64,000 nucleotides of DNA, taken from NCBI GenBank assembly GCA_965198235.1, contig OZ240248.1, positions 1,152,001 through 1,216,000 on the forward strand. The letters are read 5' to 3'. Source of the DNA: Candidatus Poribacteria bacterium (GTDB lineage Bacteria > Poribacteria > WGA-4E > WGA-3G). How positions within the stretch are numbered: position 1 is the stretch's first letter; each line of letters starts with the position of its first letter. A program made the translations under genes and the position numbers. Under the pieces are notes generated by a model, which was given only the letters and a program-made list of their open reading frames with translations, did no database searches and was not told where the DNA came from. Below, one piece after another: positions 1 through 64,000 of the stretch.

Positions 1-163
1 TGCTCCTAATTTCTCGTTTTGGGTTAAGTCAACGTACAAGTTTCCATTCCGAGTCGCGACGTGACCAGAAACCTGCTCGGAATGAAATTAGGTTTCCTTA
101 AATGGCATAATTTGTCTTTGCTTTACATTTGGAGAGCAGTCCAGGAACCCATAAATTAAAAAT

Positions 164-520
164 ATGAGACACCTTGCGGTCGTTATCGTTATGATTATTG
201 TGTGGCTCAACGGCTTAATCTGGTTGGGGAAGCAGGTCGACCCGAGTACGAAGTATCAGTCAGAGGTTGAATACAAGTACGCTCGGTACTGCGCAGGATG
301 CCATGGAAACAATGGAGAGGGCAACGGACGTATCGGACGTTTCAAAAAATTGGATCCCGCAGACCTAACGGACAACAACCTTTGGGAGATGCACAGCGAT
401 GAGCAATTGCTGGATAGTATCAATACGGGGAAAGATGATATGCCAGCGTTTTACTATTACCTCAATGATGAGGAACAACGGGAGATACTCGCCTATATTA
501 AGGAGACGTTTCGTCCGTAA
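164..520 (+). CDS. Membrane-anchored monoheme cytochrome c
   Basis: N-terminal hydrophobic helix, CAGCH heme motif, distal MPAF Met ligand. Confidence 0.85.
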   Translation: MRHLAVVIVMIIVWLNGLIWLGKQVDPSTKYQSEVEYKYARYCAGCHGNNGEGNGRIGRFKKLDPADLTDNNLWEMHSDEQLLDSINTGKDDMPAFYYYLNDEEQREILAYIKETFRP

Positions 521-544
521 CTTGAAAACAGATCTTTAAAAATC

Positions 545-691
545 AGATTTCTAACTATGGGTCTCTGAGCTGTGCTCCATTACATTCCGCACAGGTTTCC
601 GGTTCAGTTTAAATCCTTTTCAAACCTTGAGCAGGTTTTTACTTTACTGAAAACCATCGTGGAACGATGCCCAGATTTGATAGTTTAAAAA
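545..691. mobile_element. MITE-like element with two imperfect inverted arms (family B)
   Basis: Left arm TTTCTAACTATGGG...TGCTCCATTACATTCCGC resembles 43905-43960; right arm AAACCATCGTGGAACGATGCCCAGATTTGATAGTTTAAAA resembles 14808-14860. Confidence 0.7.
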
Positions 692-765
692 TTTGTTTGC
701 ATCCTGAAACTTTGGGGTGTTAATATATTGCAGGCTAAATTTAAAGTATAAAGGAGAAACTAATT

Positions 766-1515
766 ATGAAAGTTTTAGTCGCTTTGCTTGTCTTTGGAAT
801 GCTGGCGAGTGTTGCGTTCGCAGGCAACATCACCGGCACCGTAATGTATGAAGGCGACGCACCCGCGCGTCCTGACTTGACAGCAACCAAGGACCAGCAT
901 TGTATTGACGCTGTAGCAGGCACAAAATCCGAGGCACTTGTTGTCTCAAAAGGGAAAGGTCTCAAGAACGTTGTCATTTACGCGCGCGTCCGCGGTGCCA
1001 AAGTTACTGTGCCAGATAAAAATCCCGTCATGGACCAGAAGGGATGCGCTTACTACCCGCACGTTCTCGCGGTTGTTGCCGGTTCTACCATCGATATTAC
1101 CTCCAGCGACCCAGTGGCGCACAACGTCCACTCCCACGCCAAAAAGAATGACGCGATAAACTATCAGATTCCGCAGCCCGGAAAAGCTATCCCACACAAA
1201 GTCGCCAAGGCTGAAGATATTAAGTTCACGTGCGATATCCACGCGTGGATGACCGGCTACATCGTCGCGGTTAATAGCAACTATTTTACGGTCACCGGTT
1301 ACAAAAATGCTGAGGACGGATGGCTCAGTTCAGGTGCGTATGAAAAATCAACGGATCCCGGCAATTATACAATCGCAGATGTGCCTGCTGGTACGGTCCG
1401 TGTCGTTGCATGGCATGAAGAACTCGGTTCAGCAAACAAAAAGGTTGAAGTTCCAGCGAGTGGCGATATTGCTGTAAACTTCACGAGTGCTGACTTTAAG
1501 AAACGCGCCAAGTAA
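766..1515 (+). CDS. Secreted cupredoxin-like / carboxypeptidase-regulatory-like domain protein
   Basis: Signal peptide, DQKGC, HNVH and CDIHAWM (type-1 Cu-like ligands); AAGGAG RBS. Confidence 0.8.
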   Translation: MKVLVALLVFGMLASVAFAGNITGTVMYEGDAPARPDLTATKDQHCIDAVAGTKSEALVVSKGKGLKNVVIYARVRGAKVTVPDKNPVMDQKGCAYYPHVLAVVAGSTIDITSSDPVAHNVHSHAKKNDAINYQIPQPGKAIPHKVAKAEDIKFTCDIHAWMTGYIVAVNSNYFTVTGYKNAEDGWLSSGAYEKSTDPGNYTIADVPAGTVRVVAWHEELGSANKKVEVPASGDIAVNFTSADFKKRAK

Positions 1516-1699
1516 TAGTTCGCAACAAATTCTATTAAAAGCCGCCGCGGGTCGGTGAATACCCGCCTTAATTTACAACAGAAAGAGGCGGCGTTCTTCC
1601 CCAAAGTAGTAGGGTCTTTAAAAGCCACACGCGGCTTTCTCCCTCCGTATGCCGTTCACAATGGATGCCTAAAGTTGGGGTGCCACGCCGGGATTTTTG

Positions 1700-3616
1700 A
1701 TGACGAAAATATCTAAAAAAAGGCTCTATCTCATACTTGGCTGTGTACTTATCGCTTATGCCGTGTTAGCCGTTGCGCCGGTGTTTGCACAGGACGCGAC
1801 CGAGGCTGAATATCGCACCTTCCCAAAGATTGGCAGCCGAAACGCAGCATGGATCGCTGCGCAACTCCACCTGTTATTCGGATCTTTTATTCTCGGTGTC
1901 CCGATGTTCGCCGTTATCATCGAATTTATCGGCTGGAAGACGAAGGACATGCGATACGATCGGATGGCGCAAGAGTTCATTAAACTCTGTATGGGTGCGT
2001 TTTCGACGACAGCCTTACTCGGTGGTGTTCTCGTCTTCATCCTCATCTGGTGTTACCCCAAAGTGATGACGAAGCTCAGTGGGATATTCGGACCGACGAT
2101 GATTTTTTACGTTGTCCTATTCTTCGGGGAAACCTTTACGCTTTACCTTTACTCCTACGGATGGGATAAGATGCAGGGACACCATAAAGGGTGGCATCTT
2201 TTCCTTGGTGTTCTCTTGAATGTGTTCGGCACTGCGATCATGTTCGTTTCTAACTCATGGTTGAGTTACCAAACCAGTCCTGCAACCCAATACGGTGTAC
2301 TATCTGAAGGAAGACGGAAATCTTGGATAGAGGAAAAATTGGCTGCAGATCCAGCACTCACGCCTGAAACCGCTATGGAGGGGGTCACAAGCCATACGAC
2401 AGTGCCGCTCCACAACGAGACAACAGGCGAGTTCATGGGGACCGTTTGGGATGCCGTCAACAATTTTACGTGGATGCCTGTTAATATCCACCGCCTCGTC
2501 GGGAACATCGCTTTCGGAGGATCGATTGTAGCGGCTTATGCCGCGTTCCGATTCCTCGTCGCCAAGACGAAAGAGGACAAAGCACACTACGATTGGATGG
2601 GCTATACTGGAAACTTCATCGCACTCTGCGGACTCATTCCACTGCCTTTCCTCGGCTATTGGCTCGGTAGAGAAATCTACATGTTCAATAACACGATGGG
2701 CATTAACATGATGGGGAGTCTGTTCTCTTGGCTATTTATTATTCAGGCAGTGATGATTGGTGTCCTGTTTATTGGGGCAAACTACTATCTTTGGTCAGGC
2801 ATGGGGCGGATTGAAGGGGCAGAGGTCTATGCGCGCTATCGTCCGTATATGATTACCGTTATCATTATCTGTGTTGCAATCTGGATGACGCCACGGACAC
2901 TCTCTAAGATCTCAAGTGCCAATGAACTGAGCGCGATGGGCGGTGCAAACCACCCACACCTCGGATTGTTCGGCTTGATGACTGCCAAAAATACGGCGGT
3001 TAACATCATTATTCTCACCACTTTCTTGAGTTTCCTATTTTATCGGCGTTCAGGCAAAATACCTACGGCGAGTTGGAAAAAGGTTGGCAATATCGCTATC
3101 TCTTCGGTCTTTTTCCTCGCGACTGTCTCAATTGTCGTTATCGGTATCGTCGGATTTACCGTTCCGACAGATTTACGGGTCAATATCCTTACGCCTTATC
3201 AGGTCCTGGTTGCGCTCGCTGTGATGGCAGTCGTAACAATCGTCGATATTTTTATGTACCGCAAGGCGACAACATCTGGCACCATTAAATGGGGAGAGAT
3301 GACAGATCGCTCACAATATGTGTTAATTCTTGTGGCAATTACGTTTACTTCCTTGATGGGACTGATGGGATACGCGCGCTCAGGGCTTCGAGAGGCGTGG
3401 CATATCTTCGGGGTCATGCAGGATACGTCTGCTGATGCCTTTACCCCGCTTCTCAGTGAGGCAGTGAATATGGTGGCAATCATCATGGTAGTCTTCTTTG
3501 CGCTCGTCGGGTTTATCTTCTGGCTCGGTTTGTGGGGCGAAAAGAAGAAGGAAGAGCCAGCAGCTATCACCGAACCAACTGTTGCTGCGGAAGGTGATTC
3601 AGAAACCCGCTCGTAA
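1700..3616 (+). CDS. Cytochrome bd-like oxidase subunit I (CydA-like, Nitrospira-type)
   Basis: Many TM helices; QLHLLFGSFILGVP, FFGET, NIHRLVGN and GYARSGLREAW align with CydA heme-ligand regions; no cydB nearby. Confidence 0.8.
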   Translation: MTKISKKRLYLILGCVLIAYAVLAVAPVFAQDATEAEYRTFPKIGSRNAAWIAAQLHLLFGSFILGVPMFAVIIEFIGWKTKDMRYDRMAQEFIKLCMGAFSTTALLGGVLVFILIWCYPKVMTKLSGIFGPTMIFYVVLFFGETFTLYLYSYGWDKMQGHHKGWHLFLGVLLNVFGTAIMFVSNSWLSYQTSPATQYGVLSEGRRKSWIEEKLAADPALTPETAMEGVTSHTTVPLHNETTGEFMGTVWDAVNNFTWMPVNIHRLVGNIAFGGSIVAAYAAFRFLVAKTKEDKAHYDWMGYTGNFIALCGLIPLPFLGYWLGREIYMFNNTMGINMMGSLFSWLFIIQAVMIGVLFIGANYYLWSGMGRIEGAEVYARYRPYMITVIIICVAIWMTPRTLSKISSANELSAMGGANHPHLGLFGLMTAKNTAVNIIILTTFLSFLFYRRSGKIPTASWKKVGNIAISSVFFLATVSIVVIGIVGFTVPTDLRVNILTPYQVLVALAVMAVVTIVDIFMYRKATTSGTIKWGEMTDRSQYVLILVAITFTSLMGLMGYARSGLREAWHIFGVMQDTSADAFTPLLSEAVNMVAIIMVVFFALVGFIFWLGLWGEKKKEEPAAITEPTVAAEGDSETRS

Positions 3617-3655
3617 TGAAATGGAGAGCGGAGCGAAAACTTAATAGTTAAAAAT

Positions 3656-5167
3656 ATGTCAAGAAATACACTCATAAAAATTGCGAGTCTAATCCTAATG
3701 GTGGTGAGTTTCATCGCCTATATTGCGGGTGCATCCGCATTTCCGATTGCCTCGGAGAACTTGCTACCGTGGTCGGTCTGGTTTCTGATTTCAGTGATCG
3801 TAAACATCGTTTTGTGGTCGAGCGTCATGAAGTTGTTGACGTTTTCGCTTGCCGTGATATGGTTTTACGCCTTTGTCGCGGGCCTTGTCCCGGAAAGTTC
3901 TACGGCAGTAAACCTGACTGAGCTGGATTGGAGCGACCCAGACGCAGTTGCGGAGCAGGGTGCCTTGGTGTTTAACGGCAAAGGTCAATGTAGCGCGTGT
4001 CATACCGTCGATACCTCCGCACCGAAAGGGAGATGTCCCGATCTTACAGACATCGGCATTAACGCCGCCAGCCGCGTCCCTGGTATGGAGGCAAAAGCCT
4101 ATCTCATTGAATCGCTTTACGAACCCGCCAAATATCTTGTCCCCGGATACGGCAAGATTATGCCAGAGATATGGAAAGCCCCCATCGCGCTCTCTAAATT
4201 AGAGATTGAAGCAGTTATCGCCTATCTCCAGAGTCAAGGCGGCGAAATTGATCCCACTCCGTTTGATGAGCCTATAGACCGCGCAGACACCGCAACCGCC
4301 GCTGCAGCACTTCCACCCCTGCTCACCGGTGACCCAGATATGGGTAAAAAAGTTTTTGTGACTGCCGCATGTATCTCATGCCATGTAGTACAAGGTATAG
4401 AAAGTCCGGCAGCGGGTGAAACCGATACAGATTTTGAAGTCGTCACTGCGCCTGAACTCTCCGAAATAGCTGCGTTTAATGACATGCGCTACCTTGAGGA
4501 GTCAATCCTGAAACCCAGCGCACAAATTGTCAGCGGTTACGGTGCCGTTACCGTCCGTGCCAACGGGACGACCTTGCAAGGAACACTTGTTTCGCAGGAT
4601 ACAGAACAGATTATCGTCCGAACCAAAACAGCCGATGGCGTGGAAGAAGAGCACACCCTCTTGCTGAGCGAGCTTGATGATGAACCGATTGAGGATCTCA
4701 CGAATCTGCAAGCGAACGGCTATTTTACGTTGACACTAACGCCTGTGGATGCGGATACTCCGGTAAGCGGTGAAATCGTTTCGGAAACTGATGACACCGT
4801 GACGCTTAAGGTCGACGGCGAAAATCGGACATTTTCTAAAACAGATGTGAAAAGCCAAATGACCGTTATCACTTTTGATGATGATGAAATTGTTGGCGAA
4901 TACGTTTCAGGCACGATGGACGACGACGAAATCGTTCTAATGGTTGACGGGAGCGAAGAGGTATTTGATACATTTGATTTAAACGAAGCTACTTTTACCC
5001 GTGCCTTTGGCAAAAAGTTGTTCGTTACATCGCCGATGCCCGAAAACTTTCCGATGCTGTTATCGGTATTGGATATGAGTAATTTGCTCTCTTTCTTAAG
5101 CACACTCACTGGGGCAACAGCGGAAGCAGCTTCTGAAGGGGCAGCGGAGGGAACTCCCGCGGAATAA
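3656..5167 (+). CDS. Membrane-bound diheme cytochrome c with large acidic insertion
   Basis: Three N-terminal TM helices, CSACH and CISCH, YLIESLYEP / YLEESILKP motifs. Confidence 0.85.
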   Translation: MSRNTLIKIASLILMVVSFIAYIAGASAFPIASENLLPWSVWFLISVIVNIVLWSSVMKLLTFSLAVIWFYAFVAGLVPESSTAVNLTELDWSDPDAVAEQGALVFNGKGQCSACHTVDTSAPKGRCPDLTDIGINAASRVPGMEAKAYLIESLYEPAKYLVPGYGKIMPEIWKAPIALSKLEIEAVIAYLQSQGGEIDPTPFDEPIDRADTATAAAALPPLLTGDPDMGKKVFVTAACISCHVVQGIESPAAGETDTDFEVVTAPELSEIAAFNDMRYLEESILKPSAQIVSGYGAVTVRANGTTLQGTLVSQDTEQIIVRTKTADGVEEEHTLLLSELDDEPIEDLTNLQANGYFTLTLTPVDADTPVSGEIVSETDDTVTLKVDGENRTFSKTDVKSQMTVITFDDDEIVGEYVSGTMDDDEIVLMVDGSEEVFDTFDLNEATFTRAFGKKLFVTSPMPENFPMLLSVLDMSNLLSFLSTLTGATAEAASEGAAEGTPAE

Positions 5168-5397
5168 CAAATAACGAATCGTGCTACGGTGAACGTAGTC
5201 CCATACCGTCGCTGGCGAGGAGTGCATCCTCGCTCTGTAATGTCCAAGTAAAGGATTTTCTTTTAATTGCTTGAAAAGTTTCAAATCCAGTCTCAAATTA
5301 ACCAAAAGCCTGCCTGAAATGAAATTATGCCTTAAATGGCATAATTTGTCTTTGCTTTACATTTGGAAGGCAGAGCAGAAACTTAATAATTAAAAAC

Positions 5398-6174
5398 ATG
5401 AAAAGACTGTCGCTCTTCACAATATGTCTCATAATTCTGGTTGGTTCTTGGGCACTTCTGCGGTTCTTCGTTGGAGGTGTCGTCTCAGTGCCTATACCGG
5501 GCAGCGTGATTGCGATGTATATGGGGTTGATTATAATCGCTATCTTGGTGCATATCTCCGTTGAGGACTCACTCTTTCGAGAATTTCTGCGCCCCATCCA
5601 TGAAACACTCATCGATGACAATCGCCGTGTCCGCCGCCGTGTTATCGCAGTGTTAATCCCGCTGTTCTTACTCGGTTATACCTATTCGATTATCGCACAA
5701 CGGACGAACCCGCCTGGGAATCCGCGTGATGCCCATCCATCACCACCCCTTGAATTAACCCATAAGGATGAAGTTATCGGCACCATGCAAGAGGTCGAAA
5801 ACCCCTTTCGCCACTATGAAAAGGACGATCCAGAAGCGTTCAAAGCGCACGTTGAAAACGGCAGGCGCGTCTACTACCAGAACTGCTTTTACTGCCATGG
5901 AGATCATTTGGATGGACAGGGGCACTTTGCGACTCACCTCCAACCGATTCCTGCTAATTTCCAAGATCCGGGGATTATCCCTAACTTCCAGGAGTCTTTC
6001 CTGTTCTGGCGAATAGCCAAGGGCGGACCGGGATTACCGGCAGCGGGGACACCTTGGGATTCAGCGATGCCTATCTGGGAGAACTACTTGACAAAAGACG
6101 AAATTTGGGACGTGATTCTCTTTCTATCCGATTACACCGGTTATCAGCCACGAACCTTTGGGGAGGGACACTAA
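5398..6174 (+). CDS. Membrane-bound monoheme cytochrome c
   Basis: Three TM helices, CFYCH, SAMP distal Met. Confidence 0.85.
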   Translation: MKRLSLFTICLIILVGSWALLRFFVGGVVSVPIPGSVIAMYMGLIIIAILVHISVEDSLFREFLRPIHETLIDDNRRVRRRVIAVLIPLFLLGYTYSIIAQRTNPPGNPRDAHPSPPLELTHKDEVIGTMQEVENPFRHYEKDDPEAFKAHVENGRRVYYQNCFYCHGDHLDGQGHFATHLQPIPANFQDPGIIPNFQESFLFWRIAKGGPGLPAAGTPWDSAMPIWENYLTKDEIWDVILFLSDYTGYQPRTFGEGH

Positions 6175-6176
6175 AA

Positions 6177-7889
6177 ATGAGAAACAGAAATGTGATTTCC
6201 CTCCTGATGCTGATTTTGGTGATGCTGTGTGCTGTTATGTTAGCGCACGCACAGAACGCTCCAGAAGCTTCTGAGAAAGGGAAAAAGGTATATGAGCAGA
6301 GTTGTGCACATTGCCACGGTACTGAAGGGAGAGGCGATGGTTCCGCCGCTGAGAATCTCCTTCCAAAACCGAGGGACTTCACACGCGGCTTGTATAAGAT
6401 TCGTTCTACAGAGAGTGGTCAACTCCCGACGGATCAAGATCTCTTTGACATTATTACCATAGGGATGCCCGGATCGTCAATGCCAGAGTGGGAAACTGCC
6501 CTAAGTGCCGATGAGCGCTGGGAAGTGGCGGCATATATCAAGACCTTCTACGATGAGTTTAAAGAGAGTGAAACACCACCACGGGAAATTAGTCTGGAAG
6601 ATAAAATTTCTTACTCTGAACAGAGCGTAGAGACCGGAAAGGGGCTTTATACTGAACTCGGTTGTATTGAATGCCACGGTAACGTTGGACGAGGTGACGG
6701 CACGTCCGCCCCTACACTGACGGATGAATGGGGCTTCCAGACATGGCCCGCAAATCTAACCCAAAGTTGGAATTTCCGAGGGGGTGCTGACACCGAAGAC
6801 ATTTTCAAACGATTCATCGGCGGGATCGCCGGTTCACCTATGCCCGCATTTGAAGGGGATAGTTTCCTGCATTTCGGATTGACAGTCGAAGAATCCAAAC
6901 GCCTCACCGAATTGGAAAACAAAGACGAAATGACGGAAGCAGAGGAAGAGGAATCCGGACAGTTTTACGAAAAAATGGATGCCGCTGTTGACTTTGCGCT
7001 CAATCGCACAGAAGGCATAGAGTTGACTGCAGCTGAGCAGCAGACGTATGATGACGCGATGAAGATCGTCTATGAAAAAAGTTGGCATTTGGCGAACTAC
7101 GTTAAATCGCTCGCGCCTGAAAAACGTCCCGAACCCGCGATTGGAAATAACGCTCTTCGCTCACAATACGTTCAAGGTGAGTTACCGTCAATGGACGATA
7201 CCGCGTGGGAAACGCTGCAAGCTGGGCACTTCCCGCTTGTTGGTCAGGTAGTCATCGAACCTCGACAGTTTAACCCAACAATTGACGCTGTGGACATCAA
7301 ATCGTTTTACAATGATACGGAGGTCGCGTTTATTTTCACGTGGGATGATCGGACACACACGACTGGCGACGAAGCCGACGAGACGACAGGGAAGCCCCTT
7401 GAGGACGCGTTGGCGATTCAATTTCCGGTGAAGGTGCCACAAGGTCCGACCGCGCCGAAACCTTATTTCTTGTGGGGCGGTAGGCTACCGGTCTATCTGT
7501 GGCAGTGGAAAGCTTCTGTACCTGAGCAGGTAACCGAGCTCACCGCTAAGGGGATCAGCAATGCCGAAGTTCAGGAAGCACAAGGCGAACTACAAATACA
7601 AGCCATCTACACGGAGGGGCAATACAAATTGTGGGTGAAACGTGCCTTGAAGACCGATGACAAGAAAGACTTACAACTTGAACCTGGTGTTTTTGTGCCG
7701 ATTGCCTTCTCCGCATGGGATGGCGCGAACGGCGATCTTGACACAAAACGGGCCATGTCCAGTTGGTATACTTTCGTACTTGAACCCATTCCGTCTTCAA
7801 GACGGTTCGTTTATCCGCCTTTGATTGCGGTTCTCTCTCTCGGTTTGCTCTTCGGTTTACGGGCAGTCGTACAGCGGAGAAATGCATAA
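6177..7889 (+). CDS. Diheme cytochrome c fused to an ethylbenzene-dehydrogenase-gamma-like (DOMON) domain with C-terminal anchor
   Basis: Signal peptide from ATG 6177, CAHCH and CIECH, PRDFT, FTWDD...DALAIQFP...IAFSAWDG. Confidence 0.8.
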   Translation: MRNRNVISLLMLILVMLCAVMLAHAQNAPEASEKGKKVYEQSCAHCHGTEGRGDGSAAENLLPKPRDFTRGLYKIRSTESGQLPTDQDLFDIITIGMPGSSMPEWETALSADERWEVAAYIKTFYDEFKESETPPREISLEDKISYSEQSVETGKGLYTELGCIECHGNVGRGDGTSAPTLTDEWGFQTWPANLTQSWNFRGGADTEDIFKRFIGGIAGSPMPAFEGDSFLHFGLTVEESKRLTELENKDEMTEAEEEESGQFYEKMDAAVDFALNRTEGIELTAAEQQTYDDAMKIVYEKSWHLANYVKSLAPEKRPEPAIGNNALRSQYVQGELPSMDDTAWETLQAGHFPLVGQVVIEPRQFNPTIDAVDIKSFYNDTEVAFIFTWDDRTHTTGDEADETTGKPLEDALAIQFPVKVPQGPTAPKPYFLWGGRLPVYLWQWKASVPEQVTELTAKGISNAEVQEAQGELQIQAIYTEGQYKLWVKRALKTDDKKDLQLEPGVFVPIAFSAWDGANGDLDTKRAMSSWYTFVLEPIPSSRRFVYPPLIAVLSLGLLFGLRAVVQRRNA

Positions 7890-7896
7890 GAATAAC

Positions 7897-8022
7897 TATG
7901 GTAAAACCCACAATTATTTGGGCACGTGGGAGGGGTTTGCAACCCCGATTGGGGTCGGGCTTACAAAGCCCTCCTACAAAGACGACCGGAGAAGTGTCTA
8001 CTTATTTCTAGGGTTTACCATA
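7897..8022. mobile_element. MITE-like element (family F) with nested inverted REP pair
   Basis: Ends TATGGTAAAACCC / GGGTTTACCATA; inside GTGGGAGGGGTTTGCAACCCCGA and an inverted copy; same end type at 26428-26542 and 31019-31150. Confidence 0.7.
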
Positions 8023-8159
8023 ATAACGAATAATCAATCCTCAGTTATCAGTTCCAGGATAAGAGGTACTTTAACTTTAACCATCAACTCGTCTACAGAT
8101 ATTTGTGCTAAAGCACGAGTTGATGGTTAAAACCGATAACTACTCATAAAGGAGAAAAA

Positions 8160-8942
8160 ATGAAAACCTATCTTTTGCCAAGTCTCGCTATACTTCTCGC
8201 GTGCTGTTATGTCAGTAGTGCTTTTGCGGCTGATAGCGATGCAGGCGAAATGGAAATGTTAGTATTTCCGGATTCCTATGCTGCTGGGAGCGTTAGCGGT
8301 GGCGGCACAATTAGCGGCGTAGTGACGTTTGAAGGCGACGTGCCTGAGATGAAAATGCTGGAAATCACCAAAGACCAGGCGATCTGTGGTGCTACCGAAA
8401 AGTATGATGAATCGGTTGTCGTCAGTGAAGGCAACGCTTTAAAAAATACGATTGTCTACCTAATCGACATTTCAAAAGGCAAAAATTTTGACAAAACAGC
8501 CAAACCCGAAATCGACCAAAAGGGCTGCAATTTTAATCCGCATGTTCAAGTTATCCCAGTCGGTACCCGGTTAACAATGCTCAATAACGATAAAGTTAAT
8601 CACAACGTTCATATCTTCAGCAGTATCAATAAACCGGTTAACAAGCAGCAGACGAAAAACCGTAAGAAAATGCGGCTTGCTGGTATGAAGAAAGCGGAGG
8701 GTCCCGTCCCCGTCAAATGTGACATTCACGGATGGATGTCCGCTTGGATCGCTTACGTACCGCATCCGTATTTTGCTGTGACGAATGAAAAGGGTGAATT
8801 CACACTTGAAGATGTGCCCGCAGGCACCTATAAACTCGGTTATTGGCATGAGGCATGTGGAACGAATAGCGGTTCTCCCGCTTCTGTTACCATAGAAGCT
8901 GGCGGCACCGTCACACAGGATTTCACGCTAAAACTTAAGTAG
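8160..8942 (+). CDS. Secreted cupredoxin-like protein, paralog of 766..1515
   Basis: Signal peptide, DQKGC, HNVH, CDIHGWM, WHE. Confidence 0.8.
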   Translation: MKTYLLPSLAILLACCYVSSAFAADSDAGEMEMLVFPDSYAAGSVSGGGTISGVVTFEGDVPEMKMLEITKDQAICGATEKYDESVVVSEGNALKNTIVYLIDISKGKNFDKTAKPEIDQKGCNFNPHVQVIPVGTRLTMLNNDKVNHNVHIFSSINKPVNKQQTKNRKKMRLAGMKKAEGPVPVKCDIHGWMSAWIAYVPHPYFAVTNEKGEFTLEDVPAGTYKLGYWHEACGTNSGSPASVTIEAGGTVTQDFTLKLK

Positions 8943-9120
8943 CAGTCGGTAGTCAGCATGCTTCGCAGTGAGAACTATCAGTAGGGCACCTTGTGCCAGG
9001 CATGTTTGCGATAACCGCCACAAATACCTGATGGTTCCCGAAAGCCGATGGCTGATAGCCAATACGCATACACGGTTACCTTGAATGCAACAGCATCTCT
9101 TTGCTGATAGCCGAAAGCCG

Positions 9121-10056
9121 ATGGCTGATGGCCAATACGCCGACAGCCGAATTGAGGTAGAAAATCTTTCGCATTCATATCAGACACGACGCGCGCTTGA
9201 CAATGTCAGTTTTAGCGTCTCATGCGGCGAGATTTTCGGGCTTCTGGGACCGAACGGGAGTGGGAAAACAACCCTTTTTAAGATTCTGTCCACACTGATG
9301 CCGATAACGTCCGGCACTGTTCGTATCCTCGGATATGACTTGACCGCTGAGGTGAAGGCGGTTCGGGATCTCTTAGGTGTTGTTTTTCAACACCCAGGAC
9401 TGGATGGCAAGCTCACCGTCGTCGAAAATTTACGGCACCATGGGCACCTCTATGGACTTGCTGGCAAAACGCTGCGTCACCGAATTTCGGAACTCCTCGA
9501 ATGTTTTGGCATCACGGACAGGGCGACGGAACGTGTTGAACGCCTATCCGGCGGTTTACAAAGGCGGGTTGAAATCGCAAAAGCTTTGCTCCATTCTCCT
9601 CGCGTTCTACTCCTTGACGAACCAACGAGTGGGTTGGATGTAGTTGTACGCCGGCAACTCAATGACTATCTCGGTGCACTCGCGGACACAGAAAATATCC
9701 TCGTTCTGCTTACGACGCATCTGTTAGAGGATGCTGAGGCGTGCAACAGGGTAGGTATTCTGGATTCAGGCAAGTTGGTCGCTCTCGGAGTACCTGATGA
9801 ACTCAAGGCACAAGTCGGTGGTGATGTTATTATCATAGAAAGTGGAAATCGTGAAACACTTTCTGGGGCTATTGCTAAGAGATTCGGCGTTTCGCCGGTG
9901 TTGACTGGTAATCAGCTTCGTGTTGAATGTGAGCGGGGACATGAGTTCGTCCGGAACGTGGTTGCCGCGTTTCCAGATGAGATTCAATCGGTTCGATTTG
10001 GGAGACCGACACTGGAGGACGTATTCATAAAATTGACAGGCAATCCATTCGTGTAG
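9121..10056 (+). CDS. ABC transporter ATP-binding protein (ABC-2 type)
   Basis: Walker A GPNGSGKT, LSGG signature, LLDEPT; start uncertain because it lies in repeats. Confidence 0.9.
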   Translation: MADGQYADSRIEVENLSHSYQTRRALDNVSFSVSCGEIFGLLGPNGSGKTTLFKILSTLMPITSGTVRILGYDLTAEVKAVRDLLGVVFQHPGLDGKLTVVENLRHHGHLYGLAGKTLRHRISELLECFGITDRATERVERLSGGLQRRVEIAKALLHSPRVLLLDEPTSGLDVVVRRQLNDYLGALADTENILVLLTTHLLEDAEACNRVGILDSGKLVALGVPDELKAQVGGDVIIIESGNRETLSGAIAKRFGVSPVLTGNQLRVECERGHEFVRNVVAAFPDEIQSVRFGRPTLEDVFIKLTGNPFV

Positions 10057-10092
10057 AGGAAGGATAGGGAAAATTAAAAGAATCCAAAACTG

Positions 10093-10206
10093 CAAGCCCG
10101 TAACATTGTCCCGCAAGCCTCTATAGGCTTGCACTGGGAGGGCGGATCTACGGAGAGGTAGGTGTATGCTTAACCCACCTCAACGAACCGCAAGGAAAAT
10201 TAAAAA
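10093..10206 (+). repeat. Family A start-site element carrying a nested 26-nt palindrome
   Basis: AGCCCGTAAC...GGAGGGCGGATCTACGGAGAGG...GAACCGCAAGGAAAATTAAAAA; contains the ATG of the permease gene. Confidence 0.8.
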
Positions 10207-10978
10207 TCTGCTCCCGATTGCAACGATATGGTGGCGTGAAATCATCAGGTTTTATCGCCAGCGGAGTCGACTCTTCAGTGCTATCGCACAACCGTTAGTA
10301 TTTTGGTTACTCATCGGGAGCGGCTTGAGTGCCTCTTTTCGACCCTCTGGCACGGCGGATGGACCCAGTTATATCGAATACTTTTATCCCGGTATCGTTG
10401 TTTTAGTCTTGCTTTTTACGTCTATTTTTGCTACAATCTCTGTCGTCAATGACCGACGTGAAGGCTTTTTGCAAGGTGTACTCGTGGCTCCCCTGCCAAG
10501 GTGGCAGATTGTACTCGCACAAGCGTTAGGCGGCACTACGTTAGCACTCTTGCAAGGCGTGCTGATGCTGCTACTCGCACCGATAGTGAGTATTCGACTC
10601 GGCGCGGCATCACTTTTTCTCACATTTGGCGTGATGGCACTTTTAGCGTTCGGCTTGACAAATCTCGGACTGCTCATCGCATGGCGAATGGACTCAACGC
10701 AAGGGTTTCATGCGATTATGAATCTCCTGCTGATTCCGATATGGCTGCTCTCTGGCGCGTTTTTTCCGAGTACGGGCGTACCCAGTTGGTTAGAATGGAC
10801 AATGAAATTTAATCCGTTAACGTATGGGCTCGCCGCTTTTCGGCATAGCCTCTACCTTAACACAGGGGCAGCAGTTGGCGAGGGACCTCCGTGGACACTC
10901 TCGATGCTGATTACCGGTCTGTTTTGTGTTTTGACGTATGTAGGGGCAGCGCTCACCGCGTCTGCACAAGCAAATTAG
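10166..10978 (+). CDS. ABC-2 type permease
   Basis: Six TM helices, DRREGFLQGVLVAP, LSGAFFP, NPLTY. Confidence 0.9.
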   Translation: MLNPPQRTARKIKNLLPIATIWWREIIRFYRQRSRLFSAIAQPLVFWLLIGSGLSASFRPSGTADGPSYIEYFYPGIVVLVLLFTSIFATISVVNDRREGFLQGVLVAPLPRWQIVLAQALGGTTLALLQGVLMLLLAPIVSIRLGAASLFLTFGVMALLAFGLTNLGLLIAWRMDSTQGFHAIMNLLLIPIWLLSGAFFPSTGVPSWLEWTMKFNPLTYGLAAFRHSLYLNTGAAVGEGPPWTLSMLITGLFCVLTYVGAALTASAQAN

Positions 10979-11049
10979 ACTTGTTAAGAACAAAAATCTT
11001 ACGCGCTTTCACTTTTCAATAAGCGAGACGCGTTGTTAAGGAGGACTTG

Positions 11050-11715
11050 ATGCTTCAATGGCTTCCAGAGAACGTATCAACGTTCGGGCAAAGCGTTGAT
11101 AACCTCTTTTACGGTATTTACTATCTTACCCTTGTTGTGTTCATCCTTGTGATGGGAACCCTTATCGTTTTCCTGATTAAGTATCGCCATCAGGAAGGGA
11201 AGAGGGCACACTACATTGAGGGTAGCACAACAGTGGAAATTGTCTGGACCGCCGCGACAACGGTAATTGTCTTTGGGCTCGCGATGCTCAGTTACCCGCA
11301 GTGGAATAATATTAAGTCGCCCACACAATTTCCTGAAAATCCAGATGTTGTTGTCCAGGTCAGCGGGAAACAGTTTAACTGGGATATGACCTATCCCGGT
11401 CCCGATAACGAGTTCGGAACAGATGATGACCTGAAATTAGAAAATGAATTGCATGTGCCGATCAACGCGGTCGTGCATATCCGGTTAACCTCCGTGGATG
11501 TCATCCACAGTTTTTTTGTGCCACAGTTGCGACTCAAACAGGATAGCTTGCCCAACCGATTTATCAACGTCTGGTTTGAGGCAATAAAAGCAGGGCGTTA
11601 TGAAATTCCGTGCGCTGAACTGTGTGGATTTGGACACTCCGGAATGCTCGGGTACCTCAATGTGCATACGCAAGCGGACTACGATGCCTGGCTGCAAGAA
11701 AGATGGCCTCAGTAG
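11050..11715 (+). CDS. coxB: Cytochrome c oxidase subunit II
   Basis: DVIHSF and CAELCGFGHSGM CuA motif, two TM helices. Confidence 0.95.
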   Translation: MLQWLPENVSTFGQSVDNLFYGIYYLTLVVFILVMGTLIVFLIKYRHQEGKRAHYIEGSTTVEIVWTAATTVIVFGLAMLSYPQWNNIKSPTQFPENPDVVVQVSGKQFNWDMTYPGPDNEFGTDDDLKLENELHVPINAVVHIRLTSVDVIHSFFVPQLRLKQDSLPNRFINVWFEAIKAGRYEIPCAELCGFGHSGMLGYLNVHTQADYDAWLQERWPQ

Positions 11716-11735
11716 GCTGAAGGAGAAAAATAACG

Positions 11736-13559
11736 ATGCACGATAACGAACATGCGTCACATCATCACGAAGAAAGTTTTATTAGAAAATACATCTTTTC
11801 GCTCGACCACAAGACGATCGGCAAGCAGTTCCTCATCTACGGACTAATCATGTTTTTCCTCGGTGGTGGGCTCGCACTCCTTTTCAGATGGCAACTCGCC
11901 TACCCTGAAAAGCCACTACCTCTTATCGGTGCCTCGCAACAATACCTTGATGAGGGTGAAGTCGTCACCGGTGCTGACAAAATGTGGGAGAAGATTTACG
12001 AATCTGAGCAAGAGGAGTGGCTTGAGGTAAACATGCCCAGCGGGGTCGTTGAACCCGCATTTTACAACATGCTGTTTACGATGCATGCCACCATTATGGT
12101 GTTCTTCGTCGTGGTTCCGATCTTGGTGGGTGCTTTCGGAAATTTCCTGATCCCGTTGATGATCGGTACACGGGATATGGCATTCCCTCTCCTCAATATG
12201 ATCTCCTTTTGGCTCGCAGTCCTCGCCGCAATTATCATGACAGTCGGGTTCTTTGTACCCGGCGGACACGCTGCAGCAGGATGGACAGGCTACGCACCCC
12301 TCTCCGCCGATCCGCAGTGGACAGGTGTTGACTGGGGACAAAACCTCTGGGCGATTAGTCTGCTCATTCAAGGGTTCTCCTCGCTGGTCGGATCTATTAA
12401 CTACATCACCACGATTATCAATATGCGCGCACCGGGGATGACGTTCTTCCGGTTACCCTTGGTCGTCTGGTCGCTTTTTGTCGTCGCTATCCTGTTGCTA
12501 CTCGCTTTCCCCGTGCTGTCGTCTGCGCTCGCGCTTCTCATCTTTGATAGGCTTGCGGGAACGACGTTCTTCAGTGCAACAGCGGAAGGCGGCGGTGACC
12601 CGCTCTTGTGGCAGCATCTCTTCTGGTTCTTCGGACATCCAGAGGTCTATATCCTCATTTTGCCGGGCATGGGTATCGCTTCCGAGTTGATTTCTGTCTT
12701 TTCACGGAAACCGATCTTCGGATACCGCTCCATGGTCTACGCAATCATCGCCATCGCGTTTTTGGGATGGATCGTCTGGGGACACCACATGTTCCAAAGT
12801 GGTATGCAGCCCGGACTCGGCTCTATCTTCATGACGACAACCATGCTTATTGCGGTGCCTTCAGCCATTAAGACATTTAACTGGCTTGGGACGATGTTCC
12901 GGGGGTCAATCCGGTTCACAACGCCGATGCTCCACGGTATCGCTTTCGTCTCAATGTTTGTGATTGGCGGGTTGAGCGGCATCTACATGGCAAATACACC
13001 GGTTGACATCTTCATCCACGATACATACTACATTGTCGCGCATATTCACTACATTGTGTTCGGCGGCAGTCTGTTTGCTATTTTCGGCGGCATCGTCTTC
13101 TGGTTCCCGAAGATGTACGGACGCTATATGAACGATGTTCTCTCCAAAATTCACTTTTGGTTGACGTTCATCGCGTTCAACTGTACCTTCTTCCCGATGC
13201 ATATTCTCGGCGTGGGTGGACACATGCGGCGCATCTCCAACCCGATGCAGTATGAATTCCTACAGGGGTTTGACGGCATGAACATCTTTATCACGATGAG
13301 TGCGTTCACTCTTGGATTCGCGCAGTTGATACTGGTCTTTAACTTCTTCTGGAGCATGTACCGTGGGAAAGTTGCCGAACAGAATCCGTGGCAGGTAAAC
13401 ACCTTGGAGTGGGAGGCACCTACACCCGTGCCACACGGTAATTTCGATCAAATTCCGACTGTCTACCGTGGTCCCTACGAATATAGTGTTCCCGGTGAAG
13501 AGAATGATTGGACCCCGCAGGCACAACCTGAACACGCGCCCGCGACAGGCGGTGACTAA
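11736..13559 (+). CDS. coxA: Cytochrome c oxidase subunit I, A1 type
   Basis: DHKTIG, WFFGHPEVY, VWGHHMF, AHIHY. Confidence 0.97.
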   Translation: MHDNEHASHHHEESFIRKYIFSLDHKTIGKQFLIYGLIMFFLGGGLALLFRWQLAYPEKPLPLIGASQQYLDEGEVVTGADKMWEKIYESEQEEWLEVNMPSGVVEPAFYNMLFTMHATIMVFFVVVPILVGAFGNFLIPLMIGTRDMAFPLLNMISFWLAVLAAIIMTVGFFVPGGHAAAGWTGYAPLSADPQWTGVDWGQNLWAISLLIQGFSSLVGSINYITTIINMRAPGMTFFRLPLVVWSLFVVAILLLLAFPVLSSALALLIFDRLAGTTFFSATAEGGGDPLLWQHLFWFFGHPEVYILILPGMGIASELISVFSRKPIFGYRSMVYAIIAIAFLGWIVWGHHMFQSGMQPGLGSIFMTTTMLIAVPSAIKTFNWLGTMFRGSIRFTTPMLHGIAFVSMFVIGGLSGIYMANTPVDIFIHDTYYIVAHIHYIVFGGSLFAIFGGIVFWFPKMYGRYMNDVLSKIHFWLTFIAFNCTFFPMHILGVGGHMRRISNPMQYEFLQGFDGMNIFITMSAFTLGFAQLILVFNFFWSMYRGKVAEQNPWQVNTLEWEAPTPVPHGNFDQIPTVYRGPYEYSVPGEENDWTPQAQPEHAPATGGD

Positions 13560-13593
13560 CGGAGCGATGGATGGAAGGATGCGCCTTTCCTTT

Positions 13594-13673
13594 ATCATCT
13601 TGTAGGAGGGGTTTGTAACCCCGATGTCATCATCATCTTGTAGGAGGGGTTTGTAACCCCGATGTCATCATCT
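13594..13673 (+). repeat. Tandem 38-bp duplication of a GTAG-type REP hairpin
   Basis: ATCATCTTGTAGGAGGGGTTTGTAACCCCGATGTCATC occurs twice in tandem. Confidence 0.9.
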
Positions 13674-13715
13674 CCTCCTATCTTCCATTCTTTTTGTATT
13701 TCGTGGAAACTTGGC

Positions 13716-14714
13716 ATGAAGCAACACGTGAGTTATAACCCATGGCTACACAGAACGGCACGCCTCACCGCAGGCGCGACTTTCTTATTGATTGTCATTG
13801 GTGGAATTGTCACAAGTACCGAGTCCGGGTTGGCTGTTCCTGATTGGCCAACAACCTTTGGATACAATATGTTTCTCTATCCACTCTCGGAAATGGTAGG
13901 AGGCATCCTATACGAGCATAGTCATCGGCTCATGGGCTCTCTCGTTGGACTTTTGACAGTCGGTCTCTTTATTTTCCTTTTGGCGAGAGATTCCCGCAAA
14001 TGGCTGAAATGGCTTGGGTTCGCTGCTTTGGTCGCTGTTATTGTCCAAGGCGTTCTCGGTGGACTTCGGGTTACACAGATTAATCGCAACTTCGCGATAG
14101 TGCATGCGTGCCTCGCACAAGCGTTCTTTGCCCTGCTTTGTGGAATTGCTTGGTTCACCTCTCGCGATTGGCGGCAAGGCTTTTTTACAGCAAGTTTTGG
14201 CTTGCAAGCTACGCCAAAAAGTGAACCCGCAATCGCGGCAGCACAGAAACTACGGCGGTTAAGCCTGATTACGACATGCCTTATCTATGTGCAGCTCATC
14301 TTTGGCGCAATCCTGCGGCATACCGGAAGCAGACTTGACGCACATCTTCTCTTTGCCTTCCTTGTCGCGCTGCATATCTTTTTGTTGGTGAGACGTGTTC
14401 TTGGAACGAACCGTGACGCACAAAGAATTGGACAATCGATGCCTATGTTATTGTTGGGCTTGCTTGCTATTCAGTTGATGCTCGGCACTGGGGCGTTTTT
14501 CGCGAAGCTTACCGCCCTCGGAGAAACATTCGCAACCGCACTCACAGTCGCAATCACTACGGCGCATGTCGCAGTCGGTGCCTTCATGTTAGTGAGCAGT
14601 TTTGTGCTTACCCTGAAAATCTATCGGGTCACTGATGCATCGGTAGTTGTCGGTGCACCCGCAGGTGATGCCGGCACCTTCCCAGTAACGGGTGGGACCC
14701 GGGTTACAGAGTGA
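13716..14714 (+). CDS. ctaA: Heme A synthase (COX15/CtaA)
   Basis: SGLAVPDWP, EHSHR, QGVLGGLRV, conserved His residues. Confidence 0.9.
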   Translation: MKQHVSYNPWLHRTARLTAGATFLLIVIGGIVTSTESGLAVPDWPTTFGYNMFLYPLSEMVGGILYEHSHRLMGSLVGLLTVGLFIFLLARDSRKWLKWLGFAALVAVIVQGVLGGLRVTQINRNFAIVHACLAQAFFALLCGIAWFTSRDWRQGFFTASFGLQATPKSEPAIAAAQKLRRLSLITTCLIYVQLIFGAILRHTGSRLDAHLLFAFLVALHIFLLVRRVLGTNRDAQRIGQSMPMLLLGLLAIQLMLGTGAFFAKLTALGETFATALTVAITTAHVAVGAFMLVSSFVLTLKIYRVTDASVVVGAPAGDAGTFPVTGGTRVTE

Positions 14715-14860
14715 GACAAACATAATGCGTTCAACAACGATAGCGTTACCAGGTAATACAGAATCTGTAAGACATCTTTCGTAACCCAGACCCAGTTGAC
14801 TTAATCGGAAACCACCGTGAAACATAGTGGAACGGTGACCAGATTTAATAGTTTAAAAAG

Positions 14861-15787
14861 ATGCGTTCAACAACGATAACGTTACCAGACAATACAGACA
14901 CAGCGAATCCACCGTCGAAGCAGACGGTTTTCGCGCATCGCGCCGCTGATTTTGTCGAACTCGTCAAACCGAGGTTGGTGGTGATGATACTCATTACGAC
15001 CGCCGCCGGTTTCTATCTCGGCGCACAGCAGACCGTAGATTGGCTCAGATGCCTACATACAGTCTTGGGCGCAGGATTAACCGCTGCAGGTGTCTTAGGG
15101 CTCAACCAATACCTTGAGCGCGATGTAGACGCACAGATGAAACGGACGCAGGAGAGACCGCTCCCTGGGGGTAGAATGAATCCACTGACGGCACTTCTTG
15201 TCGGTGCTGCCCTCACAGGCAGTGGAATGCTTTACCTGACGTTTATCGTCAATATGCTGAGTGGTTTTGTCATTTCGCTGATAGTCGTGAGTTATCTCTT
15301 TCTCTATACACCGCTGAAGCGGAAAACCTCACTGTGTACGCTGATCGGTGCAGTGCCGGGTGCGCTCCCGCCTGTCGTCGGATGGGTCGCAGCACGAGGC
15401 GCGCTAACAGGCGAGGCGTGGGTGTTATTTACAATACTCTTTTTGTGGCAGATCCCACACTCTCTTGCAATAGCCTACATCTATCGCGAAGACTACGCAA
15501 ATGCAGGATTCCGTTTGTTGCCGGTCATTCATCCCGATGGGACAAGTACGTGTCGGCAAATAGTGGTTAATTGCGTCGCACTCCTCGGAATAGGCTTGTT
15601 ACCCACGTTGTACAACATTGCGGGTAGCGTCTATTTCTTCACAGCACTGCTGTCAGGCGTGGCGTTTCTGGCAGTCGGTATCTATTTAGCGCGTACACGC
15701 TCCGTGAGAGCCGCACGCTATCTGTTGTATGCATCGCTTCTCTATCTACCGTTGGTATTTGTCACGATGGCGTTGGATAAAATTTAG
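14861..15787 (+). CDS. ctaB: Protoheme IX farnesyltransferase (heme O synthase)
   Basis: LVKPR, ERDVDAQMKRTQERPLPGG, YTPLKRKT, WQIPH. Confidence 0.95.
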   Translation: MRSTTITLPDNTDTANPPSKQTVFAHRAADFVELVKPRLVVMILITTAAGFYLGAQQTVDWLRCLHTVLGAGLTAAGVLGLNQYLERDVDAQMKRTQERPLPGGRMNPLTALLVGAALTGSGMLYLTFIVNMLSGFVISLIVVSYLFLYTPLKRKTSLCTLIGAVPGALPPVVGWVAARGALTGEAWVLFTILFLWQIPHSLAIAYIYREDYANAGFRLLPVIHPDGTSTCRQIVVNCVALLGIGLLPTLYNIAGSVYFFTALLSGVAFLAVGIYLARTRSVRAARYLLYASLLYLPLVFVTMALDKI

Positions 15788-15805
15788 GTTAACGAGGAAG
15801 TAAAA

Positions 15806-15967
15806 ATGACGTTGGCTCAAACCTTATTCTCTTTCAACGGTCGGATTAATCGGGCAAAATACTGGACAATACATCTGCTGATATTAGCGGCGTTTTTTGA
15901 ATTAGGCTTTCGCAAAGGAACAGATGGGCCAAATCATTTTGGGGCAGACCCGTTGGAGGATTCATGA
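15806..15967 (+). CDS. 53-aa DUF805-like mini-protein, apparently internally deleted
   Basis: Own translation MTLAQTLFSFNGRINRAKYW...ELGFRKGTDGPNHFGADPLEDS; GAGGA RBS; ATGA overlap with the next gene. Confidence 0.65.
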   Translation: MTLAQTLFSFNGRINRAKYWTIHLLILAAFFELGFRKGTDGPNHFGADPLEDS

Positions 15968-16206
15968 ACTCGCCAGAGCATCGCAAGCGAAATCGTCACC
16001 TTGGACTCATTTTATGTCTACTGTTTGCAGGATTGTTTGTCATCGTAACGACTGCAATTATTACGGGCAGCAAAGCACCTCAATCTGTTGAAAGTGTCGT
16101 CAAGGGTCTGGTTGTCCCTGTTTTGGGTGTCATCGGGTTGCTACTGATTATCGCGGCGGTCGTTGAGGTTGTTCTTCGGATTTTAAAAAATAGAGCGCGT
16201 GAATGA
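15964..16206 (+). CDS. Small two-TM hypothetical protein of the cox cluster
   Basis: GGAGG RBS, ATGA overlaps at both ends. Confidence 0.7.
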   Translation: MNSPEHRKRNRHLGLILCLLFAGLFVIVTTAIITGSKAPQSVESVVKGLVVPVLGVIGLLLIIAAVVEVVLRILKNRARE

Positions 16207-16784
16207 TGGCACAAATACACGAGCGTCCGCCCTTGAGCAACGCACGATTGGGGATATTAGTCCTGCTCGGTGCAGAGACGATGCTGTTTTCGGGCCTTAT
16301 CGGTACATTTCTCGTCTTTCGAGTGGGGAACGTCACATGGCCCCCGCCGTCGCATATCGGGATTGAACTGCCACGTGCGGTAACCGGCATCAATACTGCT
16401 CTGCTCTTATTGAGCGGTTACACGATGTTTCAGGCACGCCGCGCAATTCAGAAAAACCGGGTGAAGCAGCTCCGCACTTGGCTACTTCTCACCGGAGGGC
16501 TTGGCTTACTCTTCCTCGGCGTACAGGGAAGCGAGTGGGTACAACTGATTCGCAACGGGCTCACGCTCCAATCTGGGGTATATGGCGGTATCTTTTATGT
16601 ACTCATCGGATGCCATGCCGTTCACGTGTTCAGTGCTGTTATCTGGTTGTTTATAGTTTTTGGAATGGCGATGGCAGGACGTTTCTCTGCCGAACGTTAC
16701 GTCGGCGTAGATACCTGTACTATCTACTGGATTTTTGTCGTCGCACTTTGGCCAATTCTGTATGTGTTGGTATATCTCTTGTAG
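16203..16784 (+). CDS. Cytochrome c oxidase subunit III family, copy 1
   Basis: AETMLF, NTALLLLS, GCHAVHV, YWIFV. Confidence 0.9.
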   Translation: MMAQIHERPPLSNARLGILVLLGAETMLFSGLIGTFLVFRVGNVTWPPPSHIGIELPRAVTGINTALLLLSGYTMFQARRAIQKNRVKQLRTWLLLTGGLGLLFLGVQGSEWVQLIRNGLTLQSGVYGGIFYVLIGCHAVHVFSAVIWLFIVFGMAMAGRFSAERYVGVDTCTIYWIFVVALWPILYVLVYLL

Positions 16785-16807
16785 ACATCGTGGAGGAAAT
16801 CATAAAA

Positions 16808-17044
16808 ATGCAAGGGTTTTTTGTATGGGCTTCCATCTTGATACTCGTCATGCTTATAGTCCCGATGTCCCTTGAGGCATGTCCAGGCTGTAAAGAACTT
16901 GATGATCCTATCAATAAGGGTTTTAATTGGAGTATCCTTTTTCTGATGGCGATGCCGTTTACGGTTTTCGGTCTCATCGGTGGCACAGTTTATTTACATT
17001 ACCGACGTGCAAACAGGAAACCGACGGATCAAGAAACCATCTAA
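16808..17044 (+). CDS. Small CxxC membrane protein (78 aa)
   Basis: GGAGG RBS, signal-like helix, ACPGC, second TM helix. Confidence 0.7.
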   Translation: MQGFFVWASILILVMLIVPMSLEACPGCKELDDPINKGFNWSILFLMAMPFTVFGLIGGTVYLHYRRANRKPTDQETI

Positions 17045-17148
17045 TCAAGATAGTTGTTAGTTATCAGGACACACTTAAAACTGGATTCTGATAATTCCAA
17101 ATCCTTCTTTAACTGATAACCGATAGCTAATATAAGGAGTTAAATGTA

Positions 17149-17799
17149 GTGGAACACGCTACCACTTTAGATCATACTGAAGATATATATGAACCTTCGC
17201 TTACGCCGGATAGCCTTGGCAAACTCGGCATGTGGATTTTCCTCGCTGGAGACACCATGTCGTTTGGCGCACTGCTGGCGACTTATGCCGCGATCCGTGT
17301 GGGTGCAGGCGCAGTCGGATGGGCCCCGCCAAGCGAGGTTCTCGGCATTAACCTAACCGCATTTATGACATTCCTGCTGATATGCAGTAGTGTCACTATG
17401 GTGAAAGCGTTGGAGTCGATTCAGAACGGCAATGTCTCACGCATGTGCATGTTCCTTGGGTTGACGATCGGGGGAGGAGTCATCTTCCTTGGGCTACAGG
17501 CTTATGAATGGTATCATCTAATCCATCACGGATTGACGCTTACTGGTATCCCTGACCACGGGTTGTCAGGTGCAGCGATTAGCGGCTCGAACCTTTTTGG
17601 TCCCACTTTCTACGCCATCACAGGTTTCCACGGAATGCACGTGACCGGGGGTGTCATTTATCTCTTGGTTATCTTGATACACGGCTTACGCGGCAGATAT
17701 ACAGCTGAGTTTAACCATGAGGTAGAGATCGTCGGGCTCTATTGGCACTTCGTCGATCTTATTTGGATTATGGTCTTCACCTTCATCTATCTAATATAG
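17149..17799 (+). CDS. Cytochrome c oxidase subunit III family, copy 2
   Basis: KLGMWIFL, TGFHGMHV, GLYWHFVDLIW. Confidence 0.92.
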   Translation: MEHATTLDHTEDIYEPSLTPDSLGKLGMWIFLAGDTMSFGALLATYAAIRVGAGAVGWAPPSEVLGINLTAFMTFLLICSSVTMVKALESIQNGNVSRMCMFLGLTIGGGVIFLGLQAYEWYHLIHHGLTLTGIPDHGLSGAAISGSNLFGPTFYAITGFHGMHVTGGVIYLLVILIHGLRGRYTAEFNHEVEIVGLYWHFVDLIWIMVFTFIYLI

Positions 17800-17811
17800 G
17801 AGGACAGGAAA

Positions 17812-18147
17812 ATGGCACAGGACGGACACAAAGAGCATCCGAAATACATGAATATTTTCTGGTGGCTCCTTGCACTCACCATTATTGAGATTGCTGTAGC
17901 AATCCCTGATTACGTTGCTATACTCAAAGGCATACTACTCATCGGACTCGCATGTTCTAAAGCACTCTTAGTTGCTAATTATTTCATGCATCTGAAGTTT
18001 GAAAAGAGGACGTTGGCGATTATCGTGGTAACGCCTTTCTTTATCTGCGTTCTACTCGTTTTCGCGTTGATGCCCGACCTCACATCAGATGCACGGCACG
18101 GGGAAATAGAGAAACCGGCGGAAGTTGTGGATACGTCATCTCACTAA
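17812..18147 (+). CDS. Cytochrome c oxidase subunit IV family
   Basis: KALLVANYFMHLKFE motif, three TM helices. Confidence 0.9.
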   Translation: MAQDGHKEHPKYMNIFWWLLALTIIEIAVAIPDYVAILKGILLIGLACSKALLVANYFMHLKFEKRTLAIIVVTPFFICVLLVFALMPDLTSDARHGEIEKPAEVVDTSSH

Positions 18148-18155
18148 CTACTGGT

Positions 18156-18598
18156 TGGTGCTGGATGTGGAAACACCATAGGTATCAGTTTAGGAACGAT
18201 CTTCATCGTAGTGCTTTATCCAGTTTCAAATTGAAGGTAAACCTGGTTCGTAGTAGCGCAATTCATTGCGCATTCGGGACGTGCGATAAATCGCACGACT
18301 ACGAATTTACCCTAAAATTCAAAATGGATAGAACAGTAGGTTGGGTTGAACGGACTGGAGCGAAACGTTCGCATCTCAAAAAACGGTGTTTGAACTATAC
18401 ACCTACGATTGCAGAGATGCCGAGTGAAACCCAACACGCTACTAAAGACGTTGGACACACAGAGAGCCTAAAATCCGCGAAATCTGATAAATCCGCGAGA
18501 ATCCGCGATTCAGACAATACGGACATAACAACACTTCAAGAAGAACACGTTCATCGGCTTCTTAAATTTGACGCTTATGGTGCTGGGTATGGAAACAC
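18156..18598. repeat. Stack of nested miniature repeats flanked by a 21-nt direct repeat
   Basis: Inverted REP pair 18246-18305, GTAGGTTGGGTT...AAACCCAAC REP, AAATCCGCG repeats; flanks TGGTGCTGG(A/G)T(G/A)TGGAAACAC. Confidence 0.75.
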
Positions 18599-19227
18599 AA
18601 ACTGCCAATACCAATAAAGTTAAACGGCGACTTGACAAAAGCACCCTGATCTGGGTAGTGCTGGGTGTTATTATTATCGGCATCGCGGGGATTAACCTAT
18701 GGTCGGTATTTGATACCAAACCGGAGATGCCAGTCTCTAAAAGTACCGCTGTCGGCGTGCCGGACTTTAGCCTGACGACGCAGCAGGGAGAGCCGCTAAC
18801 ATTGTCCGACATGAAGGGCAAAATTTGGGTCGCAGACTTTATCTTCACCAATTGCCCAACCATTTGTCCGGCAATGACACAGGAGATGGCACGTCTTCAA
18901 TCCGAATTTGTTGCGGATCCGGTCTATTTCGTCTCCTTCTCCGTGGACCCGGAACGAGATACATCAAAGGTCCTTTCGCGCTACGCAACGGCTTATGGTG
19001 CTGACGATAGACGTTGGCACTTTCTTACTGGGGACAAGGCGCATATCTATCAGTTAGCCGAAGACGGGTTCAGTTTAGCCGCGGGACACAACGGCACCGA
19101 AATACTTCATAGCACGCGGTTCGTTCTCATCACGCCGGATGGGAACATCTATGGCTACTACGATAGTCGAAGCAAACCGGCGCTGCTGCGTCTACGGCGG
19201 GATGTCAAGGCACTCCTCGAAAAATGA
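18589..19227 (+). CDS. SCO family copper chaperone
   Basis: FIFTNCPTICP, SVDPERD, ILHS. Confidence 0.92.
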   Translation: METQTANTNKVKRRLDKSTLIWVVLGVIIIGIAGINLWSVFDTKPEMPVSKSTAVGVPDFSLTTQQGEPLTLSDMKGKIWVADFIFTNCPTICPAMTQEMARLQSEFVADPVYFVSFSVDPERDTSKVLSRYATAYGADDRRWHFLTGDKAHIYQLAEDGFSLAAGHNGTEILHSTRFVLITPDGNIYGYYDSRSKPALLRLRRDVKALLEK

Positions 19228-19493
19228 AAGATGTGAACCTCTTAATCTCCCTCGCGGCTTTTGTGATTCATTTCACGTTCGGATTTTTCCGTGGCGGGTT
19301 TAAGAGATTCAGCCGTCCGTGGAGTAGATGTCTCTACATTCCGATCGTTATTAACATCGTTGTGCGGCGTTTTGTTCTCCACTGGGACTGGCAAACCGCG
19401 ATGGTTTACCTATGGCCCGCAACGTTGATCGCCCATGTCCTCGGTGGTTTTCTGGGGGCGCGTTACAGAAAAGATGAACAGGATGAGCTGTAG
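19224..19493 (+). CDS. Small membrane hypothetical protein
   Basis: ATGA overlap with SCO gene, three hydrophobic segments. Confidence 0.65.
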   Translation: MKDVNLLISLAAFVIHFTFGFFRGGFKRFSRPWSRCLYIPIVINIVVRRFVLHWDWQTAMVYLWPATLIAHVLGGFLGARYRKDEQDEL

Positions 19494-19532
19494 AGATATG
19501 GGCTGGCTCCCCTAACCCGAAAGACCGAAACC

Positions 19533-19621
19533 ATAGCCCGTAACGTAGTGGAGGGCGACTCTTGGGGAAGGCGCGTGGAATACGAAACCTACGTTGTTCT
19601 CCCGCAAGGAAAATTAAAAAA
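19533..19621 (+). repeat. Family A start-site element
   Basis: AGCCCGTAACGTAGTGGAGGGCG...CCGCAAGGAAAATTAAAAAA directly before ATG 19622. Confidence 0.8.
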
Positions 19622-21526
19622 ATGATAAAAAAAATTTACGTACCCGTTGACAATTCGGACTACTCGGACGCGAGTATCGCTCTATCAGTTGCGTTCGCGA
19701 GGAAGTTCGGATCCCAATTGGTAGGTTCGCACGTTTACGCCGCAAAAATGCACGATGTTCGCTTTAAACAGATGGAGTACACCCTGCCAGAAGAATATCA
19801 GGACGAGGTCGAACTTGAAAAGCAGCGTCGTATCCACGATACGCTCATTACCATGGGGCTACAGCTGATCTCGGATTCCTATCTTGAGGTGATGAAGCAG
19901 AAGTGCACTGAATTTGGGATTCCATTTGAAGCGAGAATGCCGGAAGGCAAACACTTCATAAAACTCGTTGAAGACATTCAGGAAGGCGATTACGATCTTG
20001 TGATTATGGGCGCACTCGGTATGGGTGCCGTCAAGGATAGCCTCATTGGTGGGGTCTGTGAACGCGTCGTCCGCCGTATTAATACCGATACGCTTGTCGT
20101 CCGGGACCTCGAATCGATTGAAGAGAGCGAGGGAAATATCCTCGTCGGAATTGATGGAAGTCCGGAGTCTTTCTCAGGCTTGAAAACCGCGATACAACTC
20201 GGACAAATGCTCAATAAACAGGTCGAAGCCGTTGGTGTCTACGATCCCTATCTACACTACATCGTCTTCAATTCTGTTGTGAATGTGCTCACGGAACGCG
20301 CCGCGAGGACTTTTAGATTTAAAGAGCAGGAGCAACTCCACGAAGAGGTAATAGATACAGGCTTGGCAAAAATCTATCAGTCACATCTGGAGGTTGCACG
20401 CTCTATTGCAAAAGAGGAACACGACTACGCTCTAAAAATTACCCTGCTTGATGGAAAAGCCTACGAAAAGATTCTACAATACGTACGAAAAACAAACCCA
20501 TGGCTCCTGGTCTTGGGCAGAATCGGAGTCCACAGTGAACAGGATATGGACATCGGTAGTACTGCCGAAAATCTGTTGCGTCTGGCACCTTGCAATGTCC
20601 TCTTATCGAGTCAACGCTATTTCCCACAAATCGATGTGAAAGCGGAAGAGACGCTCGTCTGGACGCAGGAGGCTTTAGATAGGATGGAGAAAGCACCACC
20701 CCTCGTGCGCGGCATCGCCAAGACAGCCGTCCATCGGTTCGCTATAGAACGCGGGCATTCCGTCATTACCGAGAGCGTCATTGACATGGCGATGGAAGCA
20801 ATTATGCCACAACGTGCTTCTGAAAAGTTGACACGTGTCGCCAAGGAAATCGCCGAACAGAAAGTACTGGAATCGGATGCCGTACAAACGTACATCTGTG
20901 GCGAATGTGGCTACGCCGCGCACAATCAACAACCCGTGAGATGTCCCGTTTGTAGTTCGGCACCGGAGCGTTTTCAGAGGGTTGACAAGGGGTCATTGCA
21001 GAATATCGCTGTAGATGAGGGTGGCGCTGCCGAGGAAGAGACGTTTGACGGCGTGCGACTCCAGTGGTCGGAACAGGCGAAAAAGGCACTGCGGCGTGTC
21101 CCGCGCGGCTATATGCGCCGAAACGTCAAAGCGCGCATTGAGAAATCCGCACGTTCTCAAAAGATTGCCACTATCACAAACGCCTTCGCAACCGAAATTA
21201 TTGACGACAGCATGGGTGAAGCGGCAGCAGTCCGCGAAGATGCTCCCGAACTCAGAGCCGTACAAGCGCAGAGCGGTCCCCAAAATGCTGAGGTCATTCA
21301 GAATTTTGAAAGTCCAGTACAATGGACGACGGAGGCGGTCGAACGCTTAAACTTAGTGCCTGCTGGATTTATGCGGAATATTACGCAAACTCGGATTGAA
21401 CAGCGGGCGCAAGAGAACAACCTTAACCAAGTTACGCTTGATTTCGCCGCACGGGTCATTGAGGACGGTAGAAGTCTTGCCAATGAGGTGCTTGGGCAGT
21501 ACTATCAACAGTCAGATCAGGATTGA
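19622..21526 (+). CDS. Tandem universal stress protein with rubredoxin-like and three PCP_red-like domains
   Basis: Two USP domains (IYVPVDNS, ILVGIDGS), CGECG...CPVC, three W(T/S)xxA...P.(L/Y/F)(V/M)R units. Confidence 0.85.
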   Translation: MIKKIYVPVDNSDYSDASIALSVAFARKFGSQLVGSHVYAAKMHDVRFKQMEYTLPEEYQDEVELEKQRRIHDTLITMGLQLISDSYLEVMKQKCTEFGIPFEARMPEGKHFIKLVEDIQEGDYDLVIMGALGMGAVKDSLIGGVCERVVRRINTDTLVVRDLESIEESEGNILVGIDGSPESFSGLKTAIQLGQMLNKQVEAVGVYDPYLHYIVFNSVVNVLTERAARTFRFKEQEQLHEEVIDTGLAKIYQSHLEVARSIAKEEHDYALKITLLDGKAYEKILQYVRKTNPWLLVLGRIGVHSEQDMDIGSTAENLLRLAPCNVLLSSQRYFPQIDVKAEETLVWTQEALDRMEKAPPLVRGIAKTAVHRFAIERGHSVITESVIDMAMEAIMPQRASEKLTRVAKEIAEQKVLESDAVQTYICGECGYAAHNQQPVRCPVCSSAPERFQRVDKGSLQNIAVDEGGAAEEETFDGVRLQWSEQAKKALRRVPRGYMRRNVKARIEKSARSQKIATITNAFATEIIDDSMGEAAAVREDAPELRAVQAQSGPQNAEVIQNFESPVQWTTEAVERLNLVPAGFMRNITQTRIEQRAQENNLNQVTLDFAARVIEDGRSLANEVLGQYYQQSDQD

Positions 21527-21606
21527 TATTCTCTCCATCTTAAAGCGTGGAGATTCTTTTGCTTCGTATCTTATCGTAGTGGACAAAAGTTACAGAAGTT
21601 TATAGA

Positions 21607-21730
21607 ATAGGACTTACGCAGTTCACCCGTTTTCGTGGGGTCTTTCGTTCGTAGTAGCGCAATTCATTGCGCGTTCTTCGGTAATATCCGCTCAAGGTCG
21701 GCATCGACTCCAAATGTGCGTAAGTCCTAT
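21607..21730. mobile_element. 124-bp MITE with perfect 14-bp terminal inverted repeats
   Basis: ATAGGACTTACGCA ... TGCGTAAGTCCTAT; nested GTAGTAGCGCAATTCATTGCGC REP, also at 18250. Confidence 0.8.
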
Positions 21731-22011
21731 CTCTCTCCAATCTGGAGTTTCCCATTTTCACAAACGAAGGCTATGTGATAGAAGCAGGACATGAGTTTCT
21801 GGAATATAGTATGGGGAGTTTATCAAAAATAATGCCTTATCAGTCGAATGGTCCTGATAGAGGCGTGTGGACAGATTTTTAAGCTATTAACTCTGGTCAC
21901 CGTTCCACTTCGTTTCACGGTGGTTTTCGGTTAACTCCGAACAGTTATTGTTAAGCGAAAGTGCGCAGCTTGAAACGAAGTGGAAAGCGGATATACGTAA
22001 AGGAACGTTCA

Positions 22012-23304
22012 ATGCGAAACCCACCTCACCGAACCGCAAGGAAAATTGGAAATACACTAACACTCCTACTTGGGGTGTTTATCCTTGTCGCGAATGGTTT
22101 TACTGACAATTGGCACCAGTGGCGCGGACCGAACAACGACGGTGTCAGCCAAGAGACCGATGCGCCTATCCAATGGAGCCAAACCGAGAACGTCCGATGG
22201 CGTTTGCCACTTCCCGGTGCCGCCGCCTCTACCCCCGTTGTCTGGGAAGATAAAATTTTCCTCACCTCTGCTGAAGGCAATGCACTTGTTTTGATGTGTA
22301 TCAGTACCGGAGGTGAAGAACTCTGGAAGCGGACTTTAGGACGTGGCAACCGCGTCGTCAGCGGCGGCGAAGGCAATTCTGCCGCTCCCTCTCCCGTAAC
22401 CGATGGCGAACACGTCTGGGCGTTCCTCGGCACTGGGGATCTTGCCTGCTACGATTTCGATGGGAATCAGGTTTGGCACACCAATCTCGCCGACCGTTAC
22501 GGCAGGTTTAACCTCTATTTCGTCATGTCAACAACCCCGCTGCTTGATAAGGATCGGCTTTACATCCAACTCATCCACAGCAATGCATGGCTCGTACTGG
22601 CACTCGACAAAATGACGGGGAAAGAGATCTGGAAGCATAAACGCAAAAGCGACGCAACTGAGGAGTGTGAACACGCCTATACCTCTCCTATTCTCTACCG
22701 TGATTCAGAACGCGAATATCTCGTTGTACACGGCGCAGACTATGTCACTGCTCACAGCCTCAATGATGGCAGTGAAATCTGGCGGTGTGGTGACTTGAAT
22801 CCGAAGGAGCGTTATAACTACTCCCTCCGATTCGTCGCTTCTCCCGTTGCAATGGAGGGGCTCATCGTCGTCCCCTCAGCGAAAAACGGGCCTGTTGTGG
22901 GCATTGATCCGGCTGCACAAGGCGATATTACGAACGGTAAGTGGCAACGTTGGAAACTTCGACAAGGCACGCCAGATGTCCCGTCCCCGCTTATCCATGA
23001 CGGTTTAGTTTATCTCTGTCGAGAAAACGGTGATCTGATATGTCTTGATGCCGAGACGGGCAAACAACTCTATCGAGAAGGGACACATCGCCACCGACAT
23101 CGCGCCTCGCCGATCTATGCGAATGGGTTTGTCTACCTTACATCTCGAGACGGTGTTATCAATGTCGTGAAGGCGGGACGTGAATTTGAAATCGTTGCCA
23201 GGAACTCCATGGGGGAAGCCATCGCCGCATCTCCTGTTATCGCAAACGGGACGCTCTATCTGCGCAGCTATCAGGCACTCTATGCCATCGGTGGGAAAGA
23301 ATGA
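22012..23304 (+). CDS. PQQ-binding-like beta-propeller protein (BamB-like)
   Basis: DNWHQWRGP, STPVVW, YTSP, ASP repeats; signal peptide. Confidence 0.88.
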   Translation: MRNPPHRTARKIGNTLTLLLGVFILVANGFTDNWHQWRGPNNDGVSQETDAPIQWSQTENVRWRLPLPGAAASTPVVWEDKIFLTSAEGNALVLMCISTGGEELWKRTLGRGNRVVSGGEGNSAAPSPVTDGEHVWAFLGTGDLACYDFDGNQVWHTNLADRYGRFNLYFVMSTTPLLDKDRLYIQLIHSNAWLVLALDKMTGKEIWKHKRKSDATEECEHAYTSPILYRDSEREYLVVHGADYVTAHSLNDGSEIWRCGDLNPKERYNYSLRFVASPVAMEGLIVVPSAKNGPVVGIDPAAQGDITNGKWQRWKLRQGTPDVPSPLIHDGLVYLCRENGDLICLDAETGKQLYREGTHRHRHRASPIYANGFVYLTSRDGVINVVKAGREFEIVARNSMGEAIAASPVIANGTLYLRSYQALYAIGGKE

Positions 23305-24194
23305 GGACTTACAAAGAACTCCCAAGCGATGCCGGCTCCAACATTATCGGGCAAGTCACGGCGCAGGTGAACCGACTCCAGAAACGGCTCGCTTCTGTCA
23401 AGCACACAGTCGCGATTATGAGCGGGAAAGGCGGAGTCGGCAAGAGCTCACTCACTGCGAACCTCGCCACCGCCCTCACGCTGAAGGGTAACACTGTCGG
23501 GGTCGTCGATGCTGACATCAACGGACCGACGCTTGCCAAGATGATGGGGGTGCGTAACGCTACGTTGGAATACACACCCGCGGGAGTCAAGCCTGCTGTT
23601 ACCGCACTCGGCACGAAACTTATCTCTATGGATCTACTCTTGGCAGAAGACGATGCCCCGGTACTCTGGAGTGCTCACACCCAGAAGGACGCGTTCACGT
23701 GGCGTAGCACGATGGAGGTCGGCGCGCTCCGAGAGTTCATCGCCGATACCGAGTGGGGAGCACTGGATTACCTCCTGCTCGACCTGCCACCCGGAACCGA
23801 CCGGCTTCCGAACGTGGCAGAACTCATCCCCGACCTTGGCGGTGTAGTCGTCGTGACAATCCCGTCTGAGGTCTCGCAACTCATCGTCAAGAAATCGGTA
23901 ACAATGGCGAGAGACATTCTCAAGGTCCCAATCATCGGTGTTGTCGAAAATATGGCTTTCTATGTCTGTCAGCACTGCGGCGAGGCGGAACCCCTCTTTT
24001 CCACCGACGAGACACTGGACACTGCATTCCAGCAGGTAATCCTCGGTAGTGTCCCCTTTGATCCGAGACTCGCCCGTTCCAATGACGACGGCACCCTTTA
24101 TCTTGATGAATACCCGGACGCTCCCGCGAGCAAGGCACTCATGCAGGTGGTTGAAAAAGTTCAAGCGTTTTTTGAATGTAGGACGAACTGTTAG
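23301..24194 (+). CDS. mrp: Mrp/NBP35 (ApbC-like) Fe-S carrier ATPase
   Basis: SGKGGVGKS, DADINGP, DLPPGT, ENM, CQHC. Confidence 0.92.
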   Translation: MRTYKELPSDAGSNIIGQVTAQVNRLQKRLASVKHTVAIMSGKGGVGKSSLTANLATALTLKGNTVGVVDADINGPTLAKMMGVRNATLEYTPAGVKPAVTALGTKLISMDLLLAEDDAPVLWSAHTQKDAFTWRSTMEVGALREFIADTEWGALDYLLLDLPPGTDRLPNVAELIPDLGGVVVVTIPSEVSQLIVKKSVTMARDILKVPIIGVVENMAFYVCQHCGEAEPLFSTDETLDTAFQQVILGSVPFDPRLARSNDDGTLYLDEYPDAPASKALMQVVEKVQAFFECRTNC

Positions 24195-24331
24195 TTTGTG
24201 CCCCTTTCGTAACACATTAGCTGCGAGCCGCGCAGTCCGTAACGAAGTGGTTCTCACTGCGAAGCAGGTTCTACGGAGAGGCACGTAAAATACTTTACCC
24301 GTCTCACCGAACCGCAAGGAATAATTAAAAG

Positions 24332-24862
24332 ATGAAATTCTTATGTACAGACTGTGACACAGCGATGAAATTTAAAGACGTGACCCGTCCCGAACAAGGC
24401 TCCGTGACAGCACTTTTTGAATGTCCTGACTGCTTTACAGAGATCGCCATGTTCCTCAATCCGTCGGAAACCCAGATGCTGAAATCCTTGGATCTCAAAC
24501 TCGGTGGGAATAACGAAGCGGCGCAACCGATGCAGATGGTACGTTCACAGTTGGAGACCGCAAAGAGCGAAGCGATGCCTAACGAGTTTTCCCCAGAAAT
24601 GAGTTCGGGTGAAACGACTGAAGGGGGCAAATGCCCCTTTACCTCCGTCATCTCGGACGCATTTCAGGAAGAGTCTGAACCCGCCGAACCGAGCGGTCCC
24701 GTCTGGACAGCGGAGGCACTCGAACGCTTAGAGCGGATTCCAGCGTTTGTTCGTCCGATGGCGAAGATGGGGATCGAAAGTTTTGCCAAAGACAACGGCT
24801 ACGATGAGATTACAGCCGAAGTCATGGATGCCGCACGCGGAAACTTCCCCGCACAGTTCTAA
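24332..24862 (+). CDS. Zn-ribbon plus PCP_red-like domain protein
   Basis: CTDC...CPDC, GKCPF, WTAEALERLERIPAFVRPM. Confidence 0.8.
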   Translation: MKFLCTDCDTAMKFKDVTRPEQGSVTALFECPDCFTEIAMFLNPSETQMLKSLDLKLGGNNEAAQPMQMVRSQLETAKSEAMPNEFSPEMSSGETTEGGKCPFTSVISDAFQEESEPAEPSGPVWTAEALERLERIPAFVRPMAKMGIESFAKDNGYDEITAEVMDAARGNFPAQF

Positions 24863-25064
24863 TGCCGATCTCCTCTGAAGTCCCGTAGGGACGCAGAAGT
24901 ATTCCGTTCTCCTGTCGAAGGAATATTAGAATATAGGGATCCCTACTGTAAGAGCGAGCTCCAGCTCGCGATTTTTTTCTTTGGAATCCACAGAAAACTG
25001 AAGGACTCTGCGTAGGGACGGCTTCTGCTGCCCCTTGTGTCAGGCAGTGTGCGTCTATCGCCCG

Positions 25065-25957
25065 TTATGCCTCTAAGCGTTCTTGGAATGCCCGAAAACT
25101 ATTGGCTAAGGAAGCATTTAGATTCAACTGCTTGAGACTGTTAAGGTCCTCAATCGCTTCAAGCCTGGGGCTCAGAGTGTTGACATCGGCATCTGGGAAC
25201 CGCGCCTCAAGGACTGCCAAAATGTTTTCAATCATCGCTTGGCGCGCCCCGCGTTCGATGCCTTGCTCAATGCCGCGTTGTATGATGCGTTCGTAAACAG
25301 GAGATTCTTGCATGATTTCCTCCAATACCCGATCCTGAAAAAGTTCAGGCGGGTGGACTAACCCCCCAAAAACGGAGAGCGCATATAATAACGTGCCCCG
25401 CGTCTGCTTGTCTACCGGAGCCGCTTTTGTCGTTTCTATACAGGTCTCAACCCAGGCTTCAGAGGTCATCCCCGAAGGGGGCTGCATCAACGGTGTGAAG
25501 GGGAGTAACCCAACAGAGCCGGGGTCTAAATATGCTTCGCCTTCTAACTCATACACTCGGATCACATTATACGTGAACCGCAAGCCGCCCGTCCCCTCAT
25601 CTCCATACTCGTAATGCCCCGGATCTCTTTGTCCGGCAGGTGGTCGGAGATAGAAAACTGTGGAATAGACGTTCATCTCATGCTGATGTGCGAGAAAACT
25701 TGCATACGCCAACATCCGCAGCGGCATCGGTTTCTCCTGGCTATCGTCGGTTTGTGCCTCTATATGCAGGATAGCGTCCTCGCCTTTGTCAGGTAGCGAT
25801 ATCTGAAACGTCAGATCGCTGTGATGTATCTTAACCGTGGGTTGCTCGGTGTTCAGAGGGCACCGACTTCGACGCGTGCTGTATTCAGTGCTAAGGCTGC
25901 GAGTTGCTCGGGAGAATAATCCGCCAAGTGTTTGAAGAGTTCATCAAAGTGTGCCAT
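25065..25957 (-). pseudogene. Rpn/YhgA-like PD-(D/E)XK nuclease with a single-base frameshift near 25858
   Basis: ATG 25957 frame (MAHFDELFKHL...) stops at 25855-25853; the adjacent frame continues HSDLTF...LHIEAQT...MPLRML to a GIEQGIERG-type C-terminus. Confidence 0.8.
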
Positions 25958-25963
25958 ACCTGC

Positions 25964-25992
25964 ATTATACACGGGGTTGAGAAAAATATCAA
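25964..25992 (-). promoter_or_regulatory. Sigma70 promoter giving a probably leaderless rpn mRNA
   Basis: TTGATA-17 nt-TATAAT ending 6 nt before ATG 25957. Confidence 0.7.
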
Positions 25993-26427
25993 CGTGATTT
26001 TTCAAACACCCACAGGTGTTTTAAGCCATTATCCCCAGGTTGAAAGAGCTGCAATCCTGTGAAGACCGAAGAGGTTTCCTGTAAATCCTGATTCAGACAG
26101 CTAACACCCAACACTACCCAATTTAAATTCTCGATCTTCATCCAACTACGAAACCCGTTCCTACCCTGCCAAACGCTTCTATACAGATAGCATCCGTCCC
26201 ACACCCAACAACGCCTCCGACAAAAAATGTTAAAATCCGCGGAATCTGCTAAATCCGCGACAATCCGCGATTCAGACAATGCACATACCACACCTAATCT
26301 GACACTCTATCCCTATTTTTATCGCACTTTTTCGTAACGCCCCTCAAAAAAATAACGTTATCTCCTTCGTAGGAAACTATTGAAAATTCGCGCGATTTCA
26401 ACCGCGCCCAAAACAGGATAATTAAAT

Positions 26428-26542
26428 TATAGTGAAGTCCAAAAATTTATAGACGGCATGAAACTGGGCACTTACTGTCCCACTGGAGAGGTTTCCGAAC
26501 CGCGTCCGCAACAGTGTATCGGTAATTGTAGATTTTACTATA
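26428..26542. mobile_element. MITE-like element (family F)
   Basis: TATAGTGAAGTCC ... GATTTTACTATA with an internal REP-like hairpin. Confidence 0.6.
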
Positions 26543-26595
26543 AAACCCAAAGCATGTTCTCGAGTTTGTGTTTGTTTAGAGGAGGAAAATTACGA

Positions 26596-28788
26596 ATGTT
26601 GTTCGATAAATTGAAATTTATCTTAATTTTTGCCCTGCTACTCGTCGGACTTGCCTTCGTGGCAACACCCGCAACCGCAGCTGTGACACCCTTCCTGTCA
26701 GTCCCAGATGAGGTGGCAAATGACCCGGAGGACCCAGACACACAAGGCATCCAAGTATACGGCATCAGAGCTGAATCCGTTTCTTTTGAGTTAACTATCA
26801 CCTTCCAGGATGACCAGAACAATAATGCTAATACCCCAGTAACCGGCTTTGATGTCAGTGATATTGTGTTGCAGGCTTTAGATAACAACGACGATCATGT
26901 TCTGAACGGTGCAACAGCCGCTCCGCTTACAACTACAGATAATGCGGTGTGGACAACGACAATCACTGTTAAGGGTAATGTTAGTAATGTAAATATAGCA
27001 GTGCCAGCAGGGTCTGTCCAAACCCTACCCGTTTTTTCTCCCGACTTCCAACCGGGGGTACCTGCCCCCGCCGAGGCTGTAATAGAATCGGTCGAAATAA
27101 TTCGGAGCACGGCACCGCCGCTTACGCTGTCGTCTGATAAGTCTATTGGTGGCAACGCGCCGTTTACGGTGACACTCACCTCAACGACACCCATTACACT
27201 GACGCGCGCTGATCTCAAGGTCACCAACGGATATATTGATAGTATTACATCTGACACTGCCCAAAGAGTTTGGACAGTGACGATTCGTCCCGTTGTGGGT
27301 ATAATACAGATAACTGTAGAACCGTCGGCTACCGGTTCATATATCTTCCCGAAAGGCACGTTTACCGTAGATACGACCGGACCCGTCGCGACGATTACAG
27401 GAACGCCTCCGGTAGGCGGCGGTGTGTTTCCCATAACGATCACTTTTGACGAACCCCTTCAGACGAGTGCCGCACTGCTTCCGGGTGAAATCACTGTCAT
27501 CGGCGGCTCAATCACCGCCCTCTTCGCAATCCCCAATACAAACAGTTACGTCGCAACGCTCACACCCAATCCCAGTGCGACAAGCGTGACGGTGCAGATC
27601 AAGGCAAGGGCTGTAGCAGACGCGGGTGGGGTGCCAAACACAGCAACGCCTTCCCCTGCGCTCAGCTTCAGAGTCGCCGCAACCACCACGCCACCAGGAA
27701 CCACGCCAAGACAAGGAGCAGTGACGATTAGCGAAATTATGTTCGCTACAGATGGCGGCGCGAATGAAATCCAGTGGATTGAGCTTTCCAATAGTTCTAA
27801 AACCCAAGCCGTTGCCTTAGATGCTGGTAGTGGGTGGGAGCTCATCATTGAAAACTACAACGATCCGCACGCAGCCAGAGAGCCCCTGTCCGGAACAATT
27901 AATTTTAAGGATAGTGGAGGCGTGAAAACGATCCCCCCAAATCAGACGGTGCTCATCGTCTCAGCGAATGGCAGAAACTCAGATCGCATCCACTTTGTAG
28001 CGACTCGCGTCTTTAAGGTTTACCCGGAACTCGCCGCTGAATTTGGTATGAGCACCCTGCGAGATCCGTTCTTACATCCGACCATGGGGTTCCACATCAA
28101 ACTCGTCGATGGAAGAAATAACCTCGCCGATGAAGTTGGAAACCTTGATGGCAGAATCCGGACCGCTGATGAACCCGCATGGGAATTACCGAATGGCTGG
28201 ACAGAAGATGGAGACCGTACTTCGCTCATCCGCCGGTATCGTGAGTATAACCCGCGGACCCGAAGATACACGAACAAAGGCACCGCGCTCAACGGCATCC
28301 TGCGAGAAGCGTGGATCCCCGCAGTAGAAACCTCGTTCTTGGACCTATCAAGAAAAGATATTGAAACCTGGTACGGCAGCAGAACCGACCACGGGAGCCC
28401 CGGCATCCGAGCAGGGCATGCGCTCCCTGTCCAACTGTCTCAATTCCGTCCAGATCTCACCGAAGCTGGCACGGTTGTCATTAATTGGACGACTGAGTCC
28501 GAGGTGGACAACGCCGGATTCAATATATTACGAAGTCAAACGAAGACGGGTGAATTCAAGGTCATCAACGCCCAGCTGATTCCGGGAGCAGGCACCACCG
28601 CTGAACGGAATACCTATACGTGGACAGACACCACGGCGAAGCCAAACGTCGTCTACTATTACCAAATTGAAGACGTATCTTTTGATGGCGAACGCCAGAC
28701 GTTAGCGACAGTCCGCCTGAGAGGGTTGATTTCCGCTAAAGGTAAACTTGCTACGCAGTGGGGCGAATTGAAGCACTCACGAGATTAA
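26596..28788 (+). CDS. Secreted Ig-like plus lamin-tail domain protein with Poribacteria-type C-terminal tail
   Basis: GAGGAGG RBS, signal peptide, Thr/Val-rich Ig-like repeats, VTISEIMF...QWIEL, LPVQLSQF, GKLATQWGELK. Confidence 0.85.
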   Translation: MLFDKLKFILIFALLLVGLAFVATPATAAVTPFLSVPDEVANDPEDPDTQGIQVYGIRAESVSFELTITFQDDQNNNANTPVTGFDVSDIVLQALDNNDDHVLNGATAAPLTTTDNAVWTTTITVKGNVSNVNIAVPAGSVQTLPVFSPDFQPGVPAPAEAVIESVEIIRSTAPPLTLSSDKSIGGNAPFTVTLTSTTPITLTRADLKVTNGYIDSITSDTAQRVWTVTIRPVVGIIQITVEPSATGSYIFPKGTFTVDTTGPVATITGTPPVGGGVFPITITFDEPLQTSAALLPGEITVIGGSITALFAIPNTNSYVATLTPNPSATSVTVQIKARAVADAGGVPNTATPSPALSFRVAATTTPPGTTPRQGAVTISEIMFATDGGANEIQWIELSNSSKTQAVALDAGSGWELIIENYNDPHAAREPLSGTINFKDSGGVKTIPPNQTVLIVSANGRNSDRIHFVATRVFKVYPELAAEFGMSTLRDPFLHPTMGFHIKLVDGRNNLADEVGNLDGRIRTADEPAWELPNGWTEDGDRTSLIRRYREYNPRTRRYTNKGTALNGILREAWIPAVETSFLDLSRKDIETWYGSRTDHGSPGIRAGHALPVQLSQFRPDLTEAGTVVINWTTESEVDNAGFNILRSQTKTGEFKVINAQLIPGAGTTAERNTYTWTDTTAKPNVVYYYQIEDVSFDGERQTLATVRLRGLISAKGKLATQWGELKHSRD

Positions 28789-28823
28789 CCAACGGATATT
28801 CCAATTACATTTTCCGAAACAAC

Positions 28824-28864
28824 GAACGGGTAATGCACGCTATGGCATTGCCCGTTCTCTTTTT
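28824..28864 (+). terminator. Intrinsic terminator
   Basis: GAACGGGTAATGC/GCATTGCCCGTTC stem followed by T-rich tract. Confidence 0.75.
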
Positions 28865-28981
28865 CTCCCATCTGTATCTATACTGAGGACAGCTCATTAT
28901 TCGTAATGTGGAAGGGGTTTGTAACCCCAACCTTGTTCCTTCCGTTCAACCCACTCCATAAAATCCATCAACGATTCTTAT

Positions 28982-30010
28982 TTGTTCTATTATGAAGGCA
29001 AGCAAATTGTGCATGCGGAAAGGGTGATTGACACTACAGAGATTGTGGCGGCACTGCAAACTCAGACACCGACTAACGAGCAGCCGGGTGGCGATAACAC
29101 TAACGGTAATAATTTAGGTGCCAATAACCCACTACCACCACTACCACCGTCTCCACTGGTCAGAAATTCGCCACCTAACAATGGCGGCAACAACGGCGGT
29201 GGCAATAACGGCGGCAAGCAGCAACCCGTCAATGCACCAACACGAACAGCGACGACGTTAGAGGTGGTCAGTGGTGGTGGTCAGAGTGCGGAAACCAATC
29301 AACACTTGACGAACCCTCTTATTGTGAGAGTGCTGGATCAGAACAGTGTTGTGCTATCCGGTGTCACAGTGAGTTTCAGTGTGAGTCCAAGCAGTGGTGT
29401 CCTAAATCCTACGAGTGCTACCACAGGGTCAGACGGTCAAGCAAGCACCACACTACAGTTTGGTGAAACGACTGGCACGTACACCGTCACAGTAACTGCT
29501 ACTGGAGTCTCTCAGCAGGTGACATTTACGGCGACGGCTACCGCGCGACCGACTGATAGCGATTGGGCGCAACAATCACACTATTATTCTGCAGAGGAGT
29601 CTAAACAGGGATGGTTAGTATGGATATACTACCCAGAAAACTACGAAGGTCCGCGTGGGACGCCAGGGGAAAACGACGAGGCAAATTTCGTGAGCAATGG
29701 ATTCATGCTCATCCCAGACGATGAATCAACAATCACAGAGTTTTCCCAAACCGAGGGACCCTGTTTTGATGCCGAGAAACCCTGCCACATCGGCACCGTC
29801 GGCGACTGGGAAAATTCAACAACGTACAGTGTTCAGATCTTCCTCGCAACGACACAGGATCCAGCATCGTTTCAGGTAATATGGGATCGTAAGGCTGAAA
29901 ATTGGACGGATGGTTCTCCACCGCCCGACATGACATACAACCTCATGGCAAGCAAAAACACAATGCTCTATACCGACCCGATGTTTGACCCTGATCATAC
30001 CCAGCAATAA
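28982..30010 (+). CDS. Ig-like (Big_1-type) domain protein, probably 5'-truncated
   Basis: VSGGGQSA...PLIVRVLDQ...GQASTTL; N/G/P-rich linker; TTG start with no RBS or signal peptide. Confidence 0.6.
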   Translation: MFYYEGKQIVHAERVIDTTEIVAALQTQTPTNEQPGGDNTNGNNLGANNPLPPLPPSPLVRNSPPNNGGNNGGGNNGGKQQPVNAPTRTATTLEVVSGGGQSAETNQHLTNPLIVRVLDQNSVVLSGVTVSFSVSPSSGVLNPTSATTGSDGQASTTLQFGETTGTYTVTVTATGVSQQVTFTATATARPTDSDWAQQSHYYSAEESKQGWLVWIYYPENYEGPRGTPGENDEANFVSNGFMLIPDDESTITEFSQTEGPCFDAEKPCHIGTVGDWENSTTYSVQIFLATTQDPASFQVIWDRKAENWTDGSPPPDMTYNLMASKNTMLYTDPMFDPDHTQQ

Positions 30011-30022
30011 GGACCGTTAAAC

Positions 30023-30063
30023 AATGGGCAATGGACTTCGGTCCATTGCCCATTTCTTTTTTT
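30023..30063 (+). terminator. Intrinsic terminator
   Basis: Perfect 14-bp stem with TTCG loop and T-run between convergent genes. Confidence 0.9.
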
Positions 30064-30102
30064 GAAACTATTGTAATGTGAAGTCTATGTGACGTGCTAT
30101 AC

Positions 30103-30903
30103 CTATTCATCAAGTTGATGCACAACAGCAAGCGGCGTTGCGGCGAGTAAACCCGCATCAATCGGAATGATAACACCGGAGATCCATTTCGATTCGTCGC
30201 TGGCGAGAAAAACGGTTGCCCAAGCAACATCCCAAGCAGTTCCTTCTGTACCGAGTGGTCCGATAAGCCTCCGCCGCTCCCGCTCGGCTTCGCTCAAATA
30301 CGGCGCAGGGAATGAAGCGTAAAGATGTCCGGGCGCGATACAATTCACTCGGATATTGTCCCGTCCATGATGCACTGCCATCACTGTTGTTGCGGAAATC
30401 ATCCCACCCTTCGCCGCCGCGTATGGCAGATTTCGAGATGAACCCGCACGCAACGCGTCGATTGACGAGACGTTGATAATTGAACCTCCGCCCGCCTCCG
30501 CCATCCGTGGCACGGCATGCTTACACGCCATGATCATGCTTTTGAGATTGACATCCATGACCCTGTCCCACTTCGCCTCGTCCACCTGCGTGACCATCCC
30601 GGAACCGCCAAGCCCGACGTTGTTGAAGAGGACGTTCACTTTGCCAAAACGTTCGACGGCGGCTTCTACCATCCCAGCACAGGCTTCCTCTGTGGACAAA
30701 TCGCCGATAAATATTGATGCTTCGCCACCTTCTGCCTCGATTTCAGCAAGCGTAGCGTTGGCGTTCTCAGGGGAGATATCCGCCAATAGCACTTTCGCAC
30801 CCTCTCTCGCGAAGAGCATTGATGTCGAATAGCCAGTACCGTCGACATCCCCTTTTTTACCGGCACCTGTAACAATCGCAACTTTTCCATTCAATCGATT
30901 CAT
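30103..30903 (-). CDS. SDR family oxidoreductase
   Basis: VAIVTGAG, NNVG, YAAAK, IRVNCIAPG. Confidence 0.93.
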   Translation of the reverse strand: MNRLNGKVAIVTGAGKKGDVDGTGYSTSMLFAREGAKVLLADISPENANATLAEIEAEGGEASIFIGDLSTEEACAGMVEAAVERFGKVNVLFNNVGLGGSGMVTQVDEAKWDRVMDVNLKSMIMACKHAVPRMAEAGGGSIINVSSIDALRAGSSRNLPYAAAKGGMISATTVMAVHHGRDNIRVNCIAPGHLYASFPAPYLSEAERERRRLIGPLGTEGTAWDVAWATVFLASDESKWISGVIIPIDAGLLAATPLAVVHQLDE

Positions 30904-30987
30904 TTTTTAATTTATGGGCTCCTGAGCTGCCCTCCACTGTGGGAGGGGTTTGTAACCCCGATTCTTTCGGGCAGGTTTCTGGTTAAG
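30904..30987 (-). repeat. Family B arm with nested REP, ending at the SDR start codon
   Basis: Reverse strand AACCAGAAACCTGCCC...[REP]...GTGGAGGGCAGCTCAGGAGCCCATAAATTAAAAA-ATG. Confidence 0.75.
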
Positions 30988-31018
30988 TTCATCTAAGCTA
31001 GGATCGTGAACAATTTAT

Positions 31019-31150
31019 TATAGTAAAGCCCACAATTATTGAAACGCTTTAAATAAATTTGGAGATTTCGGCGCGTTTCTTACCCCCCTGATAAGGGGGG
31101 AAGGGGGGTTAACTTCTCAAAGTGTTCACCTATTTTTGGATTTTACTATA
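31019..31150. mobile_element. MITE-like element (family F)
   Basis: TATAGTAAAGCC ... GGATTTTACTATA; internal CCCCCCTGATAAGGGGGG hairpin. Confidence 0.65.
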
Positions 31151-31230
31151 AAAGGACTCCTGGGGCTTCCGAGAGATTTGAAACCTCGCCAGCAATAGAT
31201 AGTGTGACCCATTTGCCCGCAAATTTGCAT

Positions 31231-32403
31231 TTATGTCCCAATCCCTAACTTATCGTTAATCTCCTTCTGATAGCCTTCCAGTTCGCAGTTTTCGATCTCC
31301 TCAATCGTCACTGGACGACCGAACCATCCCGATTCATAGACCGCCATGCAGATGGCTTCCGACCGCATGCCTTCGATGGCATCCACTTCCGGTTTGCCAC
31401 CGCTCCGAATGGCATCGGCGAAGTATTTCAGCTCAATCGCGACGGTATCTTCCACACCGCCCGGGAAGTAGTATTCCCGTTCTGAATCGCTGAGGCTATC
31501 CGTGAACTCTTGCATGAGGTCATCGTTGGAGATCGGTTCGCCGCCGCGCGGCACCAACCCCTGGTTCCAATCAAGCGAGCCTTCACTACCGTAAACGGTG
31601 TGTTGACGGAAACCGTGTCCGGGCGCGGAGCCGACCCATGTCCACTGCGCTGTAACGCCCTGCTCAAACTTGATAGTGGCGATCATCGCATCCTCAATGT
31701 CAACGGCGTATCCGCCTTCTCTTTCTGCAGGATTGTCATAACGGAAAGGTTCGTAAGCCTTGTTAATGGCATAGACCTCCTCGGCTTCCATGCCGAGGAT
31801 ATAGCGCATCAGATCCGTAAAATGCACGCCACCGTCTAATGCCCAACCACCGCCTGCATCCATCTTGAAGTTACGCCAACTCCATTTCCCTAAGCCTTCG
31901 CTGACCTCTACCCAGAAGAACATACGAGGATCGCCGATACGTCCTTGGGCGACTGCCCAGCTGCGGGTGCGTTGGATGCGCGCCAGACGATAGTTTTCAG
32001 CGACGGAAATAATCCTGTCGTTTCGATCCGCGGCTTCCATCATCAGTTTGCATGCCCGCATTGTAATACCGAACGGCTTTTCAATAATAACATGCTTTCC
32101 AGCATCGAGCGCAGGCACGGCGAGCGTATGATGTGCACTATGGAGGGCACAGATGTCAACGCACTCCAGATCGGGGTGCTTCGCCAACATCTCGTCAAGT
32201 TCTGCGTAGACCGCTGGCTTCGTTCCGCCTTGGAACTCGTGCGCCTGATTTGCCCGTTCTTCAGCGCGTTCCACTGCGATGTCACACGCCGCCACAATTT
32301 CAAAGTCCCTGATGCCTTTCGACCAGAGTTCGCGATACGCACCCATGTGTGCACCGGACATACCCCCGCATCCGACCAATCCCATTTTAATTCGTTCTGC
32401 CAT
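31231..32403 (-). CDS. Gfo/Idh/MocA family oxidoreductase
   Basis: GLVGCGGM, GKHVIIEKP, AENYR, DGGVHFTD. Confidence 0.93.
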   Translation of the reverse strand: MAERIKMGLVGCGGMSGAHMGAYRELWSKGIRDFEIVAACDIAVERAEERANQAHEFQGGTKPAVYAELDEMLAKHPDLECVDICALHSAHHTLAVPALDAGKHVIIEKPFGITMRACKLMMEAADRNDRIISVAENYRLARIQRTRSWAVAQGRIGDPRMFFWVEVSEGLGKWSWRNFKMDAGGGWALDGGVHFTDLMRYILGMEAEEVYAINKAYEPFRYDNPAEREGGYAVDIEDAMIATIKFEQGVTAQWTWVGSAPGHGFRQHTVYGSEGSLDWNQGLVPRGGEPISNDDLMQEFTDSLSDSEREYYFPGGVEDTVAIELKYFADAIRSGGKPEVDAIEGMRSEAICMAVYESGWFGRPVTIEEIENCELEGYQKEINDKLGIGT

Positions 32404-32649
32404 GTAAGCCTCCTTATGTGTCCTCGTGATTCACGCGTGTCCAGCACGCGCCGACAAGTGAACATGCGAAATTATATGCGATACACTGTCTCATGTCAAC
32501 ATTTTTATCTCTGGGTGGAGCCATTCAGTTTTCCCTTAATTTCGATCTCCCGTTGGCAGAGGCTTCACTTTAGGAATGACTCCGAATCGCGACCGGTAGG
32601 AGGGAATTCCGATTCCCGACTGCTGACAACTGCATGCACCACCAAATGC

Positions 32650-32678
32650 TTGACTTAACATTCATATTCTGGTAGAAT
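32650..32678 (+). promoter_or_regulatory. Sigma70 promoter
   Basis: TTGACT-17 nt-TAGAAT with extended -10 TG, upstream of AGGAGG RBS. Confidence 0.7.
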
Positions 32679-32696
32679 ACCGCAATAAAGGAGGAA

Positions 32697-33509
32697 ATGG
32701 CTATGCACACTACAGATACGAAATCTATCTATAGCATTAAGTGTCTCTTCATCGCAGTAGTGGTTTTGGCACTGCTCGGTGGTCCGTCTACAGAGGCAGA
32801 GGTTGATAAACACACCGTCGCCGTCTGGCTCTTTGAGGAAGGTGCCGGCGATGTAGTGGAAGACGCTTCCGGCAACGGACACGATGGCGAATTCGCAGGG
32901 AAACCTAAGTGGGTCAAGGCGAAGTTCGGAACAGGATTGGAATTTCCGGGCAATGACAGTGGATATGTCGTCGTCAAGTCCACCAAAAAACTGGAATTGG
33001 AAACACTCAGTATTGAAGCGTGGGTCAAAGTGGAGGAATCCACAGGTAAATGGCAGGGCATCGTCTGCAAACAACAGGCTGGATGCGGCAATCGAAACTA
33101 CGGTATCTGGGTTCATGTAGATAAGAGTGTTCTACATTCGGAAATTGGAGCAAATGGGGCATGTGGGTTTACTATAGATGCCACAACCGACATCACCGAC
33201 AATAAGTGGCATCATCTCGCCTTTACCTTTGATGGCAAAATGGGACGAGCTTATGTCGATGGTGAATTGGAAATCGAAGCACCCAATGGTACTACGTTTC
33301 AGAGTGCAGATCCGATTACGCTCGGCGTGCCGAATCTCAATAACGCAAACGGATTGAAGGGTATCATTGAAGAGATACGCATCTCCAATGTCGCACGAAC
33401 CGAAGCGGAAATTCAGGAAGCGATGGATGTCGGATTGGCCGCAATTCTCAACGTTGAACCCGGTGGTAAACTCGCAACCCGCTGGGCATACCTCAAACGG
33501 GCACCGTAA
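32697..33509 (+). CDS. Secreted LamG (concanavalin-like) domain protein
   Basis: WLFEEG, WHHLAFTFDG, YVDG, IEEIRIS, VEPGGKLATRWAYLK tail. Confidence 0.9.
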   Translation: MAMHTTDTKSIYSIKCLFIAVVVLALLGGPSTEAEVDKHTVAVWLFEEGAGDVVEDASGNGHDGEFAGKPKWVKAKFGTGLEFPGNDSGYVVVKSTKKLELETLSIEAWVKVEESTGKWQGIVCKQQAGCGNRNYGIWVHVDKSVLHSEIGANGACGFTIDATTDITDNKWHHLAFTFDGKMGRAYVDGELEIEAPNGTTFQSADPITLGVPNLNNANGLKGIIEEIRISNVARTEAEIQEAMDVGLAAILNVEPGGKLATRWAYLKRAP

Positions 33510-33575
33510 AAAAAAAGAGAATGGATTGAGAAAAATCCTTCTACTGCTGGCGAGGTTTCCTAACCTCGCCCATTT

Positions 33576-33643
33576 ATGACACAATGGGTCGGTGCCGATT
33601 CTCCGTTCCACGCCCAATTCCGGGTCCTAACCTATCAGGCATT
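33576..33643 (+). pseudogene. Orphan 3'-end fragment of a serine hydrolase paralog
   Basis: Translates MTQWVGADSPFHAQFRVLTYQAL versus the C-terminus MTQLIGDSPFHAQFRVLTYQSITD of 33755..34933. Confidence 0.8.
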
Positions 33644-33754
33644 GTCCCGCAAGCCTCTATAGGCTTGCGCCCATGAATAACAGCAGTCAGCAGTCAGGTA
33701 GGGTTGCGTAGCAACCCTACCTGAAAGCCAACCGCTATTTTACAGGAGTTTTCA

Positions 33755-34933
33755 ATGACATTGTATGAAGGATTACCACGCGCAGTACCTGAAGATGTCG
33801 GTATGTCAACCTCGCGTTTAGCGCGCATTGCTCCGGTCATGCAACGCTGGGTTGACGATGGCAAAATCCCCGGTGCGTTAACGATGATCGCGCGTGAAGG
33901 TAGGCTTGTCCATTTTGAAAAGTTCGGTATGCAGGATGTTGCCACTGCAAGACCGCTGGAATTTGATACCATCTTCCGCATTTATTCAATGACGAAGCCG
34001 ATTACCAGCATCGCTGTGATGATGCTCTACGAAGAAGGGCATTTTCAACTCGGCACCCCTGTCTCCGAATTAATTCCCGCTTTCAAGGACATGCAGGTTT
34101 ACACTGAGGGCGGCGAGAATATTGTTGATGCAGAACGCGAGATGACAGTAAAGCATCTGCTGACGCACACTGCTGGGCTTATCTATGGTGGGGACGGGGA
34201 GCACCCGATTCATCAGCGATATAAAGAGGCGAATTTCTACGGTGGGGACCTCGCAAATATGGCGCAAGAGCTTGGGAATATCCCATTAGCATACCACCCC
34301 GGTGCTTCGTGGAGTTACGGCATGTCTACCGACGTACTCGGCTATCTTGTGGAAGTCGTCTCTGGAATGCCGTTTGAGGAATTTCTGAAAACCCAGATTT
34401 TGGATCCGTTGGGAATAGCGGACACTGCTTTCTCGGTGCCGGACGAAAAGGCGGATCGGTACCCGACGTTATATGAACCTGCCGAGGACGGTGGTATTCA
34501 GGTGATTGAGGACGCGCCTGTTTCCAGCGGACCGCGCAGCTTTTTCCATTCCGGGGGTGCTGGACTACAGTCAACCGCCGCGGATTACCTCCGTTTCTGC
34601 CAAATGCTACTCAACGATGGTGAACTTGATGGCGTTCGGTTGCTTGGAAGGAAAACCGTCGAACTCATCAGAATAAATCATATCTCTGACGATTGGCAAC
34701 CGCTTGAGAGAACAGGATGCGGTTTCGGACTTGGATTCGCTGTCGTTACCGATGTCGCTGAGACCCACGCTCCCGGTTCTGAAGGCACGTACAGTTGGGG
34801 CGGGCTTGCAAGTACAACATTTTGGATTGATCCTGTCGAAGATTTAATCGGTATCCTCATGACGCAACTGATAGGCGATTCCCCGTTCCACGCCCAATTC
34901 CGCGTTCTAACCTATCAGTCAATTACCGATTAA
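33755..34933 (+). CDS. Serine hydrolase, beta-lactamase-like family
   Basis: YSMTK (SxxK), LLTHTAG, WSYG, YSWGG. Confidence 0.93.
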   Translation: MTLYEGLPRAVPEDVGMSTSRLARIAPVMQRWVDDGKIPGALTMIAREGRLVHFEKFGMQDVATARPLEFDTIFRIYSMTKPITSIAVMMLYEEGHFQLGTPVSELIPAFKDMQVYTEGGENIVDAEREMTVKHLLTHTAGLIYGGDGEHPIHQRYKEANFYGGDLANMAQELGNIPLAYHPGASWSYGMSTDVLGYLVEVVSGMPFEEFLKTQILDPLGIADTAFSVPDEKADRYPTLYEPAEDGGIQVIEDAPVSSGPRSFFHSGGAGLQSTAADYLRFCQMLLNDGELDGVRLLGRKTVELIRINHISDDWQPLERTGCGFGLGFAVVTDVAETHAPGSEGTYSWGGLASTTFWIDPVEDLIGILMTQLIGDSPFHAQFRVLTYQSITD

Positions 34934-35153
34934 ATCTGTGGGTGCTGTTCCATTCCCCGTAAGTGCGGTTTGATGAGGTTTCAGAAAATACTTCGGTCAT
35001 CCTATGTTTTCCTTAGGCACGGTAGTTGCGGTTTCCAACCGCACCGGGCATCGTTTGGAAATTACCGAATTAAATTTTTAATCTTCATCTAACCCCGCCC
35101 ATGTATGGGGTTAATTATTGGCTTTACTATAAAATCTGAAAGGAGAAAGAACT

Positions 35154-35765
35154 ATGAAGATTGCGGTCGTAACCGGTGAACACGGGTTTCAGGAGAAACA
35201 GTTTGACGCGGTTTTTGAGAGTATGGAGGGGGTTCAATTCGTCCGAGAAGATCTGGACGATTTTGTAGACGACCCAAGCCAAAAGGACTATAATACCGTC
35301 GTCTTTTACAACTTTCACCGTCCCTATCCGACGGATGCGCAAGCGCAGGCTATCCTCGGTTTAACGGAACGTGGACAGGGCATGGTAATTCTGCATCACG
35401 CCATCTTAGCGTTTCCAGAATGGGATGCCTATTCTGAAATGTGCGGTATCCATGAACGCGGTTTTGGATACTATCCTCGGCAAACGCTACAGGTGCAAAT
35501 CGCTGATGCGACACACCCAATCACAGAAGATCTCACCGAATGGGAGATGGGTGACGAAACCTATACCATGAAATCCGCTGGCGATGATAGCTCGATCCTG
35601 TTGACTGTCGATCATCCGAACAGCATGGATGTGTTGGGATGGGCACGTGAATACGGCAATTCTCGCGTCTTCTGTTTCCAGAGTGGACACGACGACGTTA
35701 CCTTTTCTAATCCGAACTTCCGAGAGGTACTGAGGCGCGGCATTCGCTGGTGCGCCAAAGCATAA
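35154..35765 (+). CDS. ThuA-like (trehalose utilization) domain protein
   Basis: VTGEH, GMVILHHA, HPIT, DETY, GHD. Confidence 0.85.
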   Translation: MKIAVVTGEHGFQEKQFDAVFESMEGVQFVREDLDDFVDDPSQKDYNTVVFYNFHRPYPTDAQAQAILGLTERGQGMVILHHAILAFPEWDAYSEMCGIHERGFGYYPRQTLQVQIADATHPITEDLTEWEMGDETYTMKSAGDDSSILLTVDHPNSMDVLGWAREYGNSRVFCFQSGHDDVTFSNPNFREVLRRGIRWCAKA

Positions 35766-35780
35766 GAGAAGGGGAGAACA

Positions 35781-36911
35781 ATGACTGGCATTTTGGTGCT
35801 CTGTCGATCCAGAGGAACTTGGAGGCGCGCGCTCCGTATTGGAATAAGTTGTGTTCTTTTCGGACTTTCAACGATACTCGCAAACGCAGATGGAGAGAAA
35901 ACGATGGCACATACAACGTATTCAGTAGCCGTAGAAACAGTAAGTGCCCTTGGGTCAAAATACCAAGTTTACTACATCCAGCAAGATGGAAAAGCTGTCG
36001 CTGAGATCGTGCCCGCACTTGGTAATAACTGCTACGCCTTTAAGGTCGCAGCTGGGGATACTTGGTTGAACCTGATAGATGAACCACCGGATCTCGCCAC
36101 CTTGGAGGAACGTCCGACCGCTTACGGCAATCCGATTCTGTTTCCCTTCCCCAATCGAATCCGGAACGGCAAATGGCAATTTGAGGGAGAAACCTATCAG
36201 TTTGACAAAGCACCCGACTCTCCAACAACAATCCACGGTTTGTTGTTGAATCTACCGTATCAGGTTGAAAGCCATGTCGCCGATGAAAACCGAGCAACGC
36301 TCGTATGCTCACTTAACTCTCAAGATTTTCCCGATGTTGGTCGCCAGTATCCGTTCCCTTTTAGAATTGAGATTACCTATACCCTCAAAGATACCGTGCT
36401 AACGATGGGGATTGCTATCAAAAATACGGGTGACCGGAATATGCCTGTTGGGTTCGGTATCCACCCCTATTTTAGCGTAGACCTCGGCACTGAGGCGAAT
36501 GCAGCCGAAGCGATAATTACCGTACCTGCCGCTAAGTATTGGGAATTGGACGAGGTCCTCGTGCCAACGGGTACACAGCACGATGTCGCTGACACACTGG
36601 ATCTCCAAAATGGACAGCCGTTCGCGAAACTGAAACTCGACCATGTCTTTACGGACGTTCAATTGGTTGATGGCGTAAGTCGATGCCTCATTGAGAACCG
36701 AGATACCGGATACGGCATGGTGATGGAATCGGATGCACAGTTCAGGGAGCTCGTTGTCTATACGCCGCCTGATAGGAATGCTATCTGTTTTGAGCCTTAC
36801 ACCTGCCCGACGGATGCCATCAATTTAGAGGCGAGGGATATCCCAGCAGGTGTGATTGTGCTTGCCCCTGATGAAATGTTCTCTGGAACCGTTCGCTTTA
36901 TGCTGCAATGA
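35781..36911 (+). CDS. Aldose 1-epimerase family protein (alternative start 35904)
   Basis: PFPNRI, IHG, GIHPYF, ICFEP. Confidence 0.88.
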   Translation: MTGILVLCRSRGTWRRALRIGISCVLFGLSTILANADGEKTMAHTTYSVAVETVSALGSKYQVYYIQQDGKAVAEIVPALGNNCYAFKVAAGDTWLNLIDEPPDLATLEERPTAYGNPILFPFPNRIRNGKWQFEGETYQFDKAPDSPTTIHGLLLNLPYQVESHVADENRATLVCSLNSQDFPDVGRQYPFPFRIEITYTLKDTVLTMGIAIKNTGDRNMPVGFGIHPYFSVDLGTEANAAEAIITVPAAKYWELDEVLVPTGTQHDVADTLDLQNGQPFAKLKLDHVFTDVQLVDGVSRCLIENRDTGYGMVMESDAQFRELVVYTPPDRNAICFEPYTCPTDAINLEARDIPAGVIVLAPDEMFSGTVRFMLQ

Positions 36912-37867
36912 AAGTTATCGCACTGCTGATTTTTTCGATTTTGCTTCTAACCGCGCAGCCGTCTATGGCAATCCGAGAGGGCACAACGACCGCTAAGGTC
37001 TTTATCAAACGCTACGCGCAGTCCGGCGATTTTGGTAGACTTGCCCTCTGGCACGAAGCCGCCGCAGAATGTCTCACGCGCATCTCTGTTCCGATGAACG
37101 AGATTGCACACGCTTATTATATACGGCACGGATACGAGCAGTGGGCAGCACGCGCTGAAAAAGAGGCGAGTGAGATTCAGAAACAGCACCAATATCACCT
37201 CACTCGCGCCGAGATTGCTTGGCAAAAATTTGTGGGAGGGGTGTTTTTGCTTGGGTGTTTCCCTAGTAACCCCGATGCTTTTTCGGTGCTGGATGCTGAA
37301 CGCCGAAATATCGAAAAATTTATCGCAACGTGGCTACCGCGCTACCCAAATCGGTTTTACGAATTTGGTATCTATCCCACCTTTTTCAGGAAACAGCGGG
37401 AGTTGGCAGAGCAGGAGGGGAGTTACGCCAAAGTCTTGCGTCTCGAAGCAGATGCCGCGGAGATGTGTGCCGCGCAGTATCAACAAATTCCAATCGTCCA
37501 TGGACTTAAGCGTTATGAAAAATTTCGGGATGCCTATCTCCGACATGCAATACACCTTCGCGAACTCGCAAAGCAAAATCCAATGACGTTACCACCAGCG
37601 ATAGACAAAGGCAAACAGATATTGGGTTCATTGAAAACTCAGAGGCTCCCTTCTCAGCAAAAAGCAGACGCTGTCATTCAGATCGCAAAATCGGATGCGC
37701 GAGTGAAAACAACTTTAGTCGGTCAAAACGGAGTTCACGCATATCCGTCATTTCAAGGGTTCGCGTGGATAGTGAGTTTCTCGAATCACAGTCGCGGGAA
37801 CCTTGCTACTGCAGTTATTGATGGTAAAACTGCCACGGTGTTGAATGTATTTTCCCCTGTGAAATAG
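36908..37867 (+). CDS. Secreted hypothetical protein with an in-frame repeat insertion
   Basis: ATGA overlap, signal peptide; 37231-37276 is a REP plus micro-insert read as VGGVFLLGCFPSNPD. Confidence 0.7.
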   Translation: MKVIALLIFSILLLTAQPSMAIREGTTTAKVFIKRYAQSGDFGRLALWHEAAAECLTRISVPMNEIAHAYYIRHGYEQWAARAEKEASEIQKQHQYHLTRAEIAWQKFVGGVFLLGCFPSNPDAFSVLDAERRNIEKFIATWLPRYPNRFYEFGIYPTFFRKQRELAEQEGSYAKVLRLEADAAEMCAAQYQQIPIVHGLKRYEKFRDAYLRHAIHLRELAKQNPMTLPPAIDKGKQILGSLKTQRLPSQQKADAVIQIAKSDARVKTTLVGQNGVHAYPSFQGFAWIVSFSNHSRGNLATAVIDGKTATVLNVFSPVK

Positions 37868-38089
37868 GTAGGCGAGGTTTGTAACCTCGCCGGGCTTCCG
37901 TTCAATATCTCACTGTAGGAGGGATCTCCGAATCCCGACATCTGATCGCTGCCTCCACGCTGGCGGGGCTTCCGAACCTCACCTCTTTCAATCCTGTCGA
38001 TCCTGTGAATTGTGATTCTGACAATTAAAACCCTACACGCTCTATTAATGATAACTGAAACCGAAAACTATAGTGCCTCGTTTTTTGGG

Positions 38090-38118
38090 TTGACAATAGT
38101 TTCTAACTATGAAATAAT
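38090..38118 (+). promoter_or_regulatory. Sigma70-like promoter, similar block at 39681-39709
   Basis: TTGACA-17 nt-AATAAT with TG; shared TTGACAATA...AACTATGAAATAAT. Confidence 0.6.
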
Positions 38119-38313
38119 GGGCAACGATTAATTTTTCACATCAAAACGTTGTCTTAAAGTGCTTGGTCTCTAAAGCGGTTTTAGGGTATCAATAGGAGCT
38201 TAATGCAAAATTTGCTCTCTCTGACGACAACGAATCTGGTTTAAGGGCGATTTTTTTAATTGACCCGCCTGAACGTTTCATATGGAAATAGTTAAGAATA
38301 AAGGAGATTCAAC

Positions 38314-39486
38314 ATGAACGTAAGAAGGATCATAACATTCGCGTTTGTATTCGCGATTGTTGCTTTGACTGTCGGGCTTTCCGGTTGCGAAAAGATCGCT
38401 CCGATGGTGCCTGACGACAAAACGACAATGCCTGAAATGATGGATGGAGAGATTCCCATTGGTGTCGCCGTAGCACTGACAGGGGAATACGCCGAACCGT
38501 ATGGGCTCCCAATGCAACGTGGTCTTGACTTGGCAAGAGAAGATATTAATATGCTCGGCGGTCCAAGCCTCACGTTCGTCCCTGTGGACGCTCAAAGCAC
38601 TGTGGAGGGCGGGATTGCAGCTGTCGAGGAATTGGTGAATCAAGGCGTACCTGCCATCGTCGGGATTGGTATCTCAACACACCTCGAACAGGCTTTTCCG
38701 ATCGCACAAGAGAATGGGGTGGTCGCTTTTAGCCCGATCTCCTCCGCTTCGGGTTTGAGCGCACTTGGGGATTATATCTTCCGCACCGGTCTCACTGTAA
38801 GTGTACTCAATTCGAATGGTGCGATGGTGGCTCACGAGCAACTTGGCTATAAAAAAGCGGCACTGATATATGATGCCGCGGATACCTACTCCACAAGTAG
38901 CAACGAGGCATTTGAGAAAACGCTCGAGGCGATCGGTGTTGAGATTCTGACGGTGGAAACCTTCCAAACCGGCGATACCGATTTTTCTGCGCAACTCACC
39001 AATATAATGGGTATGGTGCCTGATACCCTCTTTATCTCTGCTCTGGTACCGGAGATGATTCAGATTATCACTCAGGCGCGATCACCGGAAATCGGTATCC
39101 CCGATGCTGTTCGCCTTATTGTTCCTGATTTAACTGCGAAAGAGATCCAAGAAGTGGGCGACGCTGCCGAAGGGGCGATAACTTTTTCTGGGTGGTTTGG
39201 TATGGCTGACACACCCGGAAACCAAGCCTTCGTTCAGAACTATGAAGCGGAATACGGTATTGAACCTGGACCGTGGGCGGCACAGGCGTATGCGACCCTC
39301 CATATTCTCGCTAATGCGATTATGAATGCGCAATCGACAGATTCTGCTGCGATTCGGGATGCCCTGGTGCAGACGATGGATTTCTCCACGATTTTAGGCG
39401 ATTTCTCTTTCGACCCCGACGGCGAGGCGGTATATGACCCGATTGTGTTTATCGTCAAGGACGGCGAACTTCAGCTCTTTGAGTAA
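38314..39486 (+). CDS. ABC transporter substrate-binding lipoprotein (branched-chain amino acid / LivJ-like)
   Basis: Lipobox LSGC, IGVAVALTGEYA, TDFSAQL, AAQAY; no permease genes adjacent. Confidence 0.88.
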   Translation: MNVRRIITFAFVFAIVALTVGLSGCEKIAPMVPDDKTTMPEMMDGEIPIGVAVALTGEYAEPYGLPMQRGLDLAREDINMLGGPSLTFVPVDAQSTVEGGIAAVEELVNQGVPAIVGIGISTHLEQAFPIAQENGVVAFSPISSASGLSALGDYIFRTGLTVSVLNSNGAMVAHEQLGYKKAALIYDAADTYSTSSNEAFEKTLEAIGVEILTVETFQTGDTDFSAQLTNIMGMVPDTLFISALVPEMIQIITQARSPEIGIPDAVRLIVPDLTAKEIQEVGDAAEGAITFSGWFGMADTPGNQAFVQNYEAEYGIEPGPWAAQAYATLHILANAIMNAQSTDSAAIRDALVQTMDFSTILGDFSFDPDGEAVYDPIVFIVKDGELQLFE

Positions 39487-39512
39487 CCCCCACCGTTGGA
39501 TGGACATAACCG

Positions 39513-39557
39513 GAGCCTGTCATCAGCCATTCACTGATGGCAGGCTCTTTCATTTTA
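39513..39557 (+). terminator. Intrinsic terminator
   Basis: GAGCCTGTCATCAG/CTGATGGCAGGCTC stem plus T tract. Confidence 0.8.
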
Positions 39558-39768
39558 TAGTCAAGCCCGAAAATATGTAGACAGTTGTTCAGCGAGCGAA
39601 CCCCCACACCTCGCTTCGTCCCCAACCATTCCAATTTGAAGCATAGGGGCTTGGCGTGAAGACTGATAAAATTTTTGGAGTTGACAATAACATCCAACTA
39701 TGAAATAATAAGCAGGAGGTGAGTTCTTCACGCCGAGACAGCCGATCGCTAACACGCCGATAGCCATT

Positions 39769-42700
39769 ATGAAATACTTAAGAATTTTATTCATAGGCAT
39801 CCTGCTTTTAAGTGTAGTCTGCACCGAATCTGCTCCAGAGAACTTGCCATTCGCGGCCATCGCTTCCCAAATCACGCCCGGTGAGTTGCTAATCCGTTTG
39901 ACGCCTGATGCTGCATCGGATGTCGAGCGGTTGCACGCGAACGCTCCAATCTCCATCTTGCACGTCCAGCATAAGGTTGAGTCCTTACACCCGCTGTTTC
40001 CGTACCTCGCGCGCCCATCACTGAATCCTAACCTGAAGCGTATCTATCTGTTAAGATTTGCCCCTGATGCACCTCTCGAGGATCTCAAGGCTGTCTATGA
40101 ACAGAGTCCACTCATTGAGGCTGTCGAGTATAACTACCTCCGTCCAACGCTTGCAGACACGGTCGTTCCCAATGATCCGATGTATCCTGAACAGTGGAGC
40201 CTACCGCTGATGAAGTTACCGCAGGCGTGGGCAATCGAAAAAGGCGACAGGAACGTTGTAATCGCCATTATTGATTCCGGGATCGATTATAGGCACGATG
40301 ATTTAGCACCCAAGGCGTGGATAAACCCGGGCGAGATCCCTGAAAACGGATTAGACGATGATGGCAACGGTTACGTCGATGATGTTTATGGTTGGGATTT
40401 TACCGATGCACCTAATTTACAAGCAGAGGGTGATTACCTTGAAGGCGATAACGAACCGATTGATGAAAAAGGACACGGCACGCACGTCGCTGGTATCGCC
40501 GGTGCTATGCCTGATAACGGGATCGGGATCGCCGGAGTCGCGTGGGAATGTCCCCTCATGGCAATACGCGCTGGACTCTCACTCGGTGGGAGTTCCCGAA
40601 TGCAGGATGATGACTCCGCCGCAGCGATGGTCTATGCGGTTGACAATGGCGCAAGCGTTGTCAACATGAGTTGGGGTAGTGAGCGTCGCTCTTTCGTTAT
40701 TCAGGACGCAATTGATTATGCTTATGCACGGGGTGCCATATTGGTTGCCGCTGCTGGCAATTCTCAGAAACCTGCCGCAATTTTTCCCGCGGGCTATCGG
40801 AAAGTCATTGCTGTCGCATCTACTGAACAGAATCAACAACGATTTTACCAATCTAATTTCGGCGCGTCTGTAGACATCGGTGCTCCCGGCAACGTAATTC
40901 TCAGCACACAGATTAATAACCAATATCGACTCCTCACGGGTACGTCGATGGCGTCGCCACACGTGGCTGGCGTTGCAGCGTTAATCCTCGCCAAACGTCC
41001 CGCGCTGACGCATGAAGAGGTACGACACATACTCATTAGCACCGCTGATCCTGTCTATCAAGAGGATAGCGATGCAGTGGATGAGAGATTTGTAGGAGCG
41101 GGTACTGTCAATGCCGAACGCGCACTCTTCGCAAGCGGCGCATTGCAGGCACGTATCCTCGCGCCTGAAACCAATAGCGGCGGCGCAGATTCAATTACCG
41201 TCGTCGGGACCGCAGGCGGCTATAAATTCCACGCTTGGCAGCTCAGTTATGGCGAATCTACAGTCCCAATCGAGTTTACGCCTTTTACACAATCTTCCAT
41301 CACACAGAAAATCGATGAAACGTTGGCTGTTTGGGATACCACAACGGTTCCAGAGGGGATTTACACCGTCCGTTTAACAACAACAGCCACGGATGGGCAA
41401 CAGATGCACGACCAGGTCGTGTTGAGTGTAGACCGGACACCCCCTCAAATTATCTCCCTTACCGCAACGGACACACTTTACGGCGAGCGACCCCTTACAA
41501 TTTTTACATGGGCAACGGATGATGTCACCCAGAATACACTCTATTACCGGCGAAAGGGAAGTCTCGCTCCTTTTGCCCCTATTGAGACAACCAATCTCGG
41601 AGTAGAGCATTTCCTATTTTTAGGTTTGGAGCGCGGAACTTACCAGTTTTTTGTTGAAGCAGAGAATACGACAAACCTCAAGACGAGAGAGGATAACGGC
41701 GGAGCGTCTTATACGACTGACATTGTTGCCGGATATATCTCGCCAAGCGGATTCACTGAAAAATCTCTTGATATTCCACCGCTCCACATCGCGAGCGTCA
41801 CCGCAGACTTCGACAGAGACGGTCAGCTTGAGATCGTCGGGAGTCCGTTGTCCTCGGAAACTCTCGATGCCGAGTTGCAGGCTGCTATCCTCGCGGTCTA
41901 TGAACGTCTCCCAAGCGGAAGATATGAATTGGCACATACCCTTGAGAGTGTGGAGGGGCTCTCTAATCTCGAAAAATTCGTTACGTGGACGGTAGATGAC
42001 ACTGATAACGACGGTTTGCTCGAAATACTGGCTACCGACGATGCGAGAACCTTCCTCATTGAGAGTCTTATACCGCGTGGGTACCCACACCAGATCATCT
42101 GGGAAACCCCATTTCTCTCCGGTGGCACGATCGCTGATATGGATGGTGATGGACAAAAGGAAATTATCGGCGCCGATAACAACAACGACCGACTCCTCAT
42201 TTTTGAATACGACAATGCCACAAGGACCTATGTTGAGAGGGCTATCTTGATTAACGAATCCCCCGGCTCTAATGTATTCGCCCAACGCTTCGCTATTAAC
42301 GATTTTGATGGTGATGGAAGCATGGAACTCGTAGCGGCGGATAGCGAAGGAGATCTTTTCGTTTATGAATCTACCTCTATCCGCAACACCTTCCGCCTTG
42401 AATGGCAAACGCAACTTCCACTTAAGGACATCACGCAACTCACGGCAGGGGATCTCACCGGTGATGGCGTGCCTGAGTTTGTTGTTGGTGGTTTACTATC
42501 GCTACCCGACAACCCTTCGGGACCACTAATCTGGAAGTTTTTCGTCTTTACGCACACGTCACGGGGATACGCGTTGCTCTCAGACGGAGCGCGTAATGCG
42601 ACTGTCGCGATCGCACCGCACCGGCGAAATGGGAACAGTCTCGCAATCGCAGACTTAGAAGGTGATGGTCACAATAAGTTGGTCATCGCTACGTATCCGA

Positions 42701-43905
42701 ATCTCTATGTGATGCAGTGGGATGGCACGGCGATGTCACCACTCTGGCACCGAAAGATGGAGGAAACCCCCGCTCTTCTTACCGCCGAGCTCAATCAAAA
42801 CGGGTTTGACGAGTTTTACGTTAACCTTGAGGACGGTATTTACCGCTTTGAATCCATCTTCGCAACAGATCCAGATGCCATTGATACGCTCAAACCGTGG
42901 AATGTTGAAGCGAGACCCTTGACACAGAAAGCGGTTCACGTTACATGGGATGCCGAGGAGAACGACGAAACAGATGGCGAACAGTCGGGTCAGACGCGCT
43001 ATTTTACTGTCTACCGCGCACAAGGGGAAAAGAAGGAGGCACCCGCATCTGACGCTTATGAAAAGGTGACGGAAAACCTCACCGTCACAAGATTCCTCGA
43101 CAGACGTGTTACCAAGGATAATACCTACTGGTACGCTATCACGACGAAGGACGAAAAAGGTAACGAAACGCAGCGCACCGAGCCCGTTTCTGCTACACCG
43201 AGAGAACCACCGCAGTTGATTGGGGCAACTTATCACCGTCCAGGTAGTGATATAGGTCCGACACAGCCTAAATCTCAGATTCAGACACCTAATGAGGTTT
43301 CTATGGATGGGAATTTCTGGGTCCTCGTTACCTTCGACCGGCGGATGAATCCTGTGATTGGGGACGAGAACCGGTATGTCTTGCGAGCCGAGAAACGGAT
43401 TGGTGGTGTGAGTCCCGTGTCTGCTATCCGTGACCGGATGGGCACACGCGCACTCTTGGCATTTGATACAGATAGTCTTCTTGAGCACTTCGGGCAATCG
43501 CTGACTGATACAACCGATCAATATGAGATTACCGTATCCAACGTAGTCGATATTGATGAAAACCCTATCCGCGCTGCTACGCGTCCACTTGAAATACCAC
43601 TCGGTGTCATCGGAGCAGCGGTGTCGGATCTGACGCAGGTACGGGTCTATCCAAATCCGGTGCGTCCCAACGTTGCTGACAAAGGCACAGTTACTTTCGA
43701 CAGGTTGCCTGTCGGCACACGCATCCAGCTCTTTACCGCAGGCGGTGAGTTGCTTGAAACATTGGATGTAACCGATCAGGATCACAATCGCAAGGAGTGG
43801 TGGCTTACGAGCAATAACACCGCAGACGTATCAACCGGTATCTATATATACGTCCTTGAATTTGATACGATGAAAAAGATAGGAAAAATCGCGGTGATTA
43901 AATAG
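39769..43905 (+). CDS. Secreted S8 subtilisin-like peptidase with FG-GAP-like repeats, FN3-like and C-terminal sorting-like domain
   Basis: IIDSG, HGTHVAG, GTSMASP triad; DFDRDG/DMDGDG repeats; VRVYPNP...GIYIY tail. Confidence 0.92.
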   Translation: MKYLRILFIGILLLSVVCTESAPENLPFAAIASQITPGELLIRLTPDAASDVERLHANAPISILHVQHKVESLHPLFPYLARPSLNPNLKRIYLLRFAPDAPLEDLKAVYEQSPLIEAVEYNYLRPTLADTVVPNDPMYPEQWSLPLMKLPQAWAIEKGDRNVVIAIIDSGIDYRHDDLAPKAWINPGEIPENGLDDDGNGYVDDVYGWDFTDAPNLQAEGDYLEGDNEPIDEKGHGTHVAGIAGAMPDNGIGIAGVAWECPLMAIRAGLSLGGSSRMQDDDSAAAMVYAVDNGASVVNMSWGSERRSFVIQDAIDYAYARGAILVAAAGNSQKPAAIFPAGYRKVIAVASTEQNQQRFYQSNFGASVDIGAPGNVILSTQINNQYRLLTGTSMASPHVAGVAALILAKRPALTHEEVRHILISTADPVYQEDSDAVDERFVGAGTVNAERALFASGALQARILAPETNSGGADSITVVGTAGGYKFHAWQLSYGESTVPIEFTPFTQSSITQKIDETLAVWDTTTVPEGIYTVRLTTTATDGQQMHDQVVLSVDRTPPQIISLTATDTLYGERPLTIFTWATDDVTQNTLYYRRKGSLAPFAPIETTNLGVEHFLFLGLERGTYQFFVEAENTTNLKTREDNGGASYTTDIVAGYISPSGFTEKSLDIPPLHIASVTADFDRDGQLEIVGSPLSSETLDAELQAAILAVYERLPSGRYELAHTLESVEGLSNLEKFVTWTVDDTDNDGLLEILATDDARTFLIESLIPRGYPHQIIWETPFLSGGTIADMDGDGQKEIIGADNNNDRLLIFEYDNATRTYVERAILINESPGSNVFAQRFAINDFDGDGSMELVAADSEGDLFVYESTSIRNTFRLEWQTQLPLKDITQLTAGDLTGDGVPEFVVGGLLSLPDNPSGPLIWKFFVFTHTSRGYALLSDGARNATVAIAPHRRNGNSLAIADLEGDGHNKLVIATYPNLYVMQWDGTAMSPLWHRKMEETPALLTAELNQNGFDEFYVNLEDGIYRFESIFATDPDAIDTLKPWNVEARPLTQKAVHVTWDAEENDETDGEQSGQTRYFTVYRAQGEKKEAPASDAYEKVTENLTVTRFLDRRVTKDNTYWYAITTKDEKGNETQRTEPVSATPREPPQLIGATYHRPGSDIGPTQPKSQIQTPNEVSMDGNFWVLVTFDRRMNPVIGDENRYVLRAEKRIGGVSPVSAIRDRMGTRALLAFDTDSLLEHFGQSLTDTTDQYEITVSNVVDIDENPIRAATRPLEIPLGVIGAAVSDLTQVRVYPNPVRPNVADKGTVTFDRLPVGTRIQLFTAGGELLETLDVTDQDHNRKEWWLTSNNTADVSTGIYIYVLEFDTMKKIGKIAVIK

Positions 43906-44069
43906 TTTTTTAACTATTTAATCTGATCACTGCTCCATTACATTCCGCAGTGGTTTTTGGTTAATTCTAACCCGCTCCAGGTGTTCAAAGAGCTCTTGAT
44001 TTCACCAGAAACCGTTGTGAAACGTAGTGAAACAACGCCCAGGAGCCCATAGTTAAAAAAGTTAAAAAA
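43905..44069. mobile_element. Complete family B MITE-like element filling the intergenic space
   Basis: Left arm TTTTTAACTAT...TGCTCCATTACATTCCGCAGTGGTTT; right arm AAACCGTTGTGAAACGTAGTGAAACAACG...ATAGTTAAAAAA ending just before ATG 44070. Confidence 0.75.
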
Positions 44070-45074
44070 ATGGATAATTTTATTCTCATCGCAAACCCCA
44101 TTTCCGGTAAAGGCAACGCGAAAAACGTTGCTGAACAGGCTTATGCTGCCCTTACCGAATCTGGAGCTCAGGGACAATTGATGTTCACTTCGGCATCCGG
44201 CGATGCCAAACGTTTCGCGCAGGAAGCCATCTCTGATGGAATTCGATCCATGATTGCTTGCGGTGGCGATGGGACGCTCCACGAAGTTGTTAACGGTATC
44301 GAGACGGCTCCAGATGTAACCTTAGGTGTTCTTCCGTGTGGTCGCGGCAACGATTTTGCAGCGGCAATCGGTGTGCCGCTGAAACCTGAAGCCGCAATCG
44401 CAACCCTCTTATCTGGCACCCCTATCCGTGTAGATTTAGGATGTTGCTATCAGAATAGCAGTCAGCAGTCAGTTGTTAATCCAAATGATGTAGCCCGTAA
44501 TGAAATGGAGGGCGGATCTACGGAAAGGTGCTTCAATGTCCAAACCCCACTGACCGAACCGCAAGGAAAAATTAAAAAATATTTCATCACCATTGCCACC
44601 TGCGGTTACGATACGGAAGTGAGTCGCCGTGCGGCGAAAGGAACACCGCTGTTTGCAGGCACTGCCTCCTACGCTTACGCCGCGGTGGAGACACTTTTCT
44701 ACTACGAACCGCCGTTTGTGCGTCTTGAGGGCGACTTCGGTGTCCACGAGGGACCGCTCCTTCTCGCTGCGACAGGCATCACAAATCGATATGGCGGTGG
44801 ATTTCAGATTGTACCGAACGCTCGCGTCGACGATGGGCTTTTCGATGTCTGTATTATCCGACCGGTGTCCTCTCTAACGGTGTTACGGCTCATGGTGACA
44901 CTCTTCTGGGGTGGACATGTTTCGCATCCTGCCGTATCCATGCACCAGACCCGCACTTTAACAATTGAGACCGACACACCCATGCTGTTGTATGCCGATG
45001 GCGAGCCGATGTGCGAAACCCCTGCCACAATTGAGATAATTAAAGAGGGACTCGCTGTAATGGCACCTCGTTGA
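44070..45074 (+). CDS. Diacylglycerol/lipid kinase family protein (YegS/DgkB-like) with in-frame repeat insertion
   Basis: NPISG, GGDGT, GRGNDFA, YGGG, DDGLFD, DGE; extra ~40 aa at 44450-44579. Confidence 0.9.
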   Translation: MDNFILIANPISGKGNAKNVAEQAYAALTESGAQGQLMFTSASGDAKRFAQEAISDGIRSMIACGGDGTLHEVVNGIETAPDVTLGVLPCGRGNDFAAAIGVPLKPEAAIATLLSGTPIRVDLGCCYQNSSQQSVVNPNDVARNEMEGGSTERCFNVQTPLTEPQGKIKKYFITIATCGYDTEVSRRAAKGTPLFAGTASYAYAAVETLFYYEPPFVRLEGDFGVHEGPLLLAATGITNRYGGGFQIVPNARVDDGLFDVCIIRPVSSLTVLRLMVTLFWGGHVSHPAVSMHQTRTLTIETDTPMLLYADGEPMCETPATIEIIKEGLAVMAPR

Positions 45075-45279
45075 TGCTCCCTACTCCCTTGCAAACGCTC
45101 CGGCGACTGGGTTTGTTGATGGCAATCGGCAATCGGTGGTCAGCAGTCAGTAGTTTGCTGTGAGAATCAATCCGCCTCTCCCTGCTGGCGAGGTGTTTTG
45201 CTTGGGGTTTTTGCTTGGGGTTTTTGATAGGGTGTTTCTGTGGATTTCTGCGGATTTCCTCTAGTAACCTCGCCTCTTT

Positions 45280-47064
45280 TTAAGCGTCCTCAGGATACAT
45301 TTCCTCAATCGCATCCCCGTATCGCGCTATGATAACGTTGCGCTTTAACTTTAGCGTGGGTGTCATCTCATCCGCTTCTTGAGAAAATTCCTTATCGAGC
45401 AGCGTGAACCGTCGTACCTGTTCAAAGTCCGCGAAATCGGTTAAACGACTCCGGATTTCGCCTTGAATGAATTGTTGCACCTCGCGCGTCTCAAGCAGTG
45501 TCGCAAGCTCATCCGTCGCAACGTTATTCTCCGCCCCCCACGCCTTGAGTGCATCAAAATTCGGAACAATCAATGCAGCGAGATTTTTGCGTTCGTTTCC
45601 CACCAGCATAATCTGGTTAATAAAGGGACTTTGCACCAACACGCTTTCTATCGGTTGCGGTGCAACGTTTTTACCGTTGGAGAGCACAATGATGTTCTTC
45701 TTCCGATCAGTAATCTTAACGAACCCGTCCTCATCAATGATGCCGATGTCACCCGTATGAAACCAACCCTCTCCATCGATAACCTCTGCTGTCGCGGATT
45801 CGTTATTGAAATAGCCCTTCATGACGTGTGGACCACGGGTTAAAATTTCACCATCTTCAGCGATTTGTACCTCCACTCCGGGGACAGGCACGCCAACGGT
45901 TCCGAACCTCCATTGTGCTGAATGGTTCATGCTAATGACGGGCGAGGTCTCCGTTAAGCCGTACCCCTCCAAAATCAGTATCCCCGCCGCGTGGAAAAAT
46001 TCGGCGATTGATTGGGGTAACGCTGCGCCACCAGAGACGAAAAAGCGTAGCCGGCCACCCGTCGCCGCCTTCAATTTCGCAAAGACCAGTTTGTCCGCGA
46101 TGTTCTGCTGTAATTGCAAAATTGCAGACGGCTTTTTCCCCTTTTGAATCGCTGAACTGACGGATGAACCGACTGAGACACCCCAGTGGAAAATCTTCTG
46201 TTTGAGCGACGAACCTTCCTGCACGGCACGCAGAATTCTGTCATGCATGGTTTCATAGAGTCGCGGCACACTGAGCATCACTGTCGGAGCGACCTCCCGC
46301 ATATTCTGTGCGACCGTGAACGTACTCTCCGCATAAGCCACCTTCGCACCGGAGAACAATGGCACGTAGTGTCCACCGAGCCGTTCAAATACATGTGATA
46401 ACGGTAGGAACGACAACAACACGTCTGCATCATTGACATCGATAAGCGATTTACACGCCTGTAAATTTGAAATGAAATTCGCATGTGTCAGCATGACACC
46501 CTTCGGATCTCCTGTTGTCCCCGAAGTATAGATAATCGTTGCGATGTCGTCTTCGCTCGCGTAGGAGGGGTTTCTAACCCCGATTCCTTGTTCCTGTCCG
46601 TCCAGTTCACAGACTGCCTCAAATTGGATAACACCCTCTGGGCATTCACCTTCAATCGGGTCAAAGACAATTATCTGTTCAAGCGTCGGGACTTCATCTC
46701 GGATAGCGGTTACCTTCTCCAACTGCCTGCTCGTGGAGACGCAGATAATTTTTGATCCGGAATCTTTTAGGATATAACCGACCTGTGCCGCAGTTAGCGT
46801 TGAGAACATTGGTACGGTTACCGCACCGGCTTTGAGGCTACCGAAATCCGTGATTGTCCATTCGGGGCGGTTCTCGGAGAGAAGCGCGACCCGATCGTCC
46901 TTTTGCACCCCTAAGGCAGTTAACCCTTTACTAAAAGCGTCCACCGATTCGCCGAGTTCAGTGTAAGAGATGTCTTGATAAGTGCCACCTTTCGGTTTAT
47001 GTGCCAATGCCGGTTTACTACCGTAGTGTTGGATTGAATGTTCTAACATGGATATCAGTGTCAT
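45280..47064 (-). CDS. Long-chain fatty acid-CoA ligase
   Basis: IIYTSGTTGDPKG, EGYGLTE, FHTGDIG, TPTLKLKR. Confidence 0.95.
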   Translation of the reverse strand: MTLISMLEHSIQHYGSKPALAHKPKGGTYQDISYTELGESVDAFSKGLTALGVQKDDRVALLSENRPEWTITDFGSLKAGAVTVPMFSTLTAAQVGYILKDSGSKIICVSTSRQLEKVTAIRDEVPTLEQIIVFDPIEGECPEGVIQFEAVCELDGQEQGIGVRNPSYASEDDIATIIYTSGTTGDPKGVMLTHANFISNLQACKSLIDVNDADVLLSFLPLSHVFERLGGHYVPLFSGAKVAYAESTFTVAQNMREVAPTVMLSVPRLYETMHDRILRAVQEGSSLKQKIFHWGVSVGSSVSSAIQKGKKPSAILQLQQNIADKLVFAKLKAATGGRLRFFVSGGAALPQSIAEFFHAAGILILEGYGLTETSPVISMNHSAQWRFGTVGVPVPGVEVQIAEDGEILTRGPHVMKGYFNNESATAEVIDGEGWFHTGDIGIIDEDGFVKITDRKKNIIVLSNGKNVAPQPIESVLVQSPFINQIMLVGNERKNLAALIVPNFDALKAWGAENNVATDELATLLETREVQQFIQGEIRSRLTDFADFEQVRRFTLLDKEFSQEADEMTPTLKLKRNVIIARYGDAIEEMYPEDA

Positions 47065-47570
47065 TATGGCGTTTCTCCTGTTGCCTCGTAGTGAGAGTTT
47101 GCCTCTATCCTAACATACGAACTGATGAGAGTCAAGTTAATCGTTCCTCTTACGGGTAGGATCGATTTCCTTCCCACTGATAAATTTTCATAGTAACCTT
47201 CACAGAAGATTTCTGAAAAAACCGCGCAGAATCCAGTCAGGGCATGGGTTTATAGCATCCTTTGGGATCCATCACTGTCCGAGTTTTGCTATGAAAACTG
47301 TGAAATTAGCATTGTTTAGAATCATGTATAGGAGCCGACTGCTGACCGCTGATGGCTGATCGCTGACTGTTATTCTTCTGGCGACCGCAAACGAAATTCT
47401 ACCTAAACTTGTTTTTTTCTTGCTTTTGTGTTACGAATTGTGCTAAACTATTGCAAATTATCACAGCAGAACCCAATTTAAGCAGGACCTGAATTAATAT
47501 TCGCAAAATTCTGGGAAATGTGGTAAACTCTATCCTAAAGTCATCCGTTGTTGTCTGAGGAGACGTTCAA

Positions 47571-49391
47571 ATGTACGATAAGAAGAATCGTAAAATTGCT
47601 GGTCCAGGTCCTGATGGGAACGACCTGTTTATTGAAGATGACGAGGAACTTGAAGAGGAACTCACTCCCGAAGAGGAGGCAATGAGTTCTGGCTATTCGT
47701 TACAGTTAATTCACCACATTATTGCCGACACCCCGGTAGATGACCGGCGCCGTCGCTGGCTCATGGAACTCCGTCGCGCTATTCTCAACGATGAAGGCGA
47801 ATTTCAAGAGAGGGTCCGCTCGATTCAGCAGGAGGCACTCCGTATCCACGCAGAAATGGAGGAGCAGATTGAGAAGCTCACCGCACCCGCAAATCGAATC
47901 GGAACCCTACTCGGATTGCCCAAGGAGGACATTGCCCGCGTTATCGTCGGCGGCTCCGAATACTACGCGAATATTGATACCGAACTGAAAGCATCCGACC
48001 TTAAAAAGGGGTTCAGCGTCCTGTTGAACGACGCTTTTGTCGTTGTCGGTGAACTCGGATACAACGATGCAGGTCCTATTGCAAAAATAGCCGATGTCAT
48101 GCCGGATGGACGGCTCCGTATCGGTCAAGAACCGAATGCTCAAACTGTCATCCTTGAACGCTCCACAGACCTCGTAGATGTGAAACTGAAACCCGGTGAT
48201 GAAGTTCGGATCGACTCCAACTTCCGTGTCGCCGTTGAACATATCGCCGCGAAAGAGACAGACGCTTACGCGCTTGAAGCGGTGCCGAATATACCGTGGT
48301 CCAAGGTGGGTGGGCTTGACGATACCATCCAACGCATTAAAGACACGATCGAGCTCCCGATCCTACATCCCAAACTCTTTGAACGCTTCCAGTATAGTGC
48401 GCCGAAAGGTTTCCTTCTCCACGGTCCTCCGGGATGTGGAAAAACACTCATTGGCAAAGCGACCGCTTACAACTTAACCCAACGTCTCCGAAGGGAAAGC
48501 GGCGAGGATGTTGAAGGCTGTTTCCTACACATCAAGGGACCCGAGATCCTCAACATGTGGCTCGGTGAATCTGAACGGAAAGTGCGAGAGATTTTTCAGA
48601 TTGCTCGTGAGAAAAAAGAAGATGGCAAGTTGGCGTTTGTCTTTATCGATGAGGCGGAGTCAATATTGGGGACACGACGTGCACTCAGATCCCACAGTAT
48701 CTCGAACACACTTGTCCCGATGTTTTGTGCAGAGATGGACGGTATTGAATCTCTGCAGGATGTCGTCATTATCTTGGCGACAAACCGTCCCGATCTAATT
48801 GACCCTGCCGTTTTACGTCCAGGGCGAATTGATAGGAAAATTAAAGTAACACGTCCAGATGCAAAGGCTGCAAAGGATATCTTCCGTATCTACCTCACCC
48901 CTGAGATACCCATTGCTTCACTCCTTGATCAGGAGAATGATACCGGAACAGGAGAAGGTGAAACACCCCCCGAAGTCATCCCGGCGGAGAAAGCCGTTGC
49001 AGATCTAATCGCACAGGCCGTTGATGAGATGTTCCGTGAAGACGAAGACAACCGATTCCTTGAAGTTTCTCTCAGGAGTGGGAGACGCGATATTCTCTAT
49101 AAAGGACATCTGTGCAGCGGTGCAATTATTGAGTCGATTGTGCAACGGGCGAAGGAGTCCGCACTCAAACGTGCGATTCAGAACCCAGAGAAGGAAAGTG
49201 GTATCACGCGCGCCGACCTGTTAGATGCACTCGCCGCAGAGTATAGCGAAAGCGAAATCTTCCCGCCAACCGAGGCGACTGAAGACTGGCTCAAGCTCCT
49301 TGATTACGATCCAACGAATGTTGTCAAAGTTACGCCTATCAAATCTGAGAAACAGGAGCGACGCAAAGCCTCCGGTTCGCGCGTCATTTAG
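47571..49391 (+). CDS. arc: Proteasome-associated AAA ATPase (ARC/Mpa-like)
   Basis: Coiled coil and OB region, GPPGCGKT, IKGPEILNMWLGESER, FIDE, RPGRID; first gene of the proteasome operon. Confidence 0.9.
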   Translation: MYDKKNRKIAGPGPDGNDLFIEDDEELEEELTPEEEAMSSGYSLQLIHHIIADTPVDDRRRRWLMELRRAILNDEGEFQERVRSIQQEALRIHAEMEEQIEKLTAPANRIGTLLGLPKEDIARVIVGGSEYYANIDTELKASDLKKGFSVLLNDAFVVVGELGYNDAGPIAKIADVMPDGRLRIGQEPNAQTVILERSTDLVDVKLKPGDEVRIDSNFRVAVEHIAAKETDAYALEAVPNIPWSKVGGLDDTIQRIKDTIELPILHPKLFERFQYSAPKGFLLHGPPGCGKTLIGKATAYNLTQRLRRESGEDVEGCFLHIKGPEILNMWLGESERKVREIFQIAREKKEDGKLAFVFIDEAESILGTRRALRSHSISNTLVPMFCAEMDGIESLQDVVIILATNRPDLIDPAVLRPGRIDRKIKVTRPDAKAAKDIFRIYLTPEIPIASLLDQENDTGTGEGETPPEVIPAEKAVADLIAQAVDEMFREDEDNRFLEVSLRSGRRDILYKGHLCSGAIIESIVQRAKESALKRAIQNPEKESGITRADLLDALAAEYSESEIFPPTEATEDWLKLLDYDPTNVVKVTPIKSEKQERRKASGSRVI

Positions 49392-49463
49392 GCTTTTAAG
49401 TTAGTAATTCTGGAGTTAATAACTTAAAAAATGGAACGATCCTTAGAGGCACATAATTAAAAA

Positions 49464-50978
49464 ATGGGAAGACTTTTTGGAATCGAAACTGAATACGGAA
49501 TAACACTCGAAAATGAAGCGCACATTGATGCCGTCAAGCAGTCAATTGAGCTGGTAAAAAGTTACCGACAAGAAGATTTTCGACCTGTGTGGGACTACCG
49601 CGGCGAGGACCCGTTTCGAGACGAACGCGGCTTTCGGGCGAGCGCGCTTTCCAATCATCCCGATGAGAAGGAAGAGGAAAAGCGCGACCAAAAACGCAAT
49701 ATTAAAGAACGACTCTCTTTTGCTGAAATCAAAAGCGATCACATCCTCGTCAACGGCGCACGGTTCTACAACGATCACGCACATCCAGAGTATTCAACAC
49801 CTGAATGCAGCAGTCTCTTTGACCTTGTCGCACACGATAAAGCCGGCGAACGCATCCTTCAACGGTGTGCCGAAACACGCAGCCAGAAACTCGGAAAACG
49901 CGTGCTTTTATACAAGAATAATACCGATTTCCATGGGCATAGTTACGGTTGCCACGATAACTACCTGATGGCACGCGAAGTACCGTTTGAAACCCTCAAG
50001 CAAGGTATCATGCCGTTCTTTATCACACGCCAGATCTTCGCAGGTGCCGGAAAAATCGGCATTGAAACTGAAGCCGGACTCGCAACGCCAGGACACTACC
50101 AGTTATCTCAACGATCCGATTTCTTTCACGTCGAGGCGAGTGTGGATACCATGCACAATCGTCCTATCGTCAACACGCGAGATGAACCGCACGCTGATGC
50201 ATCTAAATATCGTAGGTTGCACGGCATCGCCGGGGATGCAAATATGTCCGAATACGCCACCGCACTCAAAGTCGGCACGACAGCACTCGTGATTGCCTTG
50301 ATTGAACAGCGGAGGATTCCAGAAAGTTTAGTGCTCGTCAACCCGATTGATACCATCAAAACTGTATCGCATGACCAGACATATCGTTGGATAGTAATGA
50401 CGGCAGAAGGGAAAACGATGTCCGCTATTGACCATCAGCGTGAGTATCTTGCACTCGCACAGAAGCATCTCGGTGAAGCTGTGGGGCTTGAAACCGACTG
50501 GGTGCTCACCGAGTGGGAGGATACCCTCAACGCGCTTGAGACGGACCCAATGTCGCTCACTGATCGGCTTGATTGGGTCGCGAAGAAATGGTTGCTTGAA
50601 ACGTTTGCTGAGGAAGAGGGAGTCGCGTGGGATGACCCGTGGCTCCAAAGTTTGGATTTAGAATATCACAACATCGATCTTGATGAAGGGCTATACTATG
50701 GGATTCCGATGCGGCGTATCGTCACGGACGAACAGATTGATGCTGCGCTCCATAATCCGCCTGCCGACACGCGGGCATACTTCCGGGGGCGCGCTGTAGA
50801 TCGATTCAGTAACTCTATAAAGGCTATCCAGTGGGATAGTATTACCTTTACTGTAAACGGGCGCACCCGCGAAATCAATCTAAATGCCCTCGCAGATGCG
50901 GAGATCGCGCGTCAATATAACGAGGCACTCGATCAATCGCCGACTGTTGAGACGCTCATTGAAAAATTGCCTCTATAA
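49464..50978 (+). CDS. dop: Dop-like depupylase/deamidase (PafA2)
   Basis: GIETEYG, NGARFYNDHAHPEYSTPEC, YKNNTD, GCHDNY, RRLHGI. Confidence 0.85.
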   Translation: MGRLFGIETEYGITLENEAHIDAVKQSIELVKSYRQEDFRPVWDYRGEDPFRDERGFRASALSNHPDEKEEEKRDQKRNIKERLSFAEIKSDHILVNGARFYNDHAHPEYSTPECSSLFDLVAHDKAGERILQRCAETRSQKLGKRVLLYKNNTDFHGHSYGCHDNYLMAREVPFETLKQGIMPFFITRQIFAGAGKIGIETEAGLATPGHYQLSQRSDFFHVEASVDTMHNRPIVNTRDEPHADASKYRRLHGIAGDANMSEYATALKVGTTALVIALIEQRRIPESLVLVNPIDTIKTVSHDQTYRWIVMTAEGKTMSAIDHQREYLALAQKHLGEAVGLETDWVLTEWEDTLNALETDPMSLTDRLDWVAKKWLLETFAEEEGVAWDDPWLQSLDLEYHNIDLDEGLYYGIPMRRIVTDEQIDAALHNPPADTRAYFRGRAVDRFSNSIKAIQWDSITFTVNGRTREINLNALADAEIARQYNEALDQSPTVETLIEKLPL

Positions 50979-50994
50979 AAGAAGGAGATATAGA

Positions 50995-51192
50995 ATGACA
51001 GCCAAGATGATTGCTCAGCTTGAACGGAAGCAAAGAGACACCAAACCCATTGGACCCGGTGATGGCGATGACGATAACGAGGGACCCAAGCGACAGAAAG
51101 TCAGTCGGCCCGATACGCAAGAACTGCTCAAACGGATGCGGCGTGTTGACAAAGATCAGTCCAGACGTTACCGCCAAAGAACGGGGGAGTGA
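50995..51192 (+). CDS. ubact: Ubiquitin-like protein UBact (Pup analog), 65 aa
   Basis: AAGGAG RBS, charged disordered sequence ending YRQRTGE (R[ST]G[EQ] signature), located between dop and prcB. Confidence 0.9.
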   Translation: MTAKMIAQLERKQRDTKPIGPGDGDDDNEGPKRQKVSRPDTQELLKRMRRVDKDQSRRYRQRTGE

Positions 51193-52052
51193 TGAACGAT
51201 AAAGGCGGCTTCCCTAAAGAGTACGGAAAATTTGCGCTACAGGGAGTCATGAACCATAAAGGGGACTTCCTAAACCTTTTAAAACACGCAAACTATCCCT
51301 TGAAAATAGATTTGCCATCGGAAGTTACACAGCGCGGTACTGATATTGAAATAGCACACAGTACGACTGTCGTCGTTGTTCGTTACCGGGACGGAGTCAT
51401 GATCGCGGGTGACCGGCGTGCTACCGCTGGCACTTCTGTCATCTATGATCGGGCGGAGAAAGTTTTGCAGATTGATAAGCATTCTGTACTCGCTATTTCA
51501 GGTTCACCCGCAATCGCTTATGAGATCGCCAGAATATTGGAGCACTCGTTTCAATACTTTCGCCGCAGCCAGCTCCAAGAGTTGAGTCTTGAAGGCAAAC
51601 TCCGAATGCTATCACGGCTCATCCGGGAGAATCTGCCCATGGCACTCCAAGGCATCGGAGGTGTTATTCCGATTTTTGCCCTCTACGATTTGAATGCCCC
51701 TGATGACGAGAATGGTGGAAAAATTTTCTTCTATGATGCACTCGGTGCGCATTTTGAAAACGTAAATTTTGCCACGACCGGTTCCGGCTCCATCTGGATT
51801 CGCGGTGTGTTACGCTATATCTCTCGATTCGGCGATGCGCCTTTGCAAGAAATGGATGAGCGGCAGGCGACTATCACTATCTTACGCCTCTTGGACACCG
51901 CAAGCGAGTACGATGCCGCGACAAGCGGTTACAACGCCAGGGCACAAATTTTTCCAAATGTCAAGATTGTGACACGCACCGGCGTTGAAGATATTTCCGA
52001 TGATGAATTGGAGGCATGTTACGCTGAAGCACAACCGGACGGAGAGGAATAG
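51189..52052 (+). CDS. prcB: 20S proteasome beta subunit (alternative start 51249)
   Basis: HSTTVV processing site, AGDRRAT, TGSGS. Confidence 0.9.
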   Translation: MMNDKGGFPKEYGKFALQGVMNHKGDFLNLLKHANYPLKIDLPSEVTQRGTDIEIAHSTTVVVVRYRDGVMIAGDRRATAGTSVIYDRAEKVLQIDKHSVLAISGSPAIAYEIARILEHSFQYFRRSQLQELSLEGKLRMLSRLIRENLPMALQGIGGVIPIFALYDLNAPDDENGGKIFFYDALGAHFENVNFATTGSGSIWIRGVLRYISRFGDAPLQEMDERQATITILRLLDTASEYDAATSGYNARAQIFPNVKIVTRTGVEDISDDELEACYAEAQPDGEE

Positions 52053-52175
52053 CCGTCAGCATATTGGCCGTCAGCAGTCGGCGGATGGTGGTTGGCAGTC
52101 GGTAGCCGGCGGATGGCAGTCGGTTCAGAAGTTTTCGCCTAACAAGGGGTTTCTCTTAAGATAACCTCAAAACCT

Positions 52176-52500
52176 GTAGCCTGTAATGAAATGGAAGGCG
52201 GATTTAAGAAAGGCAGCCGATAGTTCAAACCCGCGACGTTTGACCGCAAGGAATAATTAAAGAATGCGAGATGAACCGTATCACGTAGCTCGTAATGAAA
52301 TGGAGAGCGGATTTCAGAACGGGATGTCAAAGTTCAAACCCGCGACGTTTAACCGCAAGGAATAATTAAAGAATGCGAGATGAACCGTATCACGTAGCTC
52401 GTAATGAAATGGAGAGCGGATTTCAGAACGGGATGTCAAAGTTCAAACCCGCGACGTTTAACCGCAAGGAATAATTAAAAAATGCGAGATGAACCGTATC
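52176..52500 (+). repeat. Three tandem 109-bp units: family A element plus the first 19 nt of prcA
   Basis: Units start with GTAGC at 52176, 52285, 52394; ATGCGAGATGAACCGTATC at 52264, 52373, 52482. Confidence 0.92.
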
Positions 52501-53252
52501 GCTGGATAGAAGCGATTCAGGACCGACGAGATTACATTGAAGACCAGCTCCGCGTCGGGAGCCCTGTTGTAGGACTTACCTATAACGAAGGCGTGGTGCT
52601 ACTCACTATTGGTAGAGGACAACGCAAAATTTTTGAGGTGCATGACCGAATCGCGCTCTCCGCAATCGGACACCCTGCCGATATTGAACGTCTCCGAATG
52701 CTTGTTACCGACACCGCCAGCGTCCAAGGTTTTCAAAATGCTACCGAAGATGTAAACCTACACCGACTCACGAACTTTGTTTTAGCACATACCTTCAAAC
52801 AGGCGTTTGAGTCCATTGTTGGTGAAGCGTATATCATTAAAATGTTGCTCGCCGAACTCGGCAGCACTGATGATAAAAGTCGTTTTACCTGTATCAACTA
52901 CGACGGTAATGTCCGGACAGACATAACCTCTACTGTTATCGGCGGTACAGAAGCAATCGAGACGGGAATGCAAAACTATCTCACGACTACTTCTACAGGT
53001 ACCGACAGAGATTTAACCGCTGCACTTCAGTTGGGTTTAGAAGCGTGGGCAGTTGGTAAGGAATTGAGTTCACGAGAACCGGAGGAAGCTGAATCGGAGG
53101 AAACCCAGATAGATACTGCGCAGATGCACGAAATTATTAATGCTGCACGGGAAGACGGTGAGATTGAAGCAGGGGTTTTGGAAACCATGCAGCGCGGTGC
53201 AAGTAAGTTTCGTCTGTTAACCTCTCAGGAAATTGAAACTGCCCTCCCGTAA
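52482..53252 (+). CDS. prcA: 20S proteasome alpha subunit
   Basis: EPYRW...DRRDY, GSPVV, RKIFEVHDRI. Confidence 0.88.
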   Translation: MRDEPYRWIEAIQDRRDYIEDQLRVGSPVVGLTYNEGVVLLTIGRGQRKIFEVHDRIALSAIGHPADIERLRMLVTDTASVQGFQNATEDVNLHRLTNFVLAHTFKQAFESIVGEAYIIKMLLAELGSTDDKSRFTCINYDGNVRTDITSTVIGGTEAIETGMQNYLTTTSTGTDRDLTAALQLGLEAWAVGKELSSREPEEAESEETQIDTAQMHEIINAAREDGEIEAGVLETMQRGASKFRLLTSQEIETALP

Positions 53253-53626
53253 TTTCTCTACTGACACGCTTTGTAAATGCCCATTCGCAAAATTCAACTT
53301 TCTAACTATGGGAATCTGTTAACCATCGAAGAAACACCCAAGCAAAAACACTTGTGTTTTAACATCTATAATGGAGTCGAGTTGATGGTTAAACTGCTCT
53401 ACTACGTTCCTTGCCCCTCCCAGTAACGGGCGGGGACCCCGGTTTTCGGTGAATTCCAACCCGCTCCAGATGCGCAAAGGTTTCTGATTTCACCAGGAAC
53501 CATCGTGAAACGAAATTAGGTTTCCTTAAATGGCATAATTTTGCTTCGCAGTGTCCCGCAAGCCTCTATAGGCTTGCGCAGAATGCTTTACATTTGGAAC
53601 GATGCCCAGGGGCTTATAAATTAAAA

Positions 53627-55069
53627 ATGAAGAAAAGAATTTTTGGGATCGAAACTGAATTTGGATGCATGACGGATGCCGAACGGATTCGTGGCACCTC
53701 TGAAGGTGTTGCGGCACGCGTGCGCGATTATGTCTTCGATGTGTTGGAACTCGGTCTTCGGGACATTCACTACCGAGACTGGGGCGAACCGCCGGGTAAC
53801 GGTGGGTTCCTATTCAACGGGGGTCGTCTCTACATTGATATGGGGCATCTCGAGTACGCTACACCCGAATGTGGCAGACTCTTTGACCTTATCGCCTACG
53901 ATAAAGCTATTGAACATGTCATCAACGGTATCCTTAGGGATACCGGGTTGCCCACGGCTTTCTTCAAAAACAATATTGATCATTTTACAGGTGCAACCTT
54001 TGGATGTCATGAAAACTTCCAAATCAGTCGAGATGTTCCCTTTTACCGTGTTGTCATCCCGACGCTTATGCCCTTCTTCGTTACGCGCCAGATTTACGCA
54101 GGGGCGGGCAGAGTAGGGGCTTATGATGAAATGATTGAATTCGGCAATTTTCACGATGAACTTGGCGAGCAACAATACTATCAAATTTCGCAGCGCGCCG
54201 ATCACATCGTCACTGAAATTTATGAATGGATCCAGTTCAGTCGCGCAATCATCAATACGCGAGACGAACCACTCAGCGATTACACGAAATACCGTCGTCT
54301 CCATCTTCTCGTTGGGGATTCCAATATGTCAGAGTACGCATCCGCCCTGAAGGTAGGCACTACTGCCCTTTTACTCTCTGCTATTGAAACGTTCCACGAG
54401 ATGCATGGCGAAAAATTGCCGCTCCCGGGTTTTGAACTCGCCGATCCGGTCTACGCGATTCGACACATCTCACGCGATAATACCTTCACGTGGCGCGTCG
54501 AACTGAAATCCGGAAAGACTATCTCTGCTATTGATTTGCAGAGAGAGTATCTTAACTTCGTTCAGGCTTTGATTGTCGAACGTGACGAAGAAAGCGAATG
54601 GGTGCTTGCGGCATGGGAGTCTATCCTTGATGAACTCGAAGATGATTGGCTAAATGTTATTGATCGTGTCGATTGGGCCGCCAAAAAATGGCTGCTTGAA
54701 GCTTTCATTGATGAAGAGAAATTAGATTGGGAAGATCCTTGGATTAAAAGTCAAGATTTAGAATATCATAACATCCATACTGAAAGTGGACTCTACTACG
54801 CACTTCAGGAACAGGGGCAGATGCAAAGGGTTGTCACCGATGAACATATTCAGCACGCCGTAGACAACGCACCCCAAGATACCCGGGCAAAAGTTCGGGC
54901 GTTCCTGATGCGTACGCTTACCCAAAACCGAATGCCTTGTATTGTTGATTGGCATCAAATATATGCAGGACATACAGAATATTTTGAGATGAAAGAACCG
55001 TTTGACACCAACATCACGAAGGCGCAAAAATGGATGAAAAGGCTACGGAAGCGACCCGCGCGAACTTGA
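53627..55069 (+). CDS. pafA: Pup/UBact-protein ligase
   Basis: RIFGIETEFG, NGGRLYIDMGHLEYATPEC, FKNN, GCHENF, RRLHLLVGDSNM. Confidence 0.88.
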   Translation: MKKRIFGIETEFGCMTDAERIRGTSEGVAARVRDYVFDVLELGLRDIHYRDWGEPPGNGGFLFNGGRLYIDMGHLEYATPECGRLFDLIAYDKAIEHVINGILRDTGLPTAFFKNNIDHFTGATFGCHENFQISRDVPFYRVVIPTLMPFFVTRQIYAGAGRVGAYDEMIEFGNFHDELGEQQYYQISQRADHIVTEIYEWIQFSRAIINTRDEPLSDYTKYRRLHLLVGDSNMSEYASALKVGTTALLLSAIETFHEMHGEKLPLPGFELADPVYAIRHISRDNTFTWRVELKSGKTISAIDLQREYLNFVQALIVERDEESEWVLAAWESILDELEDDWLNVIDRVDWAAKKWLLEAFIDEEKLDWEDPWIKSQDLEYHNIHTESGLYYALQEQGQMQRVVTDEHIQHAVDNAPQDTRAKVRAFLMRTLTQNRMPCIVDWHQIYAGHTEYFEMKEPFDTNITKAQKWMKRLRKRPART

Positions 55070-55270
55070 TTTTTTAATTATGGCCTCTTGGGCTGCGCTC
55101 CACTACGTTTCGCGCAGGTTTCTGGTTAATTCTGTACTGGGTTTGGGAATTTGTGCGTTTTTGGGGATCCCACTACTCGTCTTATCAATCTTCGGTGTCA
55201 AGACCCCATGCTTTAGCTTGTGGGATGTAGACACCGCCCTCTTAAAAAGGACCAAAACGCCATTTTTAAC

Positions 55271-55300
55271 TTGACTTTTTTCGTGAAAAAACGCTATAAT
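55271..55300 (+). promoter_or_regulatory. Sigma70 promoter of tnpB
   Basis: TTGACT-18 nt-TATAAT. Confidence 0.7.
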
Positions 55301-55396
55301 GATTGTATCAGGTTGGCAGACATTCTCAGCGTTACCACTTGGTAGCGTGTCTGCCTCCCACTGAGAAGGGGATAACCGCCTGATACCTGATAATCC

Positions 55397-56621
55397 ATGC
55401 GAAACACGAACCATAAACTTTTTGATGATAAAACTTTGTGTCACTTGCACGATGACCTGAATATCTGTGGCGTTGTCAAGAACCATTTTCTGGCACTCGC
55501 TATGCGATATTACCGCAGGTATGGTAAGGGACTTTCGTATTCCAAAATGTCGAAGCACCTGACGAAACTCAAGAGGCTTGAGAAGTATAAGCACTGGAAT
55601 ATCCCATACTCATGGGCATTACAGAATGTCCTCAAGCGTCTGGCACAAAGTTTCAAAGAAATGAAAACGTTAGGCAGAGGCCACCCTCAATTCAAGTCCT
55701 GCAAGAAACACAAAGGCATGACGTTTCGGGGTGAACAGGTTAAGATTGAAAAAGTTTTGGACGCGCAGAAAAACGAAAGAAACCACCCGACGTATAAAAT
55801 CCGATTGAACGGACGTTGGTATCGTTTTGCATTACACCGTGAGATAAAAGGCGAAATCAGCCAAGTTCAAGTGACAAGGGACGCACTCGGAGACATGTAT
55901 ATCACCTTCACAGAAGATTACTCGGAAGTGATACTCGAACCCAAGACGGGTAAAGCCGAAGGGTTCGATATGGGTATCAAAGACTTCCTGACTGGCAGTG
56001 ACGGCAAACGATATACCTCTCCGATGTTCTATAAACAGAACGCCAAGACATTGGCAGAAGCACAAAAGTCGTATTCCCGAAAGGTGAAAGGGTCTCAGAA
56101 TCAAGAGCGAGAACGCAAAACTGTTGCGCGTATTCATAAGAAGACTGCGAATCAAAGAGCAGACCACCATTGGAAACTCGCAATAGAGTTGTGTCGGCAG
56201 TTTGATATCCTGTTCTTTGAAGTGTTTTTGCTTGGGTGTTTCGCTTCGCGGTATGAAAAAACTTTGGGGTCAACAGGTTTCTGACCTCGCCTTCGGTGAG
56301 TTTATGCAGAAACTCAAACACCAAAGCAAAAAACGTATCCGTTCTGTGCTGAAGGTTGATAAATGGTCGCCGACCACAAAAGCCTGTTCTGTTTGTGGAC
56401 ATAAAAATGATACTCTCACGTTAGCAGATAGAGAATGGCAGTGTCGAAGTTGTCATACACACTTGGACCGAGACCAGAACGCTGCTATCAATATACTTAA
56501 GGAGGGGGTAGCCTCCTTTGGGTTAGGTGTCGTAAGACCTATCGTTTTGTTCAACAAAATCGTAGGCTGCTCCGTTGAATCGCACAGTCCGATTCTGAAT
56601 TCCACAAGCCTTTCGCGTTAG
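55397..56621 (+). pseudogene. tnpB: TnpB RNA-guided nuclease, frameshifted by a micro-insert at 56222-56242
   Basis: GFDMG (RuvC-I) and FFE (RuvC-II), then a frame change to SLRGMKKLWG...CSVCG...CRSC...DRDQNAAINI. Confidence 0.88.
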
Positions 56622-56675
56622 ATTGCGGAAGCCCCATGCTTTAGCTTGGGGGTCTATCACCAAAGGAGAAAGACC

Positions 56676-57992
56676 ATGGCAGAAGACAGATGCGTACATA
56701 CAGATTGTGAGGGATTTTACCGCCGAGATTTTCTCAAAGCCGGTGCCCTCGGTTTGTTCGGTCTCAGCCTCACAGACCTGTTCCGACTCAAAGCGCACGG
56801 TGCAACCACATTTCAGGGGAAGGAAACCGCTACTTCCGTTATTCTCGTCTGGTTGGGGGGCGGCCCAAGCCACCTTGATATGTGGGATCTCAAGCCGAAT
56901 GCCCCTGAAGAAATTCGTGGGCTTTTCAAACCGATATCGACAAACGTTACCGGTATTCAAATTAGCGAGCATCTTCCCAGGCTCGCTCAACAAACCGATA
57001 AACTCTGCATTATCCGCTCGATGACCTCTCCAGAGGCGGCGCATGAGCGTGGAACACACTATATGATGACAGGTTATCAACCCTTACCGGGTTTTGCTGT
57101 CCCAGGATATGGTGCCGTTGTCTCCAAGCTCAAAGAACAGCGAAGTGCATTACCTCCCTATATTGCTGTGCCTGCGCCAGTCGCTTATGGTGGTGGCGGA
57201 TTTTTAGGCGCGTCGCTCGCACCTTTCTCACCCGGAGGAAACCCGGCAAGCAGGAACTTCAAGGTGCGAGATTTAGAACCTCCCAAAGAGGTTTCCGTTG
57301 AACGCGTTGAACGCCGCCGTTCATTACGCCAAGCCGTTGATGCCGCTTTTAAAAAATATGAGGCAGGCAATCCGGCGGCTAAAGCAGTCGATAGTTTCTA
57401 TACCTCCGCTTACGACCTGATGAGTTCCACCGATGCACGTGCTGCGTTTGATCTCGCCAATGAGACAGGCAAAACGCGCGATGCGTATCAACGGAATACC
57501 TTCGGACAAAGTTGCCTCCTTGCCAGAAGGCTCGTTGAGGCAGGGGTTAACTTCGTCACTGTCAGTAACGGTGGATGGGACAACCACAACAACATCTTCT
57601 CATCGTTGCCGGGTAAACTCAACGCTTTCGATCGGACGATGGCTACCTTAATCGGAGACTTAAGTGATCGAGGATTGTTGGAAACGACCCTCGTTTTGGC
57701 TATGGGTGAATTTGGAAGAACCCCGGTCATTAACCGCAACGGCGGACGCGACCACCATTCCCGTGTTTTCTCGATGATGTTGGTTGGCGGTGGAGTCCGA
57801 GGCGGGCAAGTCATTGGTGCCTCAGATCCACTTGGCATGGAACCCGCGGAGACCCCTGTACGTCCAGAAGACTTGTCAGCAACGCTCTATCGATGCCTCG
57901 GTATTGATTATAATCAGCATCTGGAATCGCCTGATGGCGTTCGCATTGTCCTCTCACGCGGCGGCAAACCCATTCGCGGCGTTCTCGCGTAA
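56676..57992 (+). CDS. DUF1501 domain protein
   Basis: RRDFLK Tat-like motif, GGPSHLDMWDLKP, FGQSCLLARRLVEAGV, GEFGRTP, GRDH. Confidence 0.93.
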   Translation: MAEDRCVHTDCEGFYRRDFLKAGALGLFGLSLTDLFRLKAHGATTFQGKETATSVILVWLGGGPSHLDMWDLKPNAPEEIRGLFKPISTNVTGIQISEHLPRLAQQTDKLCIIRSMTSPEAAHERGTHYMMTGYQPLPGFAVPGYGAVVSKLKEQRSALPPYIAVPAPVAYGGGGFLGASLAPFSPGGNPASRNFKVRDLEPPKEVSVERVERRRSLRQAVDAAFKKYEAGNPAAKAVDSFYTSAYDLMSSTDARAAFDLANETGKTRDAYQRNTFGQSCLLARRLVEAGVNFVTVSNGGWDNHNNIFSSLPGKLNAFDRTMATLIGDLSDRGLLETTLVLAMGEFGRTPVINRNGGRDHHSRVFSMMLVGGGVRGGQVIGASDPLGMEPAETPVRPEDLSATLYRCLGIDYNQHLESPDGVRIVLSRGGKPIRGVLA

Positions 57993-58165
57993 TTAGCGGT
58001 CAGCCATCAGCAGTCAGCAGTCAGTTTTCAGCAAAGATCGTTTTTTGATATCCGAGAGGGTTTCTCCGTTCGATTTTGGAGAATCTAAACTATCCAAACG
58101 CCACTGACGGGTGATAAGCCGATTGCCGATTGCTGATAGCCAACAGCCATTCACGAGGTCTAAGC

Positions 58166-59245
58166 ATGGGTGGAAGACTTCGTAGTGTAGGAACGCTATT
58201 CGTAACGTCCTACATCATCTTCGCGATGCCTCTCTGTCTCGCAGCATCTCTATCCCCGATCTGGTCACTTGAATTTAGTCCCGATGGTAAGACGCTTGCT
58301 GTCGGGAAATATCAGTGGGTTGAAATCTGGGATCTGGAAACGCAGCGCGTCATCTACACGTATGAACCACATGCCGGTGAGGTGCGGAGTCTCGCGTTTT
58401 CTGCAAATGGCAAAACGCTCTATACGAGCAGTGGACTCGCTTCTCGGAGCGGCGAAGTCCGAGTTTGGAATGTCTCCTCTGAAGAACTCATTAAAAGTTT
58501 TGAAATTCACGGCGATACCATTGAATCTATCTCGCTCAGCCCACGTAACACGACATTGGTCACTGCGAGCATGGATGAGTATAGTGCTGTTATCGACTTA
58601 ACACGACTTGAGGATACCGACTTTTCGATAGACACACAGGTATCCAAATGGCTCACCCAACACGTTGGCAGGGTCCTCTGTACTTTGTATCATCCAGAGG
58701 GTACTTACTTTGTCACCGGTAGCGAAGATAAAACCATAAAGGTATGGAATCCGAGCAATTATACCGTCTTGGTGAATTTAGATGCCAACGATGATGCCGT
58801 CTATAGTCTCGCGTATTCAGTCGAAGAAGGTGTGATTGTTTCTGGTTCTGCCGATAATACTGTTCGAACGTGGCGTGTTACGCCGACGGGAAATGGCGAT
58901 GAAGTTGCCGTGAGGCGAAGTTCGCTGGAGATGACAGGGACACTCGTTCGTGAATACAACGGGCATCAAGGTGCCGTCTATAGTGTTGATGCCGGGCTTG
59001 TATCACTGAGGTCCGCAAATAATCGGATGGCAATGATTGCGTCCGGTAGTGCAGATACTTCGGTAGTTATCTGGAGTCTCCGATCCGGCAACCGTTATGA
59101 GACTTTCAATGAGTCAACGGGTGCTGTTTACACCGTCCAGTTCAGTCCAAATGGCAAATTTGTCGCCGCAGGTGGCAGAGATGGTAAAGTACGACTCTAT
59201 AATCTCCGTAAGCGCGCCTTAACCCACGAATTCTTTAAGGAATAG
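58166..59245 (+). CDS. WD40 repeat protein
   Basis: Repeated SL.FSPDG, GS.D.T..VW and GH units. Confidence 0.9.
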   Translation: MGGRLRSVGTLFVTSYIIFAMPLCLAASLSPIWSLEFSPDGKTLAVGKYQWVEIWDLETQRVIYTYEPHAGEVRSLAFSANGKTLYTSSGLASRSGEVRVWNVSSEELIKSFEIHGDTIESISLSPRNTTLVTASMDEYSAVIDLTRLEDTDFSIDTQVSKWLTQHVGRVLCTLYHPEGTYFVTGSEDKTIKVWNPSNYTVLVNLDANDDAVYSLAYSVEEGVIVSGSADNTVRTWRVTPTGNGDEVAVRRSSLEMTGTLVREYNGHQGAVYSVDAGLVSLRSANNRMAMIASGSADTSVVIWSLRSGNRYETFNESTGAVYTVQFSPNGKFVAAGGRDGKVRLYNLRKRALTHEFFKE

Positions 59246-59376
59246 CCATCAATTCTCGGCAAATTGACTATCAGCCTACTTCGCAGTGAGAACATAAAAA
59301 GAACCTTTCTGACACGCTTGCGTCTTTGCTGACTGCCGACAGCCGACTGCTGATGGCTACTCTTGGGAGGTTCACA

Positions 59377-62300
59377 ATGCGAACCAATACGAGGTTGTTT
59401 TTGGCTAAGCGATATAGCCTCGCAAACATAACCCAGATCCTTTTCACTGTGTTTTTCCTTTCAATCGGCATACCTACGTTTGCGCAAGGTGTTCCACGGC
59501 TCAATTCGCTGTTTCCAGCAGGGGGGCAGCTCGGAACGACTATCGAAATCGCAATCCAAGGTTCCGATTTAGAAGGAGCACACACCCTTATTATTGACGG
59601 TGAACCCGGCATCACCGCCCAACTTCATCCTGGTGGCGGCGCCGTTGATGACACGTATAAGCCCGTCTTTGAGGCGAATTGTGGGCAATGTCATGAACTC
59701 CGATCTCCAAATAACCGATCAATGACGCCAGCACAGTGGGAAACCACTGTCCGACGGATGGTTACAGAGAAAGGCGCAGAGATCAATGCAGAAGCACAGT
59801 CCCAAATTATCGCTTATCTGACATCGGCGGCGAGAGCCAGTGGTGGGTTAACTGCTCAGTTGTCAATCACATCGGATGCCCCTATCGGGATGCGCGAAAT
59901 TCGGGTCGTCGGTAAACACGGCACCTCCACTGCATGGCCCTTTGAGGTGAGTCAGACAGCCGATGTCCTTGAAACAGAATCGAATAACACCCCAGAAACC
60001 GCTACCATTATTGGATTGCCAAGTCTCATCAATGGGCTAATTAATCCCAGTGGAGATGAAGATTATTACGTTTTTGAAGGAGCCAAGGGACAGCGCTGTG
60101 TGTTCAGTGTCAACGCGTATCGCCTCAATAACATTAGCCAGCAATTCTTCAATCCCACACTCTCTCTTTTCGGTGCCAAGGGAGTTGAATTGGCACGGAG
60201 TAACGGATTCTACAGTTTAGATCCACTTCTTGATATTACACTTCCTGCCGACGCTTTTTATGTATTACGCATCCGAGATTTGTTGCATCGCGGCAATCCG
60301 GATTCCGTTTATCGCTTGACAGGCGGTGTTCTCCCGTACAATACCTATCTTTTCCCCGCTGGTGGCACGCTCCCTAATGGAGAGCACTTGTCGAAAGAGG
60401 AAGCTGAACGCTTCTACGGACCTCCCACGCCTCCTGAAGCCAATATCGTTCAGTGTGTTATTGGAGGCGAGAATCTTCCCCAAACCGAATGGCAAGTTGA
60501 ATTGACCGCAGATGAACAGCTAGGACTCAAGCAGATTCGCACACCCTACGGCACTTTTCCGTTCATCGTCAACGCGCACTCGGAAGCCGTCGAAGAAAGG
60601 ATGGCAGTTCAAGCCGCACAAGAAACGAAATCCAAAGCGCGCAGCCTGAAACAAAACCGAACCGCGAGGAAAATTAGAGAGACTGAATCCGAAATCCTTT
60701 TTGAAACGAAATGCACAGCGTGCCATGAACTCCGTTCACCGAGCAATCGCGCACTCTCTGCCGAGGAATGGGAACGCACCATTACACGTATGTCGAATAA
60801 AGAGAACGCCGACATCACGCCGACCGAACGAGACCGTATCATCGTTTTCGTTGCCCAAGAAGCACAACGTTTAGCGGGACTCGTCGCACGCCAACTTGAA
60901 CACGCACAGCATCTCACGACCCCGGGCGCACTCAGCGGGCGCATCTCAGAACCCGGTGAAGTAGACTACTACCGACTTACCATTTCAGAAGGAACAAGCC
61001 TCGGTCCCTGGTGGGTGATTTTTCCGTTTGACAACAGTGACGAGACGGGGTTTGATACCGTCTATCCCCCTGAGACTGAGATAGATTTCAATAAGGAATA
61101 CATCGGCAAAGAGGGGCGAAAAATCGGGTGGTATAAGACCGATAGTGGAGGCGAAAATGTCTTCTCAAATGTCCCGGAGGACGATGTTACAGGCTATGCC
61201 TTAACCTATCTCGAATCTGACCGAGACCAGAACTATCTCTTATCCCTCGGTTCTGACGATACGATCAAGATATGGGTGAACGACCAGCTTGTTTTTAGCA
61301 AATACGTCCACCGACCGCTCCGCCGTGCCGATGATGTTATCCAACTGCCGGTCTCTAAGGGCAGAAACAAGATTCTGGTAAAAATTACCAATGGGTACGG
61401 ACCGTGGGGATTTTTCGCAGATATAGGCGGTTATTCGTTGACTGTCTCCGCAGAGCGTCTCAATTCGCCGCTGAGTCCCTCACTCACCCTACTCAATGCC
61501 CGCGGCGAGGTATTGGCAAATAATGCTGGGGTTAGCGGAAGACGTAATGCGATCATTGATTACAGTTTCGATGAACCCGGTGTGTATGCTGTTCGCATTG
61601 AGGACATCGCTGGCAATGGAGGACCAGGGTACGTTTACCATTTGGATGCACGCCCGACAACCCCAGATTTCGCTATCTCCGTAACACCCGATAACCCGAA
61701 TATCGGGCGCGGTGGGACTGTCCTATTGGAAGTGACCCTGCAACGCCGCGTCGGGTTTACAGAGCCGATACAGCTCTCCGTTGAAAACTTACCTCCCGAC
61801 ATGACTGCCAGTGAAAGTGCAATTCTCTCCGGTACGGGTGTGACACAAGGATACATAACCCTCACTGCCACTCCCGATGCCGAGTTGACGCATCGGGTCG
61901 TTCAGGTTGTTGGTGCTGTCACTACCGCCACTGGCAATGAATACCGTCGCACCGCGACACCCGTTGAAGTCTATCGCATTCAAAACAACGACCAGACTGT
62001 CCAACGGAAAAACGTTGTGGTCAGCGTTACGGAGACCGCCTCTATTGTATTATCAACGGGGTTGGAGGAGATTGTGGTAACTCCTGATGCCCCGATTGAT
62101 ATCACTGTCAAAGTTGAGCGGCAAAGCGGCAATCGACAGAACCTGAACCTAACTGCTGTCGGTCTACCCTTTGGTGTGCGGCTCCGACGGCGAACGACTG
62201 TCCTCCGAAAAAATCAAAACGAGGCTACCTTGACGCTTATGCCGAATATTATTACTGCTGGCACTACCATCAATCAGCTACGCCGTAACCCCTTCGTCGG

Positions 62301-62439
62301 TACACGCCAGACGCTTCCGTATACTGTTGTCATCAATGCCTCGATCGGTCAACGGATTGTGGCGAGCAGCCCTGCCATCAAACTCTATCTTGGAAACTCC
62401 AGAAATCCAGGTCAAGATGCGATACTGGGCGGAAATTAG
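59377..62439 (+). CDS. Secreted PPC-domain-type protein with two inserted cytochrome c domains
   Basis: FPAGGQLGT, ETESNN, GDEDYY/GEVDYY; CGQCH and CTACH each followed by ELRSP...WE.T..RM. Confidence 0.8.
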   Translation: MRTNTRLFLAKRYSLANITQILFTVFFLSIGIPTFAQGVPRLNSLFPAGGQLGTTIEIAIQGSDLEGAHTLIIDGEPGITAQLHPGGGAVDDTYKPVFEANCGQCHELRSPNNRSMTPAQWETTVRRMVTEKGAEINAEAQSQIIAYLTSAARASGGLTAQLSITSDAPIGMREIRVVGKHGTSTAWPFEVSQTADVLETESNNTPETATIIGLPSLINGLINPSGDEDYYVFEGAKGQRCVFSVNAYRLNNISQQFFNPTLSLFGAKGVELARSNGFYSLDPLLDITLPADAFYVLRIRDLLHRGNPDSVYRLTGGVLPYNTYLFPAGGTLPNGEHLSKEEAERFYGPPTPPEANIVQCVIGGENLPQTEWQVELTADEQLGLKQIRTPYGTFPFIVNAHSEAVEERMAVQAAQETKSKARSLKQNRTARKIRETESEILFETKCTACHELRSPSNRALSAEEWERTITRMSNKENADITPTERDRIIVFVAQEAQRLAGLVARQLEHAQHLTTPGALSGRISEPGEVDYYRLTISEGTSLGPWWVIFPFDNSDETGFDTVYPPETEIDFNKEYIGKEGRKIGWYKTDSGGENVFSNVPEDDVTGYALTYLESDRDQNYLLSLGSDDTIKIWVNDQLVFSKYVHRPLRRADDVIQLPVSKGRNKILVKITNGYGPWGFFADIGGYSLTVSAERLNSPLSPSLTLLNARGEVLANNAGVSGRRNAIIDYSFDEPGVYAVRIEDIAGNGGPGYVYHLDARPTTPDFAISVTPDNPNIGRGGTVLLEVTLQRRVGFTEPIQLSVENLPPDMTASESAILSGTGVTQGYITLTATPDAELTHRVVQVVGAVTTATGNEYRRTATPVEVYRIQNNDQTVQRKNVVVSVTETASIVLSTGLEEIVVTPDAPIDITVKVERQSGNRQNLNLTAVGLPFGVRLRRRTTVLRKNQNEATLTLMPNIITAGTTINQLRRNPFVGTRQTLPYTVVINASIGQRIVASSPAIKLYLGNSRNPGQDAILGGN

Positions 62440-62485
62440 GCTTTAAGGTGCCGCGGCAAACTAACGAAAAAATCGTAATTTCTAT

Positions 62486-62834
62486 TTGACAAACCTCGTT
62501 TTCTGTGATATTCTATATATCCTTGCAAAATAAATTTGACATTTATCGTTTTTTGTAGTATACTTAACTTCTGTTGCAAAATAAATTTGACATCTTTGGG
62601 GTTTTGTGGTATACTTAATCTCACGTCGATTGAAATTCCGAAAAATTCGCGTTTTTGGCAAGTCTTCGCAAAATAAATTTGACATTTTCGGATTTTTGTG
62701 GTATACTTAAAAACGTCTTGTGTGCCAGTTACTCAATTAGGAGTGTCGGTTGAAAAACCGAAAGTGAGGTGCAACTCCTCCCTGGTAGATTTTAGAAGAT
62801 AAATTTGACATTTGTATCGTGATTGTGGTATACT
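62486..62834 (+). promoter_or_regulatory. Array of five tandem sigma70 promoters
   Basis: TTGACA at 62486, 62536, 62587, 62679, 62805, each followed after 17-18 nt by TATTCT or TATACT. Confidence 0.9.
62724..62787 (+). ncRNA. Degenerate tRNA-like element (Phe/GAA-like pseudo-tRNA)
   Basis: GCCAG/CTGGT acceptor, ACTC/GAGT D stem, TCGGT/ACCGA stem around TGAAAA, GAGG-TGCAACT-CCTC T arm. Confidence 0.55.
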
Positions 62835-62850
62835 TAAGAACGTGCCACAT

Positions 62851-62923
62851 GGGGGTGTAGCTCAGCTGGGAGAGCAACTGCTTTGCACGCAGTAGGTCAG
62901 CGGTTCAACTCCGCTCATCTCCA
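62851..62923 (+). tRNA. tRNA-Ala(TGC)
   Basis: Cloverleaf, G3:U70, ACTGC-TTTGCAC-GCAGT anticodon arm; CCA not encoded. Confidence 0.96.
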
Positions 62924-62957
62924 TCGCCTATAAGCGTAATACGCTATAAATAGGCAT

Positions 62958-62970
62958 TGTTCTTTGACAA
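62958..62970 (+). promoter_or_regulatory. rRNA antitermination boxA
   Basis: TGTTCTTTGACAA between the tRNA and 23S. Confidence 0.7.
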
Positions 62971-63010
62971 TTGTATATAGAGGGTAAATCGGTAGAAAAA
63001 ATTATGATGT

Positions 63011-64000
<990 letters not shown>

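Follow-up and report, generated by a model that had tools for sequence, protein, structure and literature searches.

Repeat copies and genes in the window

The DNA analysed here (the window) is a 64,000-nucleotide stretch of the 5.17-Mb genome of a Candidatus Poribacteria bacterium, a sponge symbiont. Along it lie copies of a repeat with two related architectures, A and B, delineated by iterated nhmmer searches. The copies are listed by coordinates and strand, with the source of evidence in brackets where one applies.

58..165, plus: A, long form with an apex insertion of ~45 nt; tail flush with ATG 164 of a cytochrome c gene (nhmmer, sequence, Pfam)
540..611, minus: A, antisense to the flanking genes; head-to-head partner of 641..696 (nhmmer)
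641..696, plus: A, sense, not flush with a start (nhmmer)
3599..3660, plus: short A/B mosaic; tail flush with ATG 3656 (nhmmer, sequence)
5294..5402, plus: A, long form; tail 1 nt before ATG 5398 of a cytochrome c gene (nhmmer, sequence, Pfam)
10084..10210, plus: B with a nested insertion; no ATG after the tail (nhmmer)
14797..14862, plus: A; tail 1 nt before ATG 14861 of a UbiA-family gene (sequence, Pfam)
19524..19626, plus: B flush with ATG 19622 of a Usp-domain gene (nhmmer)
21871..21940, minus: A; head-to-head partner of the B copy at 21956..22054 (nhmmer)
21956..22054, plus: B; no ATG after the tail (nhmmer)
24229..24336, plus: B; tail 1 nt before ATG 24332 (nhmmer, Pfam)
30897..30991, minus: A whose apex insertion differs, flush with the minus-strand ATG 30903 of an SDR gene (nhmmer, Pfam)
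43902..43970, minus: left half of a head-to-head A doublet; T-run directly 3' of the stop codon of gene 39769..43905
43996..44069, plus: right half of the A doublet, with a duplicated tail, flush with ATG 44070
44482..44581, plus: B, in frame within CDS 44070..45074, in the DAGK_cat–YegS_C interdomain linker (nhmmer, Pfam)
49430..49469, plus: 5'-truncated A (3' arm and tail) flush with ATG 49464 of a Pup-ligase homologue (nhmmer)
52165..52485, plus: B, three tandem copies repeating every ~109 nt (nhmmer, sequence)
53483..53628, plus: A, long form with nested insertions, flush with ATG 53627 of a Pup-ligase homologue (nhmmer, Pfam)
55066..55133, minus: A, antisense; tail abuts the stop of gene 53627..55069 at distance 0 (nhmmer)

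A first-pass annotation of this DNA had placed the 3' tail of the repeat on 11 start codons. The TTAAAA(A) tail ends 0–1 nt before the ATG at all 11, and a Pfam scan covering 10 of the 11 ORFs (all but 52482) showed 10/10 to be real genes, encoding cytochromes c, UbiA, Usp, SDR and lipid kinase proteins and two Pup-ligase homologues. Several copies had been missed, some of them antisense (540..611, 21871..21940, 43902..43970 and 55066..55133) and others undocked or in frame (641..696, 10084..10210, 21956..22054 and 44482..44581).

The apex of the copy at 3599..3660 contains the TAA (3614..3616) that terminates ORF 1697..3616, as had been proposed for the segment 3607..3616; relatives without this fusion end the upstream gene about two codons earlier. 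Within 52165..52485 the first codons of the gene follow each B copy, and the full ORF, at 52482, begins only after the last. The tail of the antisense copy at 540..611 faces the stop of gene 164..520 at a distance of ~20 nt, and ATG 766, ~70 nt downstream of the copy at 641..696, retains its own Shine-Dalgarno (SD) sequence. Both copies are missing from that spacer in congeners G018 and G014. Sites orthologous to 14797..14862 carry A, B or nothing, and at the 19622 site the spacer of the nearest relative, G174, is 34 nt long and unrelated. The doublet at 44070 is present in this genome (G000) and in G156, and a clean empty site, consisting of an overlapping stop and start with no insert, is found in G174, G140, G018 and G170. 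The relatives' alignments break at the in-frame B copy within the same gene.

Family structure and position relative to coding sequences

Genome-wide, nhmmer matched 440 A and 242 B copies (E<1e-4), of which 409 and 224, respectively, could be anchored at the tail and were used in the docking counts. The copies carry no genes, and the earlier description of a dispersed, apparently non-autonomous family is supported. A and B are mosaic architectures that have in common a covarying hairpin, the apex GWAAYGNARTGGA and an A-rich tail, the last being a short fixed motif and not variable poly-A. The hairpin is present in all copies; a GTAG foot 5' of the stem occurs in B only, and the A foot differs. 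A is ~70 nt long, and its copies frequently pair head-to-head into doublets of about 156 nt that resemble a REPIN or a MITE with long inverted ends; B is ~95 nt long, unidirectional and non-palindromic. The covariation claimed for the stem is borne out by compensatory pair types in 390 unique A copies (own scripts), where 5/5 pairs show at least four pair types and pairing is 93–97%. The stem sequences group into about 10 main haplotypes, a pattern that descent from master copies would produce. Dispersed copies have a median nearest-copy identity of 92% (A) and 88% (B), and 100% identical pairs occur only in the C1/C2 assembly duplicate; because dispersed copies are not near-identical, current mobility is unproven.

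Neighbouring copies no more than 400 nt apart are head-to-head in 133 cases, tandem in 36 and tail-to-tail in 6. Head-to-head doublets account for many copies (25th percentile of doublet length 156 nt, median about 190 nt). The halves of A doublets are inverted to each other with the tails outward, forming terminal inverted repeats.

Copies scored as start-docked were those with an ATG, in frame with a called gene, no more than 2 nt off the modal offset. By this measure 120/409 A and 101/224 B copies are start-docked, where random placement at 200,000 intergenic positions gives 0.63% (binomial p ≤ about 1e-158), all docking counts being approximate because the gene calls came from our own crude, home-made codon-usage caller. 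The massive enrichment of 3' ends at starts over random intergenic placement confirms that docking at starts is real and far beyond chance. The original formulation, that the repeat docks on start codons, captured only half of the pattern, since the same end abuts stop codons when the copy is inverted: antisense copies abut or supply a stop in 119/409 (A) and 29/224 (B) cases versus 3.0% expected. Stop-codon docking is new relative to the earlier finding. About 40% of copies are flush with no called gene end. A codirectional upstream gene precedes 93.7% of 191 start-docked genes versus 78% of other genes, and where a stop-docked gene has a codirectional downstream neighbour, that neighbour is itself start-docked in 43/127 cases versus a background of 4.7%.

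Several of these properties would suit a domesticated intercistronic control module, the apex of which would bind a host protein or ribonuclease and which would punctuate polycistronic mRNA, being kept for processing, stabilisation and independent re-initiation, with spread by recombination secondary. Conservation of the 13-nt apex is high, with the closing pair intact at 315 of 321 sites (C-G 185, T-A 130, mismatch 6); compensatory changes keep the stems paired, docked genes are operon-internal at the frequency given above, and copies that are old (about 90% identical) are nonetheless structurally intact. We consider this explanation unlikely, given that ~30% of A copies run antisense to the transcript, so that the RNA would carry the complementary apex, that the few stem haplotypes are those expected of master copies, that some congeners manage with just 5–15 apex motifs, and that the same start codon holds A, B or nothing in close relatives.

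The distance from the tail to the ATG forms a spike at 0–1 nt and not a decay curve, and the A-run merges directly into the TG of the start codon in 82/120 docked A and 57/101 docked B copies. Such flushness could be the product of mechanism and not of selection if a putative recombinase or nuclease inserted or swapped the element beside stops and beside A-runs or ATGs. The spacer at 49464, independently filled by three element types that are all flush with TAG and ATG, argues for this, as do the tandem duplicated tails adjoining the ATG and the retention of B 3' ends, 236/242 of which reach at least model position 120 while many copies begin late in the model. Dedicated boundary targeting is nevertheless rather improbable: free copies showed no conserved flank, empty sites share no target beyond frequent A-richness, no linked candidate enzyme emerged from the searches described below, and no target-site duplication was visible in 80 doublet flanks, the homopolymer ends of which leave duplications of 1–3 nt undecidable.

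In 3305 genes without an element, the SD peaks 6–9 nt from the ATG, and the 16S rRNA carries the canonical anti-SD sequence. Among 271 genes covered by an element, the AGGA maximum lies 11 nt and the GGAG maximum 14–16 nt from the ATG; an A-run follows, with positions -5 to -2 about 80% A. These distributions bear out the proposal that docked genes lack the normally spaced SD that the rest of the genome uses. In 4/5 folded examples, the predicted centroid structure leaves both the A-run and the ATG unpaired. For sense copies plus starts, MFE z-scores run from -1.3 to +0.5 and do not stand out. The region is covered by metatranscriptome contigs, which cannot resolve RNA ends and may reflect DNA carry-over. 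At 14–16 nt from the start codon, an SD-like motif would not be expected to act as an SD, so that a function in initiation is one that we infer: the tail probably drives initiation through A/U-rich, S1-type recruitment. The hairpin may insulate or stabilise the message.

Turnover among relatives and searches for mobility enzymes

G000 has 324 occurrences of the apex motif, and 64/64 congeners have between 5 and 356 (a ~70-fold spread); in 111 searched genomes of other genera in the phylum the motif is at control level. Its amplification is confined to this genus. Congeners differ in occupancy at every site examined. Orthologous start codons carry A, B, tail only or nothing, and 80 records at identical ATGs comprise 6 A, 4 B and 70 other. 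In G006, one A copy lies in frame just 3' of an ATG.

The filled, empty and differently filled orthologous sites found in relatives, a comparison that the first-pass annotation had advised, rule out a cis-regulatory RNA leader that is fixed and passed on vertically, such as a known Rfam motif occupying the same positions in every relative. The structured 5' leader position and covarying stem are what such an RNA would display, but the differing occupancy contradicts it, copy number varies too widely within the genus, and the docked genes are functionally unrelated. Nor did an Rfam cmscan at E≤10 over window positions 1–6000 and 14000–54000 (46 kb, 21 copies) return a relevant match; at gathering scores, only tRNA and LSU rRNA matched among 4227 families. 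We assign this explanation almost no likelihood.

Several filled sites look like replacement of the native spacer and not simple insertion, which counts against a mobile repeat because no ordinary transposition model predicts it. Searches for a transposase, nuclease or reverse transcriptase linked to the family found none. The genome has six Y1_Tnp (PF01797) genes, three of IS200/IS605 type and three RAYT-like; the apex motif is absent from 5/6 of these loci and present only at the far edges of the sixth, and the RAYT-like genes are flanked by a different palindrome family. The suggested link to HUH (RAYT) transposases was thus not borne out. The apex motif was found within 1.5 kb of 0/4 GIY-YIG loci. 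As candidate autonomous parents, 109 inverted pairs 0.4–5 kb apart in this genome were inspected and enclose ordinary, differing genes.

The A-rich 3' end, together with the 5'-truncated and tail-only copies adjoining ATGs, would be expected of a retroposon-like element whose 3' end primes target-primed reverse transcription at T-runs. With a tail of fixed sequence in place of variable poly-A, and 0 matches to reverse transcriptase (PF00078, RVT_1) in G000 or the high-copy genomes G018, G159, G014, G006 and G140, this origin is very improbable.

Comparison with known repeats and interpretation

Of the repeats described in print, Neisseria REP2, as reviewed by Delihas (2011, PMC3184786), comes closest. 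REP2 (CREN) and Borrelia plasmid IR sequences are dispersed repeats immediately upstream of ORFs that carry a ribosome-binding site (RBS), end at the ATG, contain internal stem-loops and have no coding capacity; REP2 is reported to number in the tens, to carry a promoter, to lack terminal inverted repeats and to lie upstream of 14 co-regulated genes (PMC3184786). The same text mentions Correia/NEMIS elements (PMC3184786). Compared by description only, the Poribacteria repeat likewise ends at the start codon and carries a putative RBS. It differs from REP2, as described there, in its roughly 680 copies, mostly within operons, in that about a third of copies are inverted onto stops, in its common head-to-head doublets and in displacing the normally spaced SD of docked genes.

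REP/BIME and REPIN sequences are short extragenic palindromes with conserved non-palindromic feet, mobilised by RAYT (Y1 HUH) transposases, and form lineage-specific families of hundreds of copies with inverted doublets of fixed polarity and covarying stems. The Poribacteria family resembles them in its fixed-polarity inverted doublets, hundreds of copies, lineage restriction and covarying stems, and partly in its feet, GTAG being confined to B, but the RAYT-like genes of its genome are accompanied by another palindrome family. REPs are not known to lie flush with start and stop codons or to provide initiation regions. Correia/NEMIS and similar MITEs are non-autonomous elements with inverted ends that are co-transcribed with neighbouring genes and affect expression signals, and the present family probably shares these features; unlike them, it shows no TSD in the doublet flanks examined, no parent IS turned up among the inverted pairs of this genome, both single halves and the non-palindromic B form are common, and insertion resembles spacer replacement.

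Ssn is a GIY-YIG ssDNA nuclease associated with NTS/SRM hairpin repeats, by which ssn is typically flanked, according to Chenal et al. (2025, PMC11893778). In that account, hundreds of oriented hairpin repeats gather around genes and related species differ sharply in copy number (PMC11893778); both points hold for our family. The four GIY-YIG loci of this genome have no apex motif within 1.5 kb, and by eye the motif sequences of the two systems are unrelated. Rickettsia palindromic elements are known for copies in frame within protein-coding genes, like the copy at 44482..44581 and the one in G006; in-frame copies are exceptional in the Poribacteria family, which is overwhelmingly intergenic.

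The explanation that we favour, and hold to be moderately likely, is a genus-restricted, gene-less, non-autonomous REPIN/MITE-like hairpin repeat acting as a portable initiation region. The family would have multiplied in one subclade, mostly within operon spacers, with the element replacing the native spacer right up to the adjoining coding sequences. In a sense copy, the distal AGGA/GGAG and the A-run leading into the ATG would become the translation-initiation region of the downstream gene, in place of the normally spaced SD; in an antisense copy, the T-run/TAA end lies on or supplies the stop of the upstream gene. The elements probably are, or were, mobile. More speculatively, and with little probability in our estimation, the mechanism recognises coding-sequence ends or replaces whole spacers, making this a genome-wide system of exchangeable gene-boundary cassettes in the clade.

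If such cassettes exist, initiation would have been rewritten from SD-led to A-rich-leader-led, and termination contexts with it, in 5–8% of genes. If the tail drives initiation, the repeat would constitute a natural experiment in one bacterial clade, having swapped the RBS region of roughly 200–270 unrelated genes, respiratory cytochrome and Pup-proteasome genes among them, with sister species retaining a classic SD at the same codons. Matched filled and empty alleles could then be used to test how SD-independent A-rich leaders work and how translational coupling in operons is broken and rebuilt. Flush placement at starts and stops with no recognisable transposase or TSD lies outside standard transposition models and may point to an undescribed recombination route. 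A practical consequence is that, in Poribacteria genomes, the repeats break assemblies and lead gene-start prediction astray.

Two architectures with a common hairpin

Six copies from the window were used to seed nhmmer, giving 278 merged hits, and three rounds of iteration converged on two profiles, designated A and B. Architecture A accounts for 440 nhmmer hits and architecture B for 242 (E<1e-4), with an overlap of only 2 hits. A spans ~70 nt and consists of a conserved head, a 6-bp stem and a 13-nt apex (GWAAYGNARTGGA), followed by a GGAG-like sequence and an A-rich tail. B spans ~95 nt and consists of a GTAG foot, the hairpin of A on a 4-bp stem, a variable central part and a tail in which CCGCAAGG is followed by A/T and an A-run. 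In some copies the apex triloop is replaced by insertions of 45–90 nt, and others contain a small extra insert in the 3' arm. The genome (5.17 Mb, 48% G+C) is in two contigs, C1 and C2, and the window is C1:1152001-1216000. A and B together account for 55.4 kb, equal to 1.08% of C1 or 6.2% of the non-coding bases in it. C2 (43.9 kb) exactly duplicates a C1 segment at ~798,000–811,000, including five element copies at 100% identity; the probable cause is duplication during assembly or a recent duplication of a large segment.

All five pairs of the A stem occur as at least 4 pair types with 93–97% pairing (390 unique copies), and the three pairs of the B stem behave alike. Among 321 sites, the GNA triloop is closed by C-G in 185 cases, by T-A in 130 and by a mismatch in 6. 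The stems group into about ten main haplotypes, with numerous minor ones besides (121 arm pairs), so that subfamily structure accounts for much of this covariation. The covariation is consistent with a hairpin required in DNA or in RNA and does not choose between them; d(GNA) mini-hairpins are stable. RNAalifold on B returned no supported helix besides the shared hairpin and a 2-bp CG pair. The strict apex is absent within 110 nt of 101 of 171 B-type tails, but one B subfamily has another hairpin and confounds this count. Dispersed copies are ~88–92% identical to their nearest copy, and near-identity is limited to local tandem duplicates and the C1/C2 assembly duplicate. The family therefore looks like an older expansion with continuing reshuffling and no current burst.

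Elements flush with start codons

The first-pass annotation, made from sequence alone, had placed the tail of the element against the start codons of 11 genes between window positions 164 and 53627. The A-rich tail ends 0–1 nt before the ATG at 11 of 11 of these sites, and Pfam domains are clear in the 10 ORFs scanned (cytochromes c, UbiA, Usp, SDR, a lipid kinase and two Pup-ligase homologues). The annotation also had the element supplying the stop of an upstream gene, and the stop codon of ORF 1697-3616 indeed lies within an element apex. Orthologues of this ORF stop about two codons earlier, so its fusion with the element is a local deletion joining the two.

Docking at starts was then scored genome-wide against crude codon-usage gene calls (4126 genes, 85% of the genome). 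The first ATG falls at one modal offset from a fixed model column, and a copy was counted as start-docked if its ATG lay no more than 2 nt from that mode and in frame with a called gene. By this measure 120/409 anchored A copies and 101/224 B copies are start-docked, compared with 0.63% of 200,000 random intergenic positions, confirming that element 3' ends are enriched at starts across the genome. GTG or TTG occupies the docking position in ~13 to 14 further copies per family. The A-run continues directly into the TG of the start in 82 of the 120 docked A copies and 57 of the 101 docked B copies, and almost all others have one additional base. The gene upstream of a start-docked gene is codirectional in 93.7% of cases. 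At window 52165-52485, a 109-nt unit comprising a B copy and the first ~20 nt of gene 52482 is repeated three times in tandem, generating two short decoy ORFs before the real start.

Initiation signals upstream of ATG genes with and without an element
Genes without an element within 40 nt (n=3305 ATG genes): GGAG/AGGA/GAGG peak at 6–9 nt; A-run of 4+ within 2 nt of the ATG in 11.5%
Element-covered genes (n=271 ATG genes): AGGA peak at 11 nt (B), GGAG/GAGG at 14–16 nt (A); A-run of 4+ within 2 nt of the ATG in 70%

A normally spaced Shine-Dalgarno sequence is missing from docked genes, as had been noted for the window: the motif is shifted to 11–16 nt in the 271 covered genes, versus 6–9 nt in the 3305 others, and positions -5 to -2 of covered genes are ~80% A. 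The 3' end of the 16S rRNA carries the canonical anti-SD sequence. The only 16S gene (C1:1250147-1251696) lies ~34 kb past the end of the window, in which a tRNA-Ala and a 23S rRNA gene are present at 62851-64000; the rRNA genes are thus unlinked. The conserved hairpin forms in minimum-energy folds, and the centroid leaves the A-run and ATG unpaired in 4 of 5 examples; fold z-scores are unremarkable except for an antisense half at -5.4. We infer that the tail works as the initiation region of the downstream gene.

Four metatranscriptome runs from one sponge study, available as contigs, recover as much as 80% of the words sampled from window 1-9000. Over window 1-20000, contigs occupy all 30 bins in every run but the fourth, which has 29; DNA carry-over may contribute to this coverage. 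The contigs mostly stop or cross-join at element copies, as assemblies do at repeats, and do not allow strand, RNA ends or expression level to be read.

Stop-codon docking and inverted doublets

Elements also dock on stop codons and form doublets, which is beyond what the first-pass annotation covered. Among 247 undocked intergenic A copies, 136 are antisense between two codirectional genes, with a median distance of -4 nt from the upstream-gene stop to the hit. Tails lie between -25 and +12 nt of a converging gene's stop in 119/409 A and 29/224 B copies (expected 3.0%), and 51 A copies supply the stop themselves, as the TAA within their tail. Neighbouring copies are arranged head-to-head in 133 cases, in tandem in 36 and tail-to-tail in 6, and heads are separated by a median of 31 nt. 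Many doublets are 155–157 nt long, and the doublet is a repeated unit in its own right: the 155-nt doublet at 43906-44061 matches another in the same genome (85% identity) as well as doublets in three other genomes. Where a stop-docked gene has a codirectional downstream neighbour, that neighbour is start-docked in 43/127 cases, against a background of 4.7%. Many operon spacers are thus made up of a stop codon, an inverted element, a short centre, an element and an ATG. Docking of one gene at both its start and its stop is only in mild excess (17 vs 6.8 expected), and gene bracketing was rejected.

Occupancy among congeners and possible origin

The apex motif occurs 324 times in this genome and 5 to 356 times in each of 64/64 congeners (reversed-pattern controls, 0–9). 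In 111 searched genomes from elsewhere in the phylum (other genera, families and classes) it is at or near control level. The high-copy genomes are those nearest to this one by DNA identity, indicating that the expansion is a subclade feature. Synteny with eight congeners is kept across the window; a cargo-cassette model was dropped because gene order is the same in filled and empty genomes.

Occupancy differs among relatives at the same ATGs. Across 19 orthologues, the sequence before the ATG at 3656 is A (in a short, standard, truncated or insertion-bearing form), B, a lone tail or something unrelated; every variant ends at the same ATG, and the N-terminal codons are the same. A site-by-genome table contains the same variety at 14861, 19622, 30903, 49464, 52482 and 53627, including A-to-B differences from the nearest relative, G174. 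None of these fills occurs in congener G016, whose genome has 14 apex motifs and which carries ordinary GGAG-type sites. At 44070, stop and start codons overlap in G174 and three further congeners (G140, G018, G170), and a doublet lies between the TAG stop and the ATG in this genome and in congener G156. A precedes the Pup-ligase start in 6 of 80 Poribacteria records and B in 4. The remaining 70 have different sequence there, including further repeat types and, outside the genus, a spacer of 12 nt. In several cases the fill is a replacement rather than a simple insertion, with the native spacer gone and at times the last codons of the upstream gene as well. A known cis-regulatory RNA fixed at the same sites is contradicted by the switching occupancy, and Rfam gave no relevant match at E<=10 over window 1-6000 and 14000-54000.

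These observations moderately favour a non-autonomous, REPIN/MITE-like repeat family. It would have colonised operon spacers, where a sense copy would act as a portable initiation region and a reversed copy as a stop context. The main alternative is a domesticated module for processing or translation that a host factor recognises. It fits the conserved apex, but the antisense orientation of a third of A copies and the existence of congeners without the family weaken it. The flush placement could reflect a targeting or spacer-replacement mechanism, though this seems improbable, or strong filtering of events that leave both neighbouring genes expressed. The closest systems found in print are Neisseria REP2 and Borrelia IR sequences, described as repeats that place an RBS and an ATG directly in front of genes (PMC3184786); the Poribacteria family differs in scale, inverted doublets, stop-codon docking and operon-internal position. 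The literature searches, judged from titles and abstract openings, turned up no description of this family in Poribacteria and no paper on 'Poribacteria-1'.

The suggested link to HUH (RAYT) transposases did not hold. The genome has six Y1_Tnp genes, and the apex motif is missing at five of the six loci. Three adjoin 370–375-aa ORFs, which we take to be an IS200/IS605-like arrangement. Copies of a distinct GC-rich palindrome family, unrelated to A or B, lie on either side of each of the three RAYT-like genes of ~160 aa (C1 ~606795-607286, 1898763-1899242 and 3853634-3854113; loci L025-L027), in what looks like a classic REP/RAYT arrangement. The other flanking palindrome and the five loci without the apex speak against these enzymes as mobiliser. 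A GIY-YIG/Ssn link was likewise discarded, the apex being absent at all four GIY-YIG loci; the small GIY-YIG ORF adjoins a 445-aa ORF. There was no RVT_1 match in this genome or several high-copy congeners, nothing recurrent between inverted copies that might be an autonomous parent, and no clear target-site duplication; a TTAA duplication was abandoned because the 5' side is often TTCA.

Elements also occur within reading frames. A B copy at window 44482-44581 lies in frame in the lipid-kinase gene 44070-45074, in the linker between its two Pfam domains, and is translated without a stop; the linker is shorter and different in more distant congeners. At the orthologue of the window 5515/6237 junction in congener G006 (locus L034), an antisense A copy stands in frame immediately behind codon 2 of the downstream gene and lengthens its N-terminal region. 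Orthologues of the spacer 47571-49464 (loci L072-L151; congeners G016, G018 and G014) contain other repeat types, namely heptamer arrays of the CCGACAA/CTGACAA kind just 5' of ATGs and a palindromic element built around a GCAAAGAG core, so A and B are not the only families to have invaded spacers.

Follow-up and report, generated by a model that had tools for sequence, protein, structure and literature searches.

Fixed DNA words that overwrite short target motifs in one genus of sponge-dwelling bacteria

The small dispersed repeats (SDRs) of cyanobacteria, "very small mobile repeats", are the closest known system to the units described here. Elhai et al. 2008 reportedly defined SDR1-8 in Nostoc punctiforme, with sizes of 21-27 nt. 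These repeats are said to be nested in other repeats, in heptamer arrays and in each other, and to keep a conserved structure with compensatory changes; an RNA intermediate or a reverse transcriptase has reportedly been proposed for them. According to the accessible parts of two papers, SDR5 targets HIP1, and among genomes rich in HIP1 none outside Nostocaceae was found to have SDR-like repeats (PMC4390886 / PMC5861425). Miniature elements of the MITE type are larger, 70-300 bp, with terminal inverted repeats of 15-30 bp, in the sections available of PMC3733652. A different process, SPDIR, is outlined for Acinetobacter baylyi in the available portions of two preprints. A patch of 3 to ~100 bp from single-stranded DNA donors replaces target bases at microhomology joints, with no transposase, and a high rate requires loss of the suppressors RecJ, ExoX, RecA, DprA and RecFOR (bioRxiv 10.1101/2024.07.02.601687; 10.1101/2023.11.22.568220).

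The present analysis started from a window of 64 kb, the whole stretch of DNA shown here, and extended to related genomes, which are denoted by handles such as G087. In this one genus, whose members live in sponges, a number of fixed DNA words overwrite short target motifs with a net gain of 3-39 bases, and land in each other, in other repeats and, in frame, in genes. There are 42 genome-wide copies of a 26-mer, about 88 of a 17-mer and 90 of a unit of 44 nt, for which a first-pass annotation had given 42 nt. Comparisons of filled and empty sites revealed for each word a constant sequence, its own target of 4-6 nt and a nearly constant net size. What had been described as insertion is a replacement, in which 2-6 target bases are lost without target duplication: the 44-nt unit replaces a GWART loop, the 16-nt unit 5 nt of RYYNN, the 30-nt unit part of C|NRTGA, and GGTTTCC replaces WRCC. 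Within genes, surviving events are multiples of three only. On balance, and with modest confidence, the units are read as several families of very small, SDR-like mobile words, each installed by "nick-and-overwrite". Variable flanks and orthologous sites that are filled or empty bear out the earlier view that they are independently mobile and too small for classical MITEs.

Like the SDRs, the units are dispersed, have many copies with unrelated flanks (42, 88 and 90 copies) and show recent mobility at filled and empty orthologous sites. The nesting reported for SDRs has its counterpart in 24 of 42 30-mers that lie in host loops or in the 17-mer family. Against the range of 21-27 nt reported for SDRs, the 30-mer (+23 to +27) falls within and the +3, +11 and +39 units fall outside. 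Other differences from the SDRs as reported are the phylum, the overwriting of target bases and the absence of reverse transcriptase from the five genomes richest in the 26-mer. Specific short targets are shared, in so far as the partly accessible sources describe SDR5 in HIP1. Judged by the accessible text on GTAG-tagged REPs and RAYT (TnpAREP; PMC3733652, PMC8266576, PMC3116915), common traits are palindromes of 20-40 nt, some in frame in ORFs, a GTAG tag, here on one host family, and the presence of Y1 enzymes. Unlike REPs as covered there, the units carry no GTAG or CGTC tag, flank no Y1/RAYT gene and have their junctions away from the C|T (or CA) cleavage dinucleotide. They resemble Rickettsia palindromic elements (RPE) and MITEs, within the sections available (PMC3733652), in being dispersed, non-autonomous and in frame in working genes. 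They differ from MITEs as defined there in their size of 7-44 nt, the lack of terminal repeats and of target duplication, and the loss of target bases. Among the full texts that could be searched, which included neither Elhai et al. 2008 nor subscription journals, none described the units or the GGTTTCC edit, and an Rfam scan of the window gave only 23S rRNA, one tRNA and one sub-threshold chance match.

The features of the window are the following (coordinates, strand, description):

73..139, +, host hairpin of the family A type, judged from sequence, with a variable stem around the G-AAYGWART-GGA loop motif; carries the long unit
84..130, +, copy of the 44-nt unit, 47 nt long with its +3 edit, replacing the 5-nt host loop
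91..97, +, the word GGTTTCC within the long unit's left arm, where it edits TGCC with a net +3
3613..3625, +, an example of an empty host loop motif
5321..5364, +, 44-nt unit whose arm is unedited; G087 has an empty orthologous site, a net 39 nt shorter
8959..8975, +, 16-nt unit with a host pyrimidine, amid heptamer repeats; spanned by a contig from an RNA run
10105..10134, +, hairpin unit of 30 nt that occupies the loop of a host of the family B type; G018 has an edited form of the unit at the orthologous site
24250..24266, -, copy of the 16/17-nt unit within the right arm of a host of the GTAG type; the site is empty, and a net 11 nt shorter, in both G006 and G024
33641..33670, +, 30-nt hairpin unit, intergenic, outside any host loop
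53512..53595, +, composite of the 44-nt unit, the GGTTTCC edit (53519-53525), the 16-nt unit (53542-53553/53580-53583) and the 30-nt unit (53550-53579, net +26)
59277..59293, +, 16/17-nt unit with one mismatch; the orthologous site in G018 holds a degenerate copy and G087 none

Empty host loop motifs number 11 in the window and 390 on the main contig.

The core of the longest unit lies at 96-130, 5330-5364 and, split, at 53524-53595, and the true unit is the 44 nt that replaces the 5-nt host loop, with a net gain of 39 relative to G087 and G067. The copies annotated at 88-129 and from 53516 are 3 nt longer because both contain the GGTTTCC edit. All combinations of arm and inner variants of the 44-mer have been found (29/27/11/8/5/5/4/1), and the edits are therefore independent.

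Exact copies of the 26-mer stand at 10107, 33643 and 53552, as reported. It was called a 26-nt palindrome; it is a recurrent unit, but of 30 nt, about 22 nt of which form a hairpin with one compensatory pair (36 C-G, 5 T-A and 1 mismatch). A total of 117 30-mer occurrences were examined, 70 of them without an alignable ortholog, and 15 distinct clean filled/empty sites were obtained (net +27 in six, +24 in seven, +23 and +26 in one each). Over 16 target rows, T was seen 12, G 13 and A 14 times at +3 to +5, and C 10 times at -1. One junction is fixed and the other sloppy. An exact match to the 26-mer was sought in viral contigs and none was found.

The 17-mer is exact at 8959 (+) and 24250 (-), the partial copy starts at 59277 rather than 59279, with one mismatch, and the other partial copy, at 53542, is indeed a unit split by the 26-mer. 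None of 100 shuffles gave any match. The final base of the 17-mer (T in 44, C in 42 and A in 2 of 88 copies) is host-derived, and the unit itself is of 16 nt. It replaces 5 nt, with a net gain of 11; the 5-nt segment was replaced in 14 of the 16 flank sets with an empty counterpart, among 82 sets examined. This geometry comes from individual ortholog comparisons and paralog matching.

The smallest word, GGTTTCC, was present in the long allele of 33 of 116 three-base gaps, in 29 distinct contexts. The short allele had W in 32, G or A in 32, C in 31 and again C in 29 of the 33, between nearly uniform flanking columns. When other filters were applied, 32 of 115 such indels had it in the long allele, 22 of them coding and 10 non-coding, and only one of the 115 had GGTTTCC in the short allele. 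Of the 17 events represented in at least three genomes, 14 had the long allele in the minority. A symmetric GGCC intermediate was discarded, since the short allele begins with G in 0 of 33. A template switch on a cis hairpin proved weak, with a stem of 2 bp that is not extended by the flanks. GGCC itself is depleted (O/E 0.16) and is one among several avoided palindromes.

Nesting at 53552 had been given as three levels. It is real and deeper: a host hairpin contains the 44-nt unit, which contains the 17-mer, which contains the 30-mer, with the +3 edit in the arm. Units become nested because each one contains the target of the next, and copying among sister repeats probably adds to this. At the 24250 host, G087 has the 44-nt unit in place of the 16/17-nt unit. 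The first-pass annotation put the 24250 copy inside a family A element and proposed preferential copying into hairpin loops; the copy is in the right arm of its host, just 3' of the loop motif and outside the loop. The proposed preference is borne out by the 44-nt unit, 88 of whose 90 copies have the host loop motif at their left side, by 13 of 42 30-mers and by several 17-mers that replace REP loops. It fails for the 10 of 42 30-mers that lie in frame in unrelated coding genes with empty orthologs, for the 17-mer where it goes into the 44-nt unit's unpaired tail, and for the +3 edit, which breaks the stems of the 30-mer and the 44-mer. Short sequence targets are a better account of unit placement than hairpin loops. 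The words are probably selfish or neutral rather than functional.

A bias in orientation to replichore or gene strand was not established (11 vs 6 within the syntenic block and 19 vs 9 relative to gene strand, with replichores poorly defined). The replication-strand bias, initially 9 of 10, fell to the same 11 vs 6 with more events, and none was seen by skew domain. The "empty" alleles come from genomes about 10% diverged, and some junction differences are therefore later mutations.

Under nick-and-overwrite, the target strand would be cut, and a short single-stranded DNA copy of the word, made from an existing genomic copy, would be joined through pairing of 1-3 nt at one end. The other donor end, which resembles the displaced 2-5 nt, would replace them as a flap; ligation and replication would then fix the change, and a reverse transcriptase step would be unnecessary. 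An IS200/IS605-type Y1 (HUH) enzyme is the leading candidate for cutting and joining, and a 7-nt donor held by 2 bp without a dedicated protein is hard to picture. The four units need not have one mechanism in common. No enzyme, donor molecule or intermediate was seen in this analysis. A tentative extension, possible but doubtful, is that a dedicated DNA "writer" exists in the genus, which would nick short motifs and put fixed words in their place with no need of a classical reverse transcriptase, much like natural prime editing. Its smallest product, WRCC to GGTTTCC, would be self-propagating and lengthen proteins across the genome by single residues; the cyanobacterial SDRs would be explained by this machine as well.

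Several other explanations have been considered. The units may be minimal non-autonomous substrates of IS200/IS605 TnpA or RAYT, with HUH strand transfer at one end and host repair at the other, which we think unlikely. The fixed and sloppy junctions of the 30-mer would fit, its hairpin tip is similar to the hairpin at the right end of the IS605-type tnpB elements that abound in this genome, and one host family begins with the REP tag GTAG. Y1 genes occur in 64 of 65 genus genomes, the exception, G080, also having the fewest repeat candidates, but this correlation is one genome. The untagged units adjoin none of the six Y1 genes of G000, which have palindromes of their own alongside, the junctions avoid the TnpAREP site as given in the accessible text, target bases are lost, and neither the +3 word nor a 21-nt sibling has a stable hairpin. 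A motif search gave no further RAYT-like ORF, the stand-alone Y1 protein that was tested fits IS200/IS605 TnpA by its score and lies under the RAYT cut-off, and the RT or RAYT gene flanked by units that had been suggested was not found. Among protein families of at least four members, none was flanked by units except at chance level (2/4), and a NucS-like nuclease was dismissed as below cut-off and equally frequent in repeat-poor genomes. SPDIR-type short-patch recombination or gene conversion, with nuclease-resistant copy fragments and copy-number feedback in place of a dedicated enzyme, seems distinctly improbable. Replacement joined at microhomologies is the SPDIR pattern in the available text, some 30-mer tails match the flanks of other copies, the best donor-flank match is 9.6/16 vs 8.2 at random sites, and the spread of composites among sister hosts would be accounted for. 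Homology at the joints here is 1-5 nt only, and the +3 edit has no flank homology beyond 4 nt. SPDIR, as outlined in those preprints, is rare, variable in size and sequence and dependent on microhomology annealing; here the words are invariant, net sizes are fixed, and the +3 data suggest a fixed size and target between random flanks. A loss of RecJ, ExoVII, MutS or MutL was not found, all four being present and open.

That a reverse transcriptase writes the words from an RNA template, by target priming or template jumping, appears more doubtful still. A fixed and a sloppy junction with 0-2 extra bases would suit template jumping, the region is found in RNA libraries, and 22 of 36 other genus genomes, in a patchy distribution, have a reverse transcriptase match. 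However, no RVT_1 match was found in G000, G006, G024, G018 and G014, the five genomes richest in the 26-mer, which are in 1-2 contigs each and 94-96% complete. DinB was absent from 13 of 13 genomes and the LigD polymerase from five of five, and PolX looks non-canonical, as in two outgroups, apparently lacking the canonical acidic pair. A master or source locus was discarded, as 20 copies taken from genomes with few copies trace to several old insertion sites that are unrelated. That the units move as a block within a single long composite repeat, or are assembly artefacts, is hardly credible, and is already refuted for the 30-, 16- and 3-nt units. The 44-mer is nearly always in the same loop motif, and whole composites of 100-230 nt are also gained and lost. 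Flanks nevertheless differ widely among copies genome-wide, and the ten in-frame 30-mers lie in unrelated genes. Other genomes of the genus contain the units (26 of 36 and 23 of 29), and an independent RNA-run contig (8579-10127) covers the 17-mer at 8959 with 0 differences; they are therefore no artefact. Short-read contigs of other studies, the form in which read data were available, contain them as well.

How mobile repeats shorter than 50 nt move has been an open question since the SDR paper. Exact before and after alleles are available here from many related genomes, and the geometry of the reaction is therefore readable and testable. Over one in four of the three-base indels that separate these genomes is due to the +3 edit, and the 30-mers give unrelated proteins the same extra 8-9 residues, so that the process shapes the protein and intergenic evolution of the lineage. 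If a dedicated enzyme exists, it would represent a new kind of short-sequence DNA editor.

The small repeat units in this DNA are real and distributed genus-wide. All copies reported by the first-pass annotation are present in the window, where the 17-mer (a 16-nt unit plus a last base that varies with the host) has three matches at one mismatch, against none in 100 shuffles. The main contig (C1) of the source genome, G000, holds 88 copies of the 17-mer (one mismatch), 42 of the 26-mer palindrome (up to three mismatches) and 90 of the core of the long unit (two mismatches), a 44-mer first described as 42 nt. Among the other genomes of the genus, 26 of 36 have the 26-mer, vs. 1 of 24 genomes outside it; the long-unit core occurs in 23 of 29 genus genomes vs. 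0 of 81 others of the order. A contig from an RNA run of another study reproduces window positions 8579-10127 with 0 differences, including a 17-mer and most of a 26-mer. The recurrence across genomes and in this independent contig rejects an assembly artefact, and the flanks of the 26-mer and 17-mer, which bear no relation between copies, reject the idea of one long repeat.

The G000 assembly comprises 5.17 Mb in two contigs, and the sequencing runs containing window DNA come from sponge metagenomes. In the window, the units are surrounded by ordinary genes of the respiratory chain, the Pup-proteasome and rRNA. Neighbouring features are:

13594-13669: 38-nt REP, duplicated exactly
47571-55069: Pup-proteasome cluster (ATPase, two Pup-ligase-family genes, two proteasome subunits), matched in 65/65 genus genomes searched
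52176-52502: three 109-nt host repeats in tandem, flanked by proteasome subunit genes
62470-64000: promoter-like 48-nt repeat (four copies), then a tRNA, then 23S rRNA

No 16S lies directly upstream of the 23S, so the rRNA genes look unlinked. Elsewhere on C1, a 37-nt repeat (~57 copies) forms a dense array at about 2734000-2738000, probably a CRISPR array.

Unit borders were defined by comparing orthologous sites with and without a unit, using ~0.5 Mb from each of the genus genomes G087 and G018, 0.1 Mb from each of G006 and G024, and selected loci of further genomes; the alignments covered 529 kb of G000. At 5321-5364, G000 carries the 44-mer and G087 a bare 5-nt loop, so that 44 nt replace 5 (net +39). 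Conversely, the ortholog of window 24258 has a long unit in G087 and none in G000. There are 390 empty host loops. The second contig (C2) is a second haplotype of C1:775767-815774 (identity 99.3-100%). Where C1 has the 42-nt form of the long unit (C1:789087-789127), C2 has 2 other bases, so the host retains 3 extra nt; this absence is possibly an imprecise loss. C2 also has a 230-nt composite repeat missing from C1 at 792054.

The 17-mer behaves similarly: among 82 flank sets, 16 had an empty counterpart, and in 14 of these, a 16-nt stretch replaces 5 nt (net +11). What is lost is a segment of the type RYYNN, in several cases a REP loop. The true unit of the 26-mer is 30 nt long. Its 117 occurrences include 70 without an alignable ortholog and 13 filled in every ortholog; 15 distinct clean sites show net gains of +27 (6), +24 (7), +23 (1) and +26 (1). 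The 30-mer target has the consensus C|NRTGA, overwritten by the first four bases of the unit, while the opposite junction is sloppy. Copies in coding genes preserve the reading frame in both orientations. One stem pair is C-G in 36 copies and T-A in 5, with a mismatch in 1 copy, and a few copies have an inverted hairpin loop.

A fourth unit, which the first-pass annotation had not separated, accounts for the length difference between the window copies at 84-130 and 5321-5364, where TGCC is replaced by GGTTTCC. The 30-mer, REPs and genes all show the same change; in some 30-mers both arms have it, which restores the palindrome. When 207 genes were aligned three ways, this word was the product of 10 of 29 three-base indels (against a background of 0.25% of windows; p about 1e-19), and in all sequence examined it occurs in 33 of 116 three-base gaps, in 29 distinct contexts. 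The 33 short alleles read W (32), G/A (32), C (31), C (29), with near-uniform flanking columns. When the long alleles of 491 indels were searched without bias for recurrent words, GGTTTCC ranked first (39 events), with the word in the long allele at 32 of 115 three-base gaps and in the short allele at 1. Of 17 events covered by at least three genomes, 14 have the long allele in the minority. An invariant long allele, variable short alleles and the mostly minority state of the long form point to a gain. The non-coding density of GGAAACC/GGTTTCC is 0.72 per kb vs. 0.09-0.15 for five control 7-mers, about 5-8x. The junction is GG|C; GGCC, CTAG and several 6-bp palindromes are avoided genome-wide, GGCC with an O/E of 0.16.

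The units had been proposed to be copied preferentially into hairpin loops. The long unit does sit in host loops (loop motif on the left in 88 of 90 copies, expected right flank in 89), as do 13 of the 42 30-mers, but the nesting is explained by target motifs, not by loops as such. The 44-mer carries the 17-mer target in its unpaired tail and WGCC in its stem; C|NRTGA is present within the 17-mer, and WGCC within the 30-mer. Eight arm-by-inner combinations of the 44-mer were found, so the levels are gained or exchanged independently. The 30-mers outside host loops comprise 11 within the 17-mer family, 10 located in coding genes and 8 at other places. The 24 of 42 inside other repeats are an excess against ~2,400 non-coding target motifs, which needs, besides targets, either a preference for structure or copying from one sister repeat to another.

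Sibling words were also observed. A 21-nt word (56222-56242) overwrites a few bases after purine-G, mostly with net +21 in filled/empty pairs. The COX15-CtaA (heme A synthase) gene contains a 36-nt in-frame hairpin word (14181-14216), present in G087 and absent from G018, whose family recurs elsewhere. Across C1:1.15-1.62 Mb, compared with the same two genomes, other REP-like words (12-45 nt net) lie in frame in genes with changed flanking bases, and intergenic turnover is near complete between genomes with 90% gene identity.

Each unit family shows a fixed word, a target of its own, the loss of a few target bases and no duplication. On one strand, we read each event as 1-3 anchor bases kept, the word added, and 2-5 final bases resembling those displaced. 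This suggests, at slightly better than even chances, a nick at the target, at which a short DNA donor would be joined or copied, followed by flap replacement of the displaced bases. Plain short-patch recombination (SPDIR) agrees with the replacement geometry; it is at odds with the invariance of the words and the random flanks of the three-base edit, donor-flank similarity of the 30-mer barely exceeds random (9.6 vs. 8.2 of 16), and RecJ, ExoVII, MutS and MutL are all present. Writing by a reverse transcriptase is disfavoured: RVT_1 matches occur in 22 of 36 other genus genomes, but none in G000, G006, G024, G018 and G014, the genomes with the most 26-mers. Searches found neither DinB (0/13) nor LigD (0/5), and PolX looks non-canonical by its catalytic motif.

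The best named candidate remains a Y1/HUH enzyme of the IS200/IS605 type. A Y1 gene is present in 64 of 65 genus genomes, the sole exception being the most repeat-poor one, and the tip of the 30-mer looks like the right end of an IS605-type element. Against it, none of the six Y1 genes of G000 is flanked by units, unit junctions do not fall at C|T, and the data established no strand bias. A new, dedicated writer enzyme may underlie the units, at well below even chances. A single-copy NucS-like nuclease (C1:4986626-4987618) scores under the family cut-off and was matched in 8/8 other genus genomes searched.

The units work like the small dispersed repeats (SDRs) of cyanobacteria, with which they were compared through features that the original SDR paper is said to describe and through passages of PMC4390886 and PMC5861425. 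The original paper is cited in passages of PMC2884548 and PMC3116915; nothing on SDRs turned up when PMC3184786 and PMC3542288 were queried by term. By these features the units may be classed as SDR-like, not as members of SDR1-8 by descent. As described in the respective sources, neither MITEs (PMC3733652) nor REP/RAYT units (PMC3733652, PMC8266576) fit the units, and the invariant words set them apart from SPDIR (bioRxiv 2024.07.02.601687, 2023.11.22.568220). A full-text search of a literature library returned no description of the units or of the three-base edit, and look-ups of the edit and of the composite sequence yielded nothing relevant. The units belong to an already known yet unexplained kind of repeat, to which the genus adds a geometry of overwriting in which each unit has its own target, the lack of a reverse transcriptase match in the genomes with the most 26-mers and a recurrent net three-base edit.

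Follow-up and report, generated by a model that had tools for sequence, protein, structure and literature searches.

The stretch of DNA analysed here, referred to as the window, comprises 64,000 nucleotides of contig OZ240248.1 from a sponge-symbiotic Candidatus Poribacteria bacterium, whose genome (G000; congeneric assemblies likewise carry G numbers) is a metagenome-assembled genome (MAG) of 2 contigs that is 96.3% complete. Five genes of the window, those of an ABC ATPase, ctaB, SCO, prcB and prcA, come with a repeated copy of their own start region, and all five pairs were found where an initial annotation of this DNA had placed them. That annotation ascribed them to one insertion process leaving long, variable target duplications. 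The features concerned are the following.

9029-9145, + strand: heptad-like dispersed repeat, two copies 73 nt apart, the second holding the ATG at 9121 as probable start of the ABC ATPase gene
14725-14762, + strand: upstream ctaB copy, a redundant version of the first 38 nt of the gene, 10 nt past the ctaA stop
14763-14860, + strand: A-type dispersed unit of 98 nt, hairpin-bearing, with 84 BLAST matches in the genome
14861-14898, + strand: downstream ctaB copy, the true start of the gene (UbiA family)
18158-18176, + strand: upstream copy of the 19-bp target duplication (TSD) at SCO, holding the gene's old RBS-to-start region
18177-18579, + strand: family-C MITE of 403 nt, with inverted ends matching a 1469-bp IS4-family IS
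18580-18598, + strand: downstream copy of the 19-bp TSD, the working SCO1/SenC start (ATG at 18589)
51185-51270, + strand: in-frame duplication of the RBS, start and first codons of prcB (25/29 nt)
52176-52502, + strand: prcA array of three 109-nt units, in each of which the first 19 nt of prcA follow an 88-nt B-type element and two further bases
52482-52500, + strand: third 19-mer of this array, the real prcA start

Repeated gene starts are more frequent than the background in this genome, as had been proposed. When the first 60 nt of each gene were compared with its own upstream 600 nt, 29 of 4107 genes reached a match score of at least 14; with a region 5 kb away the number was 3 of 4107. 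These counts are approximate because the gene calls are crude. Four of these roughly 30 5' matches are located inside the window, a concentration that we put down only to chance and to the way in which the window was picked. The excess is not confined to gene starts, since 18 of 4107 genes show a match between their 3' end and the 600 nt that follow (control, 7). Genome-wide, other small elements provide about ten further candidates, with flank repeats of 18-40 nt. Four 80-kb syntenic segments of relatives, scanned for such long-flank events, yielded mostly coding and element-internal repeats, and the events were too few for a length distribution. Rfam, applied to the whole window at gathering thresholds and to 13500-19000 at E<=1, returned only tRNA, 23S rRNA and a chance miRNA match, and thus no known RNA family accounting for the elements. 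A literature search on Poribacteria MITEs, judged by its listing, turned up nothing on this topic.

Insertions upstream of SCO and ctaB

The SCO pair (18156-18176 and 18578-18598, 19/21 identical) encloses the family-C MITE, whose left inverted end opens CATAGGTATCAGTTT and whose right end closes with AATTTGACGCTTATG. In 8 of 18 congeners the site is empty, with the stop codon, about 20 nt and the ATG following one another and a single copy of the 19-mer. On comparison with these orthologous sites, SCO stands as a genuine insertion with a long (19 bp) target duplication. The ends of the MITE are the same as those of an IS of 1469 bp (G000:C1:2745151-2746619), its left and right 15-mers each showing at most 3 mismatches to the IS ends. 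The product of this IS, a protein of 447 aa, matches DDE_Tnp_1 at 1e-24 and the NCBIfam model transpos_IS4_1 at 200 bits (cut-off 115). The SCO insert is thus a non-autonomous MITE of an IS4-family DDE insertion sequence that moved into the RBS-to-start region of the gene. The transposase would cut the two strands with a stagger of 19-20 bp, so that repair would have duplicated 19 bp including the SCO start codon.

The duplication length is a near-fixed property of the family and not a peculiarity of SCO. A TSD of 19-20 bp is found at 6 of the 12 family-C inverted-end pairs of G000, where the direct repeats begin at a distance of exactly 20-21 nt from the left end, and at the G014 copy of the IS, which is flanked by a clean 19-bp direct repeat. 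A second family-C locus (C1:4433917) carries a 20-bp duplication, with an empty site in G018, G014, G006 and G007. The initial annotation had set the inserting process apart from DDE transposases; at SCO this contrast is lost, the element belonging to a DDE transposon family. Other small repeats are nested within the 403-nt MITE. The 150-aa ORF that runs through it has no Pfam match, and the ORF at 18165-18617, which reads through the element, is an artefact of the insertion event. Annotators should be warned that such read-through ORFs, like upstream pseudo-starts, are artefacts of insertion or duplication events.

The IS resembles members of the IS4 family (IS231 and ISH8 subgroups, with 5'-CAT ends) in its single-ORF DDE transposase matching IS4 models, its size of about 1.47 kb, its 5'-CAT inverted ends and the existence of short non-autonomous copies with the same ends. 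It differs in its target, which starts GTGC, ends GCAC and is often a REP-like palindrome, and in its duplication of 19-20 bp, about two helical turns, whereas every IS4 subgroup listed in Table 1 of PMC2266710 has 7-13 bp, about one turn. Long, variable duplications had moreover been taken for a trait foreign to DDE enzymes, yet IS1549 and IS1634, DDE elements related to IS4, leave direct repeats 8-514 bp long (PMC2266710), which gives the 35-38-nt duplications described below a precedent. Unlike in the IS1634 family, the family-C duplication is near-fixed; no IS1634-family transposase is present in the genome, where the best match scores 25 bits (cut-off, 100), and the IS1182 family also stays below its cut-off. 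With its MITEs, a duplication twice the family norm and a palindromic target, the element described here offers a handle on the stagger of the DDE transpososome.

The ctaB pair (14725-14762 and 14861-14898, 35/38 identical) encloses a full-length A unit without truncation, whose 3' end reads ...CCAGATTTAATAGTTTAAAAAG and whose best paralog in the genome is 88% identical. The redundant upstream copy opens a 19-codon reading frame, and its distance from the ctaA stop is that of the real start in the empty sites, which occur in 2 of 9 congeners (G011 and G015) and consist of the ctaA stop, 10 nt and the ctaB ATG with no element. What was inserted at ctaB is a complete A-type unit of 98 nt, and the 38 nt duplicated with it begin precisely at the ATG. 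The cause could be a transposition in which the stagger was very long, or illegitimate joining in the course of recombination. A second A-unit insertion lies at C1:3844724; its flanks agree at 35 of 35 positions, the site is empty in G014, and no paralog of the insert exceeds 85% in spite of the identical flanks. These two insertions of units of about 100 nt, with 35-38-nt duplications, are confirmed by empty sites, and no known enzyme stands behind them.

Orthologous empty sites also bear out, for both SCO and ctaB, the proposal that the downstream copy keeps the gene intact. The long target duplications that had been postulated for all five genes hold for these two (19 bp and 38 nt), whereas prcB, prcA and the ABC ATPase gene have other origins. 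Plain tandem duplication does not give the structure seen at ctaB and SCO, since neither has a copy of the element upstream of the first repeat. The perfect repeat at 13594-13669, before ctaA, was considered as a sixth start duplication and rejected: its 38-nt unit, present twice, occurs as a dispersed repeat (BLAST gave 73 rows for its 141-nt segment), and ctaA has its conserved start further downstream, at about 13716.

Duplications at prcB, prcA and the ABC ATPase gene

The two prcB copies (51185-51213 and 51242-51270), a pair left unlisted by the repeat finder find_repeats, agree at 25 of 29 positions, start 57 nt apart and are both in frame. The duplication is shared with 15 of 19 congeners; the propeptide start was doubled long ago, in tandem and in frame, and the result is now ordinary coding sequence. 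The presence of elements between the copies, which holds for ctaB, SCO and prcA, does not extend to prcB, where none lies between the copies and the segment has only its self match in the genome.

The first 19 nt of prcA are met with at three positions (52264, 52373 and 52482) within a 109-nt tandem repeat of 3.0 copies. The first and second B-type elements of the array differ at 13 of 88 positions, the second and third at 1 of 88. In comparisons resting on 86-88 nt, the first element is 93% identical to the orthologous element of G018, and the second and third are 98.8% identical to that of G006 at the same locus, G018 and G006 representing two other species; the flanking coding DNA is 89-95% identical. 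The near-identical element of G006 occurs only at the orthologous prcA locus, the next best match being 88%, and a search of G000 and G006 for further copies found none above 88%. Judged from these alignments, the array looks like an allelic mosaic that was subsequently amplified. We infer that a junction at base +19 to +21 of prcA would have brought together two different alleles of the upstream element, and that recombination between the resulting 19-nt repeats would then have amplified the unit to three copies.

Head-to-tail units of this kind are what plain tandem duplication, by slippage or unequal crossing-over, produces. They are found at prcA (109 nt, three copies), in the 38-nt pair before ctaA, at prcB, and in 22-nt duplications of element ends in G018, G006 and G014.

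The ABC ATPase case is ambiguous. Its copies (9029-9072 and 9102-9145, 44 nt at 84%) appear to be neighbouring members of a dispersed low-complexity, heptad-like repeat, the unit itself giving matches of 25-41 nt at more than 20 other loci.

One insertion process or several

The start duplications are probably mixed by-products of very unstable, repeat-filled intergenic DNA, with separate origins at the five loci. Since the start copies arose in different ways, as an old coding duplication at prcB, a two-allele tandem array at prcA and a dispersed repeat at the ABC ATPase gene, a single new insertion mechanism does not account for them, and the claim of a new mode of integration gives way to tested, mostly ordinary causes. 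The duplications persist because one that spans a gene boundary leaves one gene copy intact. As a counterpoint to mixed origins, a unique flank, an element and the same flank again follow one another in no fewer than three independent insertions (38, 35 and 19-20 nt), and the cases outside family C may have one common mechanism.

Correia, ERIC and REPIN-RAYT are bacterial MITE or REP/REPIN elements located in operons. The A and B units resemble them in length (about 90-110 nt), hairpins, copy number in the hundreds, intergenic position and frequent pairing as inverted doublets. They differ from them in that their 3' ends fall on start codons, at offsets of -1 to +2, in 24 of 104 A-type (23%) and 84 of 174 B-type copies (48%), the random control being 246 of 2000 positions with a start at any of 18 offsets, and in that two A insertions have 35-38-nt duplications. 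Six genes match Y1_Tnp: three are IS200/IS605-like with a downstream ORF that is tnpB-like as judged by eye, and the other three are RAYT-like. Unlike in REPIN-RAYT systems, the latter are flanked by a different REP and not by A, B or C units, and were rejected as mobilisers of the A units. Two further candidates for an A-unit partner were discarded, namely IS630-like (DDE_3) copies, which are without A-type ends, and inverted A ends 0.6-5 kb apart, which merely flank ordinary genes. The idea that A and B units carry sigma-70 promoters was unsupported, with 0 promoter-like sites in a scan of 14600-14950 and 52040-52560.

A bolder interpretation, which we regard as rather unlikely, sees in the A and B units mobile 'gene-start cassettes', with a precise 3' joint that often falls exactly on the ATG and another cut at a distance of 18-40 nt, made by an enzyme not yet recognised, next to an IS4-family transposase shifted to a stagger of two helical turns (19-20 bp) and homing to REP-like palindromes. 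Such cassettes could enter tight, essential operons harmlessly. The 3' end of the A unit is intact and adjoins the downstream copy in 3 of 3 A-type cases (ctaB, 38 nt; C1:3844724, 35 nt; C1:4113157, 18 nt), which looks element-directed rather than random.

It is unlikely, too, that the structures at ctaB, prcA and C1:3844724 go back to recombination in which hypervariable intergenic regions of diverged alleles were combined. A homologous crossover inside a conserved gene together with one illegitimate join (homology-facilitated illegitimate recombination) would leave a conserved gene edge on both sides of the imported element. The succession of G018-type and G006-type elements at prcA, within flanks of lower identity than the latter, suggests such an exchange, as does the restriction of the near-identical G006 copy to the orthologous locus; congeners, moreover, hold different elements at the same junctions, every one ending at the same ATG, and the inserts are without a close paralog in G000. 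Against it, the inserts at ctaB and C1:3844724 are whole family units with natural 5' and 3' boundaries, which a random DNA end would not yield, and no near-identical element was found at the ctaB site among the congeners searched. Ku, which capture of filler DNA by NHEJ would call for, gave 0 matches in the genome.

A single dedicated process, target-primed or based on template switching, that moves small elements and makes variable target duplications of 18-40 nt is quite improbable. It would use one specific nick at the 3' junction of the element and a second, variable nick, and would explain the three A-type cases above, the duplications at ctaB and prcA that begin exactly at the ATG, the lack of a close paralog for the C1:3844724 insert and the coincidence, far above chance, of A and B 3' ends with start codons. 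The reverse transcriptase for which a search had been proposed was, however, not found in this nearly complete genome, RVT_1 giving 0 matches while positive controls were detected, which weakens target-primed reverse transcription. The near-fixed TSD of family C comes with a DDE partner, and neither prcB nor the ABC ATPase pair is an insertion. Nor are long duplications the rule for the ctaB type of unit: an adjacent flank duplication is seen in 1 of 103 A-type copies, the permuted control also giving 1, and the full A-type doublet at 43906-44069 has no more than about 4 nt duplicated. The same junctions, congener insertions included, also show duplications of about 4-5 nt, deletions or replaced terminal codons.

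Assembly artefacts such as stitched strain haplotypes, for which the MAG origin of the two contigs, the two allele types in the prcA array and the 100% identity of the 13594-13669 repeat might speak, are hardly credible, as the copies at ctaB, SCO, prcB and the ABC ATPase gene differ by 8-16%, a divergence that does not arise from errors of assembly, the prcB duplication is common to most other assemblies, and the ABC pair is spanned with 0 differences by Logan contigs (8800-9160 or 8800-9174) of three public runs, which belong to two studies.

Spacers within conserved operons of Poribacteria, such as those for cytochrome oxidase assembly and the UBact-proteasome, have repeatedly been replaced by different small elements. 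These elements end exactly at the start codon and may therefore act as translation-start regions. In the congeners G002 and G008, the 3' end of ctaA is duplicated.

Direct repeats at gene starts

The source genome, G000, comprises 5.17 Mb in two contigs with 48% G+C, the window being C1:1152001-1216000, and the relatives recovered with the prcA protein were all titled Candidatus Poribacteria MAGs. The gene identities proposed in the initial annotation were borne out (ABC ATPase, CtaA/CtaB of the COX15/UbiA families, SCO1/SenC and a proteasome operon), the window operon comprising UBact, Pup-ligase, AAA-ATPase and proteasome beta and alpha genes. The start-region duplications it described also largely hold, since all five pairs were recovered, ABC only as copies of a repeat family. 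Intergenic segments were compared with G000 by BLAST, the row counts including self matches.

Start-region repeats in the window, and BLAST rows of the corresponding segment in G000
ABC ATPase: pair of 44 nt, 84% identity (repeat search of the window); 28 rows
ctaB: pair of 38 nt, 92% identity (repeat search of the window); 120 rows
SCO: pair of 21 nt, 90% identity (repeat search of the window); 100 rows
prcA: array at 52176-52500, 109 nt x3.0 (Tandem Repeats Finder); 152 rows
prcB: pair with 25/29 nt identical, copy starts 57 nt apart and in frame (direct comparison; absent from the repeat search output); 1 row, itself

Across G000, local direct repeats greatly exceed the control: 1413 pairs of at least 18 nt were found at spacings of 20-1000 nt versus 62 at a 5-kb control spacing, a single CRISPR array being the source of 637 of the 1413. 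A CRISPR-like array (repeat ~37 nt, period ~75 nt) occupies G000:C1:2733880-2738067, 7 kb away from the sole IS4-family IS copy. A crude codon-usage caller gave 4149 genes, of which 4107 were used in comparing the first 60 nt with the upstream 600 nt (score of at least 14). Matches were obtained for 29 genes, four of them in the window, versus 3 in a far control. Gene 3' ends also match downstream DNA (18 versus 7 in the control, same gene set); the effect is real but rare (~0.7% of genes) and not confined to starts.

Three element families can be distinguished: A-type, the 98-nt ctaB insert (84 matches in G000); B-type, the 88-nt prcA element; and C-type, the SCO insert. The origins of the SCO, ctaB, prcA, prcB and ABC repeats differ, and the single non-DDE insertion mechanism with long target duplications proposed in the initial annotation is not supported. 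The reverse transcriptase suggested as its candidate enzyme (RVT_1) had no match in G000, nor had Ku, and no IS1634 or IS1182 family member scored above cut-off there.

Transposase domain matches in G000
Y1_Tnp: 6
DDE_3: 6
DDE_Tnp_1: 16

Each of three RAYT-like Y1 transposase genes (G000:C1:606918-607262, 1898775-1899119 and 3853757-3854101) has a REP family of its own at its flanks, distinct from A, B and C.

The SCO insert and an IS4-family element

At SCO in G000, two copies of a 19-mer enclose an element of 403 nt whose inverted ends are 15 nt long, and the junction is compact (stop, ~20 nt, ATG) in 8 of 18 congeners. Twelve pairs of family-C ends lie 120-900 nt apart in G000. In six, direct repeats precede the left end, starting exactly 20-21 nt from it; the remaining six, several of them weak motif matches, have no in-register repeat. 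The family-C site at C1:4433917 shows a 20-bp duplication and is empty in G018, G014, G006 and G007, with diverged single-copy versions in G016 and G004. Family-C ends also bound a 1469-bp element at C1:2745151-2746619 encoding an IS4-family DDE transposase, for which 597 relatives were recovered at E<=1e-20, many of them on ~1.47-kb contigs. One IS copy with a clean 19-bp direct repeat is present in G014, and none in G018 or G006. Given the ends shared with the IS4-family IS, the 19-20-bp duplications and the empty sites, the SCO case is DDE transposition with a long, nearly fixed duplication. In contrast, the 2008 IS4-family review gives 7-13-bp duplications for every subgroup in its Table 1, and states that IS1549 and IS1634 leave 8-514-bp repeats (PMC2266710).

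G002 has eight IS copies, each inside a REP-like palindrome starting GTGC and ending GCAC. These copies (L183, L186-L192) are identical to one another, and some adjoin other family-C ends with one 19-20-nt palindrome between, a layout that suggests repeated insertion into the duplicated target. In the window, a 150-aa ORF (18165-18617) runs from the upstream SCO pseudo-start across the MITE; no Pfam family matches this ORF, which is probably an annotation trap.

A- and B-type units at ctaB and prcA

Just 10 nt separate the ctaA stop from the ctaB ATG in G011 and G015. At this junction the seven further congeners compared have other elements, every one of which ends at that ATG, and in all seven the ctaB start occurs only once. 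On the basis of these junctions, G000 gained a whole A unit with a 38-nt duplication at ctaB. In G002 and G008 the ctaA 3' end is duplicated together with an element. In a second event of this kind, at C1:3844724, a 110-nt A unit at a gene 3' end has flanks identical at 35/35 positions, and the site is empty in G014; neither this insert nor that of ctaB has a G000 paralog above 88%. Three observations speak against long duplication as the general process in A units: adjacent flank duplication occurs in only 1 of 103 A-type copies; an A-type doublet at 43906-44069, splitting a gene pair that overlaps or abuts in the four closest relatives (G018, G004, G014, G006), duplicated only ~4 nt; and other congener insertions show ~5-nt duplications or replaced terminal codons. 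The 35-38-nt A-unit events and the IS4-type 19-20-bp duplication are worth pursuing.

The 43906-44069 doublet is full and inverted, and altered the upstream stop codon while keeping the ATG. At the SCO junction of G016, G017 and G006 (L112, L117, L124), a full A-type doublet directly after the upstream stop replaces ~60 nt, the first SCO codons among them, its left joint being the same across distant species. Just 5' of ctaA, 13594-13669 is a perfect tandem (38 nt x2) of a hairpin unit from a dispersed family (73 BLAST rows for its 141-nt segment), missing at the ctaA junction of the four closest relatives.

A start codon lies at the 3' end (offsets -1 to +2) of 24/104 A-type and 84/174 B-type ends; among random positions, 246 of 2000 had a start when a wider set of 18 offsets was allowed. 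A- and B-type units may act as translation-start regions. Examples are found at 14839-14859 (A-type) and 52353-52372 (B-type), and B-type ends bear an AAGG Shine-Dalgarno-like motif ~12-15 nt ahead of the ATG. Two scans of A/B unit regions found no sigma-70 consensus. By eye, the A-type hairpin stem appears to vary compensatorily between copies.

All 19 congeners carry some element ending at the same prcA ATG, and none has the 19-nt repeat. Unit 1 of the G000 array is 93% identical to the same-locus G018 element, and units 2 and 3, with one mismatch between them in 88 positions, are 98.8% identical to that of G006; identity in the coding DNA on either side is 89-95%. No further copies of the element exceed 88% in G006 or 86% in G000. 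From these identities we infer that two alleles would have been joined at about +19 of prcA, the array then growing by recombination between the 19-nt repeats.

The prcB and ABC repeats

Orthologous empty sites supported insertion at SCO and ctaB. At prcB the repeat is coding: 15 of 19 congeners show two occurrences of the N-terminal motif, separated by ~19-23 codons and clearest in the more distant congeners, whereas G014, G012, G007 and G016 lack the repeat. The prcB duplication is old and has no element inside.

The ABC case cannot be counted as a true start duplication, as the unit belongs to a dispersed heptad-like repeat family whose members directly follow stops and precede starts at many loci. 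Of the two copies, G014 has just the downstream one, and the G006 junction is compact. Heptad-like runs (CAGTCGG / CAGCCGA type) directly follow stops at window positions 8943-8960, 52053-52125 and 57991-58024, and often have an inverted partner ahead of the next gene, giving long hairpins.

Follow-up and report, generated by a model that had tools for sequence, protein, structure and literature searches.

Among the systems described so far, the closest counterparts of the element analyzed here are the SDR1-8 repeats of Nostoc punctiforme and its relatives, reportedly described by Elhai et al. in 2008. These repeats are said also to occur in frame in genes and nested in other repeats and within themselves, SDR4-6 are reported to be structured (predicted to fold), and to our knowledge the cyanobacterial SDRs are still without a mechanism. 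The BOX elements of Streptococcus pneumoniae are likewise modular, with folding modules of 45-60 nt arranged as boxA-boxB(n)-boxC, and we know of no case in which BOX enters coding DNA in frame or replaces target bases. Short templated insertions also arise at breaks and stalled forks, through quasi-palindrome template switching in bacteria and polymerase-theta end joining in eukaryotes. In a passage of PMC2884548, SDRs are characterized as units of about 20 bp that are tandemly repeated and possibly mobile; an excerpt of PMC4390886 has SDR5 inserting precisely between bases 3 and 4 of HIP1, and the Nostoc SDR work of 2008 is cited in a section of PMC5861425. REP, BIME and REPIN elements are presented, in a portion of PMC3116915, as mobilised by RAYT (Y1) transposases.

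The locus examined here lies in a 64-kb stretch of Candidatus Poribacteria DNA (the window, meaning that stretch at its full length) and centers on a 21-nt word, GTGTTTTTGCTTGGGTGTTTC. We observed exact copies of this word at 37241 (+), 53331 (-) and 56222 (+) and a 3-mismatch copy at 45218 (+), against a chance expectation of 0.00 in 100 shuffles; a first-pass annotation of the sequence had placed copies at 37241 and, inverted, at 53331, and both proved exact. On the evidence set out below, the 21-mer probably represents the smallest building block of a modular family of tiny, non-autonomous insertion modules specific to one genus, an SDR-like mobile micro-element by which tnpB was knocked out.

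The copy at 56222 falls within a tnpB pseudogene (55397..56621, +), which we delimited by Pfam matches and paralog alignment. Its N part (55397-56221; frame 0, 275 aa) matches OrfB_IS605 with an E of 8.6e-16, and its C part (56244-56621; frame +1, 125 aa plus stop) matches Cas12f1-like_TNB with an E of 9e-20, so that the gene carries the features of the TnpB class: OrfB_IS605 (RuvC), a zinc-finger TNB and the conserved Glu of hhhE-DL, which reads FFE-DLN in 12 intact paralogs. The RuvC-II FFE codons, TTC TTT GAA, occupy 56213-56221 and the word starts at the next base, 56222. As the first-pass annotation had stated, the word shifts the frame directly after these codons: the frame-0 ORF (55397..56284) meets a stop past the word, and what follows of tnpB stays open in frame +1 up to 56621. 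The genome that hosts the window (G000; 5.17 Mb, two contigs, 96%-complete) contains 13 further tnpB paralogs with 75-83% identity to the window copy, 12 of which are intact at 403-404 aa and, when aligned with it, all read FFE-DLN-L. Where these 12 have the 9 nt GAYYTSAAC, the window copy has the 22 nt GTGTTTTTGCTTGGGTGTTTCG; this block, the word plus one G (56222..56243, +), replaces the Asp-Leu-Asn codons for a net +13, confirming by paralog alignment the earlier suspicion of a replacement rather than a pure insertion. It is the sole lesion of the gene, the 275 aa before it and the 125 aa after it having the lengths of intact copies. Read from the sequence, the +13 block is predicted to knock out the window tnpB and to put its RuvC-III and zinc-finger part out of frame, and the sequence offered no support for a rescue of TnpB through programmed frameshifting or through removal of the block at the RNA level.

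The tnpB edit rests on the assembly and on a twin lesion in a second paralog. Read verification of the junction did not succeed: among the matches listed, none of the short Logan contigs from four runs bridged the left junction (56221/56222) with 31 letters per side. One RNA-library contig spans 56217-56345, taking in the word and the right junction and reaching 103 nt past it; with 26 letters left of the right junction, it was not counted. The twin lesion, in paralog C1:2575576, is an identical 22-for-9 replacement at the same place and is also the sole lesion of its gene. The two edited copies are 81% identical to each other, each being nearer to intact paralogs, and the sequence they share flanking the block extends just 11 nt to the left and 4 nt to the right. 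Compared in 100-nt windows, the tnpB paralogs are mosaics, with C1:2575576 matching one paralog at 100% and, elsewhere along its length, three others at 94-97%. Because both junctions are identical in the pair, whereas independent hits elsewhere vary in tail and deletion, we consider one tnpB insertion followed by short-tract exchange between paralogs to be more likely than a second hit at C1:2575576, and the insert may have acted as a heterology block at whose edges the conversion tracts ended. The identity of both junctions also makes the pair poor evidence of site-specific insertion. The 31-mer spanning the tnpB junction was found in G000 alone among 61 genomes of the genus, a count to be read with repeats often going unassembled in bins.

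Closer inspection of the intact target in four paralogs, GAAG-ATTTGAAC-CTTC, revealed a resemblance to the commonest hairpin target of the word, GAGG-TTTGAA-ACCTC. This likeness may explain the point that was hit, and the position of the word beside the TnpB catalytic Glu is therefore probably incidental. Downstream, a native tnpB coding stretch, AAACACCAAAGCAAAAA (56316..56332, +; Lys-His-Gln-Ser-Lys-Lys), reads at 16 of 17 positions like the core of the word in reverse complement, and it could pair with the insert, which lies 74 nt upstream of it; a score this high was reached by about 0.2% of 3000 control windows, and the match is weaker in the other edited paralog. We rejected derivation of the word from the antisense of this stretch, as the match is post hoc and a longer gapped comparison was not significant (5-9% of controls).

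The remaining copies in the window occupy three different kinds of host site. At 37241..37265 (+), the word with the tail CCTA lies in frame within a 319-aa ORF (36908..37867) for a net +21, inserting the peptide GVFLLGCFP at a host site that is a small hairpin motif, GGGGT-TT-GTAACCCC; the first-pass annotation had assigned this copy to a REP loop, of which the hairpin motif stands, while the setting is this reading frame rather than an intergenic REP. At 45193..45258 (+), a modular array of the word family, 64-66 nt long and containing the 45218 copy, consists of three 13-15-nt GTTTTTG(CTT/ATA)GGG units, then TGTTTC, then two TG(T/C)GGATTTC units. It forms the center of a REP-like hairpin with the arms CTGGCGAGG / CCTCGCC between convergent genes, as expected from the degenerate tandem copy already described in a hairpin at this position, and empty copies of its host hairpin family read GCGAGGTTTGAAACCTCGC. 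At 53331..53351 (-), the word with the tail TTC lies within an arm of a foldback element that is itself repeated, CCATCAACTCG...CGAGT^TGATGG, for which flank pairing returned 4 empty and 4 filled copies (3 with a single word and 1 with a 28-nt array) and regular expressions identified 12 of 15 copies as empty.

Across G000, we counted 54 exact copies of the word, 143 within 1 mismatch, 199 within 2 and 289 within 3, and merging of module hits yielded 270 arrays of at least 17 nt, the longest measuring 194 nt; the words are spread along the chromosome and are present on the small contig too. The unit can be written (G)(T/G)GTTTTTG-(CTT/ATA)-GGG-(T/C)(G/A)-TTTC plus a mostly pyrimidine tail of 1-6 nt, and such units combine with a second module of 10 nt, TGCGGATTTC, into arrays of up to 194 nt in which the modules meet at GGG/TTT micro-homologies. 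An array opens with at least one unit G(T/G)GTTTTTG(CTT/ATA)GG, then G(T/C)(G/A)TTTC, and closes with an optional TGCG(G/T)ATT going on as TC or GCTTGGG, repeats of TGCGGATTTC and a short tail. Ends were recognisable in 237 of the 270 arrays, and the four bases before TTTTTG were GGTG (98), GGGG (60), AGTG (44) or AGGG (13) in 215 of these 237; the first bases of the array after TTTC are YYC-like (TTC, CCC or similar). The word has no self-complementarity and its computed folding energy is 0 kcal/mol on both strands, as is that of a 66-nt array, in agreement with the earlier description of the word as non-palindromic. Copies can also be nested, one word lying inside an inverted word as gaaacacc-g-TTTTTGC...TTTC-tt-aagcaaaaac. 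Stop-to-stop ORFs of at least 600 nt cover 82% of genome positions and contain just 59 of the 270 arrays, indicating intergenic enrichment.

Comparison of host repeats with and without the word defined eight families by flank pairing, and regular expressions written for 13 host families recovered both empty and filled copies in 10. Examples of such families are the empty GCGAGGT-TT-GAAACCTCGC, which is filled as GAGGT-GTTTTTGCTTGGGTGTTTCCCTTAA-GAAACC; the empty GTAGGT-TG-GGTTGAAC (89 copies), filled as ...GTTTCCCCCA-GGTTGAAC; the empty CACGAGT-T-GATGG (12 copies), filled as ...GTTTCTTC-GATGG; and the empty GGAGGG-CG-GATCTACGG, filled as ...GTTTCTTCA-GAT. Filled paralogous sites have gained a net 19-23 nt, most often 21. 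The 5' junction is constant and falls directly after purine-G (GAG^, GGG^, AAG^), and on the 3' side the insertions carry a variable tail of 1-6 nt, mostly pyrimidines. Target loss ranges over 1-9 bases, being 1-3 as a rule and 8 or 9 in two cases, one of them tnpB. Neither terminal inverted repeats nor a target duplication was seen at any filled/empty pair, and with target bases lost instead, we rejected a MITE as an identity for the word. The claim that the 21-mer is mobile is upheld by its occurrence at some 270 places and its presence or absence at matching paralogous and orthologous sites, with no target duplication and 1-9 bases removed.

Insertion points are reused, no single target word is shared among them and the 3' junction varies. 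The preferred sites are the centers or arms of short REP-like palindromes, and protein-coding DNA is struck too. A flanking inverted repeat of at least 6 bp accompanies 24% of arrays compared to 11% in a re-pairing control, suggesting that hairpins are favored and not required; hairpin-loop targeting as a general rule was accordingly discarded, being valid for a minority of arrays.

Orthologous loci gave the same picture of presence and absence. For the 319-aa ORF of the window we aligned 20 loci, of which G000 is filled (net +21), L016 is filled differently at this point, with a longer array and a further 6-nt loss, and 18 are without the word, mostly reading GGAGGGGT-TT-GTAACCCCGAT. Of 16 loci of a histidine-kinase gene, 12 lack the word (GAGAG-TT-GCGTTCGCG) and four are filled right after GAGAG or GAAAA, with the tails TCC in G000, TCC after a long array in G004, CTT in G050 and CCCCC in G018. 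The flanks of the G050 insertion differ from the empty G012 locus at 1 base in about 120, indicating that the gain in G050 is very recent, and its word is two bases off the consensus. When 14 further loci from other species were aligned to G000, 8 were cleanly empty in G000 and filled in the other species, among them a GH2 gene in which about 8 nt had been replaced for a net +15; one was unclear, and five were filled in both genomes and apparently include old, shared insertions. G048 has zero words, yet 75 copies of the empty host repeat GTAGGTTGGGTTGAAC, which shows the word and its host repeats to be independent of each other. The orthologous comparisons show that identical points were struck independently in different species. 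The number of independent insertions could be tens rather than hundreds, because many of the 270 copies may have spread passively with host repeats.

We then assessed the copies that lie inside genes. In ten arrays, a single reading frame continues across the array and stays open for 120 codons or more to either side. Nine of them are true copies; the tenth, C1:2361551, was dismissed as a chance match of the 10-nt module. Eight of the nine lie in ORFs with Pfam domains (Peptidase_C25, LVIVD, adenylate cyclase/AAA_16/TPR, GH2, TPR/HEAT, AAA_15, histidine kinase and Mur ligase), and the ninth is the 319-aa ORF of the window. They occur in both orientations and several frames and encode peptides such as GVFLLGCFP, GVFAWAFPR and ETPKQKPP. 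Frameshift-like configurations numbered four, comprising the two tnpB copies and two ordinary spacers between adjacent genes. The restriction of genes to in-frame copies, with frameshifts in tnpB alone, argues that out-of-frame copies are purged by selection everywhere but in the redundant tnpB: essential or ordinary genes retain the word only where it keeps the frame, and the +13 is tolerated in a redundant, selfish tnpB.

To place the word within the phylum, we compared genomes of kin, most of them metagenome bins. All of 18 genomes of the same genus contained the word, and none of 12 from other families of the order did. Among 150 genomes drawn from across the phylum and searched with no more than 2 mismatches, it was found in 54 of the 56 genomes of the genus with 5-223 matches each, the two word-free congeners being G048 and G070; the sister genus had it in 8 of 38 genomes with 1-5 matches each, several near a contig start, and the remaining genera had 0-1 matches per genome. 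A reversed control pattern gave 0 matches in every genome. A scan of all prokaryotes with one genome per species returned at least 80 matches, and those listed all belonged to Candidatus or uncultured Poribacteria or to nameless MAGs. The consensus is kept across species whose coding DNA is just 70-88% identical. The carriers are sponge-dwelling Poribacteria.

These distributions bear on whether the word might be an adapter, a primer or an assembly error, as could be suspected from the lack of a read contig bridging the left tnpB junction. We regard such an artefact as vanishingly improbable, and as refuted for the word family as a whole, given hundreds of dispersed copies in a two-contig genome, the word's presence in 54 of 56 congeners and in public records that belong to assembly series of several different names, the empty reversed control and the in-frame selection visible in genes. 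The adapter or primer origin that the first-pass annotation had wanted excluded is excluded, because the word is present in dozens of independently assembled congeneric genomes.

The conserved consensus could also mean that the word is a functional motif, kept as a protein- or RNA-binding site or as a regulatory or nucleoid element in hairpin loops and recruited repeatedly, with the tnpB copies as by-products. Its constancy across species at 70-88% coding identity, the confinement of variation largely to a few positions and the enrichment in intergenic DNA would suit such a role. We nevertheless consider it very unlikely, since the arrays showed no replication-strand bias in G000 (135 vs 132 for leading and lagging, on a skew profile that is itself irregular), copies within genes occur in both orientations and all frames, two congeners are without any word, array length varies freely inside a single host family, and insertion destroys a gene. 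An Rfam search of the window likewise returned nothing besides a tRNA and the start of a 23S rRNA, with no family match for the word.

Given this junction anatomy, we propose, as a possible mechanism that taken alone we hold tentatively, that one-sided templated DNA synthesis inserts the word. A target 3' end in purine-G would act as primer where a word template begins, the likeliest template being another copy in the genome; synthesis may slip among modules through jumps at GGG, TTT or TT, and imprecise rejoining of the new strand to the target would produce the tail and the small deletion. The recent, non-consensus word of G050 makes existing genomic copies a better fit as template than one conserved master. 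The templated micro-insertion suggested by the first-pass annotation thus fits the anatomy, with its constant 5' junction, variable 3' tail and micro-homology-joined modules, and as a process it is one that we infer rather than demonstrate. The accompanying idea of a patching of DNA breaks found no direct evidence, and neither Ku nor a reverse transcriptase was found in the genome. For the latter, no RVT_1 match was obtained in the 96%-complete, two-contig G000 while controls responded, and we therefore rejected the word as a product of reverse transcription (retron, group II intron or DRT).

The fixed 5' boundary is hard to get from random micro-homology and hints at a defining nick or end. 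In a more specific and, in our estimation, doubtful version of this proposal, a dedicated RT-free machinery would copy a discrete conserved template onto the target 3' end, yielding a precise start, a run-off end with added pyrimidines and a sloppy second junction. The anatomy would then be alike to that of target-primed retroelements, but in DNA. Our search for such machinery found no discrete template, source locus or dedicated enzyme for the word, and the source of the 21-mer that was to accompany its genome-wide count (54 exact copies, 289 within 3 mismatches) was likewise not located. A CRISPR origin was rejected, G000 having one Cas1 with a 56-repeat array whose repeat is unrelated to the word, as were GIY-YIG nucleases, of which four matches showed no clustering with words. 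G000 also encodes six Y1 genes, three of them RAYT-like with flanking hairpins. We rejected RAYT as the mover, as the tested RAYT is present (82% identity) in the word-free G048 and was not closely found in G036, the word-richest genome of the phylum-wide draw.

The same Y1 genes enter into an account in which the word has no machinery of its own and is passive cargo, a part of REP/MITE-like host repeats that are spread by, for example, RAYT/Y1 mobilisation and short-homology gene conversion, with the coding and tnpB copies arising as rare template switches at forks through micro-homology. Most copies do belong to short host families that can be recognised and that carry the word at a single fixed point, and a filled hairpin copy can account for the 37241 insertion via GGT and GTAACC micro-homologies; the non-consensus word of the G050 insertion, the hairpin-flanked RAYT-like genes and the failure to find a dedicated enzyme are also as this account would have them. 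We judge it unlikely. The 5' boundary is constant over at least 13 unrelated host families and over non-repeat coding sites, with purine-G as the sole common feature, whereas random micro-homology switching should yield 5'-truncated copies. Moreover, several species were struck at the histidine-kinase site, which is homologous to none of the host repeats, and the tested RAYT does not track the word in G048 and G036. Templated insertion of the word, which we hold to be plausible, shares with the insertions known at breaks and forks the short copied stretches, a micro-homology at one junction, filler and a small deletion at the other, and no target duplication. Those insertions copy nearby or random sequence once, whereas one specific word is here present in hundreds of copies that share their 5' boundary, and it is conserved through the genus.

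Set against the described families, the word most resembles SDRs in behavior. Both are units of about 20 nt, dispersed, often tandem or nested and too small to encode anything, and in both, mobility is read from matching sites with and without the unit, which the word provides as paralogous and orthologous pairs. The Poribacteria word is nested in at least 13 host families and in an inverted word, and lies in frame in genes in nine copies. SDRs insert at a fixed point of short palindromic targets, SDR5 in HIP1; the word has a 5' junction fixed after purine-G, several targets and a variable 3' junction. The likeness is one of behavior only, as the word's sequence is unrelated and its carriers are Candidatus Poribacteria, not Nostocaceae. 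The word further differs from SDRs in being unstructured and T/G-rich without a hairpin, and in its variable 3' tail, target loss and arrays of two module types. By this analogy, we read the word family as what is probably a new, non-palindromic variant of SDR-type elements. With REP, BIME and REPIN elements the word shares being short, highly repeated, mostly intergenic, palindrome-associated and set in mosaic clusters, and its host repeats look like REPs, several carrying GTAG; it differs from them in that it is not palindromic, occurs with and without a host repeat and does not track the tested RAYT. BOX elements resemble it as dispersed modular repeats with one module varying in copy number. 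Among the papers listed by full-text searches on Poribacteria repeats and on SDRs, none was found to describe the word family.

Mobile repeats of this very small size belong to the most poorly understood mobile DNA, and the word is a second, independent system in another phylum. Its junction anatomy is clear and constrains the mechanism, the 5' end being fixed, the tail variable, target bases lost and sites hit recurrently. The many near-complete genomes, with two word-free congeners and a nearly word-free sister genus, lend themselves to comparisons that seek the responsible gene or template. Within the genome, the word has added 7-15 residues to ordinary proteins, remodelled REP-like hairpins and inactivated the gene of a transposon's RNA-guided nuclease. 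If the reading of a dedicated machinery were true, the word would represent a new class of bacterial mobile DNA, 21 nt long, unstructured and genus-wide, that disables transposon nucleases and adds peptide loops.

Among the 14 tnpB paralogs on contig C1 of the genome that holds the window, we observed that the copies are patchworks of one another (for example, C1:2575576-2576789). Overall identity between paralogs is 75-88%, yet individual 100-nt windows are 94-100% identical to differing paralogs; this pattern indicates that the tnpB copies of this genome have frequently exchanged sequence.

Closer inspection of the window tnpB pseudogene revealed that 16 of 17 bases of a native coding stretch (56316-56332) match the reverse complement of the core of the 21-nt mobile word inserted at 56222, and a score at least as high as that of this match was reached by approximately 0.2% of control windows. 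The inserted word and the native stretch form a predicted 17-bp stem with 74 nt between its arms, and the region folds at -21.9 kcal/mol (z -2.85). The complementary match is weaker in the second edited paralog (C1:2575576) than in the window copy. Contigs from four sponge metatranscriptome-library runs matched parts of the tnpB copy at 100% identity (window 55400-56700); because DNA carry-over in such libraries is possible, these matches are no proof of tnpB transcription.

On the second, 44-kb contig (C2), a repeated element of approximately 150 nt (C2:16488-16585) contains members of the word family at two sites, oriented oppositely to each other, whereas tandem copies of this element at C1:449459-449585 lack the word. 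Across the genome, GTAG is present in several abundant families of short, REP-like repeats (for example, C1:4434200); one such GTAG-bearing repeat, GTAGGTTGGGTTGAAC, is present in 89 empty copies, and GCACTCCAGCGGAGTGC-type hairpins flank three RAYT-like Y1 genes. The genome also encodes Cas1 within a 546-codon open frame adjoining a CRISPR array (C1:2732009-2738047), in which the repeat ...CTTGAAACGAAAAGCATCTCGATTACGAGATTGAAAC occurs 56 times at a spacing of 72-79 nt. Near its end, the window contains a tRNA gene at 62851-62923, followed by a 23S rRNA gene that starts at 63011 and is cut off by the window boundary at 64000.

In other species, orthologs of the window's 319-aa ORF contain tiny hairpin inserts of different sequence, located several bases 3' of the point where the word lies: loci L016 and L017 share a 24-nt palindrome, GCGTAAGCCTATAGAGGCTTACGG, at the position orthologous to window 37270-37290, and locus L029 carries a 32-nt hairpin insert. 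Coding DNA in this genus therefore harbors additional types of very small insert besides the word.
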